A stretch of 61,573 bases of DNA from a virus (lineage: Duplodnaviria; Caudoviricetes), in the IMG/VR virus record IMGVR_UViG_3300036791_000517, positions 1 to 61,573 of that record. One strand, written 5' to 3'. The first letter of the stretch is position 1. The number at the start of each line of letters is the position of its first letter. The position numbers and the translations under genes were made by a program. The notes below the pieces were generated by a model. The model ran no database searches and was not told where the DNA came from. It saw only the letters and a program-made list of their open reading frames with translations. Positions 1-61,573 of the stretch are shown piece by piece.

Positions 1-127
1 TGCTGAGCCGCTTGGCCGGTGCGTCGTATTTCATCACTAACGCGACCGAGCCAGGGGTGCTGGGTGCGCCCAATATGATGGATCATCACAACCCGGTTCG
101 CGTCTATGGCGAAATGGCAAACACCTA
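1..127. repeat. Terminal direct repeat (circular assembly overlap), copy 1
   Basis: 1-127 (tgctgagccg...aacaccta) is identical to 61447-61573. The length of 127 matches a common assembler k-mer, and the repeat lies inside a continuous reading frame. Confidence 0.97.
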
Positions 128-1631
128 CCGCCTGATCAATCCTTTCATGATGGCGCTGCGCGGCGCTCTCGACGCGGGCAAGGCGTTCATCGGGCGCACG
201 GGGGGATTGACCGACTACGCACCGATCTTCGACAAGGCTATCGGCAAGCAGCGCAACGCGCCGCAGCTTTCGGATTTTGTCCATCAGGCGTCTGAGCTCG
301 GTCTGTTCGAGACGACGGCCAGCGTCGAATATCAGCGGGCGCTCTACGGCATATCGACCAGCCTCTTGCAACGTGCCACCGATTGGGCGACCAATGTTTT
401 CATGGCGGCCAACGCCGCTGTCGAGAACATGAACCGCTTCGTCACGGGCATCACGGCGTACAATCTTGAGATCAAGAAACTCCAGCGTGAGAAGCAGGGC
501 GATCCTGAGAATTGGCACCAGCAGGCGGTCGATTACGCCATCGACGTCATGTACAAATCTGCCGGTGACTATCGCAACTGGAACAAGCCGTCGCTGTTCA
601 ATAAAGGGCCGGTGTTACGACTGGCCAGTCAGTACAAGCTCTACCCGCAGCGCGTCATTGCGAGTTTCATCGAATCGGCGGTCGGTACGTTCAAGGGCGA
701 GACCAAGGAAGCGCGGATGGAACATTTCCGCCGTCTTGCCGGATTGACAGGGGTTACGATCGGCGCGGCGGGCGTGCTGGGTCTGCCGACTGAAATTCTC
801 AAGGCACCGCTCAACGCGCTGTATCTGGCGGGCGTTACGAACTACACGGCGGACGACGCCGAGAACAAGTTCCGTCAACTGATGGCGACACATTTCGGAC
901 CGATCGGTCAGGTCATCAGTGACGGCGTGTCTCGCCTCGGACCGGTCGATATCGGCGGCCGGGTAGGTCTCAGCAACACGCTGTTCTTCAGCTCACCGAC
1001 ATCGCGCAAACCGCGTGACATCATGGGCGCAGCGGTCGGCGTGATCTTTGGTTCGGGCGGCAACATGATGCAGGACACCATCAAGGGTGTTCAGTTCATG
1101 GTGCAGGGCCTGCAGGCGATGAACGATGGCGCCTACGCTGAGGGTCGACAGCTTCTACTGAAGGGCGCACGCTGGACGGTGAACGTTCGTGCGTTGGCCG
1201 ATTCGCTGGATGCCGCCACCTCCGGCGAGGCGACGGTAACGCCGAGCGGCCGGGTGATCAGACCGCCAATGAGCACGCAGGAACGCATCATCCGTGCCAC
1301 TGGCTTCCAGCCGACCAGCGCCACGATGCAGCGTGAGCACCACGATCTGATCAAGGGCATGGCCGACCGCTACACCGCCGAGCGCACCCGTCTGGTGCAG
1401 GAATGGGCGGGGGCGACGTCGGCCGAGCGGATGATGATTCAGAAGCGCATCGACGCGTTCAATCGCCAGTATCCGCTAGAGACCCAGCGCATCACGCGTG
1501 ATGTCCTGCTCAAGGCTGTCGGGGTGCGGGCCAAGGGACAGAAGCAGCCGCAGGAAGAGATGGGCTTGCCATTGAGCAAACAAACGCGTCCATTCCTGCG
1601 TGAAGAGCCAGCCTACGGCGTGCCGCGGTAA
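3..1631 (+). CDS. C-terminal part of giant virion/ejection polyvalent protein (continues from 54231 across the junction)
   Basis: Same frame as the ORF starting at 54231 (position 61458 = position 12, both 0 mod 3). Helical, amphipathic sequence typical of the C-termini of large internal virion proteins. Confidence 0.85.
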   Translation: MSRLAGASYFITNATEPGVLGAPNMMDHHNPVRVYGEMANTYRLINPFMMALRGALDAGKAFIGRTGGLTDYAPIFDKAIGKQRNAPQLSDFVHQASELGLFETTASVEYQRALYGISTSLLQRATDWATNVFMAANAAVENMNRFVTGITAYNLEIKKLQREKQGDPENWHQQAVDYAIDVMYKSAGDYRNWNKPSLFNKGPVLRLASQYKLYPQRVIASFIESAVGTFKGETKEARMEHFRRLAGLTGVTIGAAGVLGLPTEILKAPLNALYLAGVTNYTADDAENKFRQLMATHFGPIGQVISDGVSRLGPVDIGGRVGLSNTLFFSSPTSRKPRDIMGAAVGVIFGSGGNMMQDTIKGVQFMVQGLQAMNDGAYAEGRQLLLKGARWTVNVRALADSLDAATSGEATVTPSGRVIRPPMSTQERIIRATGFQPTSATMQREHHDLIKGMADRYTAERTRLVQEWAGATSAERMMIQKRIDAFNRQYPLETQRITRDVLLKAVGVRAKGQKQPQEEMGLPLSKQTRPFLREEPAYGVPR

Positions 1632-1643
1632 CCCCGGGAGTTA
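1629..1643. promoter_or_regulatory. Palindrome family B site TAACCCCGGGAGTTA
   Basis: Overlaps the TAA of the giant gene and supplies the GGGAG SD for ATG 1647. Confidence 0.7.
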
Positions 1644-1646
1644 GAC

Positions 1647-2855
1647 ATGGCGACGTGGAGGGGAAACGAGATTCCACCGAGACCGCAGATCGAGCAGCCA
1701 AGGTCGCCTGATCTGCTGCCGGAAGATTTCGATCCGTTCCCTGATGCCGAGCCCGACTACAATCCAAAGCCCGGCCAGAAGCATTACGATCCGAGGAATC
1801 AGATGGCGAGAAGATACGCCGATGGCGGTGAGGTGGCACCGGCACCGCCAACCGACTGGGATGCCATCAGGACAGGAGTTACCCAGCGTTTTCCACGGTT
1901 GCAGGACGCGCTGAGCGGCACGCAGCTGCAGTGGGGCGATCCGGCTAAGAGCGGCGGCAATCAGCTAGAATCGTATCCGGCGGACGAAAGCGACAATCCA
2001 AACCCTGGTCAGCGCACCATCGAGGTCTACAAGGGCTCGCTGCAGGGCGATCGGTTGGTCAATGCGGTTGCCGGTGATCTCCTGCATCACCTGGGTAGCG
2101 TTGATCGCGTTACAGGTCAGCCGGTCGATCCGACATGGCACGGCATGAAGCAGGCATTCATCGATACACTCACGCCGCAGCAAATGAAGGTTGATCTGCA
2201 AGCCTACAAGCAGGATCAGGCACAAGGTGAAACGCGGACGATCGACGACTGGATGCAGAACAGTCGCAGCGACGCCTATCTGCGGGGTTACCTGACACCC
2301 GATGAAAACAACGAGTGGAAGGATGTCTACACGCCGAATCAAAAACAAATGCTGGATGGCATGCGGCAATACCTCAAGAGCTATCGGCGGGGCGGCATTG
2401 CGCAGCGCTACGCGGCCGGTGGTCCTGTGGTACGCCCTGAACCTGAAGACGTCGATGTCGACGATCCTTATTCGGCACGTCGCGGCCCGTACCGCCCGCA
2501 GGAAGGGGAAACGATGCTCCATCGCGGGCCAGACGAATACCTGCCGGGCAATACCCCCTACCAGAAAGGCATGGAGGACTGGCCGAAGTCAGACACCTAT
2601 GAGGAAGTCGACCCGCAATGGATGCGACCTGATCCAGAGCCGGAGCCTGAGCCCGAGCCTGAACCGCCGCCCGAGCGCACCGACGACAAGATCAGCCGGT
2701 TGATGGACAATCCCGAACACGGCTCGTGGCATGAGGATGGGAAATTTCAAATCTACACGCCGAACCCCAGCATGTTTGCCAACGTCGATCCGCGGGACTT
2801 CGTGAAGTTCTTCGACAAGTATCACCCGGCGGATCACAAACTGAACCTGCCATAG
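1647..2855 (+). CDS. Hypothetical multi-segment protein with three xxGG motifs and an EP repeat
   Basis: 402 aa with SD. YADGGEV, YRRGGIA and YAAGGPV flank a globular segment (GDLLHH...SRSDAYLRGY). PEPEPEPE tract near the C-terminus. Confidence 0.8.
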   Translation: MATWRGNEIPPRPQIEQPRSPDLLPEDFDPFPDAEPDYNPKPGQKHYDPRNQMARRYADGGEVAPAPPTDWDAIRTGVTQRFPRLQDALSGTQLQWGDPAKSGGNQLESYPADESDNPNPGQRTIEVYKGSLQGDRLVNAVAGDLLHHLGSVDRVTGQPVDPTWHGMKQAFIDTLTPQQMKVDLQAYKQDQAQGETRTIDDWMQNSRSDAYLRGYLTPDENNEWKDVYTPNQKQMLDGMRQYLKSYRRGGIAQRYAAGGPVVRPEPEDVDVDDPYSARRGPYRPQEGETMLHRGPDEYLPGNTPYQKGMEDWPKSDTYEEVDPQWMRPDPEPEPEPEPEPPPERTDDKISRLMDNPEHGSWHEDGKFQIYTPNPSMFANVDPRDFVKFFDKYHPADHKLNLP

Positions 2856-2865
2856 GAGGCTTGAC

Positions 2866-3012
2866 ATGAAGTCAACCAAGAAAACTAGCAAGTTAGAATC
2901 GACCAAGCCATTGCCTGCTGTTGGTTCACAGCCAGATCTCAGCGCTAAGATCGGTGGTGTCGGCAACGAACCGCAGATCGAGAACTGGAAAAAGGGCAAG
3001 GGGGGTAAGTGA
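2866..3012 (+). CDS. Small basic hypothetical protein (48 aa, not in ORF track)
   Basis: AGGAGG SD at 2854, ATG 2866, MKSTKK...KGKGGK. The TGA overlaps the next ATG, and a family A palindrome overlaps the start. Confidence 0.65.
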   Translation: MKSTKKTSKLESTKPLPAVGSQPDLSAKIGGVGNEPQIENWKKGKGGK

Positions 3013-3623
3013 TGGCTGGTGGCGACGACATCGACTGGTGGATGAAAAAAATGAGCGGTATTCTTGCCGATCCTAAATCCATCAAAACGATGAAACCCGG
3101 TGAAAGTTGGGTCGCCCCGAATGCGCCGGGAGATCCTCGGTTCATTAACGACGCCGAAGCAGTTCGCCCGCGCGGCATTGCGCTTCACGCCAAAGGAGGA
3201 AAGGTCATGCCCAAAATGACAAAGGAGGAGTTCGAAAACTCTCCGCTCGACATTGAAAAAAAGGGCGTGAAGGAAGGGTCGCGCGAAGACGAAGCGCTCG
3301 ACCGCAAGCAGATGGCGGCGGCGACCAAAGGCAAGGGCATCGTCAAGATGGCCAGCGGCGGCGTCCCCGCTGCAGCAGTCGATCCACGGACGCAGCTGTC
3401 AGCTGGCTACTGGGATCGCGTCCGTCGCCAAGCTGCTGTCGATCGGGCGGCTCAACCAGATACCAGGATGCTCGATCAGCGTACCCTGCAACAGAACCAG
3501 TATCTCGCTCCACCGGGTCCGTCGGGCGTTACCCCGGCTGCGGGAGCCATACCGGCTTACAACAAGGGCGGCATGGTCAAGCACGGATCGTCCACTCACG
3601 TCTCCTGCAAAGCGAAAGGATAG
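3012..3623 (+). CDS. Hypothetical protein with repeated xxGG motifs
   Basis: TGATG coupling. Contains HAKGGKV, MASGGVP, YNKGGMV and EGSREDEALDR. Confidence 0.75.
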   Translation: MAGGDDIDWWMKKMSGILADPKSIKTMKPGESWVAPNAPGDPRFINDAEAVRPRGIALHAKGGKVMPKMTKEEFENSPLDIEKKGVKEGSREDEALDRKQMAAATKGKGIVKMASGGVPAAAVDPRTQLSAGYWDRVRRQAAVDRAAQPDTRMLDQRTLQQNQYLAPPGPSGVTPAAGAIPAYNKGGMVKHGSSTHVSCKAKG

Positions 3624-3626
3624 ATC

Positions 3627-3836
3627 ATGGCAAAAGGAAAACTCCCTCCGTTCATCGGCCGTGGCGCCAAGGCACCGCCACCGCCACCGCGACGTCGCGC
3701 TCCACCCGCCATGGCTGAAGGGTCACCGGCCGAGGAAGCGCTCGATCGTCAGCAGGACATGGGCGGCGGTGCGCCTGGGTTCCGCAAAGGTGGCCGGGTT
3801 TCGGCACCGTTTCCCAAGGGCAAGACAGTACGGTGA
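3627..3836 (+). CDS. Small basic protein with FRKGGRV motif
   Basis: AAGGA SD. EGSPAEEALDR resembles a motif in the upstream gene. Confidence 0.7.
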   Translation: MAKGKLPPFIGRGAKAPPPPPRRRAPPAMAEGSPAEEALDRQQDMGGGAPGFRKGGRVSAPFPKGKTVR

Positions 3837-3887
3837 AGGTTCAGTCGGGAGTATCGGTGCACACTTTTTTCCGAAAAGGAGCGAGCT

Positions 3888-4067
3888 ATGTCGGTACTCC
3901 TGACGATCCTCATCATCATCGTCGTTCTCGCGCTTGTCATGTGGGCGATCTACTATGTTCCATTGCCGCCCGGCTCGCCGACATGGCTTAAAAATTTCCT
4001 CTATATTTTGGTTCTGATTGTCGCCATTATAGTGATCGTCTATCACACTGGTGCGCTGCGCTACTAA
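3888..4067 (+). CDS. Two-TM small membrane protein, holin candidate (59 aa, not in ORF track)
   Basis: AAGGAG SD. MSVLLTILIIIVVLALVMWAIYYVPLPPGSPTWLKNFLYILVLIVAIIVIVYHTGALRY gives two hydrophobic helices joined by a Pro loop. Confidence 0.75.
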   Translation: MSVLLTILIIIVVLALVMWAIYYVPLPPGSPTWLKNFLYILVLIVAIIVIVYHTGALRY

Positions 4068-4080
4068 CAGGAGAACGGCC

Positions 4081-4272
4081 ATGCCGACAACCGGTCCGCG
4101 TACCCCGCTGCGTCCTCCTGCCAAACCGCCTGCTGATAGCGGTCCCAATCCCTACGCCAAACCGGCCAACCATAAAGGTCCGCACCGCTCCGATCCGGAT
4201 TACGGGCATACCACCAACGCGACGACCTACTGGCAGGGCAAGCTCGAATCCGACCGTAAGCCTCGCCGATGA
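4081..4272 (+). CDS. Small hypothetical protein
   Basis: AGGAG SD, ATG 4081, ATGA overlap with the next gene. Confidence 0.65.
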   Translation: MPTTGPRTPLRPPAKPPADSGPNPYAKPANHKGPHRSDPDYGHTTNATTYWQGKLESDRKPRR

Positions 4273-5429
4273 CCCCACCGTACAAACTTTTAGACCAGGC
4301 GACTGGTGAGGAAATCTTCGCCGACATGGACACCGCACCTGGCCAATACATCGAGGTGTGGAGCGGACCTTCTCCTTCGAGCCCGATCGCGCGTATCAGT
4401 CCGGGTGCCTTGCTGCGCCCCGGTGACCCGCCCGTCGAGCCGCCTATCGAGCCACCGATCGATCCGCCGGTCGAACCGCCCATCGACCCTATCCCTCCAA
4501 CTCCCGGAGACGACGGCATGGACTCAGTCACCAACGAGACCGAGCTGCGCGACGCCCTGCAGACCTATGCCAACGAAGCCCGTGTCGGCAGCTGCGGCAG
4601 CAAGACGCCGGTCATCATGACCAAACCGATCGTCATTAAACAGCAGAGCTGCGACGGCTTCCCGTGGGGTGTCAATGGCAATTTCCTGCGCGTGCTGTGG
4701 CAGGGCCCGGCTGGTCAGGATATGATCACCTACCAAGGCGTCAACGGCGTGCAGAACCGCGGACTGTTCATCGAGAAGCTGTGCATGGACGGCAACGGTT
4801 GGGGCGGCTCTCCGGGAGGCAGCTGCCTTAAAATCTATGCGCCCGACGGCGATCCCGGATCGATCTACAAATTCACCCTGCGTGACATCTTCACCAACTA
4901 CGCCAGCCACGGCGTCCACCTCGCAGGCGCCGTGTTCGAGGGCCTGATGGAAAACATCCACGCCGAGAACCATACCGGTGATGGCATCTACATGGAGCAT
5001 CTCGGGCTCGATGGCATGGCGCCGTGGTCGATCGTCAGCAACGTCATGATCGTGCATCCCAACGCCAGCCGAAACTTCGGCGCGGGCATGCGGCAGGTCT
5101 ACAGCGTGAACTCGATCCTTGGCAGCTACGTGTTGAACGCTGCCGGTGGCATTGTCGGCCCCGACGGCATTCGCGCCGTCATGCTGTCGAACGGCGAGAA
5201 TACCGGCGAGCAGCTGTTCGTGCTGAGCAGCAACGGCTACGGCTCGATCACCCAAGCCAACGAGGGTTCGACCGATGGCAACACGCGTTGCCGCAAGTAC
5301 GAGGGTGGCCAGTGGGTCGACGTCGGCAAGCCGATGCTCTACGGCACCAATAACGTCGAGCAGCACGACGAGGCCAACCACATGAGCTACTACGGCGACG
5401 GCTCACAGTCGCCACGGTGGATGAAGTAA
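4269..5429 (+). CDS. Right-handed parallel beta-helix (pectate-lyase-like) protein, possible depolymerase/tailspike
   Basis: Pro-rich linker (PPVEPPIEPPIDPP) followed by Asn/Gly-rich beta-helix-type repeats (HGVHL, ENHTGDGIY, NFGAG). Confidence 0.6.
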   Translation: MTPPYKLLDQATGEEIFADMDTAPGQYIEVWSGPSPSSPIARISPGALLRPGDPPVEPPIEPPIDPPVEPPIDPIPPTPGDDGMDSVTNETELRDALQTYANEARVGSCGSKTPVIMTKPIVIKQQSCDGFPWGVNGNFLRVLWQGPAGQDMITYQGVNGVQNRGLFIEKLCMDGNGWGGSPGGSCLKIYAPDGDPGSIYKFTLRDIFTNYASHGVHLAGAVFEGLMENIHAENHTGDGIYMEHLGLDGMAPWSIVSNVMIVHPNASRNFGAGMRQVYSVNSILGSYVLNAAGGIVGPDGIRAVMLSNGENTGEQLFVLSSNGYGSITQANEGSTDGNTRCRKYEGGQWVDVGKPMLYGTNNVEQHDEANHMSYYGDGSQSPRWMK

Positions 5430-5459
5430 GCGTTAACCCAAGCCCCTACAGGAGATTTC

Positions 5460-6089
5460 ATGCAGCCGTTCCTTGCCTACATCACGCCTCTCGCCACGGG
5501 CGGCGAGCCGACCCATCCGATCGCCCCCGGCGGCCCGCCGCCCTATCCCGCCCATCCCATCGCCCCCGGCGGCCCGCCGCCCGGCCCGAGCCAAGGCCCC
5601 GGCTTCCCGACCCATCCCATCGTGCTGCCGATCCCGCCCGACTGCATCGCGCCCGGCGTGCCGTCGCACCCGATCTACATTCCGGTCGAACCGGCCCACC
5701 CGATCTACATCCCGCCCGAGGCCATCGGCCCCGGCGTGCCGACCCATCCCATCGTGCTGCCACCGCCGGTCCCCGGCCATCCCATCGTGATCCCGCCCGA
5801 AGTGTGGCCGCCCGAGATGGTCAATAAGCCGACCCACCCCATCGTCCTGCCGCCGCTCGAAGTGTGGCCGCCCGGTCCCGGCATCGACGCGCCAGCCCAT
5901 CCCATCGTGCTACCGCCGCCCAACCAGCCGCCCACCCTGCCGCCGGTCGGCAGCGTGCCGGTCGGTACCGTGCTGGTCCTCGTCAAGACAAACGAAGGCT
6001 TGAAGTGGGCGACGCAGGTGGTTGCTGGCCCGCCCTACACTCCCCCGTCCGGTGGCAGCGTACCGACGCCGGTCGCGCCTAGGCGGTAG
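5460..6089 (+). CDS. Proline-rich protein with nine PxHPI repeats
   Basis: AGGAG SD. P[TASG]HPI[AVY] occurs nine times. Confidence 0.8.
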   Translation: MQPFLAYITPLATGGEPTHPIAPGGPPPYPAHPIAPGGPPPGPSQGPGFPTHPIVLPIPPDCIAPGVPSHPIYIPVEPAHPIYIPPEAIGPGVPTHPIVLPPPVPGHPIVIPPEVWPPEMVNKPTHPIVLPPLEVWPPGPGIDAPAHPIVLPPPNQPPTLPPVGSVPVGTVLVLVKTNEGLKWATQVVAGPPYTPPSGGSVPTPVAPRR

Positions 6090-6103
6090 GACGGTGATAT
6101 AAT

Positions 6104-6130
6104 CCCCCGCCGAGGCGCCTCGGCGGGGGG
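6104..6130 (+). terminator. GC hairpin after the PxHPI gene
   Basis: Inverted repeat cccccgccgagg/cctcggcggggg with no clear U-tract. Confidence 0.4.
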
Positions 6131-6135
6131 TGCCT

Positions 6136-6345
6136 ATGCGCAGACTGCTACTGGCATTGCTGTTGAATGGCTGCGCCGACGAGTATCCAACCCTTAAGTT
6201 CGAACCGCGCTTGGTCGAGTGTCCGCATCGCATTAAATGCCACGTCGTCGAATGGCAGATTGGGCCAACTTTCATGGCCCATGTCGGCGGCACTCACATA
6301 GATTGCCGCTGCATTAGCGAGGTGTCTGATGCCAAAAATTCTTGA
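6136..6345 (+). CDS. Putative lipoprotein
   Basis: MRRLLLALLLNGC has a basic N-terminus, hydrophobic core and lipobox Cys. Confidence 0.55.
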   Translation: MRRLLLALLLNGCADEYPTLKFEPRLVECPHRIKCHVVEWQIGPTFMAHVGGTHIDCRCISEVSDAKNS

Positions 6346-6532
6346 ACGGCTGGTCAGTCAGCTGAAAGCGAAAGGCAAACCGGAGAGCAGTGCCTACGCC
6401 ATCGCGACGAAGGCTCAGCAGCGCGCTGGCAATCTCAAGCCAGGCACGCAAGAGCTTACCAAGCAGGGTGCGACACGACAGGCGATGGGAGCCGAAGGGC
6501 GGGCTAAGGCTCGCGCGGCGAGAAATAAATGA
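6329..6532 (+). CDS. Small basic hypothetical protein
   Basis: GAGG SD, ATGA coupling to the next gene. Confidence 0.7.
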   Translation: MPKILERLVSQLKAKGKPESSAYAIATKAQQRAGNLKPGTQELTKQGATRQAMGAEGRAKARAARNK

Positions 6533-6774
6533 GCGCTCCATCAGGCCGGGTCTACTCCGCTTACGATGTCGCCTACGAGCATCGTCCGGCCGAAAAACTC
6601 AAGCACGCCGAACGGGTCAAGGCCCATCGTCACATGGTTGCTCGCTACGGCAAAGCGGCATTGGCAGGCAAGGATGTCGATCATATCGTAGCGCTGCAAG
6701 GCGGCGGGTCGAACGCTCCGAGCAACTGGCGGCTGCGCTCGATCAGCGCCAACCGCGCTGATAAAACCTATTAG
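6529..6774 (+). CDS. HNH endonuclease
   Basis: DVDHIVALQGGGSN...NWRL...NR fits an HNH core. Confidence 0.85.
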   Translation: MSAPSGRVYSAYDVAYEHRPAEKLKHAERVKAHRHMVARYGKAALAGKDVDHIVALQGGGSNAPSNWRLRSISANRADKTY

Positions 6775-6783
6775 GAGTCAACC

Positions 6784-7065
6784 ATGGCAGACGACAATGT
6801 CATGTCGCTGGGTGCCGCTCGCGCAACGGCAGCGGGTGACAATCGTCTATGGTCGCCTGTGGAATGCCTTGAAGAAGCTGTTCGTGATGTGAAGTCCGGG
6901 CGTATCACTGCCGACAAGGTGGTTGTAATATTTCTGAACACTGGCACCGAGGACGATCCCGATTTCAACGTCGACTATTACGTTGCTAAAACCAAAGCGT
7001 CGCAGATCCTGGCCGCTCTGGAATGTGTTAAGTCTAAAATTCTGGCTGAGATGGGATACCCCTAG
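6784..7065 (+). CDS. Hypothetical protein
   Basis: AGGAG SD. Last gene of the rightward arm. Confidence 0.7.
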   Translation: MADDNVMSLGAARATAAGDNRLWSPVECLEEAVRDVKSGRITADKVVVIFLNTGTEDDPDFNVDYYVAKTKASQILAALECVKSKILAEMGYP

Positions 7066-7247
7066 CGGCCTTCAATGGCTGTCACCAGCTCCTCCTCATT
7101 CAGCAGATCGATCAGGCGATGCAGGAACACAACGTCGTCGCCCGTACATAGCTCATCGTCGCCAGTACGCACGATAGCCCAACGGATTGGAACATCGTCG
7201 CTGCGCCATCGACAGCGTTCGACGCGGTAGGGATAGTCGTAGGCCAT
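7062..7247 (-). CDS. Hypothetical protein
   Basis: AGGAG SD on the minus strand. Convergent 4-nt overlap with the previous gene. Confidence 0.6.
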   Translation of the reverse strand: MAYDYPYRVERCRWRSDDVPIRWAIVRTGDDELCTGDDVVFLHRLIDLLNEEELVTAIEGR

Positions 7248-7261
7248 GGTGTTCTCCTGTT

Positions 7262-10255
7262 TCAGTCGAGACTTTTGAACCGTTCATTGGCGGGCAGGCT
7301 GAGGTCGAACTGCAGGACGTGCTCCATCTGGGCAGGATGATCGACGATCAACCCGGCGGTGAGTGAGCGCCGGAAACCCGGCTTGACGCAGCGGCCGTTC
7401 TTGATCAGCACGCGGATCGCGCGATGCGGGTTGATGTCGGCGTTCTCCGGCAGGCGCAGCCATTTTTTATACTTGGCATAGCTCACCAGCAGATAGTCGC
7501 TGGCGACACGGGCGACCCATTCATTGGCGGCCGGAAACGGATTGTAGACCACCTGAGCGCGGCGTCCGTGGCCCTGCACCGGCAGCGCGTGGTCGGGTTT
7601 GTAGGCGACAGAGTTCTTGTGCTTGTTCAGGAACTCGGCAATGCGATCGGCCTGAACGTCGGGATCGTCGGCGTTGGTCGACATATCGTCGAGCGTGACA
7701 CGCTGCTTGTTGACCAGCGAGATTATAAACTTCTCCATTGACACCATGTCAAAGTCGAACAGGCCGAGCGACTTGGCAATGCTGGCGCCGACCAGCAGGC
7801 AGGATGCCCCGGCTTCCCAGAACCGCTCGCGCTCCGTCAGGTTCAAGTTGCGGTGCAGTTCTCTCGCCTTGTCGATGACGAACTGGCGAATGCTCTCGTG
7901 GTGCTTGCCCAGTACCTCGGCGTAGGCCAGACCGGCGACGCCGTAGTGATGGTACTGCAGCTGGTCTCTGGTCTTGGCGACCAGATCAGGCTGCAGGTTG
8001 ATGCGGCGCAGGGTGTCCGGTATCTCGATCTCCAGAATTCGAGCGCCCTGCGCATCAGTATCGGCACGCTGCGCCGCATCGCGCAGCGAGTCGTTGGCCG
8101 CTGCAACCAGCATGGTGCGCGACGTCGATATCTCCCGTTCCTGCGCCGCACGATTGAGCCGACCGACTTCACTGCCTGCTGTCGCCTGCAGGATCAGCCT
8201 TGCCAATTTCCGTTGCTCGCTCGGATCGGTGCTCAGCTCGTCGAAGTAACTCGGCAGGTTATTCAGGCGGTTCAGGCGGCTGATGATGAAGTTGGCCGTC
8301 GACTGCGTGACCTTGCCTTTCTTGCCGTAGTACACGCTGAGACTGGTCTCAAGCGCCGCCGATTTGCCCTTGCCACTACCCGACGACGTGGCAAATACGA
8401 CGATGCCATCGACCGGCGTGAACATCACCAGCGGGGCAGCGAACGCCGTTGCGATAATAACCTCCATCTCGACCAACCCCTTGCCGATGAACAGGCTGGC
8501 GTATTCTTTCCACTTGGCAAGATCGCCGCGCGGCGTGGCGAACTCTTCAATGTGGTGTGAGGTGGATCGTACGCCATCCTTGCTGAACATCCGGCCGCCG
8601 AAAGCAAACCCTTCGATCTCGCCTTTCGGCATCACCCAGCCGAGCCGCGGCATGTCGCGCACCTGCATTCGCTCACGGACTTGCTCGATCCACGACACCA
8701 TGAATTTTTTCACCGTTGTTGTTTTTTCCGGATGCCAGAAGAGGCCGCGCTCGAAGCACTGCGTGCCGAATGTCTGCATGACGTTGATCGAACCAGCCGA
8801 AACACTGAAGGCGTTTTCGTCATCAGCTTGCTTGCCCGAAGGGATGCAAAATTGGACCTGCCCTTTGCCCTCGGCACTATCGACATATTCCATGTTGTAA
8901 ATCGGCGACGAGAACACCGGCTCGGCGTCGAGTGCGCCGACGATGTAACCATCGTCGCGACGCCTGAACCCGATGGGTAAGGCGATCGGTACAATCTTCG
9001 ACGTTGACATTGTGTCAAGCGCCGACACTGAACCGGTGTGGCCGTTGACGTAGGTTAGCGATGGGGCATCGCCGCCGCGCAGGCCACGCTGGGCGTAGTA
9101 AATCGGCGAATGGCCTTGATGATTGAAAGTGCACCGGGCGCAGATTGCCGCCGCCTCCGAACTAGCAGCCGCTATGGTAGCGCAGGCGGGCCAACCCTGC
9201 GGCTGAGCGGTGTCGAACTTATCGTCGGTCAGCCCGCTGTCGTACCGAACATCGTCTTTCGAAAGCGCATGGAAATAATCTCGACCGTCTTGGATGTAAT
9301 GACAGAGCTTGGCGAACTCGAACCACAGGGGTTCGCGATCTCCGTCACCGCCGCGAGCTTCACTGTCCGCAACAACTGGACAAGCTCCTCGGAGGAGGTC
9401 GACAGAGGTGCACACACGAGAAGCTGCCAGACTGGTAAGGGCTCGCTCATGTTCTGCTCCATGGATGGCGGGACGTGGTGGCAGGATCGCCGGGTCGAAG
9501 GCTGCGGTGTAGGTCGTGCGGGCAACCCCGGGGGTTAGCGGGAAGCGCGCCAGTGCCGCCGTCAGCGCAGCGAGCGGCATCTCGCTGCCGAAATTTAAAA
9601 CCCTACATTCTAAAGGGTTATTCGGATCTTTGCGATTGAAGCTGGTCGGCAGGCGCAGCAGGGTTGCCGGGTTGCGACTGACACCGACGTCGAACTTGAG
9701 ACCATGCGCCTGTGCGGCGGCGATCAGACGGTTGGCAAGGTCTTGCCAAAGTGCTGGTACAATAACCTGATCGAGAACGATGTAGGCGTGCAGCCCACGC
9801 CCGGTGCTGACCAAGGGCCCGAGCCGCAGCCCGGTGTCGTCCAAAAACGGCAGCAGGGCGGCTAAAGCGGCCGCCTGAGAGGGATAGCCGGTCGGCTTGA
9901 CATCTAGGTCAAGAACCAGCGACCGCATCCAGCGGGCAAATTTACGGCCTCTGGACGCGACCCGGTGGTTGCCCTTCATCGTCTCGTACTGCGACTGAGC
10001 CGAGAGGCAGAAAAAAATTTCAGCGTCTATGCGATTAAGAAACGCCACGAACGACTGCAGGAAGCCGAACTCAACCATGCTGGCGTAGGCCCGCCCGCCG
10101 CCTTTATAGGTGACGGTGCCGTTGCCGCCGAAAGCATGGATGTTCACAAAACTGTCGGCCGGATCAGTTAAACTCCACGGGACAACGCAGCCTAGGAACT
10201 GCGCCAGCGGGGCGGCATTGCCCGTGCCGCCCCCGAACGGTGTCGTGCTCTCCAT
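7262..10255 (-). CDS. DNA primase-helicase (AEP/RepB-like primase + Cys-rich PriCT-like region + DUF927-type NTPase)
   Basis: LDLDVK...STGRGLHAY...LLRLP primase motifs. CPV...C...C..C cluster. GSGKGKS Walker A and FDE Walker B. AAGGAGG SD. Confidence 0.85.
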   Translation of the reverse strand: MESTTPFGGGTGNAAPLAQFLGCVVPWSLTDPADSFVNIHAFGGNGTVTYKGGGRAYASMVEFGFLQSFVAFLNRIDAEIFFCLSAQSQYETMKGNHRVASRGRKFARWMRSLVLDLDVKPTGYPSQAAALAALLPFLDDTGLRLGPLVSTGRGLHAYIVLDQVIVPALWQDLANRLIAAAQAHGLKFDVGVSRNPATLLRLPTSFNRKDPNNPLECRVLNFGSEMPLAALTAALARFPLTPGVARTTYTAAFDPAILPPRPAIHGAEHERALTSLAASRVCTSVDLLRGACPVVADSEARGGDGDREPLWFEFAKLCHYIQDGRDYFHALSKDDVRYDSGLTDDKFDTAQPQGWPACATIAAASSEAAAICARCTFNHQGHSPIYYAQRGLRGGDAPSLTYVNGHTGSVSALDTMSTSKIVPIALPIGFRRRDDGYIVGALDAEPVFSSPIYNMEYVDSAEGKGQVQFCIPSGKQADDENAFSVSAGSINVMQTFGTQCFERGLFWHPEKTTTVKKFMVSWIEQVRERMQVRDMPRLGWVMPKGEIEGFAFGGRMFSKDGVRSTSHHIEEFATPRGDLAKWKEYASLFIGKGLVEMEVIIATAFAAPLVMFTPVDGIVVFATSSGSGKGKSAALETSLSVYYGKKGKVTQSTANFIISRLNRLNNLPSYFDELSTDPSEQRKLARLILQATAGSEVGRLNRAAQEREISTSRTMLVAAANDSLRDAAQRADTDAQGARILEIEIPDTLRRINLQPDLVAKTRDQLQYHHYGVAGLAYAEVLGKHHESIRQFVIDKARELHRNLNLTERERFWEAGASCLLVGASIAKSLGLFDFDMVSMEKFIISLVNKQRVTLDDMSTNADDPDVQADRIAEFLNKHKNSVAYKPDHALPVQGHGRRAQVVYNPFPAANEWVARVASDYLLVSYAKYKKWLRLPENADINPHRAIRVLIKNGRCVKPGFRRSLTAGLIVDHPAQMEHVLQFDLSLPANERFKSLD

Positions 10256-10272
10256 CACGACGGCCCTCCTTG

Positions 10273-11520
10273 TTAGGTGGCGGACGACCCCCCGGACGGC
10301 TTCAGCAACTGGTCGATCCGGCCCTGCAGATCGCCCGGCTCTTCGCCATCTTCATCGTCGGTTTCAGGTTCCTGCTCGGCCGCCTGCACCGTGACCTGGG
10401 GCTGACCACCGTTCGGCGTGACCGGCGCGCTGCGCTTGCGCCGCGGCTTGGGTTGCTGAGCAGCAGCCAGTTCCGCCTTGAGGCGAGCAATCTCCTGCTG
10501 CTCGGCGGTCATGGGTTGCTCACGCACCATAGCGCGAGCCTTCTCCAGGTTTTCCTCGGTGATCTGCACGCCGATTTGCGCACCGCCGAAAGCGCCAGCC
10601 GAGACGCCCGTTGCCGGTGCTTGAGCAGCCGGTGGCGGGGTTGCACTGAAGGCAGTCGCTGGCGACGGCGCAATTGGTTGGGCACGTAGCGGATGAACGT
10701 TAGTCGGCGTCGGTTGCTCGACAGGCTGATCGGGATCGCCGGTCACTTCGGTCGCTTCCTCGTTCAGGATGCGGTCGACCAATTCGTTGTCCTGCAGAGC
10801 GATCACCTCCTGCGCCTCGTGATCGTTCAACACGCGGGTCGGCGTGAAGATGATCTTGGGAAAGGCCGCCTCGGTATCGAACGACAGCTGCATGACGATG
10901 CCGTAATAGCGGTAGCCCTGCATGTGCAACTGGGTTTCGAGCTCGGACAGCGCGTTGAAAGCCGACGGCGGCAGGCGTAGCAGCATCGGCCCGCCATAGC
11001 GTTCGTTTTTCAGGTCGAGCGCCGGGACGACAGCGGTGCGCTTGTTGTCGGAGCATGCCTTGCCCTTGCGCCCATCATCCATAGTGCGCGAGCCGAAGGC
11101 GTCCCATCGGCAGCCTCTACAGGTCTCGTTTTGTTTTTTCGGCGCAGCCGGGTCAGGCTTCAGCCCATTGGTCGACCAGCAGTCCGGTTGCTTGAAGCTG
11201 TCGTCCTTGAATTTCTCGATGTAATAGGTCTTGCTGATTGCACTGGCCGACTTCACGATCACCACGTCGATCGTCGGGATGGCAAACTTCTGGCCGTTGG
11301 GCATCTGCCCGAGCAGCTGTTCGGTGGTGCCGCGATGGCGAATGCCCCACGTCTTGCCTTTGAAATTGATGCTGGCAAACGACGGCTTGATGCCAGCCGC
11401 AAGAGAACGCGGATCGGCCTTGGACGTTTCGACGACCGGCGATTGCTGGCCAAGATTGGCGATCAGCTGGGCGAGACTACGGTTACCTTGGTTGGGTGTC
11501 GGCAATTGGCTCATGATCAT
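10273..11520 (-). CDS. Putative ssDNA-binding/recombination protein
   Basis: PDCWS...C..C...GS...GKAC motif common in phage replication modules, with a low-complexity acidic C-terminal tail. Confidence 0.55.
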   Translation of the reverse strand: MIMSQLPTPNQGNRSLAQLIANLGQQSPVVETSKADPRSLAAGIKPSFASINFKGKTWGIRHRGTTEQLLGQMPNGQKFAIPTIDVVIVKSASAISKTYYIEKFKDDSFKQPDCWSTNGLKPDPAAPKKQNETCRGCRWDAFGSRTMDDGRKGKACSDNKRTAVVPALDLKNERYGGPMLLRLPPSAFNALSELETQLHMQGYRYYGIVMQLSFDTEAAFPKIIFTPTRVLNDHEAQEVIALQDNELVDRILNEEATEVTGDPDQPVEQPTPTNVHPLRAQPIAPSPATAFSATPPPAAQAPATGVSAGAFGGAQIGVQITEENLEKARAMVREQPMTAEQQEIARLKAELAAAQQPKPRRKRSAPVTPNGGQPQVTVQAAEQEPETDDEDGEEPGDLQGRIDQLLKPSGGSSAT

Positions 11521-11963
11521 TCCTTCTCGTTGGGTTGGCGAACACCGATACGAACAAAAGTCGATGCATGAATGCCGGGCGGCGGCTCGCCATCATGCTC
11601 GGCGATGTACTCGAACACGGCGTTGGCGTTAGCCCGCCAGTCGACCATGTCGAAATTTTCGGTGGTCGTGATGAAGGATCGGAAAGCAGCGCCGTCGCGG
11701 ATGACCGCGCTCGGCTTGGTTATCTGGTAGGCGGTGCCACCCGGCGTTGACACGCTGTCAGCCTTAATCTCCTGTAGATGCTGCAGCAGCTTGCCGCCGA
11801 TCTCGTCGAGCAATTTGGTGAACGGTTTCAGTTCAGCTTCGTGCTGTTTTTCGAGAGCGCGTTTGCGATCCCGCAACGCCACGAACTGACTGACTAACCA
11901 ATTGAGATCGAACGACGGTCGGCTCGCCGGATTTGCTCCGGGAGTTGGCATACTACTATCCAT
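11517..11963 (-). CDS. Conserved phage replication-module protein
   Basis: Coiled coil, then STPGGTAY and a C-terminal PPPGI motif. AGGAG SD. Confidence 0.65.
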   Translation of the reverse strand: MDSSMPTPGANPASRPSFDLNWLVSQFVALRDRKRALEKQHEAELKPFTKLLDEIGGKLLQHLQEIKADSVSTPGGTAYQITKPSAVIRDGAAFRSFITTTENFDMVDWRANANAVFEYIAEHDGEPPPGIHASTFVRIGVRQPNEKE

Positions 11964-11988
11964 TTGATCTTCTCCTGTTACGACGACG

Positions 11989-13548
11989 TTAATCCCATGA
12001 CGCGTCTTCCAGCAAGCTCAAGAAGCTATCCTGCTGCAGGAGACGCTTGGTGAGCAGGTTATAGACCTGCTTCTCGATGGGCGTACTCGACAGATGGGCA
12101 AACAGTTGACGTCTCGCTTGCCCGACCCGGCGAATGCGCGCGTTGCCTTGATCGTATGTTTCGGCGCTGAGGGAAGGCCCGAACCACACGACCGTGTCAG
12201 CCGCCGTGAGGGTCACTCCGTGGCTGATGCACTTCGGGAACGCCACCAATGGTGCACGGTCATCGGTGTTTTGGAAAGCGTTGAATATCCTCGTGCGTTC
12301 TTTCGGCGAAACTGATCCTTGGATCATGTGCGGCATGTGAAGCTGCGCCTCCTTTCCTTTTTTCGCCGCATGTTTCATCAGATATCGATGGACACCATTC
12401 AGTGCATGGAGATAGCTCACAAACACAATGGTCTTGCCTTGCGCCGCGTCGATGATGTCGGCCAGCGCCTGCAAACGAGCGCCGCCGTCCAACTCATGAA
12501 TGTTGTGCTTGCTGTCGTAGAGCCAGCCGGTCGAGACCTGCAACAGCTTCGACATGACGACACCGGCATTGAGCGCCGTCACCTCGCCCTTGTCGACCAT
12601 CGCCATGGCGTATTTACGCAGTTCGTCGTAGATGCGCTTCTGTTCCTTGCCCAAGGCGGTCTCGATAGGGGGTGGCACGTAGGCTTCGGGCAACTCCATG
12701 ATGTCGTCGAGCGTGTAACGCACGGCGGGCTGGAAGTAGTTGAACGCCTTGTCGACGGCACCCGGCTTGTTGACCCACTTCCATTCGTTGAGGCGGTACA
12801 TCAGCTCTTCACGCAAATGGCTGAAATATTTAGGCACGCGATGCGGCGTGATGATCCTGATCTGGTTCCAGATGTCGGTGACGTAATTCGGCATGGGACT
12901 TCCTGTCATGCCCCACACGGTCGTCATGCGCTCAGCCACCTTGGTGGCGATGCGTGTGCGTATGGTGTTGTTGCGATAGACCGCCAGCTCGTCGAGGCAC
13001 AGCACGTCGATGTCGCGGCGCTTCAGCACTTCCTTGTGGATGACTTTCAGGCCGTCATGATTGACGATGTAGATGTCAACCTTGTCATCGGCCAATTTCT
13101 TGTGACGCTGTTCGGCGGTGCCGTAGAGCACCGTCCAGCGCAAGTGTGGTGTCGCTTTCAGCACTTCGGCCGCCCAGGTGAAGGTCATCGTGCTGATCGG
13201 GCAGACGACTAGCATCTTGTGCGCCAGCCCGAGTTTCTTGAGATAGTCGAAGCTCCAGAGAGCGCAACGCGTCTTGCCGGTGCCCATCGAGTTCAGAACA
13301 TAACTCCGGGGATTCTCCGTCATGCTCTCGACGGTGCGGATCTGAATGTCGAACGGCTTGCCGCCGCAGAAGTCGTAAGTCGAACGCAGCGACGAGGGGA
13401 CGTCGATGCCGAGGGACCGCAGCGGGATGGTATAGCGTGGTGTGTGGTCAAGGTGCACGCAGCCGTCCGACGAGGGGGCGTCGGGGAAGAGGGCGCGCAC
13501 CTCGGCGGTGGCTTGGACTTTAAGAGTTCCAACCAACATGACGGTCAA
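11989..13548 (-). CDS. SNF2-family/DEAD-like DNA helicase
   Basis: MGTGKT (Walker A), LDEL (Walker B), TGSP (motif III), HGVTL and QGNARIRRVGQ (motif VI). Confidence 0.9.
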   Translation of the reverse strand: MTVMLVGTLKVQATAEVRALFPDAPSSDGCVHLDHTPRYTIPLRSLGIDVPSSLRSTYDFCGGKPFDIQIRTVESMTENPRSYVLNSMGTGKTRCALWSFDYLKKLGLAHKMLVVCPISTMTFTWAAEVLKATPHLRWTVLYGTAEQRHKKLADDKVDIYIVNHDGLKVIHKEVLKRRDIDVLCLDELAVYRNNTIRTRIATKVAERMTTVWGMTGSPMPNYVTDIWNQIRIITPHRVPKYFSHLREELMYRLNEWKWVNKPGAVDKAFNYFQPAVRYTLDDIMELPEAYVPPPIETALGKEQKRIYDELRKYAMAMVDKGEVTALNAGVVMSKLLQVSTGWLYDSKHNIHELDGGARLQALADIIDAAQGKTIVFVSYLHALNGVHRYLMKHAAKKGKEAQLHMPHMIQGSVSPKERTRIFNAFQNTDDRAPLVAFPKCISHGVTLTAADTVVWFGPSLSAETYDQGNARIRRVGQARRQLFAHLSSTPIEKQVYNLLTKRLLQQDSFLSLLEDASWD

Positions 13549-13852
13549 CCCAGCGCTTGAAGGCGTTCAACCCTTCGTCGTTGCTGATGATAAACACTGT
13601 GCCGCCGGAGCGCAGGATGTTCCGACAGGTGTTGCGCTGCAGAAGTGTCAGCCATTCGTTGGGTGCCTTGGTCTCGATCGCCACGAACCAGCCGAACAGG
13701 CAGATGGTGTAGTCGAGGACGTTGCGCCTGCCGAAGCCTTTAGGGACGAACATTGAATGGTACAACTCTAGACCCATCGTGTCAAGTTGTTTTGACAATA
13801 TGTCAAGGTAATTAGAAACTTTTCTTTTAACATAATATTCAGGACCATGCAT
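13520..13852 (-). CDS. VRR-NUC domain nuclease
   Basis: E..VK...G...LD...FVAIETKAP...T.LQ...I..SGG..F. The true start is probably ATG 13852, not 14101. Confidence 0.8.
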   Translation of the reverse strand: MHGPEYYVKRKVSNYLDILSKQLDTMGLELYHSMFVPKGFGRRNVLDYTICLFGWFVAIETKAPNEWLTLLQRNTCRNILRSGGTVFIISNDEGLNAFKRWVDRHVGWNS

Positions 13853-13889
13853 TAGATCGACCCTTTGAAAAATTTGTGGGTTGGCGGTT

Positions 13890-14105
13890 TCAAGTTTTTC
13901 CCTCTTGACATTCCAGCTGATCGATGAACTTGTAGAGCGCGTCGTCGCCAAGGCAGGTCCACGCGGTGTCGCTGTAGGCATGCACCGCGAATGCCATTTT
14001 GGCATGGTCGAGATCCTGAGCCAGAGCGCAGCATTGGGGCCACAGGATTTCCATGTCGATCGCACGCTGTCTGGCGTGCCACCAATTGGTGACCCACCCA
14101 AGCAC
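13890..14105 (-). CDS. Hypothetical protein
   Basis: GTG overlapping the upstream TAG, GGTGG upstream. Confidence 0.5.
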   Translation of the reverse strand: MLGWVTNWWHARQRAIDMEILWPQCCALAQDLDHAKMAFAVHAYSDTAWTCLGDDALYKFIDQLECQEGKT

Positions 14106-14710
14106 TACGTTGCCACCCGTGTCGCCAGCACCGCCCGCTCGACTTCGGTGAGGTCCCAGTGAGCGACGACCAGCCACAGATCGGCCTTGCCGATACGGCG
14201 CAGCAGGTAAGGATCACGCGGCGGGATCGGCTGCCATTCGGCTTCCCACAAAACATGGTAGTTGGCCAGCCCGCGCTTAGGCCGCAGGTGGACCGGGATG
14301 AGCGGCAACTGAGCCTTGTGATTTGACCAGCAGACGCGGCTCTTACGGTCCCAGCCCCACGGGAAGCTGTCAGCCGGGAAGCGGAAGCTGGCGTTGGCAA
14401 AATGCAACGAGTTCGACTTGGTACGCCAGTTGTCGGTCGATCGCATCGTAGCGCTACCATTGATGCGGCGCTTAAGGAAGCACGCCTTGGCGGTCGCTCC
14501 GGCGAGGGCGAGCTTGGGCAGGCTGGCTTCGTTCAACCCAGCAGCGACCACGCTCTCCAACGCCTTGATGACGAGCTTGCCCTTGGCGAGCAGCTGGTAG
14601 GCGCGCTGGCACTCCCAGTCGATCGGCGACGAATAGTTGGCGTGCTCCTTGTACTTGCGATAAAGCGTTTCAGCTTCGGCACGGTCAAGATAGATCTTCT
14701 CGGTGTCCAT
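14105..14710 (-). CDS. Conserved hypothetical phage protein (DPxL...WD motif)
   Basis: DPYLLRRIGKADLWLVVAHWDLTEVE. GGAG SD. Confidence 0.75.
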   Translation of the reverse strand: MDTEKIYLDRAEAETLYRKYKEHANYSSPIDWECQRAYQLLAKGKLVIKALESVVAAGLNEASLPKLALAGATAKACFLKRRINGSATMRSTDNWRTKSNSLHFANASFRFPADSFPWGWDRKSRVCWSNHKAQLPLIPVHLRPKRGLANYHVLWEAEWQPIPPRDPYLLRRIGKADLWLVVAHWDLTEVERAVLATRVAT

Positions 14711-14714
14711 GAGC

Positions 14715-14897
14715 TTATTCTCCGTTCGGTTCTTGGTCCCACCAATAGGTGTGGCATTCGATGCAGCGGAACTGGGTCAGTTCCTCGGGATCGGCGGGCG
14801 ACTGGTAGGTGCGCCATTGCGCGGTGCGCTGTTTGCACATCGGACACTCGAACTCGGCCGGTGCCCAGTCGTTCAGGAAGTAATCGCTATTTGCCAC
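14715..14897 (-). CDS. Small zinc-ribbon protein (TFIIS-like)
   Basis: GGGGAGG SD + GTG. CPMC...QSPADPEELTQFRCIEC...W. Confidence 0.65.
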   Translation of the reverse strand: MANSDYFLNDWAPAEFECPMCKQRTAQWRTYQSPADPEELTQFRCIECHTYWWDQEPNGE

Positions 14898-14910
14898 GGC
14901 GTCCTCCCCA

Positions 14911-15645
14911 TCAGTAACCTTTTCCCCAATACTGGCACGAGGCGACGGCGCAGTGTTTTTTGCAGAGTCCCGATGGTCGCGGCGGGAACTGATTGGTGTC
15001 GAAGGCATGTTGAAAGCCTCCTACGAGATCGTCGATTTGCTCGATAAAGCCGCGCGCCAGTTCCTGCCGGGTGACGGTGAAGTCGGTCGCCACACCGTCG
15101 TAGAGATAGACATATTTGCTCTTGATAGTCTGTAGATCGGGGAAGTGCAGGAAAGCCAGCAGTGCTGTCAGCTTGAGCTGAAAGTTGGTTGGCAACAGGT
15201 CATATTTGGGATCGCGCTCGCTGCCGGTTTTCCAGTCAACACTCAGTCCGAAGGCGCCATCCATCACCAGCAGATCGGCCTGTGCCCGGCACCACACTTT
15301 GCGCTTTTTCGAGAAGTAGGCACACGGCAACAGATTGCGCGTGCAGGCCATGCGATGCTCGACCAGCACGACGCCGCCCGGCTTGATCATGGTGGTCGTC
15401 CAGTCAGCGAAGCGCTCGTATTCCTTGGGCAGTGGTGTGCCGTCGCGGATGTAGTCGGCCATCACCTTATGCACCTTAAACCCCTCACGCATCTTGGGGT
15501 TCTCGGGTTCCTTGATATCCTTCAGCACGTCGTAGTGATGATATTTGCGGGCGCAGTTGGTGAACTTGTCGAGCGCCGAAAAACTCCAGGCCCGCTGTTC
15601 GATGACCGGTCGGCCATGAATGTCAGTGCGGTTGAGCGTGTCCAT
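14911..15645 (-). CDS. PD-(D/E)XK Cas4/RecB-like exonuclease
   Basis: WSFS...C.R, G..VH, ADLL...VDWKTG, FQL, C-terminal C..C....C. Confidence 0.85.
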   Translation of the reverse strand: MDTLNRTDIHGRPVIEQRAWSFSALDKFTNCARKYHHYDVLKDIKEPENPKMREGFKVHKVMADYIRDGTPLPKEYERFADWTTTMIKPGGVVLVEHRMACTRNLLPCAYFSKKRKVWCRAQADLLVMDGAFGLSVDWKTGSERDPKYDLLPTNFQLKLTALLAFLHFPDLQTIKSKYVYLYDGVATDFTVTRQELARGFIEQIDDLVGGFQHAFDTNQFPPRPSGLCKKHCAVASCQYWGKGY

Positions 15646-15862
15646 TACGATCTCCCATGAAGCGACGAATGCACTGCTTGATGTCGCGCTTCTGGTTTTG
15701 TAGCACGCGTCCCCGCAATCCTGATACCGTGATGATGATCCGGCCGGTCGGCACATGGCGCCACTTGAGATGCGCCTTGCCGGTCCAACCTATCGGTTCG
15801 AGATCGAACTCTGATGCGAGTTTTGCCAACTCACGCTGAGCCTTCAGCGAATGTCGTGCCAT
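15623..15862 (-). CDS. Small HicA-like fold protein
   Basis: GWTGKAHLKWRH..G..I.VSG pattern. The SD lies inside a family B palindrome. Confidence 0.5.
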   Translation of the reverse strand: MARHSLKAQRELAKLASEFDLEPIGWTGKAHLKWRHVPTGRIIITVSGLRGRVLQNQKRDIKQCIRRFMGDRNGHAQPH

Positions 15863-15905
15863 GCAACCTCCGAGGTTAAGGGGGGTGAGATGTCAATCTC
15901 ACCCC

Positions 15906-15934
15906 ATTATGCTCTCTTTTTGACATAATGTCAA
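15906..15934 (-). promoter_or_regulatory. Sigma70-type promoter whose -35 is half of a family A palindrome
   Basis: TTGACA-17 nt-CATAAT on the minus strand. Confidence 0.75.
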
Positions 15935-15943
15935 GAAGAAAAT

Positions 15944-16342
15944 TTACGATTTACGCGGTTTCACGTTCTTACTGGCGTAGACCAGCGCGGTCGCCGCCTT
16001 AACGGCGAACATGCAGGCCGTCTCGGCATGGGTGATGGCGACCGCCGAATGACGCGCCGCCTCATCGATTGCATGCCACACCGTGGAGGCTGGAACATCC
16101 TCCGGCATGCCGTCCTGCGGCAGCATCGGTTTCTTTTGGTCGCGCAATTTCTCGCAGGTCGTGATGAACGCGGCCGCCAGCAGATGAAGCTGACCGACTT
16201 GCATAAGCCTATCGGGGTTGAACCCGGCACGTACCTGACGCAGTGCAGTGTCGCTCACATCGACCATCAGATTGACCGTGCGTGACGCGGTCGGATCAGC
16301 GGCTTGCTGTTCCAGTTCTTCTTCCGTCAACATCGTTGGCAT
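15944..16342 (-). CDS. Acb2/Tad1-like helical hairpin protein (candidate nucleotide-signal sponge)
   Basis: VR.GFNP...V..L...AA.FI...R..AVAITHAETACMFAVKAATA, recognised by eye only. Confidence 0.55.
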   Translation of the reverse strand: MPTMLTEEELEQQAADPTASRTVNLMVDVSDTALRQVRAGFNPDRLMQVGQLHLLAAAFITTCEKLRDQKKPMLPQDGMPEDVPASTVWHAIDEAARHSAVAITHAETACMFAVKAATALVYASKNVKPRKS

Positions 16343-16366
16343 GTCATGTTCCTTTCGTTTCGACAT

Positions 16367-16404
16367 AAAAAAAGGCCGCCCGGTGAGTTGGAACCGGACG
16401 GCCT
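16367..16404 (-). terminator. Intrinsic terminator downstream of DNA polymerase
   Basis: Minus strand aggccgtccgg...ccgggcggcc followed by T7. Confidence 0.8.
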
Positions 16405-16474
16405 ATTGATGGACCCTTAAACAGGAGAGAAAGGGCCACCCCCTCTAACGCAGCGTACATAGGCAAACTATGTG

Positions 16475-18370
16475 TCATTTACAATCGCCATAGCGCTGGC
16501 CCACGCCAACGTCACAGGCTAGCGGCAGGTTGGCCAGCCAGCTGGGTGGCCGGTTCATCTCCAATTCAGCCCAGATTTTCGCCGGTTCTACCTGGCTGAC
16601 AGGCACATGGTAGACCAGCTCGTCGTGCGCCGAATGGACCAGCCGAGCGCCTAAACTTTCCATCGGCACACGCAATCGGACCGCCGCCATCATGACGATA
16701 CAACGCGACAGATGCTGGCAAATCGTCTCCAGCAGAGAAGCGCCATAGGTCTTGCGGGTCTTGCGACCGTCACGGAAGAACCAGCCATTGAGTTCATAGT
16801 TGTAAGTTAGATCGGGGAAATAAATCGGCAACCCGGTCGGGCCGACCATCAGGTTCTTGTAGAACGTCACGCATTTTTTGGTCAACCCCTCGCCCTCGCC
16901 GATTTCCGGCAGGTCGGCCATCATCGACAGGATGCGGTCGAGCTCGCGCCAGGTACCGACAATGCGCTGCATGCGGGCGCGATAGGTGGTGACGGTGTCG
17001 ATCGCTGACTGATCGCTCAACACCACGGGCGTCTCAGTGTTGCGACTGTTCAGCCACACCGTGCGCTGGAATTTAAGCCAACCGCTGGCGTAGCCCAACT
17101 GCAGGATGCCGGTCTTACCGACGAAGCGTTCCGGCTTGTTGTCTTTGGTGATCGGACGACCGAACACCAAACTGGCGAAGGCCGCATAAACATCTTCGCC
17201 GCGCCGGAACTGCTCGACCAATTCCGTCTCGCCGCAGAACTCGGCAGCGACCCGTGCCTCGATCTGCTTGGCGTCAACCACCAGCAGGACGTAGCCGTCG
17301 TCAGCATAGATCGCCTGACGCAACTCCGATTCGCGCCCGAGGTTCTGCACGTTGAGATCCCAACCGCCGCCGAAGCGATGGGTGTGCGCCGCGCCGATGA
17401 TCACCGGCATGGGTAGACGGCAACGACCGTTGGGAAACTCCAGCTCGGCGATCTTGATAAAGCGTCTGCTGCGGGTTTCTTCGATGGTCGATTTGATTTC
17501 GAGCCGCGCCTCGACCACGCTTCGAACGACAAGGTTGGGATGTTCGAGCAGATCGATGAACTCCTGATCGCTCTTGGCGAAGGCGTAGGTCTGCTCCTGG
17601 GTGCGCGGCGAGGTTTTCATCGGCGGCTCGACTGCGAGCCTGCGCAGCACGTCGGCCAGCTTCTGGTTGCTCATCAGATCGCCCTTGGTGACGCCGAGCT
17701 GTTCGACCTGCGCCAGTGCCGCCGCTTTCTCTCTTAACACGGTGTCAAGGTGGCTGTGCAGCAGCACCTCGTCGACCTTGAGCACCGGCTCGGTCGTGCA
17801 GCGCGTGACCATGTCATGCAGCATCAGTTCGTCAGGCGGGACCAGCTGAAGCAGACGACGATAAATCTCGCGGCATAGCCAGGTATCGTGCAGGCAGTAT
17901 TCGACTTCGCGCTGCCACAGGTCACAGGCGATGATGTCGGCACGCGTCATGCCCTTCACTTCCTTGACCAGCGTGCCCTTGGCGGGCAGGCCGAAGTGAG
18001 CGGCGACGTCCTCAAGCCTGTGCGAGGGCAGGAGCGGGCCGAGCATGGTGCGCGACAGGGCGATGGTGTCGACGATGAAATCGGGGATGAAGTCGAAGCG
18101 CCATGCCATCACTGCCATGTCGAACTGAGCGTTGTGGCTGATCATGGCAATCTGCTTGCCCCAGCGTTGCTGGAATTTAAGCGACGCGATGAAGGTGGGG
18201 ATTTCCGGCCCGTCGATCAGCATTGGCGGATCGACAAGGTTAGCCACGCCAAGGCAGATCGCCTCGAAGCGCGGGTCAAGGATATACTCGGCCGGTGAGA
18301 TTTTCTTGAGCGAGTATTCCTGGGTGTAGAACGATTCATAATCGCAGAATAGCGCGATGACTGGGTCCAT
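16475..18370 (-). CDS. polA: Family A DNA polymerase with 3'-5' exonuclease
   Basis: DYES (ExoI), HNAQFD (ExoII), YCLHD (ExoIII), DAKQIEAR (motif A), RFVGKTGILQLGY (motif B), HDELV (motif C). Confidence 0.95.
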   Translation of the reverse strand: MDPVIALFCDYESFYTQEYSLKKISPAEYILDPRFEAICLGVANLVDPPMLIDGPEIPTFIASLKFQQRWGKQIAMISHNAQFDMAVMAWRFDFIPDFIVDTIALSRTMLGPLLPSHRLEDVAAHFGLPAKGTLVKEVKGMTRADIIACDLWQREVEYCLHDTWLCREIYRRLLQLVPPDELMLHDMVTRCTTEPVLKVDEVLLHSHLDTVLREKAAALAQVEQLGVTKGDLMSNQKLADVLRRLAVEPPMKTSPRTQEQTYAFAKSDQEFIDLLEHPNLVVRSVVEARLEIKSTIEETRSRRFIKIAELEFPNGRCRLPMPVIIGAAHTHRFGGGWDLNVQNLGRESELRQAIYADDGYVLLVVDAKQIEARVAAEFCGETELVEQFRRGEDVYAAFASLVFGRPITKDNKPERFVGKTGILQLGYASGWLKFQRTVWLNSRNTETPVVLSDQSAIDTVTTYRARMQRIVGTWRELDRILSMMADLPEIGEGEGLTKKCVTFYKNLMVGPTGLPIYFPDLTYNYELNGWFFRDGRKTRKTYGASLLETICQHLSRCIVMMAAVRLRVPMESLGARLVHSAHDELVYHVPVSQVEPAKIWAELEMNRPPSWLANLPLACDVGVGQRYGDCK

Positions 18371-18383
18371 ATTGCACCTGGAC

Positions 18384-18414
18384 AAAAAAGGGGGCTGCCC
18401 GGTAAGGCAGCCCC
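18384..18414 (-). terminator. Intrinsic terminator directly upstream of polA
   Basis: Minus strand ggggctgcc-ttaccg-ggcagcccc followed by T6. Confidence 0.75.
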
Positions 18415-18430
18415 GAGGTTAAATCAAAAT

Positions 18431-18604
18431 TCAACTGATGTCTTTGAGGTAGCGCAGCAGATCTTCCTTGCAGTCAGTCACTGCTACGCCATTGCCGTAG
18501 CGATCGCTGATGTTAACAGCGACCGATTTTACGTAGGTTTCCCACGCATCGGTGAGCGCTTCGATGCGCTTATAAAGTTCGTTGTACTCTTGTCTGGTTA
18601 ACAT
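18431..18604 (-). CDS. Small hypothetical protein (57 aa, not in ORF track)
   Basis: MLTRQEYNELYKRIEAL...LKDIS. GAGG SD. The start lies within a family A palindrome. Confidence 0.55.
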   Translation of the reverse strand: MLTRQEYNELYKRIEALTDAWETYVKSVAVNISDRYGNGVAVTDCKEDLLRYLKDIS

Positions 18605-18608
18605 GATG

Positions 18609-18833
18609 TCAATGCCTCATCTGCTCGATGGTAATCGAATGGATGTCGTACGGTCCCGAGCAACCCCTGCCGGGTTTGCCGTAGACCGCTTGACCCTGCG
18701 TCAACTGCTGAAAGCTGTCGCGCATGGCGAGGTCGAAAGCGTACACAAAGTCAGCCTCGACGACGCCCTTGGTCGTCCATGTCTGGCCGCCAGCACCGCT
18801 GCCCTTGATGGTGTAGTGGTAAGTTTTAACCAT
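18609..18833 (-). CDS. Hypothetical protein
   Basis: GGGGA SD, MVKTYHYTIKG... Confidence 0.6.
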   Translation of the reverse strand: MVKTYHYTIKGSGAGGQTWTTKGVVEADFVYAFDLAMRDSFQQLTQGQAVYGKPGRGCSGPYDIHSITIEQMRH

Positions 18834-19038
18834 CGTGTCCCCCAGTAACATCATCCGTAAAATAATTGTGCAGCCACCATTGGAAGATGTGATTCTCATA
18901 ACGCTGACGGACAGGGTACCCGGCCTTGCGTAGCAGCGCGGCTATCTCATTCAAGGTCTCTGATGTCCATTCTTTACCGTCGAGCAGACTTTGAATGTTC
19001 GCAATCAGATCAGTCAGTTGATTCATTCGATCGATCAT
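18826..19038 (-). CDS. Hypothetical protein
   Basis: GGGAG SD, fits the tight gene chain. Confidence 0.55.
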   Translation of the reverse strand: MIDRMNQLTDLIANIQSLLDGKEWTSETLNEIAALLRKAGYPVRQRYENHIFQWWLHNYFTDDVTGGHDG

Positions 19039-19050
19039 AGTGATCTCCCT

Positions 19051-19242
19051 TCATGATGCTGGTACCGGGCGCCAAACGCTGATGATCTCTTCGTTACGAA
19101 CGCGCAGCGGCGCATCGCCGGTTGGCGTCGGGATCATCCCAATGACACCCCACGAATGCACTTCTTCTATGATCAGCAGCAGGCCATTGGCCCAATGCTC
19201 ACCAGTGTTAAGGCGAATAACGTCGCCGATCTGTGGCTTCAT
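19051..19242 (-). CDS. Small SH3/KOW-like hypothetical protein
   Basis: IGDVIRL...LLIIEEVHSWGV beta-barrel pattern. ATGA overlap. Confidence 0.6.
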   Translation of the reverse strand: MKPQIGDVIRLNTGEHWANGLLLIIEEVHSWGVIGMIPTPTGDAPLRVRNEEIISVWRPVPAS

Positions 19243-19631
19243 GGTCTGCCCTCGCGTCGCTTAACCTCTGGGGTTGGTGCCATCTGATTGATCTCCCCGA
19301 TGCTGAGCGGCTTGCGCCATTGGATTGAATGCCGCTCAAATTCTTTGATCAGCTTCTCGTTCGTGCCAAGCACGCGCGTGTAGTGATAGCAAAGCGTCTG
19401 CAGGTGACGCCGTGTCTTGCGGTCCCAACGGGACACTTCCACCAGTGGCTGAACCGCCAATGACAAATGCCATAGCGGCCGCCCTCCGGCGTAAACGGTT
19501 CATTCCATGCCGATGTTGACCGTCAGCACAGCGCTAACATCATGCTCCATGAACCAGCTGTGTCCGGTCAGTATATGCTTCTCCGGATCGAACACCGGGT
19601 GAGCCAGGGCGAAAATCGCTTGTTTGTGCAT
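19239..19631 (-). pseudogene. Gene interrupted by an in-frame TGA (pseudogene or readthrough)
   Basis: GAGGAG SD + ATG 19631. Reads MHKQ...NIGME-TGA(19502-19500)-TVYAGGRPLWHLSLAV..., in the same frame as the ORF ending at 19239. Confidence 0.55.
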
Positions 19632-19658
19632 TTTACTTTCTCCTCTCTTGACATGATG

Positions 19659-21020
19659 TCAACTTTGCTCGCTGCGTTTGACGACGTAGTCGTGGTGGAC
19701 CCAGCCGAGTGATGGATCACCCCGGACGTGCTCGTGGATCAGTCGCGAGTACGCCATGCACTTACCGCACAGGCGGTAACCTTCCTCGTAGTCGTAGGTC
19801 CAGTCATGCTCGTCGGGCCTGCACCAAGCCTTGGGCAGGTCAGGCATGTAGGTGCGCCAGTGCGAGCGCACCGGGTGAGCCTTGTGCTTGCGTGATGTAT
19901 TGCGCAGGTAACGCTCGATGTACGGCACCGGCTTGGTCTTAGGCAGGCGCAAGGTCACCCGATGATAGTCGAGCGCCTTCACCTTGCCCGTCAGTCCGGT
20001 GCGCACCTGATGCATGGGCTGGACATAGTTGGTCCTGACCGGCACCTCGTTCAGCATGGCCAGCACGGTGACGATCCAGCGCATCATGCCGGTGAACTCG
20101 GTGGTCTCGGTTATAATCAAGTCAGCGATTACATCACCGGCATTGCGTCGATCACCGACGATCGCCGCGATGATCCCGCGCATGCGTCCGGTGCCGAGAG
20201 CGCCATGACGCAGGAGATACTGCGGCAGGCGCAGGCTCTTCATGTCGTCGAGCGTGTCGATCACCGTGCTCTTGCCTTTCTCAGAGTAGCCCCACAGCGA
20301 CGCCGCACCGAGCGTTGCCATCACATGGCTATCGGCACGCTCAGGCAGCATCGGCACGCAGCCTTTATCTCTGCCCTCCGTCATGGTGAAGACATGCTCG
20401 CGGGTCGAGAAGAAATAGCAGATGGTCGTGCCGATCAAACCGTAGTTGCCGTGCGTCTCGCAGATCATCTCGATCACGGCCTCGGTGTCGCTCAGACGCC
20501 GGATCAAACAACCCAGCCGGTTGGCTACATCGTCATATTTGAACTTGCTGTCATCCATGTTGTGGAGGGCGCGCATGGTCCGCACTTTGGTCAGCAAGTC
20601 GAACTCGATCCACGTCGTCTCGTACGGCATGGTGGCGAACTGCACGCGGTAGAGCAGCTTCTCCGGCTTGCAGGTCGAGCTCACCTCGGTGGCGTAGCGC
20701 ACGAACTCGTTGTCGAGCACGAAGCGCTGCGCCTGACGCATGTCATGCCGGTAGGATTGTAGAAGCGGCTCGATCTTTTTCGCATCATGTGCCTTCAGCC
20801 AGAGCCGCTTAGGCAGCGTGTAGGTCGCGGCGACGAACTGGTCGGCCAGTGATGTCTCTTCTCGCAGTGCCTGCTCAGCCATTGCTTGGGCGCGCGGGTT
20901 GCCCGACAGCAACGCCTCGGCGAAATCCATGGCGGGCGACTTGCCGCCAGTCACGCTGGGTATCTCACCCGGCTGCCATTGAATAGTGCCTGACTTGATC
21001 GTCTTTGGTGGTTTAGACAT
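19659..21020 (-). CDS. Conserved hypothetical phage protein (HxVRxHWR / HVRGDP motifs)
   Basis: 453 aa with GAGGAGG SD. C-terminal HPVRSHWR...C..C...HVRGDPSLG. Confidence 0.85.
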   Translation of the reverse strand: MSKPPKTIKSGTIQWQPGEIPSVTGGKSPAMDFAEALLSGNPRAQAMAEQALREETSLADQFVAATYTLPKRLWLKAHDAKKIEPLLQSYRHDMRQAQRFVLDNEFVRYATEVSSTCKPEKLLYRVQFATMPYETTWIEFDLLTKVRTMRALHNMDDSKFKYDDVANRLGCLIRRLSDTEAVIEMICETHGNYGLIGTTICYFFSTREHVFTMTEGRDKGCVPMLPERADSHVMATLGAASLWGYSEKGKSTVIDTLDDMKSLRLPQYLLRHGALGTGRMRGIIAAIVGDRRNAGDVIADLIITETTEFTGMMRWIVTVLAMLNEVPVRTNYVQPMHQVRTGLTGKVKALDYHRVTLRLPKTKPVPYIERYLRNTSRKHKAHPVRSHWRTYMPDLPKAWCRPDEHDWTYDYEEGYRLCGKCMAYSRLIHEHVRGDPSLGWVHHDYVVKRSEQS

Positions 21021-21037
21021 GACTTCCTCCTCATGGA

Positions 21038-21066
21038 ATTATACTTCCCCCTTGACACCATGTCAA
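21038..21066 (-). promoter_or_regulatory. Perfect-consensus sigma70 promoter with family A palindrome as -35
   Basis: Minus strand TTGACA-TGGTGTCAAGGGGGAAG(17)-TATAAT upstream of gene 21020. Confidence 0.9.
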
Positions 21067-21080
21067 GAGGGAAGTCTCGG

Positions 21081-21170
21081 TTATTTCTTGCCGAACGTGC
21101 GGACCAACACCACGGCAAAGATCGTACAGCAGATGAGAAACAATGCGATCAGCCAGCACAGGCAGATCAT
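21081..21170 (-). CDS. 29-aa single-TM peptide
   Basis: MICLCWLIALFLICCTIFAVVLVRTFGKK. ATGA overlap with the upstream gene. Confidence 0.4.
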   Translation of the reverse strand: MICLCWLIALFLICCTIFAVVLVRTFGKK

Positions 21171-21472
21171 TTCTTGCCGTTTCTCATTTTCGCCCACACG
21201 CGCTGATAGCCGATGGCCCGTCCGGCTGCTTCGAGCGTGGCGTTCTGCGGTCGTCGGGTCTTACCCTCGAACCACTGCTTGACGGTACCGGCTGATGGCC
21301 CGCCTTGCTCTTCGACTTCCTTGTAATCGGCACGAGCAAGGTTACGTTTGCCGAAATGGTCCTGCATGATGGTGCGGATCGCGTCTATTGCAGGATCTTT
21401 ATTTACAAAAACGTACGCCTGATAAATTCTCATTGTACCTTTTGGCGTGCGCTCTGTTGGCCGTTTACTCAT
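21167..21472 (-). CDS. XRE/Cro-like helix-turn-helix protein
   Basis: YKEVEEQGGPSAGTVKQWFEGKTRRPQNATLEAAGRAIG. TAATG coupling. Confidence 0.75.
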   Translation of the reverse strand: MSKRPTERTPKGTMRIYQAYVFVNKDPAIDAIRTIMQDHFGKRNLARADYKEVEEQGGPSAGTVKQWFEGKTRRPQNATLEAAGRAIGYQRVWAKMRNGKK

Positions 21473-21879
21473 TATTTCCTCCATCGCACGCGGTTATTAG
21501 CTGCGATTTTTGCTTTCGCCTCTGCTGTATGTTTCAGCCCAATATGACCAGCTGATCTCACTGATCTCGCAACAGGATTGCGCTTGTACATATCGTTCAC
21601 GTTCATAGTCTGGGTTCCTTTGTAGAGATGTTTCGGATCGACGCACCATTCATGGTCACACGTATGCAATACGAGATCGCGCTTCATGCTTGCTGGTGTG
21701 CGAGGGATTGGCGCTATGTTAAGATGATAGGAAAGTCGTGACGGTTTCCACGGCTCGCCTTCATACATGATTTGCTTGCGACCTTTGGTGCACGGACCAG
21801 CCATTTTTCGATGGCCAATCTTTTTCTTAAAAATCGCAAGGCATTTGCCGACTCGAACAGTAGGCCGGGGAAACTTCAC
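21472..21879 (-). CDS. HNH homing endonuclease with NUMOD3-like tail
   Basis: VLHTCDHEWCVDPKHLYKGT..N..D and G.KHTAEAKAKI. Confidence 0.85.
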   Translation of the reverse strand: MKFPRPTVRVGKCLAIFKKKIGHRKMAGPCTKGRKQIMYEGEPWKPSRLSYHLNIAPIPRTPASMKRDLVLHTCDHEWCVDPKHLYKGTQTMNVNDMYKRNPVARSVRSAGHIGLKHTAEAKAKIAANNRVRWRK

Positions 21880-22262
21880 TTGGCATCCTTAGACGGCACC
21901 AGCCGCCACAGATTGCCTGGGCCACCGAGCACCTTTGGTCCTTTCTTGATCAGACCACGAGCGACTGCGTTGTTGATGTAGTGGCTATAACTCGTCTGAG
22001 CGAGACCGAGCTTGCCGATGATCTCGCGCGCCTGACCGCCGGTTATCTCAGTCAAATTGTGGTTGTGCATGTAATCGATCAACAACTCATGCGCCCGACC
22101 TGACTTGGGATGGCGCGGCTGGTTCGGTTGCTTCGGTTTCGTCCCGTTCAGCGGGTTAGTGCCTGCCACCGGCAGGACATTGAGATCGCGCGCCAAGCCT
22201 GCCAGAGCATGCATGACAGTCGCCAGGTTTTTGTCGTCCACTAGGAATTCGATGCGGAACAC
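21876..22262 (-). CDS. Putative winged-helix DNA-binding protein
   Basis: GLAQTSYSHYINNAVARGLIKK...G..WRL. AAGGAG SD. Confidence 0.55.
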   Translation of the reverse strand: MFRIEFLVDDKNLATVMHALAGLARDLNVLPVAGTNPLNGTKPKQPNQPRHPKSGRAHELLIDYMHNHNLTEITGGQAREIIGKLGLAQTSYSHYINNAVARGLIKKGPKVLGGPGNLWRLVPSKDAK

Positions 22263-22384
22263 GGTTATCTCCTTGGTTTGCGTTACAGGTCATTCATCGT
22301 CGAGCCAATACATCGCTGCCCTCACAATCACACAGAGCGCGATGAAGAACAGCAATGCATAGACATCTTGGTCATCCACGAATG

Positions 22385-23014
22385 TCAGCCTCCATAGTTA
22401 GAGAGAAGTTCCTTGTCGAACAACGCAATCGCCAGCTGGGTCGTTTCATCGACCATCCAGCTGAACGTTTTATAAGTTGGTTCGACCCAGTACGGCATGA
22501 GCCTGGCGCCACGCAGGTACTGCTCCATGCCAGGCGCCACATCCTCAAGATGATTGGCATCGAAACCGAGCCACCACAGGCCGTGCGGGCAGTCGTCGTG
22601 GCACAGCGTGTGCACACGAATCCATTCGGACCAGCCGACAAAGGTCGACGTGTCGCCCTTGCGATCCTCGCGCAAGTGCCGGGCCGAGTCGCCTTGCGGC
22701 CACACCAGACTCTCGGTCAGCCACTTCTCGCGGATCAAGCGGTAACGGATCCATTCATCCTCGGCCAACGGATGACAGTAGGCGGCGTAGGTCAGACCGC
22801 CATGCACGGTGACGTCGACCTCTTTGTAATCCTTGCCTGCCAGCGGATGGTTGGGGTTGAGCCCGACATAACCGCACCAGCTACCTATTGGACCACGCCG
22901 GATCGTGCAGCGTGCGCCAGTTGTTTCCTCGACCCAGATCGCCCGGTCGGGTTCGTCATCCCAGGGACCGCTCGGCCAACCCGCGCGGTCAACGATGTTG
23001 TCGAATGTATCCAT
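22385..23014 (-). CDS. Conserved phage protein (CGYV / VHGGLT / GFDxxH family)
   Basis: GSWCGYVG...HP...VHGGLTY...WWLGFDANH. Confidence 0.8.
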   Translation of the reverse strand: MDTFDNIVDRAGWPSGPWDDEPDRAIWVEETTGARCTIRRGPIGSWCGYVGLNPNHPLAGKDYKEVDVTVHGGLTYAAYCHPLAEDEWIRYRLIREKWLTESLVWPQGDSARHLREDRKGDTSTFVGWSEWIRVHTLCHDDCPHGLWWLGFDANHLEDVAPGMEQYLRGARLMPYWVEPTYKTFSWMVDETTQLAIALFDKELLSNYGG

Positions 23015-23532
23015 CAGTGTTCGGTTGGTTTATCGACCGCCATACGGCCGGTGATGAACGAATCCTTCGCCCTATTGTCGAGGATGTGTGGTGCAGCAAG
23101 CTTGCGGGTCTTGGGATCGATCAGGCAGATCGCCATGATCTGCTCGCTGCCGTGGATAACACTGAACATCACAGCTTCCTTGCGATCGGGATGTTCGGAA
23201 ATGCCTTCCTCTGCAGGACGACCTTTGGTGTAGTCATCGACACTTTTCCGGTCGTCACTTATCAGTGTCCAGATCTCGCTGATAAAAATGACACCAGCAA
23301 CGGCGTCGACATTTCTGGCCAGAGATTTCTGCAGACCGGCGACGACGTCTTTCGATTCGATCGAACCGAAATCAGCAACGCCCACTGGCATGACTTCACC
23401 GCCGTAACCACACACCAGCAGCATTGGCGAATGCTGATCGCCGGAACTGACAATCTTCTGCGCGCCGTCAATCAGCTTAGGCAGCAGCTTGTCCAGCCAT
23501 TTGCGGAAATCAAACCCTATTGGCTCATGCAT
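23014..23532 (-). CDS. Hypothetical protein
   Basis: AAGGAG SD fused to a family A palindrome. SEIW...HPDRKEAV. Confidence 0.75.
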   Translation of the reverse strand: MHEPIGFDFRKWLDKLLPKLIDGAQKIVSSGDQHSPMLLVCGYGGEVMPVGVADFGSIESKDVVAGLQKSLARNVDAVAGVIFISEIWTLISDDRKSVDDYTKGRPAEEGISEHPDRKEAVMFSVIHGSEQIMAICLIDPKTRKLAAPHILDNRAKDSFITGRMAVDKPTEH

Positions 23533-23599
23533 TTTAATCTCCTTGATATAATGTCAAGAGAAAAGTCCCCCGGCGACACCGCCGCCGGGGGTCGTCATG

Positions 23600-24103
23600 C
23601 TAATCCGCCTCGACTTCCTCGCGGAGTGGCGGCGTCTTCTCGGCCTCAACGATCGCCTTGTTGAGAACCTTCATGCCTGCAATGACCTTGCGCACGCCCT
23701 TGTCCTTGCGGACCTTGCGGTGCTTGGTCATCTGCACGCCACGCTCGATCCAACTGAGCTGGACCAAGCTGCCATCGGGCAGCTTGATGGCATCGGCGGC
23801 ATAGGGACCGTCCGACCATTTCACCAACGTGACCTTGAAGGTCTTGTTGTGCCACGCCAGCAGCTGCTTGCGAGGCACTCGACCGTTGTAGGGCTGGCCG
23901 ATCCAGTCCGTAGGACCGAAAATGTCACCCTTGCGAATGAATTGCAGGTTTTCAACCTGCATCTCGCTGCCCGAGCGGACGCAGCGGATGCTGCCATTCT
24001 CGTCGAGCAGGACAGCGTGGTGCTGATAGTCGCCGCGGGTCAGGACTTCCCCGACCCTAGCCTTTTCGATCTTTTGTCCAATGGACAAGCTATAGAGGCA
24101 CAT
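23600..24103 (-). CDS. MCxYS-type hypothetical protein, paralog 1
   Basis: MCLYSL...RCV...DAIKLPDGSLVQLSWIERG. Confidence 0.75.
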   Translation of the reverse strand: MCLYSLSIGQKIEKARVGEVLTRGDYQHHAVLLDENGSIRCVRSGSEMQVENLQFIRKGDIFGPTDWIGQPYNGRVPRKQLLAWHNKTFKVTLVKWSDGPYAADAIKLPDGSLVQLSWIERGVQMTKHRKVRKDKGVRKVIAGMKVLNKAIVEAEKTPPLREEVEAD

Positions 24104-24233
24104 GATAACTTTCTCCTTGACATGATGTTAACGCTCTACAGATCGGCCACGATTACGTGTCCGTACGCTACGCCACGCTACGCATCGGCCGCATAGATCC
24201 TTCGCAAATGCTCAGGATGACGATCACGGATCG

Positions 24234-24530
24234 TCAATCCATGCGGCAGATTTCCCAGGTGTTGTCGGGTTGCAGCACCATCACCCAGGCTGATGGGAAC
24301 AGCATGATGATCTCGTTGCGGAACATCATGATGCTCAGCGCCTTCATGGGTGGGTCGCCGGGATAGCTCAGGATCTCGGTATCAGGATCGAAGGTGAAGC
24401 CTTCGAACGGTTGCCATCCGGCGATGTAGCGCGCATTGAACTGCTCGCGCGCACCGCGCTCGTCGCTCTCGTCGAGAAAGCCGGGGATCAAACCCCAGTC
24501 TTCCGGATCGCCGCCGATCATGACAATCAT
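24234..24530 (-). CDS. Conserved hypothetical phage protein
   Basis: GLIPGFLDE.D...AREQFN..Y..GW...YPGDPP...RMD. Confidence 0.75.
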   Translation of the reverse strand: MIVMIGGDPEDWGLIPGFLDESDERGAREQFNARYIAGWQPFEGFTFDPDTEILSYPGDPPMKALSIMMFRNEIIMLFPSAWVMVLQPDNTWEICRMD

Positions 24531-24754
24531 CGGACATTCTCCCGACGTGCGGCGATGCCGAAATAGCGCAGGTGCTTGACCACAAGCGGCCCCTGATCGT
24601 CCGGCACCTCGAACTCCAAGTCGCGTAGCGGGTTACCGATCAGCAGTGTGCCAGAGGTCAGCACCTCGCCGTGACATTCCTTGATGATGCGTTGAACTTG
24701 AACATCGGTATCGTCACCGGCATGACCGGCAAACTTTATCGCGTATCGCAACAT
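24527..24754 (-). CDS. Hypothetical protein
   Basis: GGAGG SD inside family B palindrome 24758-24772. Confidence 0.6.
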   Translation of the reverse strand: MLRYAIKFAGHAGDDTDVQVQRIIKECHGEVLTSGTLLIGNPLRDLEFEVPDDQGPLVVKHLRYFGIAARRENVR

Positions 24755-24774
24755 GATTAACCTCCGGGGTTTTG

Positions 24775-24969
24775 CTAGCTCAGTTTTGTGTAGGCTTGCA
24801 CGATGCAAATCTTGTCATCCCAGCTTGTGCCATCGTGCTTGCCCTTGGTGTCGACGTTGACGTCAAACATGCTGCGAGTGAGCGAACTCACCTCGCCGAC
24901 GACGACGTCGAGGTCGCCGAAGCGCGCTTGCGTTTCCTGCAAGCGAATGATTAGGTTGCTGATTTTCAT
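24775..24969 (-). CDS. Small hypothetical protein (MKISxLIxxLQ type)
   Basis: MKISNLIIRLQETQARFGDLDV. AAGGA SD. Confidence 0.65.
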   Translation of the reverse strand: MKISNLIIRLQETQARFGDLDVVVGEVSSLTRSMFDVNVDTKGKHDGTSWDDKICIVQAYTKLS

Positions 24970-24981
24970 GGCTCAGTCCTT

Positions 24982-25200
24982 TCAGCCTGCCGTCTTGACG
25001 AACTTGCCATTCGATTGCTGGGTGTATTCCTGCCCGCGACCGGTGCCGAGACTGGCACGGGTCTGCTTGAAGCACCGCTCGCAGAGCGTTGCCCAATGAC
25101 CGTCACGCGTGACGCGTGCGTCGTACAGTTTGCCTTTGATTTGCGCGACGCAGTTGTTGCATCGTGTATCTCCCGTCCACATCTTAGCAATCGCTTTCAT
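24982..25200 (-). CDS. Small zinc-finger protein
   Basis: CNNC...YDA...G.WATLCERC...LGTGRGQ.Y. GGGAG SD. Confidence 0.7.
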   Translation of the reverse strand: MKAIAKMWTGDTRCNNCVAQIKGKLYDARVTRDGHWATLCERCFKQTRASLGTGRGQEYTQQSNGKFVKTAG

Positions 25201-25212
25201 ATCGCTCTCCCG

Positions 25213-25413
25213 TTAAGTGAGAAGTTTTACAACGTGGTACGCAAACAATACGATGTTGAGAAACAACACCGCATAACACAGCAGCACGACGCGCAGGCTG
25301 CCCAACCAGCCGCGCGGCGGTCGCAGATATGCCTCGATCATCAGACCGGCAGAGATCAGGTTGATTGCCGCCGATAGGCCCGTCGAACTGACCGGCAAAA
25401 CGGGCCAGTTCAT
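25213..25413 (-). CDS. Small membrane protein
   Basis: MNWPVL... with two hydrophobic stretches. Start uncertain. Confidence 0.45.
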   Translation of the reverse strand: MNWPVLPVSSTGLSAAINLISAGLMIEAYLRPPRGWLGSLRVVLLCYAVLFLNIVLFAYHVVKLLT

Positions 25414-25544
25414 CGGTGCCTTCTGATTTTGCGACGCCATCGGCGATAGATCACCCACGCGCTCCACCACGGCAGCACGAGGAGGGTGGCGATTGCCGTG
25501 GCGACGAGGGTTGCCGTCCATAGCAGGATGTTTTTCATCACAGG

Positions 25545-25772
25545 TCACGCCGGTTTGTCGGCGTTGCGCAGCTCCTTGTAGTGCGCCAGTTTGCGCTGAT
25601 GAAGCGCCAGCTGCGCGGCCGCGACAGCGTTCGCCAGTTCGACCATGATGCGCTGCTCGGGTGAGCCGACCGCAAACCGCAAGACGAGCCTGCTGGCACG
25701 CAGGCCGAGATGGTGCATCTCGCTCGACGCTCCGCGGTAGTATTTGACAACGGCTTTGCTGATATCATCCAT
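25545..25772 (-). CDS. Hypothetical protein
   Basis: AGGAG SD. Confidence 0.6.
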   Translation of the reverse strand: MDDISKAVVKYYRGASSEMHHLGLRASRLVLRFAVGSPEQRIMVELANAVAAAQLALHQRKLAHYKELRNADKPA

Positions 25773-25781
25773 GTCGTTCTC

Positions 25782-26060
25782 CTAGCGGCATTCCCACTGG
25801 TCCTTGGCCTTGCCCTCGGCCGTGGTTTGCCATTGCATGTTGGTTACGCTGTCGGGCCCGCCCTTGCAGAGCGGGATGATGTGGTCGCGGACATAGCCCG
25901 GGCACGGACCCGTCGACCGGTCGGCCGACGGGCAGGGATGAAGCTGCTGAAACAGCAGCGCGACGTTGCGGTCGCGGGCTTCGACCCACTGGGTCCGGCC
26001 ATCCTCACAGAGGGTGACCGAACACAGCAGGACGATGACGATGGCAATGAGCCAGCGCAT
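25782..26060 (-). CDS. HNH-fold protein with N-terminal signal peptide
   Basis: MRWLIAIVIVLLCS followed by PCPS...CPGYVRDHIIPLCKGGPDSVTNMQWQT...KD. Confidence 0.75.
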   Translation of the reverse strand: MRWLIAIVIVLLCSVTLCEDGRTQWVEARDRNVALLFQQLHPCPSADRSTGPCPGYVRDHIIPLCKGGPDSVTNMQWQTTAEGKAKDQWECR

Positions 26061-26257
26061 CATTTGAGATCAGTTTGTTGGAGCGCGAACTCGACCATCT
26101 GGCGGACGGTCGCGTCGAATGATCTGATCTCCTGACGCAACCCGACGATCTGCCGCACAAGCTCGATCATGATGCGATCGGTGATGTCGGGCTCGGTCAG
26201 TTGATCGTGAGTGTCAAGCTTGTCGATGCGTTTGAGTTCGTTGTCCAAGTCAGCCAT
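26060..26257 (-). CDS. Hypothetical protein
   Basis: AGGAG SD downstream of family A site 26279. Confidence 0.65.
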   Translation of the reverse strand: MADLDNELKRIDKLDTHDQLTEPDITDRIMIELVRQIVGLRQEIRSFDATVRQMVEFALQQTDLK

Positions 26258-26292
26258 GGCAGTTCTCCTGTTTCTCTCTTGACATAATGTCA

Positions 26293-26428
26293 GGGGAAAC
26301 GGGGAAGCCCTAACGTCATCCGCCGAGGATCATCGGCATAGACGGCTACTTGAGCTCCCCCATCCCCCGGCCAGCGGGAGAGATTGCTGGCCGGTTCTGC
26401 CGGAGATGTAGGTTCAGTCCGGCAGAAG
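26293..26428 (-). ncRNA. Putative structured RNA leader, copy 1 of AGCCGUC/GAUGACGUU motif plus two hairpins
   Basis: Three consecutive stems in an intergenic region. The core is shared with 27006-27070. Confidence 0.45.
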
Positions 26429-26437
26429 CTGCTTAGT

Positions 26438-26968
26438 TTAGACGATCACGAGACGACGGCGTGCCGTCTCGGGCTGTGACGTGCCCGGCTGCGGCTCCTC
26501 GACCGGCTCCGGAGGTGTCGGGGCCGGTTCCTTGACCGGCTCGGGCACCGGCATCGGCGTCGGCTCGGTGGCGATGCCTTCCTCGATTGCCATCGCGACC
26601 TTGTTCATGCCCGGCAGACCGGTGATCACCGGCATGCCGAGACGGACACGAGTGCCTGCCATGAGCCACGACAGGTGGGCACGCTGGCCATCAGGGAAGG
26701 TGATCACCTCGTGATGGAGGCGAACCTTGAGGTTGGTCGCTCCGTTCCAGCGCTGGACCAGAGGGCCGCTGCGCACCCAGCGATGGTCGACCGTCACCTT
26801 GTCGATGACGATCTCCACCTGCGGTCGACGGATGCAGACCAAGCGGTCGTCGACCGACGGATCGGCCGGGTAGAGCCCCTTGAGCGAGTAGTTGGGGATC
26901 TGCCTGACGACCAGATCCTCGTGCGCGGTTGCCAGTCGATGGGCAACATAGATTGAACCTTCACACAT
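26438..26968 (-). CDS. MCxxS-type hypothetical protein, paralog 2
   Basis: MCEGSI...LVCI...HHEVITFPDGQRAHLSWLMAG with a Pro/Glu tail. GAGG SD. Confidence 0.75.
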   Translation of the reverse strand: MCEGSIYVAHRLATAHEDLVVRQIPNYSLKGLYPADPSVDDRLVCIRRPQVEIVIDKVTVDHRWVRSGPLVQRWNGATNLKVRLHHEVITFPDGQRAHLSWLMAGTRVRLGMPVITGLPGMNKVAMAIEEGIATEPTPMPVPEPVKEPAPTPPEPVEEPQPGTSQPETARRRLVIV

Positions 26969-27005
26969 GATGTTTACCTCTTGACATGATGTTAAGCGAC
27001 ATGAC

Positions 27006-27070
27006 GGCAAACCGTGTCGAACGTCATCACGGATGTCATCCCGTTGGACGGCTGATAGACACGGCTTGCC
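27006..27070 (-). ncRNA. Putative structured RNA, copy 2 of AGCCGUC/GAUGACGUU motif
   Basis: 13-bp outer stem GGCAAGCCGUGUC/GACACGGUUUGCC enclosing the conserved core. Confidence 0.45.
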
Positions 27071-27107
27071 ACGACCTGCCGTCGTCTTTCTTACGGCAGG
27101 AAGTCTC

Positions 27108-27935
27108 TCACGCTACCTCGTCGACCGGATCGTCTTTGGTCGGCACGGACGTGGTGATTTTAGGTTTCTTACTTGACTTGGCCTTGGTGGTGTCCGGCTT
27201 GGCTGCTTTCAGTTTCTTCTTGCCTTTGGGCGGCTGCGGCTGCGCCCGCATCTTGGTGGTGCCGCCCAAGGTGGCGACGCGCTGTTCTAGAAGCTCGCAG
27301 GCCTCGTAGACGTCGTGGTAGTTGTGACCCTCGTTGAACTTGATCAGCAGGGCCCGCAAGCTCCACAGCCGGTTGGCCAGCGTCTCGTCCGACTGCTTGC
27401 GTTTGTGCGGCTCCTTGCCCTGCATAGCGCGCTTGATCTGGGGCTCGCTCAGTTCTTTGGTCGGGGCGTCGTTCTGGGCCCGGGCGAATGCCAGATAAAG
27501 CTCCCACGCCCGGCCCTTGATCTTGCCGTCGGCACGCCAGCCCTTCATATGCTCGCGCGCCGTGTTGAGCATGGCCGGGCCGTCGATCGCCGGGTTGCGG
27601 CCGAGCACGATGAAGTGCTTGAGCTCGCTGGCGCGCTGCTTGAACTGCTGGGTGTTGCCGTAGTCCTCGTCGCCATAGTCGCCCATCTCCTCGCCCGAGC
27701 CGCCCGAGATCTCGCCCCACGCCCGGGTATTGTCGGCCGGTTCGAGCAAGCCCTCCTTGGCTTTCTGGCAAACATACTCGGCCGCCTTCATGCGCGCCGT
27801 CTTGCCCTTGCCCTCGGTGCGGCCAAGCTCGCGCAGATGGGCAAAGATGGCATCGCGTTCGGGATTGGTGTTTGATCCAGGCGTCGGCTGGTCGGTGGTG
27901 CTGTTTGACACGATGTCAACTTTAGGTTCGCTCAT
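27108..27935 (-). CDS. Hypothetical early protein
   Basis: 275 aa, AGGAG SD, Lys-rich tail. Confidence 0.8.
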   Translation of the reverse strand: MSEPKVDIVSNSTTDQPTPGSNTNPERDAIFAHLRELGRTEGKGKTARMKAAEYVCQKAKEGLLEPADNTRAWGEISGGSGEEMGDYGDEDYGNTQQFKQRASELKHFIVLGRNPAIDGPAMLNTAREHMKGWRADGKIKGRAWELYLAFARAQNDAPTKELSEPQIKRAMQGKEPHKRKQSDETLANRLWSLRALLIKFNEGHNYHDVYEACELLEQRVATLGGTTKMRAQPQPPKGKKKLKAAKPDTTKAKSSKKPKITTSVPTKDDPVDEVA

Positions 27936-28048
27936 GGTTCACTCCTGTTGTGGCTCGCGACGGTACAGGTCATTTTTGGTCCGGCCCGCGAGCCAGCAGC
28001 CAGACACGACTGAACCCCGCACGCCCATGATGGGGTGCGGGGTCTTTG

Positions 28049-28249
28049 TCATCTCCTCATGCCTATACCCATGTTGCGGGCGTTGCGGTCGGCACGGCGT
28101 GCCGCGCTTGACACGCTGTCCAGCTCACGGTGCAGCCATACGATCTCGTCGATCAGCAGCAGCACCGTGCGCCTGAGGTTCTCGGTGGTCGGGCCATCCT
28201 TCTCGATGATGCGCACCATCGATTGGAGCGGTCGGATATCGCGTGGCAT
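28049..28249 (-). CDS. Hypothetical protein
   Basis: TGATG coupling, GGAGG SD. Confidence 0.6.
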   Translation of the reverse strand: MPRDIRPLQSMVRIIEKDGPTTENLRRTVLLLIDEIVWLHRELDSVSSAARRADRNARNMGIGMRR

Positions 28250-28461
28250 CAGTGCACCTCCGTGTCGTCGACCTCACCCTTGAGCCGCCAACGAATGCGC
28301 AGGCGTTCGTCGATCGGCGCGTCGAACAGGCTGACCAGCGCCGCCTCGATGGTCGGCTGCACCATCCCGGCAAGGCTGTTGCCGGGCCGGATGACGTTGG
28401 TGATGTCGTGCGCGTCCAACGGCGTCTCGAAACAGACGCCGATCACCAGGTGCATCTTCAT
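28249..28461 (-). CDS. Hypothetical protein
   Basis: ATGA coupling. Confidence 0.6.
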   Translation of the reverse strand: MKMHLVIGVCFETPLDAHDITNVIRPGNSLAGMVQPTIEAALVSLFDAPIDERLRIRWRLKGEVDDTEVH

Positions 28462-28824
28462 GCGTCACCTTCGACCTTGCCGTTGGCCAGCGGCAGACGG
28501 TGAGCATCGCGCAGCCGCTGCACGTCGGGGTCGATCCTTCGGCTGGGCTCAGGACAGGTGATCTTGATGCGGGCTAGCGGCTGGTTGGTTACAACGAGCT
28601 GCTCACGCTTGCGGTAACGCTCGTGCAAGGCACGCTCGCGGCGCTTGCGCTCGCGCGCATCGGCAAAGGCCGCCGCTTCGAGGATGGAGCGCACCTCGAC
28701 CAGATCGTCGTGCGCCGCACGATGCAGGGCACGGCCAACCCACCATGACAGGGGGATGCCGCGCAGTTCGGCCGCGCGCACCATTGATGGGCTGACGGTT
28801 ACTCGTATGTTCTTTCTTGACATG
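28458..28824 (-). CDS. Basic hypothetical protein (possible ribbon-helix-helix N-terminus)
   Basis: MSRKNIRVTVSPSMVRAAELRGIPLSWWVGRAL. AAGGA SD, with the start inside a family A palindrome. Confidence 0.55.
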
Positions 28825-28992
28825 ATGTTAATCCTTTCTATTGACAGGCAGTGGGCTGGCCGTACTTGCCGGGGCTGCCCCGGCATAGATCGGCATCGTC
28901 AGCGATGGTGCCGCCGGGAGTGCTAAAAGCCAACCACATAAGAGCAGCCGTGATGATTGCTGCCCAGATCGTCCAACGGATTTCCTCGGCCA

Positions 28993-29199
28993 TCACAGCA
29001 CCCGCACGACAACACCGTCCTTGACCTCGCAGCGGGCATACCACTTGTGGGGCGACGGATAGTGCGGACCCTCGACGTAGATGGTGCCATCGCTTGGTGT
29101 CGTGCCAATACCGGCCGGTTGATAGTAGGTCACCCGCTCGCCAGCCTTGACGGCAACGACGAGATCCTTCTTCGATTTGAAATCACGCGTGGTGTACAT
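28993..29199 (-). CDS. Small conserved hypothetical protein
   Basis: MYTTRDFKSKK.L..AV...EGPHYP.PH.WYA...VKDG. AGGAG SD. Confidence 0.65.
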   Translation of the reverse strand: MYTTRDFKSKKDLVVAVKAGERVTYYQPAGIGTTPSDGTIYVEGPHYPSPHKWYARCEVKDGVVVRVL

Positions 29200-29234
29200 C
29201 GATCGTCTCCTGTGGTTGTAGTGTTGATATGATG

Positions 29235-29447
29235 TCAACGTGCCGTTGTGTTGCCCCTGTTGAGCGTGCTGGTCGGACTGAGCTTCAGCTTGAGCTTGGC
29301 GAGCTCGCCGTCGATGCGGTCGACCGCCTCGGCAAGATTGAGCAGACCATCCTGCCAGGCGGCAACGTGCATCCTGATGTCGGCCATGATCGACAGTGTG
29401 GATGACGCGGCAGGTTTGTGCTTGGTGGTGTCTGATGGGTTTTTCAT
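29235..29447 (-). CDS. Hypothetical protein, first gene after promoter 29525
   Basis: AAGGAG SD + ATG (MKNPSD...). Confidence 0.55.
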   Translation of the reverse strand: MKNPSDTTKHKPAASSTLSIMADIRMHVAAWQDGLLNLAEAVDRIDGELAKLKLKLSPTSTLNRGNTTAR

Positions 29448-29496
29448 TTGACAGTCTCCTTCACTTAACGAGATTGCTGCTCTTTCGATGGTGAGC

Positions 29497-29525
29497 AGCT
29501 TACCATTTTCCTGACATAATGTCAA
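29497..29525 (-). promoter_or_regulatory. Sigma70-type promoter with family A palindrome as -35 and family B site just upstream
   Basis: TTGACA-17 nt-TAAGCT with extended TG. TAACTCCCGGGGTTA at 29538-29552. Confidence 0.7.
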
Positions 29526-29687
29526 GAGGAAAGTTCTTAACTCCCGGGGTTACGCGTAGTTTCTTTTAGTAACCACAATGATCGTGTGGTCTTTACGGCA
29601 AGGTTAAGTCCAGCAGAAAGTTTTGTCTGGACGTATTAGATGTGCAACGAGCGGCTATCGTGCCTGCGACGCGCGCAACAGGTCACA

Positions 29688-29933
29688 TCAGCACCGCTTC
29701 CATACGATATCGCTACCGGCAGGCAAGTGCGTTTTCGGCGTGGGGATTACTTCGTATCCCAGCCGGTCGATCTCTTCCTCGGCGTAACCACGCGAAGGAA
29801 AAGAGCGGCGTAGCCACGCAATGTCGCCGGTTGGCGTACAGATGAAAATGTACCAGCGACCGTAACGACGACGGCAGGTTGCGTAAGCTTGCGGCGTATA
29901 CGGCCTTCCGGGGACGTAAGTCATGCGCACCAT
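29688..29933 (-). CDS. Hypothetical protein
   Basis: 81-aa ORF with AAAGG immediately upstream. Confidence 0.4.
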   Translation of the reverse strand: MVRMTYVPGRPYTPQAYATCRRRYGRWYIFICTPTGDIAWLRRSFPSRGYAEEEIDRLGYEVIPTPKTHLPAGSDIVWKRC

Positions 29934-29939
29934 CCTTTG

Positions 29940-30400
29940 TTAGAGAACACACCAAAACCATGTGGTGCGTATAAATTAGCAAATTGTTGAACAATTTCAT
30001 AAGGTTATTATTTTCCATTTGAACACCTACTCGGGCAGAAATATGTCGCAACCACAAAATTTAACCGACTTTCCATTAAACACGGCCCGTACCTATCATC
30101 ATGCAACTCACTTTTTATGTGCTAGACAGTAGGTGTTAGAAAGTAGGTGTATTGGTGTATACGAAATTACCATTAAACCCCAATAAGCTCTAAGTGCCTG
30201 ATATAATGTGACTATTAGACTCTCACAATATAACTGAATAAGCACCTAGGTGTGAGTATACGCACCAGAACAATACACCCACTAACACACCCACTGTTGG
30301 TTTTGCCCGGTGTGTTGCCCGTTTTGCCGTCTTTTATGTACAAAAGAAACTTTTCATTAAACGTACATTAGAAACATTCTAATGTACACCGGTTTGGCCA
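29940..30400. other. AT-rich non-coding region (candidate origin or packaging/terminus region)
   Basis: Sharp drop in GC, repeated AGGTGT/ACACC elements, no convincing ORF. Confidence 0.5.
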
Positions 30401-30452
30401 TTGACACGATGTCAAGTCGTAACCCCTGGGGTTAAGGCTTACCTCTGTACAT

Positions 30453-30608
30453 TGCCCTCGACGCGCCGCCCGCTGCCATCCGTGCCCTCGACGCGCATTA
30501 CACGTCACATTTGCCGCGGCCGCGACGCGCGGACACGACGAAACCCCGCGCTCGCGCGCGGGGTGGAGGCGGACACGACGAAACCCCGCAGCGCAAGCTG
30601 CGGGGTTC
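30453..30608. repeat. Paired direct repeats and terminator-like hairpins
   Basis: tgccctcgacgcgc x2 (30453, 30483). gcggacacgacgaaaccccgc x2 (30529, 30569), each opening a GC hairpin. Confidence 0.7.
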
Positions 30609-30648
30609 GCACCAACGTGACAGGGATTTCTCTGTGCCACGTAGCTTC

Positions 30649-31392
30649 CTAGTTAGTCGGCTGGGTTGGCGTGCCGTTGCTCGCGGCGAGCTTCGCCTTC
30701 AACAACGCGATTTCATCGGCGCGTGACAGTCCGGTGGATGCGGCCGACACATCGCACGACTCCTTCAACGCCTTGACCGCATCTTGCACGGCCATCAATG
30801 CTAGCCGCTGGCGCGGGTTCGCATTGGCCTGGGCCATCGCGAGCGGGTCGTTCTTCTCGATCCGCTTGTCACTGACAACGCCTTCCCAACGCGTGGCCAG
30901 CGACTTGAGCGGGTTGTCGTCGGTCTTTGGCGTGGGCGTCAGGATGGCAGCCCATTCCTCCGCTGTCGGCTCCTTCTCTTTGTGCTCTTCCATTAGCTTG
31001 CGCAGTTTGGCGCCGCGCGAGTTGAACGGCCCTTTCGTCTTCTCGATCACGTCATCCGCGTATTGCGTCATATCGTAGGCCTTCCAGAAGCCCGCCTCAA
31101 TGAACGCGCCGAACCCGGAAATCCATGACTTGATCGATGATTCGGCCAGCGGATCGCGATGGCCGTTTGATGCGTCACGAAACGCAGTGTTGAACGCAGT
31201 GAAAAGTTTCGCGCCATCCGGCATGGCGTTCGCCTTCGCCTCCTTCGCCCGAAACCCGCACGCATAGCTGAATGTGGCGAAACGCGTGAAGACCGCCACA
31301 TCCGTGAGATTGCCGCTGCCGATTTCCATGGCCATTTTGACCATATCGGCTTCAGTCTTCAACGCCTTCGCAGTGTAGTTGCTGATATCCAT
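30649..31392 (-). CDS. Hypothetical early protein
   Basis: 247 aa, AAAGGAG SD, two perfect family A sites upstream (31415, 31490). Confidence 0.8.
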   Translation of the reverse strand: MDISNYTAKALKTEADMVKMAMEIGSGNLTDVAVFTRFATFSYACGFRAKEAKANAMPDGAKLFTAFNTAFRDASNGHRDPLAESSIKSWISGFGAFIEAGFWKAYDMTQYADDVIEKTKGPFNSRGAKLRKLMEEHKEKEPTAEEWAAILTPTPKTDDNPLKSLATRWEGVVSDKRIEKNDPLAMAQANANPRQRLALMAVQDAVKALKESCDVSAASTGLSRADEIALLKAKLAASNGTPTQPTN

Positions 31393-31604
31393 GATTACGT
31401 CTCCTTTGGTTGGCTTGACATCGTGTCAAGAGGGAAGCTTTCCCTACCCTATGTCAAACGTAATCGGATGCAAAATGGGAAGTGTTCTGTTGACACGATG
31501 TCAAGCGGCCCGAAGCCACGGGCCAGATGGACAGGGGTGGGGGGCCACGCCGGGCGTTTTAGGGGCTTCAAAAATCTGCGTCCCCCAAAATCAAATCTTC
31601 CCTC

Positions 31605-31633
31605 TTGACAAACCCCCGAGGTTAAGCTATATT
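31605..31633 (+). promoter_or_regulatory. Sigma70 promoter with family B palindrome in the spacer
   Basis: TTGACA-17 nt-TATATT. AAACCCCCGAGGTTA at 31610-31624. Confidence 0.85.
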
Positions 31634-31672
31634 GTCTCATGAAGCTTTGGCAACAGACACAAGGAGCGCATA

Positions 31673-32146
31673 GTGGCGTACGACATCCAGCTCAAGTCAG
31701 ACCCTTCTCCGCTGCCGATCAAACCGGCGGTGCTGATCCTCATCCACAAGCGCAAGAAAAAAGTTTACGTCGCCTACACCACCAATGCGCGGGGCCGCGC
31801 CGCCGTGCTCGCCTCGATGATCCGTCATCGCGCGGTGACCGAGCGCCAGCATCTGCGCGATCTGCCCGAGGGCGACGTCAAGGACTTCGTCGTGCTGGCC
31901 AGCCGCATCGATCTTGCGCCGCGTGACGCCGACCGGGCGGTGCGGCGCATTCAGAATGGTTTGCTGCGCGACGGCTACACGTTGTTCGGCGGGCCGCGTT
32001 CGGCCTTGCCGCTGGTCGTCCTCAATGGTCGCCGGATGTCGATTACCCAGGCTATGGCCGAGGCCAAGACCAAGGCCGGTTACCAGACCGTCTATCGCCG
32101 CATCAAGCGCGGCTGGCCGGTCCGTCAGGCGCTCGACTTAGACTAA
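31673..32146 (+). CDS. Putative DNA-binding regulator (degenerate GIY-YIG-like N-terminus, HTH-like C-terminus)
   Basis: KVYVAYTTN..R and SITQA......GYQTVYRRIKRGW...QAL. AAGGAG SD + GTG. Confidence 0.7.
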   Translation: MAYDIQLKSDPSPLPIKPAVLILIHKRKKKVYVAYTTNARGRAAVLASMIRHRAVTERQHLRDLPEGDVKDFVVLASRIDLAPRDADRAVRRIQNGLLRDGYTLFGGPRSALPLVVLNGRRMSITQAMAEAKTKAGYQTVYRRIKRGWPVRQALDLD

Positions 32147-32208
32147 GCTCATTGCGGGTTTGCCCGCTCTCGGGCACACTACTGATCCCTCAACAACAGG
32201 AGATCGCC

Positions 32209-32529
32209 ATGCCGACCGAAGCTGAACAGGCCCAGGCGCTGTACGCCGAGCTCAAGCCGCTCGCCACCGCCGACGCCCGCGAGTATGTTACGGCGCGCAC
32301 CCCGGCCGAGCTGCAGGTCGAGATGACGGCGCTGATCGATGCCGACTTCCCGCCGCCCGCGCCGCTTGCAGACGCCGCCAAGCCTGCCCTGCCGCCGCCT
32401 TATGCGGTCAGCCAGATGGCCGCCCAGCTGGCTGCCGCCGAGGCGGGCACCGCCAAGATCGACGAAGTCAAATCGGACTTTGCACCGCCTGCTCCGCCCC
32501 CGCCACCGGCTCCAGCTCCGACTTCATAG
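32209..32529 (+). CDS. Ala/Pro-rich hypothetical protein
   Basis: AGGAG SD + ATG 32209. Confidence 0.7.
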   Translation: MPTEAEQAQALYAELKPLATADAREYVTARTPAELQVEMTALIDADFPPPAPLADAAKPALPPPYAVSQMAAQLAAAEAGTAKIDEVKSDFAPPAPPPPPAPAPTS

Positions 32530-32661
32530 CGTTCTGACATTCCGGTTGTGCCATAGGCAGACCAGGCTGGCATAGGCGAGACGCCATTGGCCCGCGCGCG
32601 CCCGCTGCACGGCAAACTTGAGGTCGATCAACCAGATCCGGCGCTTCAATTTGGTGCTCAT
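32524..32661 (-). CDS. Small hypothetical protein downstream of terL
   Basis: GAGG SD, MSTKLKRRIW... Confidence 0.45.
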   Translation of the reverse strand: MSTKLKRRIWLIDLKFAVQRARAGQWRLAYASLVCLWHNRNVRTL

Positions 32662-32669
32662 AGCTAACC

Positions 32670-34112
32670 TCACGTCCAACCCGCTGCCGACGGCCGGATG
32701 TCGCGCCTGACCCGGCCTTCCATCGTGCGCGCCCGCGTGATCTTGCGGGCGACCGCCGCCGCCGTGCCGCCCGACGCGCCCATGCAGAGATACTGGTGAG
32801 CATCGGCGACGTGGCTCCATTGGTTCTTTTCGGGCACCGGCTGGGCCTCGCCGATCTGATTGTATTTGAAGCGGTAGGCGCCGTTGAGCGCCACCGTCAA
32901 TTTCGGACATAAAATTCTATTCACCAGCATCGCCGCGGTGCCGCCGCGCGTCTCGGTCATGAAGCGCTCGACCGCGTTGAGCCGCGGTGCCAGCCGGTTC
33001 GACGGCGCCGCCATCGCCATGAAACCGTACGACGTGATGACGTCGTGGCTCGTCAGCTCGTCGTAGCTGCCCTTGGCCATGCCGGACGGGTCGAAAACGA
33101 TGCACACCGGGCAACCGACATAGCGCCGTCCACTCACCACCTGGCGCAGCCGCGGCAGCTGCAGGCGCAGGCCGATATCGTCGGCCGCTACCTCCTCGTG
33201 CACCAGCAGACGCGACGTGCTGTCGAGCTGGCCGAGCACCGCCCACGGGTCGCGCCCGAGATCCAGACCAATCAGAAGCGGCGCACCGGGGATCACCAAC
33301 AGCTCGTCGCGGCAGTGGAACGCCGTGAAGAACATCCCGCTGTACACCGCCGCACCCGACGGGTCGGGGCCGAATTCGGCCATCACGTAGCGCTTGACCC
33401 ACGCCGGGTTGGTGCTGGTCGACAGCCGCTGATAATAGCGCCGCCCCGCCGCCAGCCGCTCGGGGTGATCGAGCGGCAGCTTGAGCGTGTCGGCGGTCTG
33501 CAGCAACCAGTTGAGGTTTTCCGCCTCCGGCGACAACCCCGAGGGCTGCACGAAGATCTGCCACTCGGGCGGCGGGTTGCTGACGCAGGCGTGCCACGCC
33601 GTCAGCTCGGTCGGCATGTTCGAATCGAGCACCATGCCAAACCATGTCGGCGCCGCCGGGAAGCGGCCACACCGACCGGCGATGGCGATCATCAGGTCGT
33701 AGTCGATCTCGATCGCCTCCGAGACGAACGCCCCGGTCAGGTTCATCGACAGGATGCGCTTCTGATCCTCCGGCGTTTCCAGCGGCAGCAGGATCCATTC
33801 GCTCACCACGTCGCCGAACTTGAACCATACCGTGCTTTCGGAAACCTTCCAGTCGGCGATCGGGCCGAACCACTGAATGATGTCTTTCAACACGGTGTTT
33901 TTCAGTTGACTGAGGGTTTGCCGCAGCAAGGCCCAGCGGGTGCGCCGCACACCATCGCTGCCCGCTGCCTGCTCGCAGCTGCGGCGCAGCAGTTCGAACA
34001 GCAGGGTGGTCGTCTTGGCGCTGCCCAGCGGACCCAGGATCATGCGATAGAAGGCATCCGACAGCATCAGCTGCGCGCCGGTCGGCGGCGGTTCAAACGT
34101 GATGTCGATCAT
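32670..34112 (-). CDS. terL: Terminase large subunit
   Basis: GPLGSAKT Walker A, SEA Walker B variant, DSN motif, GLDLG...DPSG...SHVADA RNase H-like nuclease. Confidence 0.93.
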   Translation of the reverse strand: MIDITFEPPPTGAQLMLSDAFYRMILGPLGSAKTTTLLFELLRRSCEQAAGSDGVRRTRWALLRQTLSQLKNTVLKDIIQWFGPIADWKVSESTVWFKFGDVVSEWILLPLETPEDQKRILSMNLTGAFVSEAIEIDYDLMIAIAGRCGRFPAAPTWFGMVLDSNMPTELTAWHACVSNPPPEWQIFVQPSGLSPEAENLNWLLQTADTLKLPLDHPERLAAGRRYYQRLSTSTNPAWVKRYVMAEFGPDPSGAAVYSGMFFTAFHCRDELLVIPGAPLLIGLDLGRDPWAVLGQLDSTSRLLVHEEVAADDIGLRLQLPRLRQVVSGRRYVGCPVCIVFDPSGMAKGSYDELTSHDVITSYGFMAMAAPSNRLAPRLNAVERFMTETRGGTAAMLVNRILCPKLTVALNGAYRFKYNQIGEAQPVPEKNQWSHVADAHQYLCMGASGGTAAAVARKITRARTMEGRVRRDIRPSAAGWT

Positions 34113-34594
34113 TCGACAACCTCGGGGGTTACGTCGATCGCTCGGGAACTGTCACTCGACGTCTCCTTGTCGAACGACAGCTTGCGGTCGCCGATCACGA
34201 TGTTGATCTGGACCCGGCCGCTGCCGTCGTCGCGCACGAGCGCCGTCTCGCCGAGCTGGCCGAGCTTGGCGAGGAACTGCAGACCAGCGACGCGCGCCGC
34301 ACCCGGTACCTGCTTGTCGCGAATCAGGTCGACCGTCTCGACCAGCAGTTCCTCGATCATCGCCGCCGCCTTGACCGAGACGCGCTCGCGCAGCGTCTGC
34401 CGGGTCGAGGCGCTCCACAGCTGCGCCTCCTCGACGAGATGGACCTGAAAGATGGGATTTTCCTTGATCCGTTCGAACTGCTCGCTGCTCACCTGGGCTC
34501 CTTGCAGGACCACTTCCAGGGGCCGGATGTCACGCGCGATCTCGCGCGCGATACGTGCCAGATCGACTTCGCTGAGCTCGCGTTGGGTTGGCAT
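34109..34594 (-). CDS. terS: Probable terminase small subunit
   Basis: Immediately upstream of terL with ATGA overlap. Helical N-terminus and C-terminal VQINIVI beta strand. Confidence 0.65.
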   Translation of the reverse strand: MPTQRELSEVDLARIAREIARDIRPLEVVLQGAQVSSEQFERIKENPIFQVHLVEEAQLWSASTRQTLRERVSVKAAAMIEELLVETVDLIRDKQVPGAARVAGLQFLAKLGQLGETALVRDDGSGRVQINIVIGDRKLSFDKETSSDSSRAIDVTPEVVE

Positions 34595-34603
34595 GGCCGC
34601 TCC

Positions 34604-34632
34604 TTGTAGGGTTATTACATAAAAGCTACTAT
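34604..34632 (+). promoter_or_regulatory. Candidate promoter for the portal/virion operon
   Basis: TTGTAG-17 nt-TACTAT in the divergent terS/portal gap. Confidence 0.5.
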
Positions 34633-34669
34633 GGACTGGATCTATTGGTAAGTTCGTCCGGGGGCGCGC

Positions 34670-36868
34670 GTGGCATCCTTCGATCCATCACCTGCTCCGA
34701 CGATGCCCCTGCAACAGCGCTTTCCGGTGTCGCTCGGCGTCATGACCAATGCCGACATCGACGCCCAGCAGGCCGAGCAGGACAAGATCCAACAGGACGC
34801 CCAGAACCTCGCCAGCCAACATCCCTATCAGGGTTTGCTCGGTTTCATCCGCAATGAATGGGACATCATGCGGCGTCACCGCGACACCGTGGTCGGCTGG
34901 TCGGAGCGCCTGCTGTCGGCGATGCGCGCCTTCAATGGTGTCTATGATCCGCAGAAACTGGCCGAGATCAAGAAGTTCGGCGGCAGCGAGGTTTATGCCC
35001 GGCTGATCGCCGCCAAGTGCCGCGGGGCGTCCTCGCTGTTGCGCGACGTCTATCTGGGGGCCGACCGGGCGTGGGGACTCGAGCCGGAAGCCGACCCGCC
35101 GGTCCCCCAGTCGGTTCAGCAGGCGATCTACACGCTGATCCAGAGCGAGCTGCAGCAGGCGGCGTCGATCGGCATGCAGATCACGCCTGATCAGATCCGC
35201 GAGCGGCTGTGGGGCATGATGGCCAAGGCGCGCACCTCGGCCAAGAAAATGATCGAGGATCAGGCGAGGCTGGCCGAAGACAAGCTCGACGAGCTGTTGA
35301 CCGAAGGCAATTTCTACGGCGCGCTGGCCGACGTCATCGTCGACATCCCGTTATTCCCCTACGGCGTGCTCAAGGGTCCAACGGTGCGCATGGTGTTCGA
35401 GGTCGACTGGTCGACCGGACGCCCACTGATGCGGCGCAAACCTAAATTATGGTGGGAGCGCATCTCGCCGTTCGACGTCTACTGGACACCGGGTGCGGCC
35501 GACATCGAGGACGCGTCGATCATCGAGCGCACGCGTTTCACCCGGACCGATCTCAACGATCTTCTGGACGTCGAGGGCTACGACAAGGCGGCGATCCGCG
35601 CGGTGCTCGACAATTACGGGCGCGGCGGTTTGTCGATGGACTGGGACCTCGCCGAGGGACCGCGCGCGCTCTTGGAAAGCCGCGAGGATCCGTGGTTCAA
35701 CCGCAGCCGCATGATTTCCTGCCTGCAATATACCGGCAACGTGCAGGGCCGCATGCTGATCGAGCACGGCTTCAGCGAGGCCGACATTCCCGATCCGATC
35801 CGCGACTACGCCATCGAGGCGTGGATGGTCGGCCCCTATTTGATCAAGGTTCAACTCGGTGTATCGCCGCGCCGCCGCCATAAATACTACGTCACGAGCT
35901 GGGAGAAGGTGCCGGGGACGCCGGTCGGCAACGCCATTCCCGATCAGATTTCCGACCTGCAGGAGGTTTGCAATGCCTCTATACGGGCCTTGGTCAACAA
36001 CCTCTCGATCGCGTCGGGACCGCAGGTCGTGGTCAACGATGATCGTCTGGCTGGCCTTGAGACGGGAGAAGATCTCTACCCGTGGAAACGCTGGCACGTC
36101 ACCAACCCTCTGCTCACCAGCTCGACCGAGAAGCCGGTCGAGTTCTTCCAGCCGCAATCCAACGCCGATCAGCTGTTAGGCGTCTTCAAACAAATTTACG
36201 ACTTGTCGGACGATGTCTCGGCCATCCCGAAATATCTCTCCGGCAATTCGCCGGGCGGCGGTGCCGGGCGAACGGCGAGCGGTCTGGCCATGCTGATGGG
36301 TAACGCCAGTAAGATCCTCCAGACGGTGTGCGCCAATATCGATCGTGACATCATGTCACCGGCCCTCACCAACCTGATGGACCTCGTGCTGCTGACCGAT
36401 ACCAGCAACCTCCTGCAGGGCACCGAGACGGTCACGCCGAAGGGCGTCGCCGTCGCCATGCAGCGCGAGACCATGCGGACCCGCCAGCTCGAATTCCTGC
36501 AGCTCACCGGCAACCCGATCGACATGACGATCATGGGACCGAAGGGCCGGGCGGCGGTGCTGCGTTCGGTGTCGACGACGATCGGCCTGCCCGGTGAAGA
36601 GATCGTGCCGTCCGATGACGAGCTGCAGCAGCAGCAGGCGCAGGCACAGGCCAACGCTCAGGCTGCGGGGGCCGCTGGACACGTGCAGGCTCCCGGAGGT
36701 AGTCCAGGTGGCCCGGGTGGCGGACCGCCCCCAGCGGGCCCCGGCGGACCGCCAGGAGGCCCTGCAGCGGCGGGCAACCCCCGGCAGATGCCAGCGCCGG
36801 GTGGCGACAGCATGCAGGCGCAGGCGCCGCGCACCGCGACGTTCCTTCAACGGCCAAAAGGCAGGTAA
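34670..36868 (+). CDS. Portal protein
   Basis: 732 aa, first virion gene. KGP...ERISPFDVY, LVNN...SGPQ and RTASGLAML motifs, Q/P/G-rich tail. Confidence 0.88.
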   Translation: MASFDPSPAPTMPLQQRFPVSLGVMTNADIDAQQAEQDKIQQDAQNLASQHPYQGLLGFIRNEWDIMRRHRDTVVGWSERLLSAMRAFNGVYDPQKLAEIKKFGGSEVYARLIAAKCRGASSLLRDVYLGADRAWGLEPEADPPVPQSVQQAIYTLIQSELQQAASIGMQITPDQIRERLWGMMAKARTSAKKMIEDQARLAEDKLDELLTEGNFYGALADVIVDIPLFPYGVLKGPTVRMVFEVDWSTGRPLMRRKPKLWWERISPFDVYWTPGAADIEDASIIERTRFTRTDLNDLLDVEGYDKAAIRAVLDNYGRGGLSMDWDLAEGPRALLESREDPWFNRSRMISCLQYTGNVQGRMLIEHGFSEADIPDPIRDYAIEAWMVGPYLIKVQLGVSPRRRHKYYVTSWEKVPGTPVGNAIPDQISDLQEVCNASIRALVNNLSIASGPQVVVNDDRLAGLETGEDLYPWKRWHVTNPLLTSSTEKPVEFFQPQSNADQLLGVFKQIYDLSDDVSAIPKYLSGNSPGGGAGRTASGLAMLMGNASKILQTVCANIDRDIMSPALTNLMDLVLLTDTSNLLQGTETVTPKGVAVAMQRETMRTRQLEFLQLTGNPIDMTIMGPKGRAAVLRSVSTTIGLPGEEIVPSDDELQQQQAQAQANAQAAGAAGHVQAPGGSPGGPGGGPPPAGPGGPPGGPAAAGNPRQMPAPGGDSMQAQAPRTATFLQRPKGR

Positions 36869-36879
36869 AGGAGAATAAA

Positions 36880-37221
36880 ATGGCAAAATTCGGCAGCGTC
36901 AAAGACGCATCGTGGGGTAGGCTCGGCGGCACCACGCCGATGCATTCGGCCGAAGGGACCGGCACCCAGAAGCCCGGCCAGAGCGCGCAGGAAGGGTCGA
37001 GCGCAATCGGCAGCAGCCAGGACGTGCAGGCCGGTCCATCGAGCGCCGGGTTTTATTCGAGCGGCGCGACCAACAAGGATTATGCCGGGACGCAGGAAGC
37101 GGGCGTGACGGCGATGACCAAGAAGGGCGGCAATGCCAAGTTCGCCGAGGGCGGCAAGACGCCGATGTGCGGCAACACCGGATCGCGCCCGGCGCAGGCG
37201 GGCCGCTCGGGCGTCGGCTGA
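36880..37221 (+). CDS. Small Gly-rich virion-region protein (FAEGG motif)
   Basis: AAAGGAG SD. KFAEGGK. Confidence 0.75.
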   Translation: MAKFGSVKDASWGRLGGTTPMHSAEGTGTQKPGQSAQEGSSAIGSSQDVQAGPSSAGFYSSGATNKDYAGTQEAGVTAMTKKGGNAKFAEGGKTPMCGNTGSRPAQAGRSGVG

Positions 37222-37487
37222 TGGCGCTCAACAAATCCGGCATGCCGCCGATGCAGCGGCCGATCGCCCGGGCGTTGATCCCGGGGGGTGCAGGCACCGT
37301 CGAGCCGAAGAAACCTAAGCCCCTGAACCTTGGCAGCCTCCCGGCGCTCAAGCCGGGCGGCAAGGTGATCTCGTCGTTCAACTACGGCGGCTCGTCGATC
37401 CTGTCGAAGGGGCTGTCGACGGGCAGGATGCCGAAGATCCCCCGGATACCAATGCCGGGCGCGCCGCGCACGCGAGGGCCGATTTGA
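37221..37487 (+). CDS. Small basic Pro-rich protein
   Basis: TGATG coupling. LKPGGKV. Confidence 0.65.
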   Translation: MALNKSGMPPMQRPIARALIPGGAGTVEPKKPKPLNLGSLPALKPGGKVISSFNYGGSSILSKGLSTGRMPKIPRIPMPGAPRTRGPI

Positions 37488-37744
37488 TGAGGAAGACACC
37501 GCTGCCAAAGTTCGGCCCGCCCAAGATCAATCCGGGAAGCGGTCGTCTCGTCACCCACATCGGCAAAGGCGGCAGCCAGGAGCTGCTGCCTCACCGCGAT
37601 GCGATGAACCAGCTGACCAAGGGTGATCCGTGGCAGCGCTCGGTCGGAAACTATGCCAAGCTGACGCCGTCAGGTGCCACCGTACCGTCGTATCAGGACA
37701 TCATTGACATGGCGTCAATGGGAGCTTCGGCCCGGCCGAAATGA
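37487..37744 (+). CDS. Small hypothetical protein
   Basis: TGATG coupling. Confidence 0.7.
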   Translation: MRKTPLPKFGPPKINPGSGRLVTHIGKGGSQELLPHRDAMNQLTKGDPWQRSVGNYAKLTPSGATVPSYQDIIDMASMGASARPK

Positions 37745-37747
37745 TCG

Positions 37748-38017
37748 ATGGCCAGCAATCCCCTTACCGAACTGGCATTGGCTGCTGCCAACCTGAAAGC
37801 GGTAAGTCCGAGTTATTTTAACGATTTGTTGAGTGCTTTGCGGACCTACGAAGTGCAGGCGATCGCTGAAATTTTAGCCAGCGACGAGCCGCCCGATCTG
37901 TTCCGCGCCCAAGGTAAAGTGAAAACTGTCCAGCAGATCAGGAAGCACTTGATCGAGTGCACCGAGCTGCGCGAGACCTACCAGAGGAGAGAGGCCAATG
38001 GCCGACCCGTCGCCTAA
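37748..38017 (+). CDS. Small conserved head-region protein
   Basis: LFRAQGK motif, located between portal and scaffold. GGGAG SD region. Confidence 0.7.
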   Translation: MASNPLTELALAAANLKAVSPSYFNDLLSALRTYEVQAIAEILASDEPPDLFRAQGKVKTVQQIRKHLIECTELRETYQRREANGRPVA

Positions 38018-39095
38018 CGCGCCGCCCAGTGACGGCGTTGATCCCAACGTCAGGATGCCGCCCAATGTCATGGCCGCGAGCCGCCTTGCCATGGAGGCGC
38101 ACAATCGAGCCTATCCCAACGGTCAAGGCAGCAACGGCGTGACGCCGCCAACCAACGGCGAAGTTGTGCCGCCGAACGGCGCGCCCGCCGACGAGTTGCC
38201 GGAGATCAATGCCGACGGCACGCCGAACTGGGAGAACCGCTTTCGGGCGCTCAAGGGACGTTACGATTCCGATCAACGGCGGGCCCGCGAGTCGATGGAG
38301 CAGTACGAGCAGCGCATGCGCGAGGTGCAGGCTCAGCTCAGTCAGGCATCGCGTCCGCCTCTGCCGGGCATGCAGCCGCCGCCGCGCATGGTGTCGGAGA
38401 AGGAGGTTGAGGATTACGGCGCTGATCTGATCGACGTCGTCAAGCGCGCCGCGCAGGAGGCGATGCTGCCTATGCTGGCGCCACTGGCCACCGAGATCGG
38501 TCACGTCAAGGCGCGCATCGAGACAACTGAGGGGGAGACTGGTCGTCAGTTCCTGTCACGCATGCATGGCAACATGGATGCGACGGTGCCGGGTTGGCAG
38601 CAGCTCAATGAGGATCCGAATTTTATTGCTTGGACAAAGCGGAGCGACGTATATTCTGGTCTTAACCGGCAGGAACTTCTCCAGAAGGCGTGGTACGCAG
38701 GCGATAGCAACCGTGTCGCGGCCTTCTTCAACGGGTTCCTTGCAGAGGAGGCTGCCACTGACCCGGCAGCGGCTCAGGCCCGCCAGCAGGCCAATGGAGC
38801 TGGGTACGTCGGACACGCCACCGCGCCTGCTCCTGCGGCCCAGCAACAAGCCCCTCGCGTCACCCTAGAGTCGCTGGCGGCTCCCGGCAGGGCCCGAGCG
38901 GCTGCGATGGCACCCGCAGGCAAACCGACTTGGACTGCCGAAGGCATCTCTACGTTTTACATGGACATCGCCAACGGCAAGTTCCGAGGACGGGACGCTG
39001 AGCGCATCGCGACGGAGGCCGACCTGATGGCCGCCCAGCGCGAGGGACGCATTGTCATCAACCCCCGCACGGCGACGCAGATCGGCGGCAGTTGA
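37998..39095 (+). CDS. Capsid scaffolding protein (putative)
   Basis: Precedes the capsid gene. WE.RF..LKGRY coiled coil, VPGW..LN.DP.F..W and C-terminal A.REGRI. Confidence 0.75.
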   Translation: MADPSPNAPPSDGVDPNVRMPPNVMAASRLAMEAHNRAYPNGQGSNGVTPPTNGEVVPPNGAPADELPEINADGTPNWENRFRALKGRYDSDQRRARESMEQYEQRMREVQAQLSQASRPPLPGMQPPPRMVSEKEVEDYGADLIDVVKRAAQEAMLPMLAPLATEIGHVKARIETTEGETGRQFLSRMHGNMDATVPGWQQLNEDPNFIAWTKRSDVYSGLNRQELLQKAWYAGDSNRVAAFFNGFLAEEAATDPAAAQARQQANGAGYVGHATAPAPAAQQQAPRVTLESLAAPGRARAAAMAPAGKPTWTAEGISTFYMDIANGKFRGRDAERIATEADLMAAQREGRIVINPRTATQIGGS

Positions 39096-39138
39096 CTTTT
39101 AAGTCAACGGGCTCCGGCACTCGCCGCAGGAGCCTCTC

Positions 39139-40146
39139 ATGGCCGTTTATCCTCTCGCTAGTTCCGGTACTACCCCGGCAATTTTCCCTACTGGATCGTT
39201 GCCCGCGGCACCGGCCTATTCGCATACCGTCATCCCGGAGATCTGGTCCGGTAAGCTGCTGGAGAAGTTTTACGCCAGCACCGTGCTCGCCGCGATCAGC
39301 AACACCGCCTACGAAGGCGAGATCAAAAACCAAGGCGATACGGTGCATATCCGCACCAAGCCGACGATCACGATCAACGATTACCTCGCTGATGGCGGTA
39401 TCGTGGTGGAGCGTCCGAGCTCTAACATCATCGACCTGCTGATCAACAACGGTAAGTATTTCGCCACCATCCTCGACGATGTGATGGAGGTGCAGTCCGA
39501 CATCAATCTGCTCGGCATCTGGTCGGACGATGCTGCGCAGCAGATGAAGATCAAGATCGATACCATGGTGCTGCTCGGCATTCTCGGTCAAGCCAACGCG
39601 GCTAACCAAGGTGCCACCGCCGGTAAGATTTCTGCCAATATCAATCTCGGCGCGACCGGCACGCCGATCGCGATGTCGACCTTGACCGGTACGCCTGCGT
39701 CGTCGGTCTCGGTGCTCGATGTGTTATTGCGCATGGGCCAGACGCTCGACGAGCAGAACATCCCCGAAGAGGGACGCTGGGCGGTCATCCCGTCGTGGGC
39801 CTCGACCAAGATCAAGCAGTCGGAACTGCGTCAGGCATATTTGTCGGGCGACTCCGTGTCGATGCTGCGCAACGGTCGTCTGGGCGTCGTCGATCGCTTT
39901 ACGATCTACGTCTCCAACCTCCTGCCCAAGGGTGCGATCGTCGGTCCGCCAGCGTTGGCGGCCGGTGAATGGGTGATGTACGCCGGGCACCCGCATGGTC
40001 TGACGTTCGCCAGTCAGGTGTCGAAAGTCGAAACGCTGCGTTCCGAATTCACCTTCGGCCAGATCCTGCGTGGTTTGCAGGTGTTCGGTTACAAGGTGGT
40101 CGACGGTACCGCGATCACTCAGGCAGTCGTCACGCCGTCTCCGTAA
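39139..40146 (+). CDS. Major capsid protein
   Basis: IPEIWSGKLL..FY...N..YEGEI...GDTV.I, LDE.N.PEEGRW and RGL.VFG.KV. AGGAG SD. Confidence 0.92.
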   Translation: MAVYPLASSGTTPAIFPTGSLPAAPAYSHTVIPEIWSGKLLEKFYASTVLAAISNTAYEGEIKNQGDTVHIRTKPTITINDYLADGGIVVERPSSNIIDLLINNGKYFATILDDVMEVQSDINLLGIWSDDAAQQMKIKIDTMVLLGILGQANAANQGATAGKISANINLGATGTPIAMSTLTGTPASSVSVLDVLLRMGQTLDEQNIPEEGRWAVIPSWASTKIKQSELRQAYLSGDSVSMLRNGRLGVVDRFTIYVSNLLPKGAIVGPPALAAGEWVMYAGHPHGLTFASQVSKVETLRSEFTFGQILRGLQVFGYKVVDGTAITQAVVTPSP

Positions 40147-40210
40147 CCTTTGAAGCTCGGGGCGGCCTTGACATAGTGTCAGGGTCGCCACTTCTTCACG
40201 GAGTTTCTAG

Positions 40211-42082
40211 ATGACGACCATCGACGCGCCTGTTGCGCCGTCCAATGCTCAGCCGGGTGATCTCTGGCGGGACACGACCACGGGTCGTGTCTTTGCGCGT
40301 GTCATTGCGAACGGCGTTGCGGTCTGGGTTGAGCAGCCAACGATGGTTCACCCGACGGTCAGTCAGTCGATCCAGCGAATGCTGGCACCGGCTGAATTGG
40401 TTGCCAGCGCCACTCCGACTTGCACGACGTCGGCCACGCCGCCGCTCAATCCTAAGGCGTGCGATTTGTGGTTCGAATCCGACTCTGGCTTTCTTTTCAT
40501 TTACTACGACGATGGCAACAGCAAACAGTGGGTGGTGACCAATCCCGGTAAGGGCGGCAATCTCGGGCCGCCCGGCCCGCCCGGCATGAATTGGACGGGA
40601 CCATGGTCCAACATCAATCAATATAGCGATGATGATGGTGTCGAGTATCAGGGTTCAAGCTATATCGCGCTCAAATCCAATATTGCTGTCACACCCGGTT
40701 CTGATCCGGCAACGTGGGATCTGTTCGCGCAGGAAGGCGCTGCTGGTGTTATCCAGACGGTTACTGCGGGGAGTGGACTGACAGGAGGCGGGTCTGCCGC
40801 GACTGTCGCGCTGGCCGTCGATACGACGGTTATTGCGCCGCTCGCTAACCCGCATTTTACTGGTGATCCACAGGCGCCGACGCCCGCAACCACTGACAAC
40901 GATACGTCACTTGCGACGACGGCGTTCGTTCGGTCGGCGATCTCAACTTACTCGCCACCGCCCAATCTGTCGGGCTACGCGCCGCTCGCCAGTCCAGCCT
41001 TCACGGGCGTTCCGACGGCACCCAACGCGGCACAGAACACCGATACTGTTCAACTTGCGACGTGTCACTTCGTCAACGTTGAGCTGGGTGGCCAGTTGCA
41101 GTTCTATGCGCCGCTCGCTAGCCCGGCGCTCACCGGTACGCCGACTGTGCCGACGCCTGCGCCCGGCGACAACACCACGAAAATCCCGACGACGGCGTTC
41201 GTGGCGGCGGCCATCGCGGCGTTGCCAGCGCCGCCGACGGCGCTGCCGCCTAATGGTCCTGCGGGTGGCGCCCTGAACGGCAGTTACCCCAATCCCGGTC
41301 TCGCGCCCAGCTCGACCAATGGTCAGGTGATGACCACGGTTGCGGGCGTTGCGGCGTGGGCAGCACCGGGCGGCGGCGGCAGCGCCAGCATTACGGTGTC
41401 GGACACCGCGCCTGCGTCACCGACGGCGGGTGCGCTGTGGTGGAAGTCCGACATTGGCCAGCTGTTTTTGTACTACAACGACGGCAACAGCTCGCAGTGG
41501 GTGCCTGCTGCGCCTGCACCTTCGGTTCAGCAGACGACGTGGCGTATGCTGTCGCGGCAGGTGGTGTCGAGTGCAGTGGCGCAAGTCGATATCACCAACA
41601 TTCCGAGCGACATTAATGAACTGTCGTTCCACGTCGGCAACGCCGTTCCTGCGACTAACGATGTTGGCTTTCGCATAGAGGCGTTCAACGCAGCAGGGGC
41701 CATCGATGCGGGCTCCAACTACGATAGCAATGGCGTGCTGTCGCAAAGTGCTCAGGCAGTTGGAGCAGCGCCTGTTGTGTCGGCGGTTGCCGGATACAGT
41801 GCGATAATCCCGAATTACAATGCTGCAGGTAACGGGATCGCTAGCGGGGCCAATGCCGGTATCAGCATCGACGGCAAAGTTTTAAATATCAAAAGCGCAG
41901 CGACGAACAAAATGGTGACATTCAGTTCCTATTATATAAACGGCGCTTCATCCGCGATGGTCAGCTTCGTTGGTGGGGGTCGGTGGGTCACCAGCACGGG
42001 GAGCATTCTCACGGGGCTGCGGTTCTTTTTCGGTGGTGCCAACATCGTCAGCGGCAGCTTCGAAGTGTGGGGGTCACCGTAA
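40211..42082 (+). CDS. Fibre protein 1 (modular)
   Basis: LWxxSD...Y.DGNS.QWV modules x2, ASPAFTG.PTAPT...ATTAFV repeats x3, C-terminal ...FEVWGSP domain. Confidence 0.85.
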   Translation: MTTIDAPVAPSNAQPGDLWRDTTTGRVFARVIANGVAVWVEQPTMVHPTVSQSIQRMLAPAELVASATPTCTTSATPPLNPKACDLWFESDSGFLFIYYDDGNSKQWVVTNPGKGGNLGPPGPPGMNWTGPWSNINQYSDDDGVEYQGSSYIALKSNIAVTPGSDPATWDLFAQEGAAGVIQTVTAGSGLTGGGSAATVALAVDTTVIAPLANPHFTGDPQAPTPATTDNDTSLATTAFVRSAISTYSPPPNLSGYAPLASPAFTGVPTAPNAAQNTDTVQLATCHFVNVELGGQLQFYAPLASPALTGTPTVPTPAPGDNTTKIPTTAFVAAAIAALPAPPTALPPNGPAGGALNGSYPNPGLAPSSTNGQVMTTVAGVAAWAAPGGGGSASITVSDTAPASPTAGALWWKSDIGQLFLYYNDGNSSQWVPAAPAPSVQQTTWRMLSRQVVSSAVAQVDITNIPSDINELSFHVGNAVPATNDVGFRIEAFNAAGAIDAGSNYDSNGVLSQSAQAVGAAPVVSAVAGYSAIIPNYNAAGNGIASGANAGISIDGKVLNIKSAATNKMVTFSSYYINGASSAMVSFVGGGRWVTSTGSILTGLRFFFGGANIVSGSFEVWGSP

Positions 42083-42900
42083 TGCTTGACTTCCCCAACT
42101 CACCGACCAACGGCCAGCTGTTCACGGGGGCGAACGGCGTCATCTATCAATGGAACGCGGCGGGCGGGCTGTGGCTCAACTACGGCGTCGGTATGAACAG
42201 CGCCATCGTCAGCCTTACGCCTCCGGCCAATCCGGTGGCCGGTCAGATGTGGTGGCGCTCCGACACCGGCCAAATGTTCATCTGGTACAACGACGGCAAC
42301 TCGACCCAGTGGGTGTCGGTCACCGCGCCGTCGGTGGTGACGCAGCCGCCCGTGACGTGGCGCATGCTGTCGCGTCAGGTTGTATCGAGCGCGGTGCCGC
42401 AAGTCGATTTCCCCAACATCCCGTCCGACATTAACGAGTTGATGTTTCGTGTCGGCAACGCGGTGCCAGTAAATAATGACGTGGGATTTTTCCTTCAGTA
42501 CTTCGATGGAACGGGAGCGATTGATGCAACTGCTGGTCACTACAGTGCGTCGGGTGTCCTCACTCAGGTATCGCAAGCAGTGGGGTCCAGTGCTCCAGCT
42601 TCTGCTGACAATGCCGGTACTGGAATACGCATGACTTACAACGCGGTTGGCAACGGAGTTTATAACGCTGTCGTCAGCGGCATTTCTGTTGATGGCAGTG
42701 TCATCAACATCAGGAACGCCACGCAGAACCGCCACATGATATTCAAGGGCATGTATCCTAACGGTGGCGGCACTTCCTACAACGTATTTGATGGCGGCGG
42801 TTTCTGGTTCAACAACGCGAGCATCATCTCGGGCGCTCGCTTCTTCTTCGGTAGCGGCAACATTGCCAGCGGCGCGTTCGAACTGTGGGGGAGCCCCTAG
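42082..42900 (+). CDS. Fibre protein 2
   Basis: TAATG coupling. LDFPNSP..GQ module, then NDGNS.QWV module, then ...FELWGSP domain. Confidence 0.82.
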   Translation: MLDFPNSPTNGQLFTGANGVIYQWNAAGGLWLNYGVGMNSAIVSLTPPANPVAGQMWWRSDTGQMFIWYNDGNSTQWVSVTAPSVVTQPPVTWRMLSRQVVSSAVPQVDFPNIPSDINELMFRVGNAVPVNNDVGFFLQYFDGTGAIDATAGHYSASGVLTQVSQAVGSSAPASADNAGTGIRMTYNAVGNGVYNAVVSGISVDGSVINIRNATQNRHMIFKGMYPNGGGTSYNVFDGGGFWFNNASIISGARFFFGSGNIASGAFELWGSP

Positions 42901-44409
42901 ATGGCCGCCCTCGACTTCCCCAACACCCCGACCGATCAGCAACTGTTCGCCGCGCCCAACGGCATCACCTACCAGTGGCAGGCCACGCCCGGTGTGTGGA
43001 TCGTCTACCAGGGCGGCGTGCAGACGGGTGATTTTTGCGCCACTGGAACATCGCTCGGCACCATCGGTAATTTCGTCGTCACCGGGCTTTCGGTCCTCAG
43101 TGGAAATTTGGGTTCTTGGTACAATCCAACGACCGGGCGTTACACGCCTCCGGCAGGGCGCTACCGGATTGATGCTGGATTTTATGCTGCAGCGGCGGGC
43201 GGCTCGACACTGATCGAAGTCAGCATTCGCAAGAACGGCGTAATCTTGCCGGGTACTCAGTTGGGGCAGACGACGCCCGGCGCGAACTTGGTTTCTACTG
43301 CGCAGGCTGCCGTGGCGGTCGATGCCAATGGCACCGACTATTTTGAGATGTGGGTGCGGTCGTATAATTTTTCGGCCACCAGCTCGCAGGTTTTCTTCGC
43401 GGCGTTTCCGATCCTCGGCGCGGTCGGGCCGCCGGGACCGGTCGGGCCAGCGTCGGCGGGTGATTTCACTGCGACTTTCCAGAGCGGCGGTGGCATTCCA
43501 ACGTCGGATACTACGCTCGTCCTGCCAACGGTGGCGACGGGAAATTCTGGAGGCTGGTATTCAAATTCGACCGGGCGCTTCACGCCGCCCGCCGGGCGCT
43601 TTTTCCTCTTTGCTGAGTACATGGCGACACAGACGGCTGGGTCGCATTGCAGTGTCAGCATCAGGAAGAACGGCGCGGCTATTCAGTACAATCGAGGCTC
43701 TGTCGCTGGAAACGGCTACTATGCGAACCCTTCAGTCCTCATCCAAGCTGACGCCAATGGCACCGACTGGTTCGACATGCAGATCAGTGCCAACGCCGGA
43801 GCGCAAGGATCGTGGTTCGTCTTTGGTGCCTTCCCCATCACCGGCATCCAAGGCATCCAAGGACCGCCGGGACCGGGCAATGCGTGGCGCATCCTGTCGC
43901 GTCAGACCCCGACTGCCGTGGGCTTCGTCGAGTTGCAGAACATCCCGAGCGATGTGAACGAACTGATGTGCAACGTCGATCTGATCCCGTCGTCCAACAC
44001 GGGCGGCCTGATGGCGCAGGTGTACGACAATGCTGGCGTGCTCGACACCGGGGCTCATTACGCATGGTCGAACTGGGTGTTCAGCAGCGCCGGGGCGGCT
44101 AATGCCGGTCCCGGCTCATCGAGCGGCACTTCGACAGGCTTCAACACAGGTTTCTCGTTGTCTTATGGTGCCGTTGGCAATCTTGCGAACTACGGCATCT
44201 CGGCCAATTTCAAGATCGCGAATATTCGTGCCAGCAAAGTCAAGCAGGTCAATTTCCAGATGACCCAAGTCGATGCCAGCAACACCATTACCTACAGCGG
44301 TGGCGGTGGCGGCCTGCGCAATGTGGCGACTTCGATCACCGGCCTACGGATGTTCTTCAATGGCATGAATATCGCCAGCGGCAGCTTCGAAGTATGGGGG
44401 TCACCGTAA
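42901..44409 (+). CDS. Fibre protein 3 with two C1q-like domains and short collagen triplets
   Basis: LDFP module, (TGR[YF]TPPAGR...IRKNG...DANGTD[YW]F) x2, GPPGP, then ...FEVWGSP. Confidence 0.82.
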   Translation: MAALDFPNTPTDQQLFAAPNGITYQWQATPGVWIVYQGGVQTGDFCATGTSLGTIGNFVVTGLSVLSGNLGSWYNPTTGRYTPPAGRYRIDAGFYAAAAGGSTLIEVSIRKNGVILPGTQLGQTTPGANLVSTAQAAVAVDANGTDYFEMWVRSYNFSATSSQVFFAAFPILGAVGPPGPVGPASAGDFTATFQSGGGIPTSDTTLVLPTVATGNSGGWYSNSTGRFTPPAGRFFLFAEYMATQTAGSHCSVSIRKNGAAIQYNRGSVAGNGYYANPSVLIQADANGTDWFDMQISANAGAQGSWFVFGAFPITGIQGIQGPPGPGNAWRILSRQTPTAVGFVELQNIPSDVNELMCNVDLIPSSNTGGLMAQVYDNAGVLDTGAHYAWSNWVFSSAGAANAGPGSSSGTSTGFNTGFSLSYGAVGNLANYGISANFKIANIRASKVKQVNFQMTQVDASNTITYSGGGGGLRNVATSITGLRMFFNGMNIASGSFEVWGSP

Positions 44410-44888
44410 TGGCTCTAGCCGAAATGGACTTCCCTGCTGGTCCGCTCGTTGGGCAGCACTTCACCAATGCCTACGGCACGGTCTATCTGTGGGACGGCGA
44501 GAAGTGGACGATCGACGCCGAGCCGTTGCTGGTCGTGCAAGTGCCGCTCAATTTCGACATCCTCTCGCAGATCCGCGTGTTGCTGCAGGACACTGACAAT
44601 ACGATCGGGCAGTACCGCTACACCGACGCCGAGCTGATCGCCAATATCAACATGGGCTTGTTGGAGATGTATCGAATCCGGCCCGACATTTTCCTCCAGC
44701 TCAATTTTCAAATACCGCTTGTCACGACCGATCTCAGCGTGCCATGGCCGCTCGAACCGCAATACGCACCGTCGATCGTTTACTACGCTGTCGGCATGGC
44801 GCAGATGCGTGATGACGAGGCGACGCAGGATGCTCGGGCATCGAGTTTCCTGGGCAAGTTCACGTCCATGCTGATCGCTGCTGCTTAA
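44409..44888 (+). CDS. Head-tail adaptor-like protein with N-terminal fibre-docking module
   Basis: MDFP...GQ.F....YLWDGEKW followed by R.LLQD...RY.D.EL...N......RPD. Confidence 0.7.
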   Translation: MALAEMDFPAGPLVGQHFTNAYGTVYLWDGEKWTIDAEPLLVVQVPLNFDILSQIRVLLQDTDNTIGQYRYTDAELIANINMGLLEMYRIRPDIFLQLNFQIPLVTTDLSVPWPLEPQYAPSIVYYAVGMAQMRDDEATQDARASSFLGKFTSMLIAAA

Positions 44889-44902
44889 CCCCGGAGGTTG
44901 TC

Positions 44903-45523
44903 ATGGCTTCCGTTTTCGATCGTATCTTCGCCGATGTTCGCAAAGACTTGCCGAGCGTGGCTGACGCGGTGCTGCGACAGGAGCTGTTCCGGGTGATGGA
45001 CGACTTCACCCAGCACACCAACATCTGGCAGGAGACGCTGACGGTCAACATCCTGCCCGACATTGCCAGCTACGTTTTACCGGCGACGACGGCCGGTCAG
45101 ATCAATCGTCTGATGTTTGTTTACGATGTAACTCAGCCGGTCATGAGTTGGCCAATGGGCGGCATTATGATGCGCGTGCCTGGGGTGATGGTGCTGCCGC
45201 GGACGCTGGGCAATTCGGCGACATGGGGTGCCATCGTTGCCAAGCGAACCAGCGATGTCGATGCTACGACGCTCTATCCGGTGGTCGACGATTGGATCCC
45301 CGACAAATACGCCGACACGGTGGGACGCGGGGTCCTCGCCCGGCTGATGGTCGAGCCACAGAAACCCTATTCCAACCCGATGCTCGCCCAGGCCAACCAG
45401 AAGGCGTACATCTCCGGTCGGTCGATGGCGCGTGCCAACGATGGTCACGCCAACGTGTTCAACGCTCAGAACTGGGCGTATCCGCAGAGCTTTGCGACTG
45501 TCACGCGCAAACCATGGACTTGA
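44903..45523 (+). CDS. Tail adaptor/tubular protein (putative)
   Basis: DF...T.IWQE and G.LARLM..P.KPYSNP.LA. The SD lies inside a family B palindrome. Confidence 0.7.
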   Translation: MASVFDRIFADVRKDLPSVADAVLRQELFRVMDDFTQHTNIWQETLTVNILPDIASYVLPATTAGQINRLMFVYDVTQPVMSWPMGGIMMRVPGVMVLPRTLGNSATWGAIVAKRTSDVDATTLYPVVDDWIPDKYADTVGRGVLARLMVEPQKPYSNPMLAQANQKAYISGRSMARANDGHANVFNAQNWAYPQSFATVTRKPWT

Positions 45524-45526
45524 GCG

Positions 45527-46240
45527 ATGTTCACGATCAAACATCTTTTCCATTCACCTAAAGGCGACGGCACCGATTCGTCACTTGTTCGGCCGTCGAA
45601 TTGGAACGACACGCATGACGTCGAAGCGTCGGTCGACGGCGTCGTGATCGGCCGGGCGGTAGGTGCTGGTCCGGGATCGATGACCGAACTGCCGATCACG
45701 TCGATAATTCCGCCCGGGTTCGTGACGTTGTTTGCGGGCGCGGCCGCGCCGACGGGCTGGCTTCTGTGCAACGCTCAAATTGTCAGTCAGCTCACTTACC
45801 CTGCGCTCTATGCGGTGATCCTCGGTACTTACAATTTGGGTGGTGAAACATCGCAGCAGTTTCGTGTGCCTGATCTGCGTGGTCGCGCGCCTTTTGGCCC
45901 CGATGCGGGCACCGGGCGTATTACGGCGTACATTCCCAATGCCAGCACACCGGGCAGCGGCGGTGGTCAGCAGCAGAATCAGCCGCGAGTTTACGGCACC
46001 GTCGATGTCAGCGTTTCCGGCAGTGTATCGGGTACGACCGGTGGACCGTCTGGGCCATTCCAGAGTGTGCCAAATGGCGCTGATGTCGGTGTCGCGACGT
46101 CGGGTCATACCCACGCTTGGAGCGAAGTCAATATTACGTTTAGCGGTTCTGGCGGCATTCGCAACGATGGCAATAACGTGACAGATGCGATGTCGAATTT
46201 GCCGCCGCTGATCATCATGAATTACATCATTAAAACCTGA
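45527..46240 (+). CDS. Phage tail-collar domain protein
   Basis: PPG...FAG..AP.GWLLC......YPALYAV....F.VPDLRGR ... NLPP...NYIIK. Confidence 0.88.
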   Translation: MFTIKHLFHSPKGDGTDSSLVRPSNWNDTHDVEASVDGVVIGRAVGAGPGSMTELPITSIIPPGFVTLFAGAAAPTGWLLCNAQIVSQLTYPALYAVILGTYNLGGETSQQFRVPDLRGRAPFGPDAGTGRITAYIPNASTPGSGGGQQQNQPRVYGTVDVSVSGSVSGTTGGPSGPFQSVPNGADVGVATSGHTHAWSEVNITFSGSGGIRNDGNNVTDAMSNLPPLIIMNYIIKT

Positions 46241-46249
46241 GGTCTTGAT

Positions 46250-46534
46250 ATGGTGTCAAAAAAGAATTCTCCAATAACTGACGTGACGGACGCCGAGGAT
46301 GTGCCGGTTGTTGTGTCTCCGGTTGTGTCTGAGAAAACCCGGCTTGAGATGGAAGCTGGTCGTGCCGCTGCTCAGGAGAATGCGGCCAAAATGGCGCAAG
46401 CCGAGGCGGCGCGCCTCGCCGATGAAAAGGCCAAGCTGACCGCTGAAGCCGAGGAAAAGCAAAAACAGGCTGACGATAAACTTCGCGCCGTCGAGGAAGC
46501 CGAAGCGGCGCACCGGGCAAAAGCGGGAGCCTGA
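46250..46534 (+). CDS. Small coiled-coil protein
   Basis: A/E/K-rich. The start overlaps family A site 46245. Confidence 0.7.
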   Translation: MVSKKNSPITDVTDAEDVPVVVSPVVSEKTRLEMEAGRAAAQENAAKMAQAEAARLADEKAKLTAEAEEKQKQADDKLRAVEEAEAAHRAKAGA

Positions 46535-46536
46535 TC

Positions 46537-48612
46537 ATGCCGGTCATCAAGCTCGAACAGTTTGGTGGACAGATCCCGATGCTTGATGCGCGGCTGCTGC
46601 CGCCGCAAAATTCTGTCTATTGCGAGAACGCCTTTCTGCAACCCGGTAGGCTCGAACCGCTGGCCGCCGATATTCCGATCCATACGCTGGCCGATCCGAA
46701 CGCGCGCTACGCTTTTCGGATCCCTATCTCAAGTCCGTCAATCGACAACATGCTCGACAGCTATTGGCTAGAGTTCGATGTCGTCAGCACGTTCGTGGTG
46801 CGCTCGCCAATCACGGATGAAGCCAACGGCGGAAGTTTTTATTTTGCCAATGGGCAGATGACCCCGGGCTACACAACGAAAAATCGTATCGCTAATGGCG
46901 GTCCTATTTCGCCGCCAGTTTTAAGTTCTCTGGTTGGCAGTACGACGGGCGGCATGCTTCCAGCAGCCACTCAATATTTTTATGTCGTTACGGCAGTGAA
47001 CGGAAACGGCGAGACGTTGAAGTCTAATGAGCTGTCGACGACGACTGGTACGGGGGCCACAAACAGTGTCACGGTCAACTGGGCGGCCGTTACTGGTGCG
47101 ATTGGTTATAAGGTCTATCGTGGCACCACTGCGGGTACTGAGAATGTCCATTACAGCCCCGTTGGTACCAGCACGACTTTTATCGATACAGGGGCAGCGT
47201 CGACAGCAGGTGCTCCGCCGGTCAACGAATCGACAAACCCTAACTTGATATTGGGCATTCCCCGGCCCGAAGTGGCCCCGACTGTCGTGCCGACCGACAC
47301 GACAACCGCGCCGACTGAATCGCGAGCTTACGTCTATACATGGGTGTCAGCTGATGGCGAGGAAGGCCAGCCGAGCCCGCCAACGATCGCGTTAGGATCG
47401 GCTTCCGCTGGCATTTGGAATCTTACGATGACGCCGCCGACGGTGACCGATACGGCCAACCGTACTCTGACAACGCTGCGCATCTATCGCACGGAGACCG
47501 GCACGGACGGCACTGTCGCATTTTTCTTTGTCGCCGAGCTGCCAATCACGACGACGACGTTCGCTGACAACATCCCAAGCACCACCGTCGTTAATAGCGG
47601 CATACTGGCCAGCGAGGATTGGGCGGCTCCACCGACCGATCTTGTAGGTCTGGTGTCGATGCCGAACGGCATGGTGGCGGGTTGGCGCAACAACGAGGTG
47701 TGGTTTTGCGAGCCTTACCGGCCGCATGCATGGCCGGTCAAATATATGGTCGGCGTCGAGAGCCCGGTCGTTGGCCTGGGCACGATCGATCAGAACCTGA
47801 TGATCTTGACAGACGGTCAACCCTACGTCGCGACCGGCGTGCATCCTTCGGTGATGGCTCTGCGCAAGGTCCAGCCGCTCGAACCGTGCACTTCTTCCGG
47901 TTCGATTGTCAGCTCGCCCAACGGCGTGCTTTACACCTCGAACAACGGCTTGATCATGATTGGCCCGGCTGGTGGTCAGAATTTAACATTTAACACGATC
48001 CGTAAGGATGAATGGTCACAGTTGTTGAACCTGCGCACCGTTCGCGCGTCGTTTTTCATGAACGGCTACTATGCTTACTCCAGCGCGATCGATGGCGTTT
48101 TTCAGGACGACACTTTCGAGGTAGCGGACGCTTTTCAGGTGCCGGATTACACCGGCACGTTGGTGGGTGCGTATATTGCTGGTGATCCGCATCTCGGTTT
48201 CATGACCCTGACTTGCGACACGCCGACCTACAATGTGTTGACCGATCTGTGGACCGGCGAGACGATGGTCATTCGCAATGGCCAGGTGTTTCACGTCGAT
48301 CGTCGGCAGCACAATCCGCGTCAAAGCTATCGCTGGCAGTCGAAAATTTTCCAGTTGAAATTCAAAGACAATCTGGCGGCAGCGAAGATTTTTTATGATC
48401 TGCCACCGGGACTGCCGATCACCGGCAGTCAGCTGTTCAAACTCTATACCGATGAGAAGCTCAGATACACTCGGGCAATCCCGCCGTCCGGTCAGCAGTT
48501 TCGTCTGCCGTCCGGTTACAAAGCGGACTTTGCCCAGATCGAACTGTCGGGTCAGCTGATGATCTACAATGTGCAGGTCGCAACATCGGCCCGTGAATTG
48601 CGAGAAGTGTGA
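46537..48612 (+). CDS. Tail stabilisation/nozzle protein with Ig/FN3-like insert
   Basis: F.G..P....RLLP N-terminus, YVYTWV...GEEG.PS, F.EPY.PHAWP and FRLPSG. Confidence 0.75.
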   Translation: MPVIKLEQFGGQIPMLDARLLPPQNSVYCENAFLQPGRLEPLAADIPIHTLADPNARYAFRIPISSPSIDNMLDSYWLEFDVVSTFVVRSPITDEANGGSFYFANGQMTPGYTTKNRIANGGPISPPVLSSLVGSTTGGMLPAATQYFYVVTAVNGNGETLKSNELSTTTGTGATNSVTVNWAAVTGAIGYKVYRGTTAGTENVHYSPVGTSTTFIDTGAASTAGAPPVNESTNPNLILGIPRPEVAPTVVPTDTTTAPTESRAYVYTWVSADGEEGQPSPPTIALGSASAGIWNLTMTPPTVTDTANRTLTTLRIYRTETGTDGTVAFFFVAELPITTTTFADNIPSTTVVNSGILASEDWAAPPTDLVGLVSMPNGMVAGWRNNEVWFCEPYRPHAWPVKYMVGVESPVVGLGTIDQNLMILTDGQPYVATGVHPSVMALRKVQPLEPCTSSGSIVSSPNGVLYTSNNGLIMIGPAGGQNLTFNTIRKDEWSQLLNLRTVRASFFMNGYYAYSSAIDGVFQDDTFEVADAFQVPDYTGTLVGAYIAGDPHLGFMTLTCDTPTYNVLTDLWTGETMVIRNGQVFHVDRRQHNPRQSYRWQSKIFQLKFKDNLAAAKIFYDLPPGLPITGSQLFKLYTDEKLRYTRAIPPSGQQFRLPSGYKADFAQIELSGQLMIYNVQVATSARELREV

Positions 48613-48806
48613 TGGCTATAACTTTTCCGACGGTTCCTTCTCCCAGCGATACGCCACAATCGCTTTATCAATCTATCGACGCGCTTAAGCAAACCGTCGA
48701 AATCATGAGCGGCAATTTGCCGGGTAAGCAGACGACACCGAAAACCGACGCGGCGTTCGCCAATGCAGTGGCGATTTCGAAAGTGACAAAAGCGAACCAT
48801 CCCTAG
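48612..48806 (+). CDS. Small hypothetical tail-region protein
   Basis: TGATG coupling. ALKQTVEIM.G. Confidence 0.65.
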   Translation: MAITFPTVPSPSDTPQSLYQSIDALKQTVEIMSGNLPGKQTTPKTDAAFANAVAISKVTKANHP

Positions 48807-48815
48807 GAGACGACG

Positions 48816-50306
48816 ATGGCAAACACCGGTCCGCTCGATCTCGATATGTACATCCGGGGTGTGACCAATCAGGCGTATCAGAATTGGGCCGATCAGCAGC
48901 AGCAGATGGACTGGGCGAAGTCGCAGTTTGCGCAGAATGCGGGAACGGCTGGCACGGTGACCGGCCGGGCACTCGATACCAGCAAGGCGATGAGCGACGC
49001 GGCTATGTCGGATCGTGCGCTCTATGAGGGCACCTACGTTCCGGCGATGCAGCAGCAGATGGATTTCGCCCGCGGTTATGCTTCGCCGGAGCGCATCGCG
49101 GCGGCACAGGGGGCGGCGGGCGCGACGTCACAAATATCGTCACAAGCAGCAGCTGATGCGGCAAAGCGAACCTTGGGGAGCTATGATATCGATCCGTCGG
49201 CCGGGCGCTTTGCCGGGCTCGATGCCGGTTTGCAAGCTAAAGCTGCAGCCGATGCTACTGCTCAGGAAACCACGGCAGGTCGCCAGACTGAGCAGCTGGG
49301 GCAGCAGTATCTTGCCAACGCCATCGCGACCGGCGCGGTGCTGCCCGGTCAGGTCGTGAACGAGGCGGGTGCGGGCATGGCGGCAGGCAATCAGGCGGTC
49401 AATACCGGTCTCGCGACAACGGCGTCGGGCGCGGCGACAATGGGCACGCCGATGCAGTGGAACCAATTGGGAATGAGCGCCTACAATCAGTGGCCGGTCG
49501 CCGCCAACATGCAGACGAGCGCTGGCTTGACGGCCAATGAGCAACAGATCCAACGGGAACAGCTGGCGAACCAGAGTTCGAGCGGCATCGGCGCAGCGAT
49601 CGGCGGCATCGGCGGTCTGCTGGGTGGCGTCGGCAAGTTGGCCGGTGGCGTGGGTGGCACGGGTGGCTGGGGAAGTATCTTCGGCGCTGGCACCGGGGGC
49701 GGCAGCGGTGGCGCTGGCGGTGGCATTTCGAACGTGTCGCCGGGCGGCTACACGACGGCCCAAGCCATGGGTCCGGGCATGGCGGGTGGTGCTGGCATAT
49801 ATGGCGAGGAAGGCGGCATGGTTCCGGCGATGGCGGGTGGCGGCTTCCTCGGTGACATCCTTGGTACCGTAGGCGAGGTCGCGGGATCGTTTATCCCCAT
49901 TCCTGTCGTTGGACCGATGATCGGCAAGGCGGCGGGTAACGCTATAGGGGACGCCGTTACTGGTGACAGCAGTCAAATTGGCAGCGACGTTGCAAGTGAC
50001 ATGAGCTTCGGCCTTGCGGCGCGCGGCGGTTCAATTGACAAAGTGTCAAACAGCGTTCCGCCGTCGGCGTCGCCCAGTCGCGGCGCAAAGGTCGACGATG
50101 TACATGCGCTTTTGAACGAAGGCGAGTTCGTCGTGCCCAAGGATGTCGCCAGCTGGTATGGTGAGAAATATCTTCAGGGCTTGATCGAAAAAGCCCACCG
50201 CGAAATGGCGGGTCCAAAAGCTGAACCGGAGCAGGCACCGATGCCGCAGGCGATGGCGATGTCGCCGCCAGCGTTCATGTCGGCCGGTGCGAGGGGGGCA
50301 GCATGA
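48816..50306 (+). CDS. Internal virion/ejection protein with C-terminal GG...GEFVV domain
   Basis: Ala/Gln helical region, IDPSAGRF, Gly-rich hydrophobic stretches, AARGG...DDVHALLNEGEFVVP.DV...G. Confidence 0.75.
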   Translation: MANTGPLDLDMYIRGVTNQAYQNWADQQQQMDWAKSQFAQNAGTAGTVTGRALDTSKAMSDAAMSDRALYEGTYVPAMQQQMDFARGYASPERIAAAQGAAGATSQISSQAAADAAKRTLGSYDIDPSAGRFAGLDAGLQAKAAADATAQETTAGRQTEQLGQQYLANAIATGAVLPGQVVNEAGAGMAAGNQAVNTGLATTASGAATMGTPMQWNQLGMSAYNQWPVAANMQTSAGLTANEQQIQREQLANQSSSGIGAAIGGIGGLLGGVGKLAGGVGGTGGWGSIFGAGTGGGSGGAGGGISNVSPGGYTTAQAMGPGMAGGAGIYGEEGGMVPAMAGGGFLGDILGTVGEVAGSFIPIPVVGPMIGKAAGNAIGDAVTGDSSQIGSDVASDMSFGLAARGGSIDKVSNSVPPSASPSRGAKVDDVHALLNEGEFVVPKDVASWYGEKYLQGLIEKAHREMAGPKAEPEQAPMPQAMAMSPPAFMSAGARGAA

Positions 50307-53026
50307 CGCTCAGAAACGAGATCTTCGAGGGACTGGGTGCGGCACAAGCCGCTCAGAACCTCGTTAGCAATCCGCACAACGACTACTACGAGGCGTTGGC
50401 TAATCGGGCGCGTCAGCTTAACCAGCAGGATGCTGAAGATCGCGCTCAAATGAAAAAGAACCGAGAGGCGGCGCAAGCGGGCGGCATTCCGCCCAACGTG
50501 CCGACGGTTGCCGTACCGACGGCGGCTTCGACGGCGACACCTGGTGCGCCACCGCCGCCAGCGATCCGTGCGCCGACAACGGCGCCGCCACCGCCGTCGC
50601 CAATAGCCGCTTCATCGATGCCGCCGACAACCGATCAGGGGACCGCCATAGGGGGTATGCAGCACGGTGGTGCTATTCGCGTCGATGCACCGATGATGTA
50701 CCGGCGCGGCGGCGACGTCGTGCAAGGCGATCGTCAACCTGTCCCGCTCGTCAGAAGGCCGTCGGCAAACGACGACGATGAAGATCAACCGCGTGGCGTT
50801 GTCATGCCGTCGCCTCCGGTTGAGTTTTACCAGCGCAACGACCCGACGCGGAATTCGCCTTTCGGCTATACCTCCGATCCGAACTACGGTCAGCGGCCTG
50901 ACATACGGCAACGGTGGGACGACAGCTCGCATCCGGGCGGCGTTGCCTATCGGCGCGGCGGCAACGTTCAGAGGTTTGAACGCGGCGGTTCGTCCGAGCG
51001 GGGGTATGACGGCACGTCGGATGATAATCAGTCGCCGTTGCCCTTGGCACCGGGTCTGCGCACGCCGCCTTATTCACCGCAGGTTGCGCTTCAGACGACG
51101 GTCCCGGGCAATACGACGGATCCGACGGATCCCGGTGGCGAGGTCGATCCGAGCGATCCCGATGTGATCACCAAGCAGATGCTGGATCTTGCGGGCGGGA
51201 CGGCGGCGCAACGGATCAATCGTGTCGTTGGCGAACCTTGGGGCGTGCTCGGTCCGACGTCCGAATGGCGGGCCGAAGGCGATAAATACCGTGCCGAGCA
51301 GCAAGAAAAGGGACGCCAGCAGGATACGCGCGAAGCGCGTGCGCTGGAAACTTCAGCGCCGACTGTTGCACCGACGTCGAAATTCGAACGAGCCGCGTCG
51401 GCGGTCAATCGTTTCGTCAGTCCGGAAGGGTCGCTGGGCGAGTACGAGCGCAACCAGAAAGAGCTGAAGCGTCTACGTGATCTGAACAGCACGAGCATTT
51501 TTGCGCCCAGCGATCCCGCTGAGGAGCGTCAGCGCCAGGAAGCGGCTGATGCGTTGGCGCGTGAGCGAGGGGCACGCAATAAGATCGATGTCAGCGGCGC
51601 CACAAAATCGATCGACGACTATGTCGACTGGCGCAATCGTACGTTGGATGCGGCCGATCGGGCGACGCGGCCGAGTGGACCGACCGGTCAGACGATAGCG
51701 CAAGCGCCGCCGCCGGGCGCAGGGGCAGCGCAGTCGCCGACTATGGCGCCGAAGCCTGATCAAGCCCTAAACCCTGCGCCGCCATGGCTGCAGGACGCTT
51801 CTAGCATCCCGCCCGAAGCCTTGATGCAGCCGCCGCCTGTCGGTGCGGGGGCTGGTACAGCGGCGGGACCGGGAGAACAGCAAGCGGCGCGAGATCAGCA
51901 GCAACCAACGGGACCGGTACGTGTTGCTCCTAATTCGCAGCCGCCGACAACCCAGCCACCGCCGACAACGCAGCCGCCGACAACCCAGCCACCGCCGACA
52001 ACGCAGCCACCGCCGACAACGCAGCCACCGCCGACAACGCAGCCGCCGGCGACAACCCAGCCGCCGCCGACAACCCAGCCGCCACCGCGTGCCGTGCAAA
52101 CGGGCGCGCCGCCCGTGCCAGCGCCGCCGCCCGGCTCGATGAGTGATCCTCGCCGGGCAGCGGCGTACGATCCGACAGTAGATTACAACGACCCGACACG
52201 CCGCCGTACCAACGACGAGCTGGCTCAGGTGTTGGTCGGTGCTGGGACTCAGGCACAGGCGCGGCCCAACGGCCAGCCACCGCCAGTTGGCGATCAGGCC
52301 GTGAGCCGTGTCGTTGGGCAGGCTTACGTCAACCGCTACAGCAATGGCGGTCAGTTCGAGCCGGGTGAGGCGATCCTGCGCGGTATGCTGAGCGATTATA
52401 AAACGCTGCTGTCGCAAGGTCGTGTCGAGCAGGCCAATAAGATGGCCTACGGCCTGGTTCAGTATGCCAACCTCGAAGCGGCCAGCCATGCCCATGTCGC
52501 TGCCGACAAGGTGAAGGCTGGCGATTTCCATGGGGCGTTGCGCGAGATCGCAGCTGCGGCAACTTGGTTGCCCGACGGTATGACGCACAAGGTTGGCCCA
52601 GACGGTCGATCGCTCATCACGAGCGATCCACGGACCGACAAGGTGACGGCGGTCACGCCGGTCGATGGCCGCTGGCTGTTGGCGGCAATCGGTGGCTTCA
52701 CCAACGGCGATCTGTTGTGGCAGACGTTGGGAGCGGCCGCGGCGCAGCTCAAGGGATCGCCCGATCGAGGCGCTGAGGGTCGCGAGCTCAACAATGCGAT
52801 CCGTCGCAACACGCTGCTCCTGCAGGATCAACGGTTGCGGCGCGGCCTCGCTACGGGTCGTGGCGGTGGCTTGCCGCTGAGCGACGCCGAGAGGCGGGCG
52901 CGCGAGATTGTCGCCCGTAGTCAACCGGGAGGCGGAGACAGGTCGACCGCCGACGGATCGACGAGATCCCAAGGCGGCGGTGAAGGCAGCGTCGATGAAC
53001 CGCCTCCACCGCCTGACGAGAGCTAG
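50303..53026 (+). CDS. Large Pro-rich internal virion protein with four xxGG motifs
   Basis: 907 aa, ATGA coupling. MQHGG, YRRGG x2 and FERGG. Confidence 0.8.
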   Translation: MTLRNEIFEGLGAAQAAQNLVSNPHNDYYEALANRARQLNQQDAEDRAQMKKNREAAQAGGIPPNVPTVAVPTAASTATPGAPPPPAIRAPTTAPPPPSPIAASSMPPTTDQGTAIGGMQHGGAIRVDAPMMYRRGGDVVQGDRQPVPLVRRPSANDDDEDQPRGVVMPSPPVEFYQRNDPTRNSPFGYTSDPNYGQRPDIRQRWDDSSHPGGVAYRRGGNVQRFERGGSSERGYDGTSDDNQSPLPLAPGLRTPPYSPQVALQTTVPGNTTDPTDPGGEVDPSDPDVITKQMLDLAGGTAAQRINRVVGEPWGVLGPTSEWRAEGDKYRAEQQEKGRQQDTREARALETSAPTVAPTSKFERAASAVNRFVSPEGSLGEYERNQKELKRLRDLNSTSIFAPSDPAEERQRQEAADALARERGARNKIDVSGATKSIDDYVDWRNRTLDAADRATRPSGPTGQTIAQAPPPGAGAAQSPTMAPKPDQALNPAPPWLQDASSIPPEALMQPPPVGAGAGTAAGPGEQQAARDQQQPTGPVRVAPNSQPPTTQPPPTTQPPTTQPPPTTQPPPTTQPPPTTQPPATTQPPPTTQPPPRAVQTGAPPVPAPPPGSMSDPRRAAAYDPTVDYNDPTRRRTNDELAQVLVGAGTQAQARPNGQPPPVGDQAVSRVVGQAYVNRYSNGGQFEPGEAILRGMLSDYKTLLSQGRVEQANKMAYGLVQYANLEAASHAHVAADKVKAGDFHGALREIAAAATWLPDGMTHKVGPDGRSLITSDPRTDKVTAVTPVDGRWLLAAIGGFTNGDLLWQTLGAAAAQLKGSPDRGAEGRELNNAIRRNTLLLQDQRLRRGLATGRGGGLPLSDAERRAREIVARSQPGGGDRSTADGSTRSQGGGEGSVDEPPPPPDES
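51938..52086 (+). repeat. Coding tandem repeat (15-18 bp units, TTQPP[P] x8)
   Basis: cagccgccgacaac(c/g) units. Confidence 0.9.
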
Positions 53027-53028
53027 CT

Positions 53029-54231
53029 ATGGCTGATACGGCGTTCGACCCTGGCGCTCCGCCGATGCTGTACGGCAATCAGCCGCCGCCGCTTGCCGAA
53101 CCGCCACCTGTTGAGCAAGCGCAAGCGCCGCCGTCGCGCGCTATCAATCCTAATTGGTATCCGCCGCTTCCGCGGGAGCCAACCCCGGAGGTTAGCCAGC
53201 CGCCAGCGCAGGGCGATCAGCCAACGCCAACGCATGAACCGCCGCCCTTGCCGACGAAGGAACCGCCCCCGGCCGTTCAGCAGCCAGACTTCGACGAGCA
53301 ACAGGAAGAGCTGGCTCGTAAAGCTCAGGAAGATCAAATGTACAATGGCACCGTGTTGGATACGACGGGTAAGCCGTTGCGCCCGCCAAAGCCAGTGACG
53401 GTCGATGACTATGCGAACAAGCGCGACGACATCAAGGAACTGCAAACGCTCATTCCGACTTTGCCGCCCAAGAGCCAGCCGTACTACATCAAACAAATGC
53501 AGGTGATGCGGCGCGAGCTCAATAATCAGGTCGATCAAGAGAATAAAAAAGCGTTGAAGGATTATCACGCCAAGCTGAGTGCCGACCTGCAGCCGACCAA
53601 GGTTCCGTATCAGAGCCCTAAGGTGCGCGCCGATCAAGCTGCCGTTCTAAAAGGTCCGGGTGACGAACTGCTGGCGCAGTCGCAGCAAGAGCAGGCCGCG
53701 ACAGACCCCAAAGAATCGTTTGACGCGCGCTACAATTTTACAGTGTCGCCTCTGAACACGATGGCAGGTCCGAAGAAAGTCGGGCCGGACGGCAATCCGA
53801 CGGCGGATTATGGACAGCTCTACCAAGCCGCAACCAACATTGCTTTGACGAACCAGCACATCCAGCCGGATCAGGTGATGCGCTACGTCATGATGGCGGG
53901 CTCGCCAGTTGTCACTTTGGACAAGGATAAGCACGTCGTTCCGACCATCAACGGCACTGGCATAAACGGTCGCAAGGGTGCGGCGGGTACCAATTACGAG
54001 GTTATCGGTCGCGATCCGCGTGACTATCACCTGTTGCGATTTGCCGACGGCACGACGTTGAGCGTCGACCCGATCAGCAAGGCGGCGCTCGAACGGGCGC
54101 GCGTTGAAGGCTATAAGGCAGGAAAGAAGTTCTTTGTTGACGAAGCGGCCAAGAAAGCGGAGGCCGAAAAGCCGGGCTTGGTCGAACGCGCCTATCGCAC
54201 CATCTGGCCTGCCATACCGAAGAGTGAATAA
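53029..54231 (+). CDS. Internal virion protein (putative)
   Basis: 400 aa, Pro-rich N-terminus, TAATG coupling to the giant gene. Confidence 0.75.
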   Translation: MADTAFDPGAPPMLYGNQPPPLAEPPPVEQAQAPPSRAINPNWYPPLPREPTPEVSQPPAQGDQPTPTHEPPPLPTKEPPPAVQQPDFDEQQEELARKAQEDQMYNGTVLDTTGKPLRPPKPVTVDDYANKRDDIKELQTLIPTLPPKSQPYYIKQMQVMRRELNNQVDQENKKALKDYHAKLSADLQPTKVPYQSPKVRADQAAVLKGPGDELLAQSQQEQAATDPKESFDARYNFTVSPLNTMAGPKKVGPDGNPTADYGQLYQAATNIALTNQHIQPDQVMRYVMMAGSPVVTLDKDKHVVPTINGTGINGRKGAAGTNYEVIGRDPRDYHLLRFADGTTLSVDPISKAALERARVEGYKAGKKFFVDEAAKKAEAEKPGLVERAYRTIWPAIPKSE

Positions 54232-57200
54232 TGGCAACTATTTTCACTGACCCCTCGTTCCTGACAGGCGTCAGGGACACGACGGCGGAGGATAAGCCGG
54301 ATACCGAACACCGGACATGGGGCGAACTGGGCGGTGACATTTTGTCAAAAGTCGCCGAACCGGCGGTTGGCGCGATACGCGCCGGTACGACGGCGTTGCG
54401 CGGGACGGGTCTGTTTCCGGAGACGACGAAGGCCGCCGACGAAGAGGTTGCTGACTGGCAGAAGGGCCTGAAGGAAGGTCTGTCGCCTCGTCAAAAGGCA
54501 ATCGATACTGCGTCGTATTTTCCAGAGTACGGCCAGCGCAGTGCATGGCCTGACATCGGCTCCAAGCTGTTGAGCGACGCTGCCGGATTTGCCGTTCCGG
54601 TCACAGCGGCGGCTCTTACAGGTGCGGGTGGCGCAGCGTTGGCAACGCGCGCCGGGCTGGGCATCGGCGCTGCGGCGACCACGGGTGCTGCGGCGACTGG
54701 TCTGGAGTTCGGTTTGCAGACTTTGGGCGAGACGCTGGCGCAACAGCGCGACTACGCCATGAAGACGTCGCTTGTTGAACTGCAGGCGTCACCGGTTTTT
54801 CAGAAGGCATGGCGCGAATTCGACGGCGATGAGAAGGCGGCTAGAGAGAAATTCTATCAGGACACCAAGGACGTTACCGGCGCGGTGATTAATGCTGCCG
54901 CCAGCGGTATGAGCTATGCCGCTATCGGTCGGCTGTTTCCTGCCGCCCAGCAGGATGCGGCGAATTTCGTCACCCGCCTGTTGACCGGCCGCACCGGCGG
55001 TGTTCTCAAGCGTGGCCTGCAAGGTGGGGCCGAGACAGGAACGGCCGGTGCGACGATGGCCGCGACCGGCGCCTACACGCAGCAGCAGCAGTTGGTCAAT
55101 GCGGGTCTGCAGCCCAACGTCGATCCGCATGTCATGGCGCAACGCACGGAGGAAGGCGCGCTCAGCATGCTGCCGCTGACGGCTTTGCATTTGCCCGGTC
55201 GAAAGGAAGCAGAACCACCGCCGCCCCCCGGCAAAGAGAAGCCGCCCGAGCCTGACAGCGAACTCAAGACGGTACTGTCCGGTCAGCTGGCGGTAGACAC
55301 CGGGCCGCCGCCCATCCCGGGTGGGCCTGAGGCACCGCACATGCCGCCGGGGCCGCAAGCGCCACAGCCCCGGGGCTATCAGGATTATGTCGATCGCAAC
55401 GCGCCGAAGGCGCCGCGTCGGCCGCCGCCGCGACCGGGCGTTCAGGAGGAATATGGCGATCAACTGCCGCCTCAACCCGAACCGCCTCCGGGTGCACCGC
55501 CGCCAGCTCCCGGTGCTGGACCACCTCCGCCGACACCCCCCGATGTCGGACCGCCGCCTTCTCCTCCAGCAGCTGAGCCATCGCCACTGCCGTCACCGCC
55601 TCCAGATGTAGCTGTGCCTCAACCGCCGCCCGGGCCAGCACCGGGCGTGCGTCGCGCTTGGTTGGAAAGGCAGCTTCAGACCGAAGCCGATCCTCGTCGT
55701 CGCGCTTGGCTGGAAGATCAGCTAAAACGCGAACCTCCTGCAGCTGGTCTTCCCCCAGAATCCCCCACTGCAGGACCGGCGCGCCCGGCTCCTCCGCCTT
55801 CCTTAGAGCCGGGCGTTGCCGGAGCGCCGTTCGAAGGCGGCCCCTATCTGCCGGGTCAGCCCGAGCGACCTTTACCGGGGTACCAACAGTACGCCGATCG
55901 CAACCGGCCTATCCCGCCGCGCTTCCAGCGTCGACTGGGCCGTCCCGGCGTTGAGGAGGAGTACGGTGATCAGCTGCCGCCTCAAGGCGCTGGTGAACCG
56001 TCTGCTGAATATCAAGCAGCGCTGGCACGGCGTGAAACACCCGAGCAGATGAAGGCGCGCGTCGCCGCTGCGGATGAGGCAGAGGCGGCTGCAACGCGGG
56101 CTAGGATAGCTGAGGGGAACGCTCGGACGAGGGCTCGCCTAGAAGCTGGCGACATCGAGAGAGTGAGGCAGGATCACGCTGCTGCTATGGCAAAACTGGC
56201 TGAACCAGCGGTGCGGGAAGTATCGCCAGAAACGCCAGTTACGCCGGGTACCATTCGAGTAACTGAGGCACCCCATGCGCGCACCGAGGCACCTCAAGTA
56301 ACCGAGGGTGCCGGTGGGACATCTGAAGCGGTTTCTCGACAGCAGGCGGAAGGGTTTGCCAGACTGGCCCACGAAAGGGCAGAGAAGGCTCAGGCAGAGC
56401 GCGACGCCGCGGTGGCTACCCTGCAGGAGGCTAGGGCGCCGCAACGCACTGGCAAGCAAAAAACCGGCCTTGAGCGGGCCCTTGAGACGGCCATCAAGGT
56501 CTACAAAGCGGGCGACCCGTCGCTCGAAGGATGGGCAGCGCTGCGTCGGCAGGCGATGAATGTCGAGCATCTCCGCCGCGAGGCCGGGCTCGCTCCCAAG
56601 GGTTATCTCAAACAGATCGGCGAGCGGCCGGGCGGACCTGAGCCAGCGGTATCGGCTGAGCTCGAAGGCAGGTTCGGCCAGCCCCGTGAAGTGCCGACCA
56701 TGCAGGGCGAGCTGTTGACGGCGGCCGAGAAGCAGTTCGTCGACCGGCTTGCCAAATTCCATGAAGAGATGCGGACGCCGTCGGACATAAGGGCGACGGC
56801 GGGACTGGAAGGCATGAGAGGGGTCGGCGCTACAGCAGAACGTAAGCCGCTGTCACGGCGAGACAGAATTCTTCGTAGCCAGTTGTTCCGGCGCGAAGCC
56901 CAGCGGCTCGATGCTGAACGCATTGCCAACGGCAAGGAACCGATATTCGTCAAGGCGCTGCCGCGCGTCGAACCACCGCTGAGGGGAATAGAACCGGTCG
57001 TGGCGAGGTTCAATGATTTGGCTGCTCAACTTCGCCCGCACCGTGCACTTCCGCCTAATGAATTTTTGAAAGTTAAAGCGGTGCGCGATGCACTTGAGGA
57101 GATGAGCAACATCCAATCGAAACAACCGTTGCTTACGCCGGAATGGGTTCGTCAAAAACTTCTAAAGGCTGATGAACGGTCAACTGCAATTGCGAAGTGG

Positions 57201-60200
57201 CGCGACCGATTAGCCGTCGAGAACGAACCATACATGCAGGCACGCGCGGCTGCGGGCAAACGCCTCTACGAGGCCGGTCCGGTGAGTGAGAGCACGGCGG
57301 CTGGGCAGAGGATCGAGCCCGGTACGTTCCAACATGAAGGTGAAACCATATCGCACGCCGAATTTGAACGGCGACAAGCAAACCTGCGGAAACAGCGTGC
57401 CCCCGGTACGCCCACAGCTCGTTTGATGGAGCAGGAAACGACCGCACAGCAGGAGGCGGCGAAGCGCCCGATGGGACAAGAGCGCTCGGTTGCACTGGTT
57501 CAGGAGAAACTAGCGCAGGAAATGGCGGCGGGTGCAGAGCGGCGTGAGTTTCGCGGCGACTTGCCGACGGCAGAGGAAGTCGCCAAAGCAGCCCAGGAAT
57601 TTTGGGCCGGTCAGCAGAGGCGTGCCAAGCAGACGACGCGAACTCAAACCACTCGGGCAAAACAATCGGCAGCGCGTGACGAGGCCATCAAGTTCACCAT
57701 CGACAGCGTGCTGGAGAAATATCTCGGCAAAGGTCTCAACGGCCTGCCTGAATTGCTCGACCCCTTGCAGGGGGTCAGCCATAAACCGGAACGGCCCAAG
57801 GAGCTGGTCACCAAACCAAAAGAGCGTGGCGCTGCGAGCTTCCGCGAACGGGAGGCAGATCGAAAACTAGAGGAAGAATATCGGGCTCGCTACACATTCT
57901 GGCGAGGCCAGTTGTATGAGCAGAGCAAGGCGGCGCGTGAACTGCTGCTGCCTATCATCGACGACATTATTTTTCTGGCAAAACACAACATAGAAAAACA
58001 GAAGGCACTGACAGCGCCGCGTGGCGGTTCGATCGTTTGGGATCTGCCTAGCGCTGAGAGGCTTCCCGATGGACGTCTACGCTACAAGATCGGCAAGACC
58101 GGAGAGGTGGCTGATCACTTCAACATGCTCGCCGACATGATGAACGCGCGTGAGGCCATCAAGCTCAGCATGGAAGCGGTTCCCGATGTTGGAGCGTTCG
58201 AAATCGGTGCGACCAAGACCACCGCTATTCCGGCGGCAACCATCGAACGCTATGGGCGCCGGACCAATAATTGGCTGGCGCGACTAGCCGACGACTGGCG
58301 CAACTATCACGCGGGAGATTTAGAGGCGATCAATGAACGACGTCGGGCGCACCGTGAGCAAGTTGAGGAGGAGAAGAGGGGTGTACAAGCGAAAGCGCCT
58401 GAAGGTGACGAGGAAGAAGGACTAACCAAGGACCTTCCGTCGCAGGAACTGACGCCGGAAGAAGCGCTGATCGAGAAGCAAGCGGCCGCTGGTCTCACTG
58501 AGCCGACAACCGAGGCGGCGCGTCGACAGCAGGCGAGGACGATACGAAAGGACTGGGCTCAGCTCATTGCCGATCGGGAGCGGTCGAAGAAGGGCAAGAA
58601 AATCGCGGGGTTGCGCAAAGCACTGCCACCGGAATTTTTTGCTAACGCACCTGAAAAACCTGCTGACTGGCCGACGGGAGTGCCATGGCCGCCCCGTCGC
58701 GAGTTGAGCGCTGAAGAATTCGCTGCTGCCAAGCAACGCCTCGAAGCATCGCAAGCCCGTGGTCAGCGGCTTACTGAGGCAGAGCTTGAACGTAAATTAG
58801 CGGATATCGAGGTGCACACCGTAGAAACAAGCCGCTTAGTCGGTGGTGAAGATCCTCGCAGTCTCGATCAGAAAATCGAGGATCTGAAGAACAATCGCCG
58901 TAACCGACCGATCGATGGGCCGCCACCTGAGACGGCACAGGAGCATGTCGCCGAAGTCAATGACGCGCGCGACGCGCTGGCGACCGACGACCCCCAGCAT
59001 CCGCTGATCAGCGATCCCGAACCGGCCAGCGCCTCGCTCGACCGGGCCAAGGAACTGATCATTGCAGGCGAGGCGGCCGATGTGTCGCCGTTCATCACCC
59101 CGGCGTTCCTTGACAAATTGTCAAAGGTCAATGACGGCGTGCAAGTCCTGCATGCGCCGGTCGAAGTGGTCGGTCGCGATGGCGAGGGTCAAGCCTTCTA
59201 CCAGCCCAACCACGACCGCATCGTGCTCAGCAACAACGTGTCGAGCGGCGACTACGTCAAGAACGTCGTGCACGAGCACGTCCATGCGGCGACCGAGAAC
59301 CTGCTGCATACCGACCCCGAGTTCAACGCCGAAGTCGAAGACTTGCGCCAGCGTGCCGAGCGTCATGCCGAGCGGGCTGGCGTCACCAACGAGCGCCTGC
59401 TCTACGGCCTGCGCGACCCGCATGAATTCCTGGCGGAGGCGTCGTCCAATCCGGAGTTCCGTGCCCTGCTGCAGCGGGCATCGGCGCCCGGTACGGGCGT
59501 CATTCAAGGCGTCAAGAATGTTTTGAACGGGCTCTATCGCACGGTGCGCGATGCGTGGCGCCGCTTGATGGGCAACGAGAAGGATGCCGACACCGCGCTC
59601 GACGTGTTGTTCCGCGACACCTCGACGGTGCTGGGCCGCACCGACAAGCTTTTAGCCAAGACGATGGATCGGCTGGCGATGGAAGGCAGGCCCGGTGCGA
59701 TCTCCGACGTCGCCGGGCGGCGCTACGGTCCGGTGCGCGATGCTGCCACCAAAGTGCTAACCAAGGCGCGTGACATGGCGGCCGGTAAAGGCAGTTTCGA
59801 TACGAGCATGTCGCTCCATACGACGCGCGATCTTGCCCATCGCGGCTCGCCCGAGTTCAGGAAACTCGTCGAGCCGATCACGCGAGTGATGGCTAAGATT
59901 GCCACCGAGCGGCAACGTCTCATCCGAGAGGAAGATCAACCTTATCTGTACAGCACGGCGAAGTGGTTCCGGGCGCTCAGCCGGGATGCCCAACGGGCCG
60001 TCAAGAAATTCCTCTATGATGAGACGATGCACGGCGCTTACGCCGACAAGTCGCTGACTGATGCCAAAAACAACCACGTCAATCTCAGTGCGCTGAGCGA
60101 TGCCCAGGTTGTCCGGAATCATCCGGAGATGCAGAAGCGCTTTGATGAGCTGGCAAAAATCAAGGGCTTCGTCGAGCATCGTGAGTTGCTGCATGAATTT

Positions 60201-61573
60201 TACGCCAAGCGCGAGAAGGAGATCCGCCACGAGGTAACCAAGGCATTGGTCGAGCATCTCGGTCTGCTGCCCAAGAATGCTGACACGCCAGCGCTGAAAA
60301 ATGCCGCGATGGAGCTGATCCAGAAGCACATCCTGGGTGAACCGCTCAACAACGTTGAGAAGGCGCGGCTCGAAGCGATCAAGAACGAGGCGGGGCGCGC
60401 CAACTATCGTGATCTGATTGGCCGCATCCGGCGCACGCCCGAGCTGAAGATGCTGGCCGGGCCGTACATCCCGCTGACGCGGCACGGCAACTGGGCGATC
60501 CTCGGCAATTTCAAGATGCCCGAAGGCGGCAACAACGGCGAGCGCACGGTCGGTTCGATTGATCGCGTAACCAAGCAACCGATCGACGACGGCGTGCGCA
60601 TGTTCGACACGCGGGAAGCTGCTGCGGATTTCGAGAAGCGCATGTTCGACAAATTCGGTGTCGCTCAGATCGGCGGCGGCGAATGGTTCATCGACCGGCG
60701 CACCGGCAAGCGGGCGCGCGAGTACACCGAAGATCAACTGCATGAACTGCAGGACAAGGACCCCGATCTGCGCAACCGCCTGCTCAAAGCCAAGGAGATC
60801 GAGCCCGGTCTGGTGGCCGAGGGACCGGACGTCTACGAGAAGAAATACTGGGTGAAGATGCAGCCCAAGCTGCTGGAGTTCCACGAGAACCAGAGTGAAG
60901 CCAATGCCAGCGCGGCGGCGTGGCGCGCCAAGCACGGCGACGACATCGACGTCTCCAATGCCGAGCCGGTACAGCGCGGCAGCGGCAAGGAGAATGAGAA
61001 ATACGCCAGCGCGCAGATGCAGAAGCTGATCGATCGTGCCGAGACCATGGACTCGTACCGCGATCTCAACGACGACCAGCAGGCCGCGCTCAAGGCTGGG
61101 CTCACCCTGCAGGCCGCCAAGCTCAGCCTGCGCCGCGGCGTGCGTCAGGGGTTCAAGCCGCGCGAGTATGTGGCCGGTGCCGACCCGGAAGATCTGATGC
61201 GCAACATGGAGGCGTATTCCGGGCAGACATCGGGCTATCTCGCCAACACGAAGTTCTACGTCGAGAAAAACAAGACGCGTGCCGATCTCGACAAGTACAT
61301 GCACGACACTCGCTACCAGCAAAATCAGATCAGCACGGTGCACGCCCGGGCACGCAACGAACTCTATCAAAGGATGGACGAGCCGACCGAAAGCAACGTC
61401 GACACGCCGTGGGATCGGGCGACCAACATTCTGCTCAAGGGATCGATGCTGAGCCGCTTGGCCGGTGCGTCGTATTTCATCACTAACGCGACCGAGCCAG
61501 GGGTGCTGGGTGCGCCCAATATGATGGATCATCACAACCCGGTTCGCGTCTATGGCGAAATGGCAAACACCTA
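54231..61573 (+). CDS. Giant polyvalent virion protein (about 2,948 aa when joined to 1631): HExxH metallopeptidase + PLxRFG-like domain
   Basis: ATG 54231 overlaps the upstream TAA. The track lists no + ORF in this frame, consistent with no stop before the window end. HEHVH at 59271, HEFLAE at 59421, YIPLTRHG near 60465. Confidence 0.85.
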   Translation, partial: MATIFTDPSFLTGVRDTTAEDKPDTEHRTWGELGGDILSKVAEPAVGAIRAGTTALRGTGLFPETTKAADEEVADWQKGLKEGLSPRQKAIDTASYFPEYGQRSAWPDIGSKLLSDAAGFAVPVTAAALTGAGGAALATRAGLGIGAAATTGAAATGLEFGLQTLGETLAQQRDYAMKTSLVELQASPVFQKAWREFDGDEKAAREKFYQDTKDVTGAVINAAASGMSYAAIGRLFPAAQQDAANFVTRLLTGRTGGVLKRGLQGGAETGTAGATMAATGAYTQQQQLVNAGLQPNVDPHVMAQRTEEGALSMLPLTALHLPGRKEAEPPPPPGKEKPPEPDSELKTVLSGQLAVDTGPPPIPGGPEAPHMPPGPQAPQPRGYQDYVDRNAPKAPRRPPPRPGVQEEYGDQLPPQPEPPPGAPPPAPGAGPPPPTPPDVGPPPSPPAAEPSPLPSPPPDVAVPQPPPGPAPGVRRAWLERQLQTEADPRRRAWLEDQLKREPPAAGLPPESPTAGPARPAPPPSLEPGVAGAPFEGGPYLPGQPERPLPGYQQYADRNRPIPPRFQRRLGRPGVEEEYGDQLPPQGAGEPSAEYQAALARRETPEQMKARVAAADEAEAAATRARIAEGNARTRARLEAGDIERVRQDHAAAMAKLAEPAVREVSPETPVTPGTIRVTEAPHARTEAPQVTEGAGGTSEAVSRQQAEGFARLAHERAEKAQAERDAAVATLQEARAPQRTGKQKTGLERALETAIKVYKAGDPSLEGWAALRRQAMNVEHLRREAGLAPKGYLKQIGERPGGPEPAVSAELEGRFGQPREVPTMQGELLTAAEKQFVDRLAKFHEEMRTPSDIRATAGLEGMRGVGATAERKPLSRRDRILRSQLFRREAQRLDAERIANGKEPIFVKALPRVEPPLRGIEPVVARFNDLAAQLRPHRALPPNEFLKVKAVRDALEEMSNIQSKQPLLTPEWVRQKLLKADERSTAIAKWRDRLAVENEPYMQARAAAGKRLYEAGPVSESTAAGQRIEPGTFQHEGETISHAEFERRQANLRKQRAPGTPTARLMEQETTAQQEAAKRPMGQERSVALVQEKLAQEMAAGAERREFRGDLPTAEEVAKAAQEFWAGQQRRAKQTTRTQTTRAKQSAARDEAIKFTIDSVLEKYLGKGLNGLPELLDPLQGVSHKPERPKELVTKPKERGAASFREREADRKLEEEYRARYTFWRGQLYEQSKAARELLLPIIDDIIFLAKHNIEKQKALTAPRGGSIVWDLPSAERLPDGRLRYKIGKTGEVADHFNMLADMMNAREAIKLSMEAVPDVGAFEIGATKTTAIPAATIERYGRRTNNWLARLADDWRNYHAGDLEAINERRRAHREQVEEEKRGVQAKAPEGDEEEGLTKDLPSQELTPEEALIEKQAAAGLTEPTTEAARRQQARTIRKDWAQLIADRERSKKGKKIAGLRKALPPEFFANAPEKPADWPTGVPWPPRRELSAEEFAAAKQRLEASQARGQRLTEAELERKLADIEVHTVETSRLVGGEDPRSLDQKIEDLKNNRRNRPIDGPPPETAQEHVAEVNDARDALATDDPQHPLISDPEPASASLDRAKELIIAGEAADVSPFITPAFLDKLSKVNDGVQVLHAPVEVVGRDGEGQAFYQPNHDRIVLSNNVSSGDYVKNVVHEHVHAATENLLHTDPEFNAEVEDLRQRAERHAERAGVTNERLLYGLRDPHEFLAEASSNPEFRALLQRASAPGTGVIQGVKNVLNGLYRTVRDAWRRLMGNEKDADTALDVLFRDTSTVLGRTDKLLAKTMDRLAMEGRPGAISDVAGRRYGPVRDAATKVLTKARDMAAGKGSFDTSMSLHTTRDLAHRGSPEFRKLVEPITRVMAKIATERQRLIREEDQPYLYSTAKWFRALSRDAQRAVKKFLYDETMHGAYADKSLTDAKNNHVNLSALSDAQVVRNHPEMQKRFDELAKIKGFVEHRELLHEFYAKREKEIRHEVTKALVEHLGLLPKNADTPALKNAAMELIQKHILGEPLNNVEKARLEAIKNEAGRANYRDLIGRIRRTPELKMLAGPYIPLTRHGNWAILGNFKMPEGGNNGERTVGSIDRVTKQPIDDGVRMFDTREAAADFEKRMFDKFGVAQIGGGEWFIDRRTGKRAREYTEDQLHELQDKDPDLRNRLLKAKEIEPGLVAEGPDVYEKKYWVKMQPKLLEFHENQSEANASAAAWRAKHGDDIDVSNAEPVQRGSGKENEKYASAQMQKLIDRAETMDSYRDLNDDQQAALKAGLTLQAAKLSLRRGVRQGFKPREYVAGADPEDLMRNMEAYSGQTSGYLANTKFYVEKNKTRADLDKYMHDTRYQQNQISTVHARARNELYQRMDEPTESNVDTPWDRATNILLKGSMLSRLAGASYFITNATEPGVLGAPNMMDHHNPVRVYGEMANT
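61447..61573. repeat. Terminal direct repeat (circular assembly overlap), copy 2
   Basis: Identical to 1-127. Confidence 0.97.

Follow-up and report, generated by a model that had tools for sequence, protein, structure and literature searches.

Repeated sequences at gene junctions, namely the Start-Associated Sequences and the Cluster O repeats, have been known in actinophages for more than 10 years without a function. Cluster O mycobacteriophages such as Corndog carry 17-bp dyad-symmetric repeats, 5'-TGTTCGGNNNCCGAACA, for which the authors predicted a dimeric DNA-binding protein; the sections of that report on the repeats give their function as unknown (PMC4351075). As described there, many copies are intergenic or near gene 5' ends, about a third are intragenic, and the repeats are not closely tied to translation starts (PMC4351075). 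Cluster K mycobacteriophages contain Start-Associated Sequences (SAS), 5'-GGGATAGGAGCCC, plus an extended SAS (ESAS). In the published passages that deal with them, SAS are present in 11-19 copies placed 3-7 bp before start codons (mostly ATG), are asymmetric with a single orientation, and occur only in the non-structural genome half (PMC3203893). They contain the Shine-Dalgarno (SD) core, sometimes include the upstream stop codon, and conserve bases that are unable to pair with 16S rRNA; for the inverted repeats of the ESAS, the authors argue for DNA-binding proteins and against hairpins (PMC3203893, same passages). Cluster A phages (L5 and its relatives) use stoperators, which the relevant portions of two reports describe as many copies of one protein-binding site in short intergenic gaps, with the same site acting as an operator at a promoter and as an elongation block elsewhere (PMC9283540, PMC4351075).

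We analyzed a 61,573-nt stretch of DNA (the window) that is the full genome of a complete podophage of soil origin (61.5 kb). The genome is almost wholly coding. The nearest cultured relative is the Rhizobium podophage RHph_TM3_14A, and related capsid proteins occur in at least 595 IMG/VR stretches; the clade of soil and rhizobial podophages is large. A search of the giant ORF and other unknown proteins against PHROGs (E up to 0.1) returned no match, nor did megablast of positions 29000-35000 against phage records, and an Atlas look-up gave no named family for a 415-aa protein.

The window carries a family of palindromes, family B, that can be compared with each of the described systems. Like the Cluster O repeats, as far as the published sections describe them, family B is a short palindrome present in tens of copies in a non-temperate-looking phage (PMC4351075). 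Both show a mixture of intergenic, gene-5'-end and intragenic positions, and family B reaches 11, 14 and 38 copies in three complete genomes against fewer than 0.1 expected. The phages differ in host phylum, virion type and sequence, and the 7-3-7 arrangement with invariant arms described for Cluster O contrasts with a 7-1-7 arrangement with degenerate inner bases in family B. About half of the B sites are closely tied to translation starts, with an SD and a stop codon, in contrast to the Cluster O repeats. The comparison of consensus, spacing and nearest cultured relative gave no sign of homology or shared lineage with Cluster O. Family B resembles SAS in its internal SD core, its occasional use of the upstream stop codon and its conserved bases that cannot pair with 16S rRNA. 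A position next to a start codon with an SD was found for 30 of 63 B sites (5 of 11 in the window) and not for the other 33. B sites are palindromic, whereas SAS are asymmetric, and B sites are spread over every module and also occur within genes and promoters; the structural module holds those at 1629, 44886 and 53180.

Stoperators are asymmetric, are oriented with transcription, and are bound by the monomeric immunity repressor of temperate phages. In contrast, the B core is symmetric, and the orientation bias of its inner bases is near the compositional expectation. No integrase, repressor family or lysogeny module was found among the 70 ORFs of the window phage, unlike the stoperator phages, and the phage appears lytic. 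Streptomyces phage phiC31, which unlike the window phage is temperate and has a known repressor, carries dispersed intergenic inverted repeats of ~17 bp (CIRs) bound by the repressor c proteins; we know of no SD or stop-codon overlap described for CIRs. To our knowledge, none of the CtrA, alphaproteobacterial LexA and FixK boxes fits the B spacing. We also considered N4-like hairpin promoters and rejected the idea, as no RNA polymerase family was found among the 70 ORFs, with the giant ORF left as a possible exception.

Results

The original prediction described family B as TAACCCC-N-GGGGTTA. The motif is present at all 11 predicted coordinates (Table 1) and the sites are real, but the exact form occurs only once (30420-30434; 0 in 100 shuffles) and the other copies are degenerate inside. 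All 11 sites fit the 15-base consensus gTAAC-YY-C-S-G-RR-GTTAc. The sequence AACCYCNGRGGTT has 9 exact matches against 0.02 expected and, with at most one mismatch, 12 matches against 0.29 expected (shuffle maximum 2); these 12 are the 11 listed sites and one at 9321. The pattern AACYYC-N-GRRGTT matches exactly the 11 listed sites and no others in the window. From the 53 AACYYC and 52 GRRGTT half-sites in the window, 0.045 joint sites are expected per spacing, and isolated half-sites are not in excess. Arm spacing is 1 base in every site, and spacers of 0, 2, 3 and 4 gave none. With a narrower pattern, the other spacers (0 and 2-11) produced a single match, at spacer 11, and the reversed order of arms produced none in the window. 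The enrichment check proposed with the original prediction thus yields 11 sites where the half-site counts predict 0.045, and SD plus stop-codon composition is insufficient to produce them. Family B is real and far above chance. An exact 16-mer scan of IMG/VR found single matches in 17 of 19 stretches; the two with more were G006 (16 degenerate B sites) and L146 (2). Multi-copy B is restricted to the lineage of the window phage.

Table 1. Family B sites and associated features in the window
Feature	Position	Strand	Context
B site TAACCCCGGGAGTTA	1629..1643	+	TAA terminates the giant ORF at 1631; GGGAG serves as SD of ATG 1647 (402-aa ORF)
B site	9523..9537	-	within DUF927 primase-helicase gene 7262-10258, read CTA-ACC-CCC-GGG-GTT
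B site	15864..15878	-	supplies GGAGG, 2 nt after GTT, before ATG 15862 (79-aa ORF)
B site	19262..19276	-	20 nt upstream of ATG 19242; within 3' end of ORF 19239-19466
B site	24758..24772	-	supplies GGAGG, 4 nt before ATG 24754 (75-aa ORF)
B site	29538..29552	.	regulatory region; family A site 29511-29525 lies 13 bases away
B site TAACCCCTGGGGTTA	30420..30434	.	sole perfect copy in window; 5 bases from family A site 30401-30415
Promoter, sigma-70 type, TTGACA-17-TATATT	31605..31633	+	11/12 match; spacer filled by B site
B site	31610..31624	+	in spacer of rightward promoter 31605-31633, upstream of gene 31673-32146
157-aa protein gene	31673..32146	+	predicted I-TevI-like GIY-YIG fold and C-terminal helix-turn-helix
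terL	32670..34112	-	
B site	34117..34131	-	supplies GAGG, 5 nt before terL ATG 34112; within 3' end of ORF 34109-34594
B site	44886..44900	+	TAA terminates 44394-44888; GGAGG serves as SD of ATG 44903
B site	53180..53194	+	within ORF 53029-54231, read CCA-ACC-CCG-GAG-GTT; no start codon after

The predicted contexts of individual sites were borne out. Five sites (1629, 15864, 24758, 34117 and 44886) supply the SD of the next gene and lie 2-5 nt before the start codon in each case, two (1629 and 44886) contain the upstream in-frame TAA, the site at 31610 fills a promoter spacer, and those at 29538 and 30420 adjoin family A sites. Family A is TTGACA-N3-TGTCAA, which corrects an earlier description. 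By our reading of the sequence, the A site at 29511-29525 carries the -35 element of a leftward TTGACA-17-TAAGCT promoter. B sites lie in or beside promoters at three places in the window (31610, 29538 and 30420); the last of these borders an ORF-free, AT-rich stretch. The B site at 15864 is preceded by a promoter-like family A site (15920) and by a 5' hairpin of 10 bp, and in G006 the homologue of the 79-aa gene likewise has a B site at its start. The site at 19262 is not the SD of ATG 19242. Intragenic B sites use rare codons (CTA, 3.5% of Leu; GTT, 17% of Val), and one is kept in the relative G001, which has a B site (26793) at the place matching 9523. At the junction orthologous to 44886, G001 has a family A site instead.

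We analyzed placement relative to genes in 63 sites, which comprise the 11 in the window and those in two complete relatives with 14 and 38 copies, where the reversed control pattern gave 0. A sense-strand start codon lies 0-6 nt downstream of 30 of these sites, compared with 15% of random positions (P = 2e-9). Because 15% of random positions pass, this criterion is permissive; a strict ORF-edge criterion was passed by 16/63 sites versus about 4-5%. The start is ATG at 26 of the 30 coupled sites, versus 44% for random positions, and in 21/63 sites the TAA terminates the upstream gene. The remaining sites are intragenic or lie in promoter regions beside family A palindromes. On the sense strand the inner bases are asymmetric, with GAGG or GGAG on the right and CCCC or CTCC on the left. 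Among start-uncoupled sites the better SD is on the sense strand in 19 and on the antisense strand in 5, which is weakly above the 1.5-1.9 to 1 sense bias of the whole genome (P = 0.07) and weakens this orientation bias as proof of an RNA function. The sites are symmetric at the positions on which translation makes no demand, and conservation extends to the edges and the middle: the outer T and outer A are present in 53 and 56 of the 63 sites, flanking bases are G or C on both sides, and the centre base is G or C in 59 and never T.

We tentatively favor the reading that a dimeric phage protein recognizes family B as a double-stranded DNA site, dispersed over the genome and fitted into tiny intergenic gaps where the site also serves as stop codon and SD, although we stop just short of calling this probable. 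The site TAAC-YYC-S-GRR-GTTA would consist of two AACYYC half-sites separated by roughly one helical turn, read by a dimeric, sequence-specific protein encoded by the phage. Noncoding sequence is so scarce in this genome that most copies fall in the short gaps where genes meet. The loose inner YY/RR and the outer TAA would let a site double as upstream stop codon and downstream SD, which would explain the fusion of family B with ribosome-binding sites. At the three promoter places, bound protein may repress or modulate initiation; at junctions within operons, it might act on the elongating polymerase in a stoperator-like manner or have another genome-wide role. As in operators, inverted half-sites occur at fixed spacing and some copies overlap promoter elements. 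The second operator class of the original prediction thus stands as the best-supported reading, given the symmetry, the fixed spacing, the promoter placement and the presence of a site upstream of the same gene in three genomes, and it stops short of proof. The lytic appearance of the phage, with no integrase found, counts against it, as repressor-and-stoperator logic would have no obvious use.

The start link of 30/63 sites, with its tight distance of 2-6 nt, also counts against a DNA site, since it resembles a translation signal, and so does the sense-strand asymmetry of the inner bases. A transcribed motif, UAAC-YYC-S-GRR-GUUA, could be read on mRNA by a sequence-specific phage protein or RNase, as a RegA-/RegB-like translational operator or a processing site that sets the translation or coupling of the downstream gene. 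We consider this unlikely but take it seriously. It would suit the coupling to sense-strand starts, the preference for ATG, the upstream stop codons held within sites, the better SD on the sense strand and the similar placement near starts of palindromes in other lineages. However, B sites also occur where a sense mRNA signal would be needless: within the spacer of a promoter, ahead of -35 elements and far inside ORFs. The GTTA after the SD and the T before AAC are kept even where no stop codon is used, the symmetry of flanks and centre is needless for single-stranded RNA, and composition accounts for most of the orientation bias at uncoupled sites.

Palindromes in related phages

Each of the complete relatives that we examined carries 20-46 copies of a palindrome of its own, 15-17 bp long. 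The cultured phage RHph_TM3_14A contains 36 copies of TTACCT-N4-AGGTAA, while the palindromes of G010 and G012 are TCACGCCC-S-GGGCGTGA and TTACGCCC-S-GGGCGTAA, respectively. Between lineages, both arms change jointly, which we count in favor of the DNA-site reading. Against it, a dimeric protein and an RNA hairpin predict this change alike, and the G010 and G012 palindromes would form stable hairpins. Two G010 starts (2483 and 8138) have an AGGAGG of their own, with the palindrome 2 nt upstream of it; the conserved feature of family B is therefore something other than its SD content. In a 30-nt start test, enrichment of the G010, G012 and family A palindromes at starts was not clearly above random positions (0.64-0.80 vs 0.51-0.53; 0.38-0.60 vs 0.41-0.49), and their link to starts therefore rests on a reading of context. 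Families A and B swap at orthologous gene starts. What is new here is the same phenomenon as in actinophages in a large, unrelated group of proteobacterial-type podophages, a consensus that changes from lineage to lineage, and two families that swap at orthologous junctions.

These palindromes could be joined in a single proposal, which we regard as rather unlikely when all its parts are taken together. Lineage-specific palindromes of 15-17 bp would act across the genomes of the clade as a code at gene junctions. A co-evolving phage protein would read the code at nearly all gene starts, on DNA and perhaps on mRNA as well. Families A and B would be interchangeable channels of the code, and family B its extreme form, with stop codon, operator and ribosome-binding site in one 15-base unit. 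An I-TevI-like nuclease fold, known here from a structural model, may have been domesticated as the reader. The comparison offers leverage in asking which protein co-varies with the palindrome, and because cultured RHph_TM3_14A has 36 copies of its own palindrome, the question is directly testable in a tractable host.

A candidate protein encoded next to a B site

All three B-bearing complete genomes have a B site upstream of the gene for the 157-aa protein. The AF2 model of this protein (pLDDT 81) aligned best with I-TevI in VIA-align (1ln0; Z 9.6, rmsd 2.8, 85 residues), followed by UvrC, T4 EndoII and R.Eco29kI (Z 5.1-6.5). Its C-terminal helix-turn-helix is a weak match to I-TevI (PDB 1t2t / 1ln0; Z 2.8). 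Foldseek matches were weak (E = 0.1-0.6), and a PDB sequence search with its profile, A1, gave no match. Judged by the model, the protein is probably I-TevI-like with a DNA-binding-type C-terminus, and it is a candidate B binder. I-TevI, a homing endonuclease of the GIY-YIG type, doubles as a repressor of its own promoter and binds asymmetric DNA as a monomer. The two proteins share the GIY-YIG fold without detectable sequence similarity, and the 157-aa protein is much shorter. By eye, alignment A1 shows an invariant Arg, and the positions that we take to be the catalytic tyrosines of the GIY-YIG motifs read H/N and Y/F. The distribution of homologues does not support this protein as the reader of all palindromes in the clade: they are absent from RHph_TM3_14A and the complete genome G015, both of which have other palindromes, and in four other lineages a different gene lies upstream of the homologue.

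The protein could also be the cutter if family B were a recombination linker that promotes cassette exchange between co-infecting relatives, or a nuclease target; a small HNH-like protein (6529-6774) might serve equally in this role. We find this improbable. B-site positions do turn over fast between genomes of 65-79% nucleotide identity, several window sites border genes without a G001 homologue, the GIY-YIG fold protein is kept in all three B-bearing genomes, and the gaps between sites are more uniform than random (CV 0.58, 0.46 and 0.77; P = 0.054, 0.003 and 0.068). However, the phage would cut its own genome, the residues at the presumed catalytic tyrosine positions would speak against a nuclease, and intragenic and promoter sites border no cassettes. 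The even spacing may simply reflect gene lengths.

Symmetry and RNA folding

An RNA hairpin that sequesters the SD was the other explanation in the original prediction. One arm is indeed anti-SD-like and the other SD-like. Covariation at the two variable inner pairs of the 63 sites did not exceed that in shuffles: pairing was 81.3%, compared with 82.1% in shuffles, and was reached by 412/500 of them. Only 9/63 sites are perfect palindromes at the variable positions, versus 15.7 expected if the arms were independent, and on the sense strand the variable pairs comprise 52 Watson-Crick, 46 C.A and 28 G.U. The conserved property is sequence, not pairing. The 1-base spacer permits a stem of 4-6 bp only, and stability did not exceed that of shuffles in 7 of 8 folded sites (z between -0.99 and +0.90). 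The perfect site at 30420 was more stable (z = -2.35), but it lies away from any gene start. The folds, pair counts and covariation together rule against a hairpin that hides the SD, which we give very little credence. That the motif is a chance outcome of SD and stop-codon composition is next to impossible: TAA and GGAG-like words are frequent at gene junctions, but the shuffles, the empty spacings, the reversed control, the half-site expectation and the copies in relatives exclude it.

Within this group of genomes the motif marks true starts and stops and can be used to correct gene calls, as with terL, which lies on the minus strand in the window. Three of the five SD-supplying sites in the window precede minus-strand genes, including terL.

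Enrichment and fixed spacing of family B

We found the family B palindrome at all 11 positions of the original prediction. The exact form AACCYCNGRGGTT matches nine times in the window (0.02 expected), and allowing up to one mismatch gives 12 matches (0.29 expected). The pattern AACYYC-N-GRRGTT selects the same 11 sites and no others. Its half-sites occur 53 (AACYYC) and 52 (GRRGTT) times in the window, so that 0.045 joint sites are expected per spacing; the counts are 11 at spacer 1 and zero at 0, 2, 3 and 4. A narrower pattern gave no window sites at spacers 2-10 and none with the arm order reversed. The excess is real, and the half-site expectation together with the empty spacings rules out the composition of Shine-Dalgarno (SD) sequences and stop codons as its source. 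The observation is confirmed and strengthened.

The predicted contexts were also borne out. Five sites supply the SD of a gene, two of these five also hold an in-frame TAA, one fills the spacer of a TTGACA-17-TATATT promoter, and two adjoin sites of family A, a second palindrome. Two corrections apply: terL and two others among the five SD-coupled genes lie on the minus strand, and family A is TTGACA-N3-TGTCAA, with 29 window sites at up to one mismatch. Most family A sites belong to the early block on the minus strand and frequently precede an SD by 0-2 nt; some provide the -35 element of near-consensus promoters, such as TTGACA-17-TATAAT at 21052.

Relatives were identified through TerL and capsid protein searches; at least 595 IMG/VR stretches carry a related capsid protein, and 80 were kept. 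The complete genome G001 (65.7 kb) is collinear with the window, with 65-79% nucleotide identity in aligned blocks, and contains 14 B sites, solely at spacer 1, where 0.07 are expected. The complete genome G006 (61.5 kb, capsid identity 81%) contains 38, and two fragments contain 7 and 4. The reversed control pattern was absent from every B-bearing genome or fragment checked. An exact IMG/VR scan with the commonest 16-mer of B returned 19 stretches, the exceptions to single hits being the G006 stretch, with 16 degenerate B sites, and stretch L146, with two. Because the other 17 had single hits only, multi-copy B is a trait of the window's lineage and not common to unrelated phages.

Anatomy and placement of B sites

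We oriented 63 sites by gene direction, which was approximated from synteny blocks in G001 and G006. The consensus is g/c-TAAC-YY-C-S-G-RR-GTTA-c/g. Eight positions are invariant, but this is built into the search pattern and provides no independent evidence. The outer T is present in 53/63 sites and the outer A in 56/63, G or C is favored on either flank, and 59 sites have G or C at the center, none T. Free variation is confined to the two inner pairs. Read on the sense strand, GAGG or GGAG predominates in the right arm and CCCC or CTCC in the left, and a central G completes GGAGG in SD-coupled sites. Superimposing an SD on a symmetric site would produce this asymmetry. Uncoupled sites lean in the same direction (the better SD is sense in 19, antisense in 5 and equal in 9), but GGAG plus GAGG are 1.5-1.9 times commoner than CTCC plus CCTC on the sense strand genome-wide, which makes this excess weak (P = 0.07).

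Many sites lie at gene junctions. A start codon follows GTT by 0-6 nt on the sense strand in 30/63 sites (mode 3 nt; ATG in 26 of the 30) and on the antisense strand in just three. The criterion is permissive, being passed by 15% of random positions, 44% of them with ATG; the coupling and the ATG excess nevertheless exceed random (P = 2e-9 and 2e-6). Under a strict criterion, the 5' edge of an ORF, 16/63 sites are coupled versus about 4-5%. In 21/63 sites a long upstream ORF terminates, in frame, at the TAA, and 13 sites combine stop and SD. The remaining sites fall inside ORFs, after stop codons or in regulatory regions. The four intragenic window sites are read in the frame xxA-ACC-CCN-GNG-GTT, using rare codons. 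Some sites follow stop codons ahead of terminator-like hairpins, as after the capsid gene in G001 and G006, and others lie in regulatory regions next to family A-type palindromes, a pairing also present in G001 and G006.

A serious rival to a DNA site, though in our judgment rather unlikely, is that B marks starts at the RNA level and is recognized there by a protein. Site 31611, placed between the -35 and -10 elements of its promoter, would probably not be contained in a sense mRNA.

Feature coordinates in the window
Feature	Position	Strand	Description
Family A examples	31415-31429, 31490-31504, 21052-21066, 15920-15934		
Intragenic B sites	9524, 53181		
Intragenic B sites	19263, 34118		Within 3' ends of upstream ORFs
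B site	31611		Between -35 and -10 of a near-consensus promoter, divergent intergenic region
B site	29539		Just upstream of -35 of putative leftward promoter TTGACA-17-TAAGCT (our reading of the sequence)
B site	30421		5 bases from an A site
Structural genes	34670 round to ~7065	+	SU10-type portal and adaptor, capsid protein, tail fibers, internal virion proteins, giant ORF
Giant ORF	54231-61573 continuing 1-1631	+	~2,950 aa, across record end
Long early block	31392 to 7262	-	Small early genes, family A DNA polymerase, SNF2 helicase, PD-(D/E)XK exonuclease, DUF927 primase-helicase
terS and terL	34594-32670	-	
Two small genes	31673-32529	+	
157-aa protein	31673-32146	+	Candidate B reader
105-aa protein	21167-21484	-	Cro/CI-like helix-turn-helix, by eye only
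140-aa protein	15944-16366	-	Acb2/Tad1 hairpin domain match
415-aa protein	10273-11520	-	
81-aa protein	6529-6774	+	HNH-like motif, by eye
247-aa gene	30649-31392		
Hairpin	15880-15905	-	10 bp, GGGGTGAGAT...ATCTCACCCC
AT-rich stretch	29940-30400		~460 bases, without ORFs
Tandem repeats	30525-30610		~19-base direct repeat, two copies

Half-site sequence rather than pairing

The original prediction offered two readings of B, an operator class or an RNA hairpin that hides the SD. The one-base spacer necessarily makes any RNA stem short. Among eight window sites folded with their flanks, seven were no more stable than dinucleotide shuffles (z -0.99 to +0.90); the perfect site 30421, which is not at a gene start, folded above shuffles (z = -2.35). 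Across the 63-site alignment, 81.3% of cells pair versus 82.1% after shuffling (the observed value was reached in 412/500 shuffles), and the covariation score is 0.134 versus 0.146. The two variable pairs comprise 52 Watson-Crick, 46 C.A and 28 G.U cells on the sense strand, and nine palindromes are perfect where independent arms predict 15.7. The absence of covariation and the shortage of perfect sites indicate that the sequence of each half-site is kept, not pairing between arms, which argues against the SD-hiding hairpin and for half-site recognition, for instance by a dimeric protein on double-stranded DNA. The hairpin is thus nearly excluded. The operator half of the prediction fared better: an operator-type duplex site is the best-supported reading of B, and we hold it tentatively, at somewhat short of an even chance.

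Palindromes across the clade

Each of the complete genomes examined carries a 15-17-bp palindrome of its own in high copy number. The window and G001 carry A plus B. G006 carries B plus 15 copies of TTAACA-N3-TGTTAA, an A-like family in which the two arms have changed jointly. Other relatives carry TCACGCCC-S-GGGCGTGA (G010, 20 copies), TTACGCCC-S-GGGCGTAA (G012, 25 copies) and TTACC-N5/6-GGTAA (G015, about 42 copies). Rhizobium phage RHph_TM3_14A has 36 sites of TTACCT-N4-AGGTAA at up to one mismatch, 10 of them 2-6 nt ahead of an annotated start and 18 within annotated genes. Its 23 one-mismatch sites include 6 G.U, 5 C.A and 12 transversions, so pairing is not favored here either.

The G010 palindrome lacks an SD; at two starts (2483 and 8138) a separate AGGAGG follows it after 2 nt, and at several others it stands 2-4 nt away from a candidate start codon. 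In a 30-nt start test, the G010, G012 and family A palindromes were not clearly above random. A and B interchange at orthologous starts: at a 206-aa structural gene the window carries B where G001 carries A, and at a 453-aa gene the arrangement is the opposite. The SD-less G010 palindrome and this exchange indicate that what is conserved is a lineage-specific gene-junction palindrome, not the SD content of B.

The closest known elements are dispersed repeats of actinophages: Cluster O dyad repeats (PMC4351075), Cluster K start-associated sequences (SAS/ESAS; PMC3203893) and stoperators (PMC9283540), whose functions are likewise unknown or different. SAS and stoperators are asymmetric and oriented, defining features that B lacks, and Cluster O phages have no lineage in common with the B phage.

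Candidate readers

A B site precedes the gene for the 157-aa protein in all three complete genomes that carry B (window, G001 and G006), with one mismatch to the narrower pattern in G001. The protein has 71 homologs, none named, and gave no Pfam, PHROG or sequence-level PDB match. An AlphaFold model built from 29 homologs (pLDDT 81) was compared with known structures. The top VIA-align hit was the catalytic domain of I-TevI (Z 9.6, rmsd 2.8, 85 residues), ahead of other GIY-YIG nucleases, and the C-terminal 45 residues gave a weak match to the DNA-binding helix-turn-helix of I-TevI and I-HmuI (Z 2.7-2.8). Foldseek returned the same families with weak E-values. The model thus predicts an I-TevI-like GIY-YIG fold plus a C-terminal helix-turn-helix. 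That B is a recombination or nuclease target is improbable in our view.

Counterparts of the protein in G001 and G006 share 64-65% identity with it, and homologs occur in four lineages bearing other palindromes. They are missing from RHph_TM3_14A and the complete G015, which excludes the protein as reader of all clade palindromes. It is still the best candidate for a putative reader of B. For family A the candidate is the 105-aa protein, which G001 encodes at 76% identity; no counterpart was found in G006, which lacks the TTGACA form of that family.

Genome layout and additional features

The 61,573-base record derives from a soil metagenome and has direct terminal repeats. Its gene content rests on 70 hand-picked ORFs scanned with PHROGs and Pfam, which gave a podophage-like gene order and no integrase, repressor or RNA polymerase families. 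The giant ORF has 38 aa present at both record ends, consistent with the terminal repeat. Its PHROGs matches are confined to the C-terminal 539 aa (giant proteins without an assigned function and, at 3e-12, a DarB-like family).

Among cultured phages, the RHph_TM3_14A group of Rhizobium phages is closest (capsid identity 67%). A gene of RHph_TM3_14A (MN988472.1, 42239-45322) labeled 'putative integrase protein' can be aligned to the DUF927 primase-helicase of the window (26% over 930 aa), making the label doubtful. With its hit to the Acb2/Tad1 hairpin domain of Pfam (E = 6e-7; 30 bits, cut-off 27), the 140-aa protein may be an anti-CBASS or anti-Thoeris sponge. The first ~260 residues of the 415-aa protein are kept in 6/6 relatives (39-74% identity) and its C-terminal 150 align in G001 only; the 81-aa protein is kept in 5/6 (40-78%).

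The 10-bp hairpin has an A-type promoter, TTGACA-17-CATAAT, on one side and the B/SD site of a 79-aa gene on the other, and looks like an mRNA 5'-end stabilizing hairpin. The AT-rich stretch has repeated AGGTGT and ACACC words, is flanked by two B/A site pairs and could be an origin or non-coding RNA region. Each tandem repeat copy is followed by a GC-rich hairpin, and on the minus strand we read them as two tandem terminators after the 247-aa gene.

Follow-up and report, generated by a model that had tools for sequence, protein, structure and literature searches.

Conserved phage RNA structures with covarying stems are rare entry points into message control and host manipulation. An earlier note on the phage genome analysed here pointed to two hairpins within one stretch of minus-strand DNA that have unlike stems around a common core, and proposed that they represent an undescribed structured RNA. 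This locus raises the question of whether the pair belongs to a wider family, whether its structure is maintained at the level of RNA and what such a structure might do for the phages that carry it.

The window, by which we mean the whole 61,573-bp stretch of DNA that was analysed, is a complete phage genome with direct terminal repeats according to its IMG/VR record, with a G+C content of about 60%. For replication it encodes a family-A DNA polymerase, helicases and a primase/helicase-like protein, and for packaging and structure a large terminase subunit, a portal, a capsid and tail fibres; the gene of a giant protein spans the contig ends. The single sequencing run containing this phage is labelled soil metagenome. 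The only cultured relatives found are the Rhizobium phages RHph_TM27A/B, TM29 and TM3_14A, with 67% identity in the capsid of all four and 26% identity in the primase/helicase-like protein. Consensus TTGACA-N16/17-TATAAT promoters occur in these phages and no RNA polymerase gene was detected among the phage proteins scanned, so that transcription apparently relies on the host RNA polymerase.

Two hairpins in one early operon

Both hairpins lie on the minus strand within a block of small early genes, and their sequences read exactly as the earlier note had written them (Table 1). The small genes around them carry no Pfam or PHROG annotation, protein searches with the 275-aa and 176-aa neighbours retrieved no relatives, and a blastn comparison of the 3-kb region around the copies with named phages gave no match. 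A strong terminator-like site is present at 23591-23567, 2.7 kb downstream in the window.

Table 1. Features of the window around the two hairpin copies, in the order of transcription
Feature	Position	Strand	Remarks
275-aa gene	27108..27935	-	Upstream of copy 2; no Pfam or PHROG match
Simple G+C-rich hairpin CCUGCCGU...ACGGCAGG	27075..27100	-	Past the stop codon of the 275-aa gene, ahead of copy 2
Copy 2 of the hairpin element	27006..27070	-	Model R2 69.9 bits, E 1.7e-14; model core 27010-27066
'Family A' near-palindrome TTAACATC-ATGTCAAGAG	26978..26995	-	Past copy 2; then SD and ATG at 26968
176-aa gene	26438..26968	-	Lies between the two copies; no Pfam or PHROG match
Two simple G+C-rich hairpins, UUCUGCCGGA...UCCGGCAGAA and CCGGCCAGC...GCUGGCCGG	26367..26427	-	Past the stop codon of the 176-aa gene, ahead of copy 1
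Copy 1 of the hairpin element	26301..26361	-	Model R2 61.7 bits, E 1.7e-12; model core 26302-26360
'Family A' near-palindrome CTGACATT-ATGTCAAGAG	26276..26293	-	Past copy 1; then SD and ATG at 26257
65-aa gene	26060..26257	-	Start 44 nt past copy 1; no Pfam or PHROG match

The two copies are situated about 700 nt apart in one operon and have the core in common, while both stems differ in sequence. In copy 2, a 13-bp outer stem is followed by UAUC, by AGCC and by the pairs GUC/GAC, above which come a CA(A)/GAU loop and the apical hairpin ACGGG-AUGACA-UCCGU. Copy 1 spans 26301-26360, with one further pair possible at 26361, and consists of an outer stem of 9-10 bp, an AAG bulge, UAGC(C)/GUUA, GUC/GAC, a UA(U)/GAU loop and the apical hairpin UGCCGA-UGAUCC-UCGGCG. 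Each copy is predicted to fold into a three-tier hairpin, with minimum free energies of -35.9 and -32.8 kcal/mol and z scores of -3.9 and -3.1. The complementary strands attain -23.7 and -29.8 kcal/mol and are thereby 3-12 kcal/mol weaker, in agreement with the earlier proposal that the G-U pairs favour the transcribed strand.

The pattern AGCCGTC-N10-30-GATGACGTT matches the window twice, both times on the minus strand and with a spacing of 18-20 nt, and none of 100 dinucleotide shuffles of the genome contained even one match. A scan of the whole 61,573-bp genome with the covariance model R2, filters off, likewise returned only the two copies, the next best score being 15.7 bits.

The earlier note had further described each copy as preceded by another hairpin and directly followed by a 'family A' site and an SD. 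This layout holds for both window copies; the coupling to 'family A' does not recur elsewhere in the family described below. The 'family A' site adjoins the element without being one of its constant parts.

Homologs and consensus structure of the element

Searches with patterns and covariance models revealed 15 copies of the element, representing 13 distinct sequences, in 13 IMG/VR phage records. The copies score 42.7-76.2 bits, are 57-90 nt long and number one or two per genome; in record G091 two copies stand in tandem, 64 nt apart. A first core pattern matched at least 119 stretches of IMG/VR. Apart from the window, none of the matches listed formed the stems; the best outer stem arising by chance had 8 bp. 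With a refined pattern the number of stretches fell to 25, two of them real (G002 and G003) and 23 due to chance. The covariance model R1, built from four sequences, found copies in G001 and G006 in which the inner helix is CCGC/GCGG instead of CGUC/GACG, the model R2 found a copy in G089, and a pattern derived from the resulting consensus identified eight additional copies in IMG/VR. The covariance-model search of phage genomes that the earlier note had suggested thus extends the pair to a family.

In total, the covariance models were run on 110 viral records and 156 bacterial genomes, and the element proved to be sparse. On 80 capsid-related records R1 retrieved one real copy (G006) and one weak partial match, and on 26 records R2 retrieved a match in G089 only. 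R2 also found no copy in the 10 relatives examined from the window's clade, all of them complete or nearly so, and the Rhizobium phage TM27A has none at E<=1. Since the element is absent from most relatives, it is dispensable. The consensus pattern, applied to one genome per species of 185,579 bacterial and archaeal species, gave 52 matches, none of them real by R2 (best score 20.8 bits). With the top candidates scored by R2, the element was not found in five whole bacterial genomes, nor in 151 genomes sampled from the class to which G096 belongs, a MAG labelled Alphaproteobacteria. On metagenome contigs a pattern of the same kind as the refined one matched at least 120 stretches; among the matches listed none was real, and the best outer stem had 7 bp.

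The consensus is a single hairpin built in successive tiers. From the base, a freely varying G+C-rich outer stem of 9 bp or more is followed by a 3-nt 5′ bulge (NAG), by an invariant stack of U-A, A-U, G.U and C-G with one bulged C, and by a further three pairs, with covariation at two of them (GU/AC versus CG/CG). Above these pairs, a 3x3 internal loop, in which A on the 5′ strand and AU on the 3′ strand are invariant, leads to a variable apical hairpin, whose loop is semi-conserved as GAUNAC-like or AGAWAGA. The internal loop is UAA/GAU in nine of the 13 distinct copies; the deviants are the UAU/GAU and CAA/GAU of the window and, in two others, CAA/AAU and UAC/CAU. In all 13 distinct sequences the 5′ part keeps AGCC, the last C of the inner helix and the middle A of the 5′ loop strand, and the 3′ part keeps AUG, GUU and the G with which the outer stem's 3′ arm starts. 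Nearly invariant are AG in the NAG bulge, the U preceding AGC and the loop UAA/GAU. The roughly 13 invariant nucleotides of the element lie in the bulge, the G.U-containing stack and the 3x3 loop. The invariance of the core is partly owed to how the copies were found: most of them came from patterns or models that require the core, an ascertainment bias that makes part of the invariance only apparent.

The pairing itself is documented in two ways. In alignment A8, which was fitted to the covariance model and therefore favours the structure, 93.5% of the pair cells hold standard pairs against 69% in shuffles, and 12 of the 17 pairs are altered on both sides. None of 500 shuffles of this alignment attains any of five measures, and sliding the 3′ partners by 1-3 columns lowers the pairing to 37-50%. 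Independently, RNAalifold applied to the 15 homologs recovers a 9-bp outer stem, in which eight pairs have changed on both sides, together with an inner helix of 7 bp composed of U-A, A-U, G.U, C-G, the bulged C, two covarying pairs and C-G. The compensatory stem changes across homologs bear out the claim that the stems differ yet keep pairing around a conserved core. Of the pairing scheme first proposed, the three tiers stand; in place of the open loop drawn between AGC and UU, RNAalifold predicts that AGC pairs with GUU and leaves one C bulged. Judged by these patterns of substitution, the structure is apparently under selection.

Several of the G.U pairs become A/C mismatches on the opposite strand, and in all five pairs folded it is the sense strand that gives the more stable structure. 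The better folding of the sense strand and the orientation of the copies along their flanking genes argue for RNA rather than duplex DNA as the form in which the element acts.

Some finer structural readings were tried and set aside. A kink-turn or C/D-box reading of GAUGA would require sheared pairs that leave C/C and U/C, and it is the Watson-Crick register that covaries. A pseudoknot joining the apical loop to the 3′ flank is possible in copy 2 only and is not conserved. Likenesses to 4.5S RNA, to loop E of 5S and to domain V of group II introns were dropped because no Rfam model supports them.

Comparison of the whole window with all 4227 models of Rfam 15 yielded no match at the gathering score. 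At E<=10, seven weak matches fall in the region 26200-27200 (best 18.9 bits against a threshold of 51), and none covers the conserved core; the mir-9209 model spans copy 2 at 15.2 bits against a threshold of 90. The Rfam search proposed at the outset accordingly identifies no family over the core, and the earlier failure to recognise hammerhead, twister or pistol is matched by the lack of any hit to their Rfam models. The families left unmatched presumably also include twister-sister, hatchet and HDV-like ribozymes as well as Y RNA, SRP, 5S and group II intron RNAs. A full-text literature search for the core strings returned unrelated primer matches only. We are thus highly confident that the element represents a genuine, uncatalogued and strand-specific family of structured RNA hairpins, with covarying stems, as the earlier note had anticipated for the pair; it is new to the catalogues in that it has no Rfam entry and its core strings are unmatched in the literature searched.

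Placement in phage genomes and candidate roles

Every one of the 15 copies lies between genes, reads in the direction of its flanking genes and stands 9-73 nt past a stop codon; together they represent about seven independent placements. Window copy 2 and the copy of G003 follow the 275-aa gene, the two tandem copies of G091 precede a homolog of that gene, window copy 1 follows the 176-aa gene, and the copy of G002 is found elsewhere in the early region, with a palindrome upstream of it. At the capsid junction of G001, G006 and three fragments, the element lies 9-10 nt past the major-capsid stop codon and 23-26 nt before the tail-fibre start codon. In G089 and G092 it is downstream of an AAA_24 ATPase gene and before a 119-aa gene with weak DUF3846 similarity, and in G093 and G094 it precedes the genes of an acidic protein and the small terminase subunit. 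The element is patchily distributed, and even close relatives carry it at non-orthologous positions.

The element also crosses lineage boundaries, since neither the capsid nor the polymerase of the window phage has a detectable counterpart in G089, G092 or G093. Among these three, only G093 has a similar portal (23% identity), and G089 shares a few genes at 45-77% identity, the 77% being that of window positions 4269-5429. The presence of the element in phage lineages without shared core genes points to a common host factor or to an intrinsic activity of the RNA. A phage-encoded partner was sought by co-occurrence and rejected: by tblastn no protein of the window phage (G000) is common to all element carriers, which suggests a host rather than a phage partner. 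Linkage to the 93-aa gene at 25782-26063 was rejected as well; this gene is common to G003, G089 and G092 but lies 4-14 kb from the element there.

The immediate surroundings of the element suggest a boundary. A second G+C-rich hairpin stands within a few nucleotides before the element in five of the seven placements, and further hairpins follow it in G003 and G093. In each of the 14 relatives examined, some G+C-rich hairpin occupies the same short post-capsid spacer, with a U-tract in G020 and G064; the element therefore seems to fill a slot normally held by a terminator-like or stabiliser-like hairpin. The two copies of G091 are interleaved with three other hairpins and end 33 nt before a consensus sigma-70 promoter (TTGACA-N16-TATAAT, 12/12), so that there the element belongs to the end of the upstream unit and cannot be a 5′ leader for the gene that follows. 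In G089, G092 and the capsid-junction copies, an SD occurs within 8-25 nt past the element and the next start codon 22-26 nt past it, which leaves no space for a promoter; transcription must pass through the element there. The 3′ flanks of the 13 copies have no consistent U-tract past the outer stem, and classical intrinsic termination is accordingly unsupported; a consensus scan of 19000-32000 for terminator-like sites listed neither window copy.

Two regulatory readings were rejected on the same evidence of placement. A stimulator of readthrough or frameshifting at the capsid junction is at odds with an in-frame UAG inside the element and with the other copies lying 17-73 nt from the stop codon. 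A riboswitch does not suit the long and stable outer stem, nor downstream genes as unrelated as those for small unknown proteins, a tail fibre, a weakly DUF3846-like protein and an acidic protein before the small terminase subunit.

Taken together, the post-capsid slot, the arrangement in G091, the passage of transcription and the missing U-tract suggest that the element marks a boundary, where it would shape or protect a 3′ end, or be cut, short of acting as a full terminator. We tentatively favour, as a possibility that falls short of an even chance, a cis-acting 3′-end, processing or stability module read by an RNase III-type host factor. Such an element would act on polycistronic phage mRNA at gene or transcription-unit boundaries, where a host factor, most plausibly a double-strand-specific endoribonuclease of the RNase III type, would recognise its irregular helix of roughly two turns. 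The bulge and loops would restrict the cut, and after cleavage the upstream message would keep a protective hairpin and be parted from the downstream gene, which would be read through or served by its own promoter. The conserved core might then be the determinant of recognition or of resistance to cleavage. According to the portions of PMC1540722 used here, substrates of E. coli RNase III are about two helical turns long, internal loops and bulges confine cleavage to one strand, the 3′ hairpins left behind protect against 3′-5′ exonucleases, and a bulge-helix-bulge motif can permit binding yet block cleavage. The same portions describe no positive sequence determinant as known for the E. coli enzyme, and RNase III alone thus does not explain some 13 invariant nucleotides in unrelated phages.

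The apparent use of host RNA polymerase, with no need of a phage protein common to all carriers, would suit an RNA that controls transcription and is read by RNA polymerase or an elongation factor, be it a put-like antiterminator or a factor-dependent attenuator or terminator without a U-tract. We consider this unlikely. The adjacent second hairpin in five of seven placements recalls the two-stem put RNAs of HK022, but R2, run with filters off on the whole HK022 genome, found nothing similar (best 10.5 bits, E 3.5). Relatives do carry terminator-like hairpins at the post-capsid position, the element does lie just upstream of a strong promoter in G091, and the window does have its strong terminator-like site downstream; however, the U-tract is absent, a full terminator is incompatible with copies that stand so close before the next start codon, and an antiterminator makes little sense before a promoter or past a capsid gene, where relatives attenuate. 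Invariant nucleotides in bulges and loops between covarying helices are, in turn, a typical signature of small ribozymes and protein-binding RNAs, and would fit an autonomous RNA released from the transcript, either a small self-cleaving ribozyme or a decoy or sponge for a host protein (a defence nuclease, for example, or a regulator that binds RNA). The semi-conserved apical loops, the sporadic occurrence in phages of unrelated gene content, like that of an accessory or counter-defence trait, and the fit of the 3x3 loop in nine of 13 distinct copies to UAA/GAN, described in the consulted part of PMC2615604 as a tertiary- or ligand-contact motif, agree with this idea. We nevertheless judge it distinctly unlikely, given that no Rfam 15 ribozyme or sRNA model matches even at E<=10, that the element is a single unbranched rod without an obvious docking partner for a catalytic core, that no promoter-terminator pair marks it as a separate gene and that each genome has only one or two copies.

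Patchy, non-orthologous placement, the tandem copies of G091 and the few nearly identical genes shared by otherwise unrelated carriers, such as window 4269-5429 in G089, could also be the trace of a DNA element that folds as a single strand, whether a MITE/REP-like mobile hairpin or an attC-type recombination site that shuffles cassettes between phages. Against mobility of the former kind, copies within the window and within G091 share the core only and differ in both stems, unlike recently transposed repeats, which would be alike over their full length; there are one or two per genome rather than many in any orientation, and all 15 are in the sense direction. The base-proximal triplet, the extrahelical base, the variable tip and the position 3′ of ORFs recall attC sites, in which the inverse core and the core (…AAC / GTT…) form the outermost stem and an integron integrase is encoded nearby. 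In the element, by contrast, the conserved triplet sits mid-hairpin, where GUU pairs with AGC above a variable stem of at least 9 bp, and Pfam identified no integrase, transposase or other recombinase among the 36 window proteins scanned. The A/C mismatches and poorer folding of the antisense strand, and the lack of any real copy among the 52 bacterial and archaeal pattern matches or in the 156 genomes scanned with R2, further make a DNA-level role highly improbable. Only a small chance is given to a self-sufficient RNA that works without a phage protein, as a boundary-cutting ribozyme or a put-like reprogrammer of the polymerase, and that is traded horizontally among unrelated soil phages. 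The probability left over from the RNase III-type module and its three rivals belongs to something else.

Whichever reading applies, the element is small and sharply defined, and a transcript of about 60 nt makes direct testing possible. A processing or stability module might provide a compact gene-insulating part for high-GC bacteria, and a catalytic or RNA polymerase-binding element would be a new mechanism class.

Comparison with known systems

Group II intron domain V has an invariant AGC that pairs as A-U, G.U and C-G at the base of its helix, with a bulge above. The element has a similar AGC stack but lacks the 34-nt hairpin with a 2-nt 3′ bulge and GNRA loop, neither a reverse transcriptase nor other intron domains accompany it, and at E<=10 neither the group II intron model nor any other Rfam family covers the core in 26200-27200. 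The resemblance is regarded as chance. PeSL cassettes of T4-type phages are small early genes framed by a stem-loop and a promoter-like site, and like the element they frame small early genes where gene order varies between relatives. PeSL stem-loops, however, are plain, without a conserved irregular core, whereas the element is found in late regions too and extends to other phage lineages.

The put RNAs of HK022 are cis-acting antiterminators that occur in two copies per genome, of differing sequence and shared fold; each consists of two adjacent stem-loops on the nascent transcript and needs no phage protein. The window element resembles them in its two copies of unlike sequence and same fold and in its frequently adjacent stem-loops and, provided that it acts at all, in needing no phage protein to do so. 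A put-like layout was compared with the placements: a hairpin precedes the element in five of seven, the G091 copies are upstream of a promoter, and in five records the element is post-capsid. These positions (in one operon, post-capsid, pre-promoter) do not readily fit a put-like site, which would be expected downstream of an early promoter and upstream of terminators. Nor does the element resemble an intrinsic terminator, as no consistent U-tract follows its hairpin.

At the level of a submotif, the 3x3 loop is similar to the UAA/GAN internal loop (UA_handle family), which the consulted part of PMC2615604 describes as 5′-UAA-3′ opposite 5′-GAN-3′, flanked by Watson-Crick helices and engaged in tertiary or ligand contacts. 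The match is exact in nine of the 13 distinct copies, and the four deviants include both window copies. UAA/GAN is a structural submotif rather than a functional family, and its likeness to the element is drawn from sequence.

A parallel in shape and position is offered by the RNase III sites of T7 (R0.3, R0.5, R1, R1.1, R1.3). Like these sites, the element is an intergenic hairpin on polycistronic phage mRNA, about two helical turns long, broken by bulges or internal loops and located tens of nucleotides before the next start codon. By the features named in the portions of PMC1540722 used here, it has the shape of a T7-type site, an irregular hairpin of about two turns with a bulge or loop, between cistrons. 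R2, run with filters off on T7 nt 1-9000, gave no match at E<=5. Three T7 intergenic regions that we folded have in common a core of their own, AGGUC...GUGGCCU; we take these regions to be R1, R1.1 and R1.3. The T7 sites thus illustrate that a phage can keep a hairpin family with a common core; they are paralogs within one lineage, whereas the core of the present element is kept across phages of unrelated gene content.

The family A palindrome and a second hairpin family

The site termed family A, a near-palindrome found 3′ of both copies in this genome of the covarying intergenic RNA hairpin (the element), is a 15-bp palindrome, TTGACAY-N-ATGTCAA, usually with GAG directly 3′ of it. In one perfect promoter the left half of the palindrome forms the -35 box, and the divergent region 31400-31640 contains a cluster of several family A sites. 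In both this phage and G002, another viral record that carries the element, the palindrome 3′ of the capsid gene is contained in a longer hairpin. The family A site looks like either an operator overlapping promoters or a separate hairpin family.

A second conserved hairpin family, in which GUUACC and GGGUAAC flank a short loop and tip variable G+C stems, occurs in the intergenic spacers of relatives. One such hairpin lies immediately 3′ of the tandem element copies on L443, a stretch of the element-bearing record G091.

Locations of features in the window and in related viral records
Feature	Location	Remark
Family A sites	window 21038-21066 (-); further 13902, 19645, 23551, 24114, 26276, 26978, 28814, 29519, 30409, 31412-31611, 40150-40190	
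Promoter TTGACA-N17-TATAAT	window 21066-21038 (-)	perfect
GUUACC/GGGUAAC hairpins	G020, G030, G091; L443 14309-14327 (G091)	3′ of capsid gene in G020, G030, G091
SNase-like gene	L443 12842-13360 (G091)	0.7 kb upstream of tandem element copies
Genes common to window and G089	window 4269-5429 (+), 5460-6089 (+), 25782-26063 (-)	58-77% protein identity
Giant ORF	window 54231-61571 (+), resuming 3-1631 (+)	leaves contig end, re-enters at start
140-aa protein	window 15944-16366 (-)	Pfam Acb2/Tad1 hairpin domain

Genes of element-bearing phages

Three window genes have counterparts in G089, a 77.6-kb phage in which no similarity to the window's capsid, portal or polymerase was detectable; the 93-aa product of the third also has a 68% identical counterpart in G092. 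These shared genes are evidence of recent gene exchange among lineages carrying the element. The staphylococcal-nuclease-like (SNase) gene was seen near the G091 copies and near none of the remaining ones.

Giant and putative anti-defence genes

Joined through the terminal repeat, the two parts of the giant ORF would encode a product of ~2,990 aa. Its first 2,447 aa have no match in Pfam or PHROG, and its final 542 aa match giant-protein PHROGs, one of them labelled DarB-like antirestriction. The 140-aa protein scores 30 bits against a Pfam cut-off of 27, and its gene is likely an anti-defence gene because Acb2/Tad1 is a phage sponge family tied to counter-defence against cyclic-nucleotide signalling.
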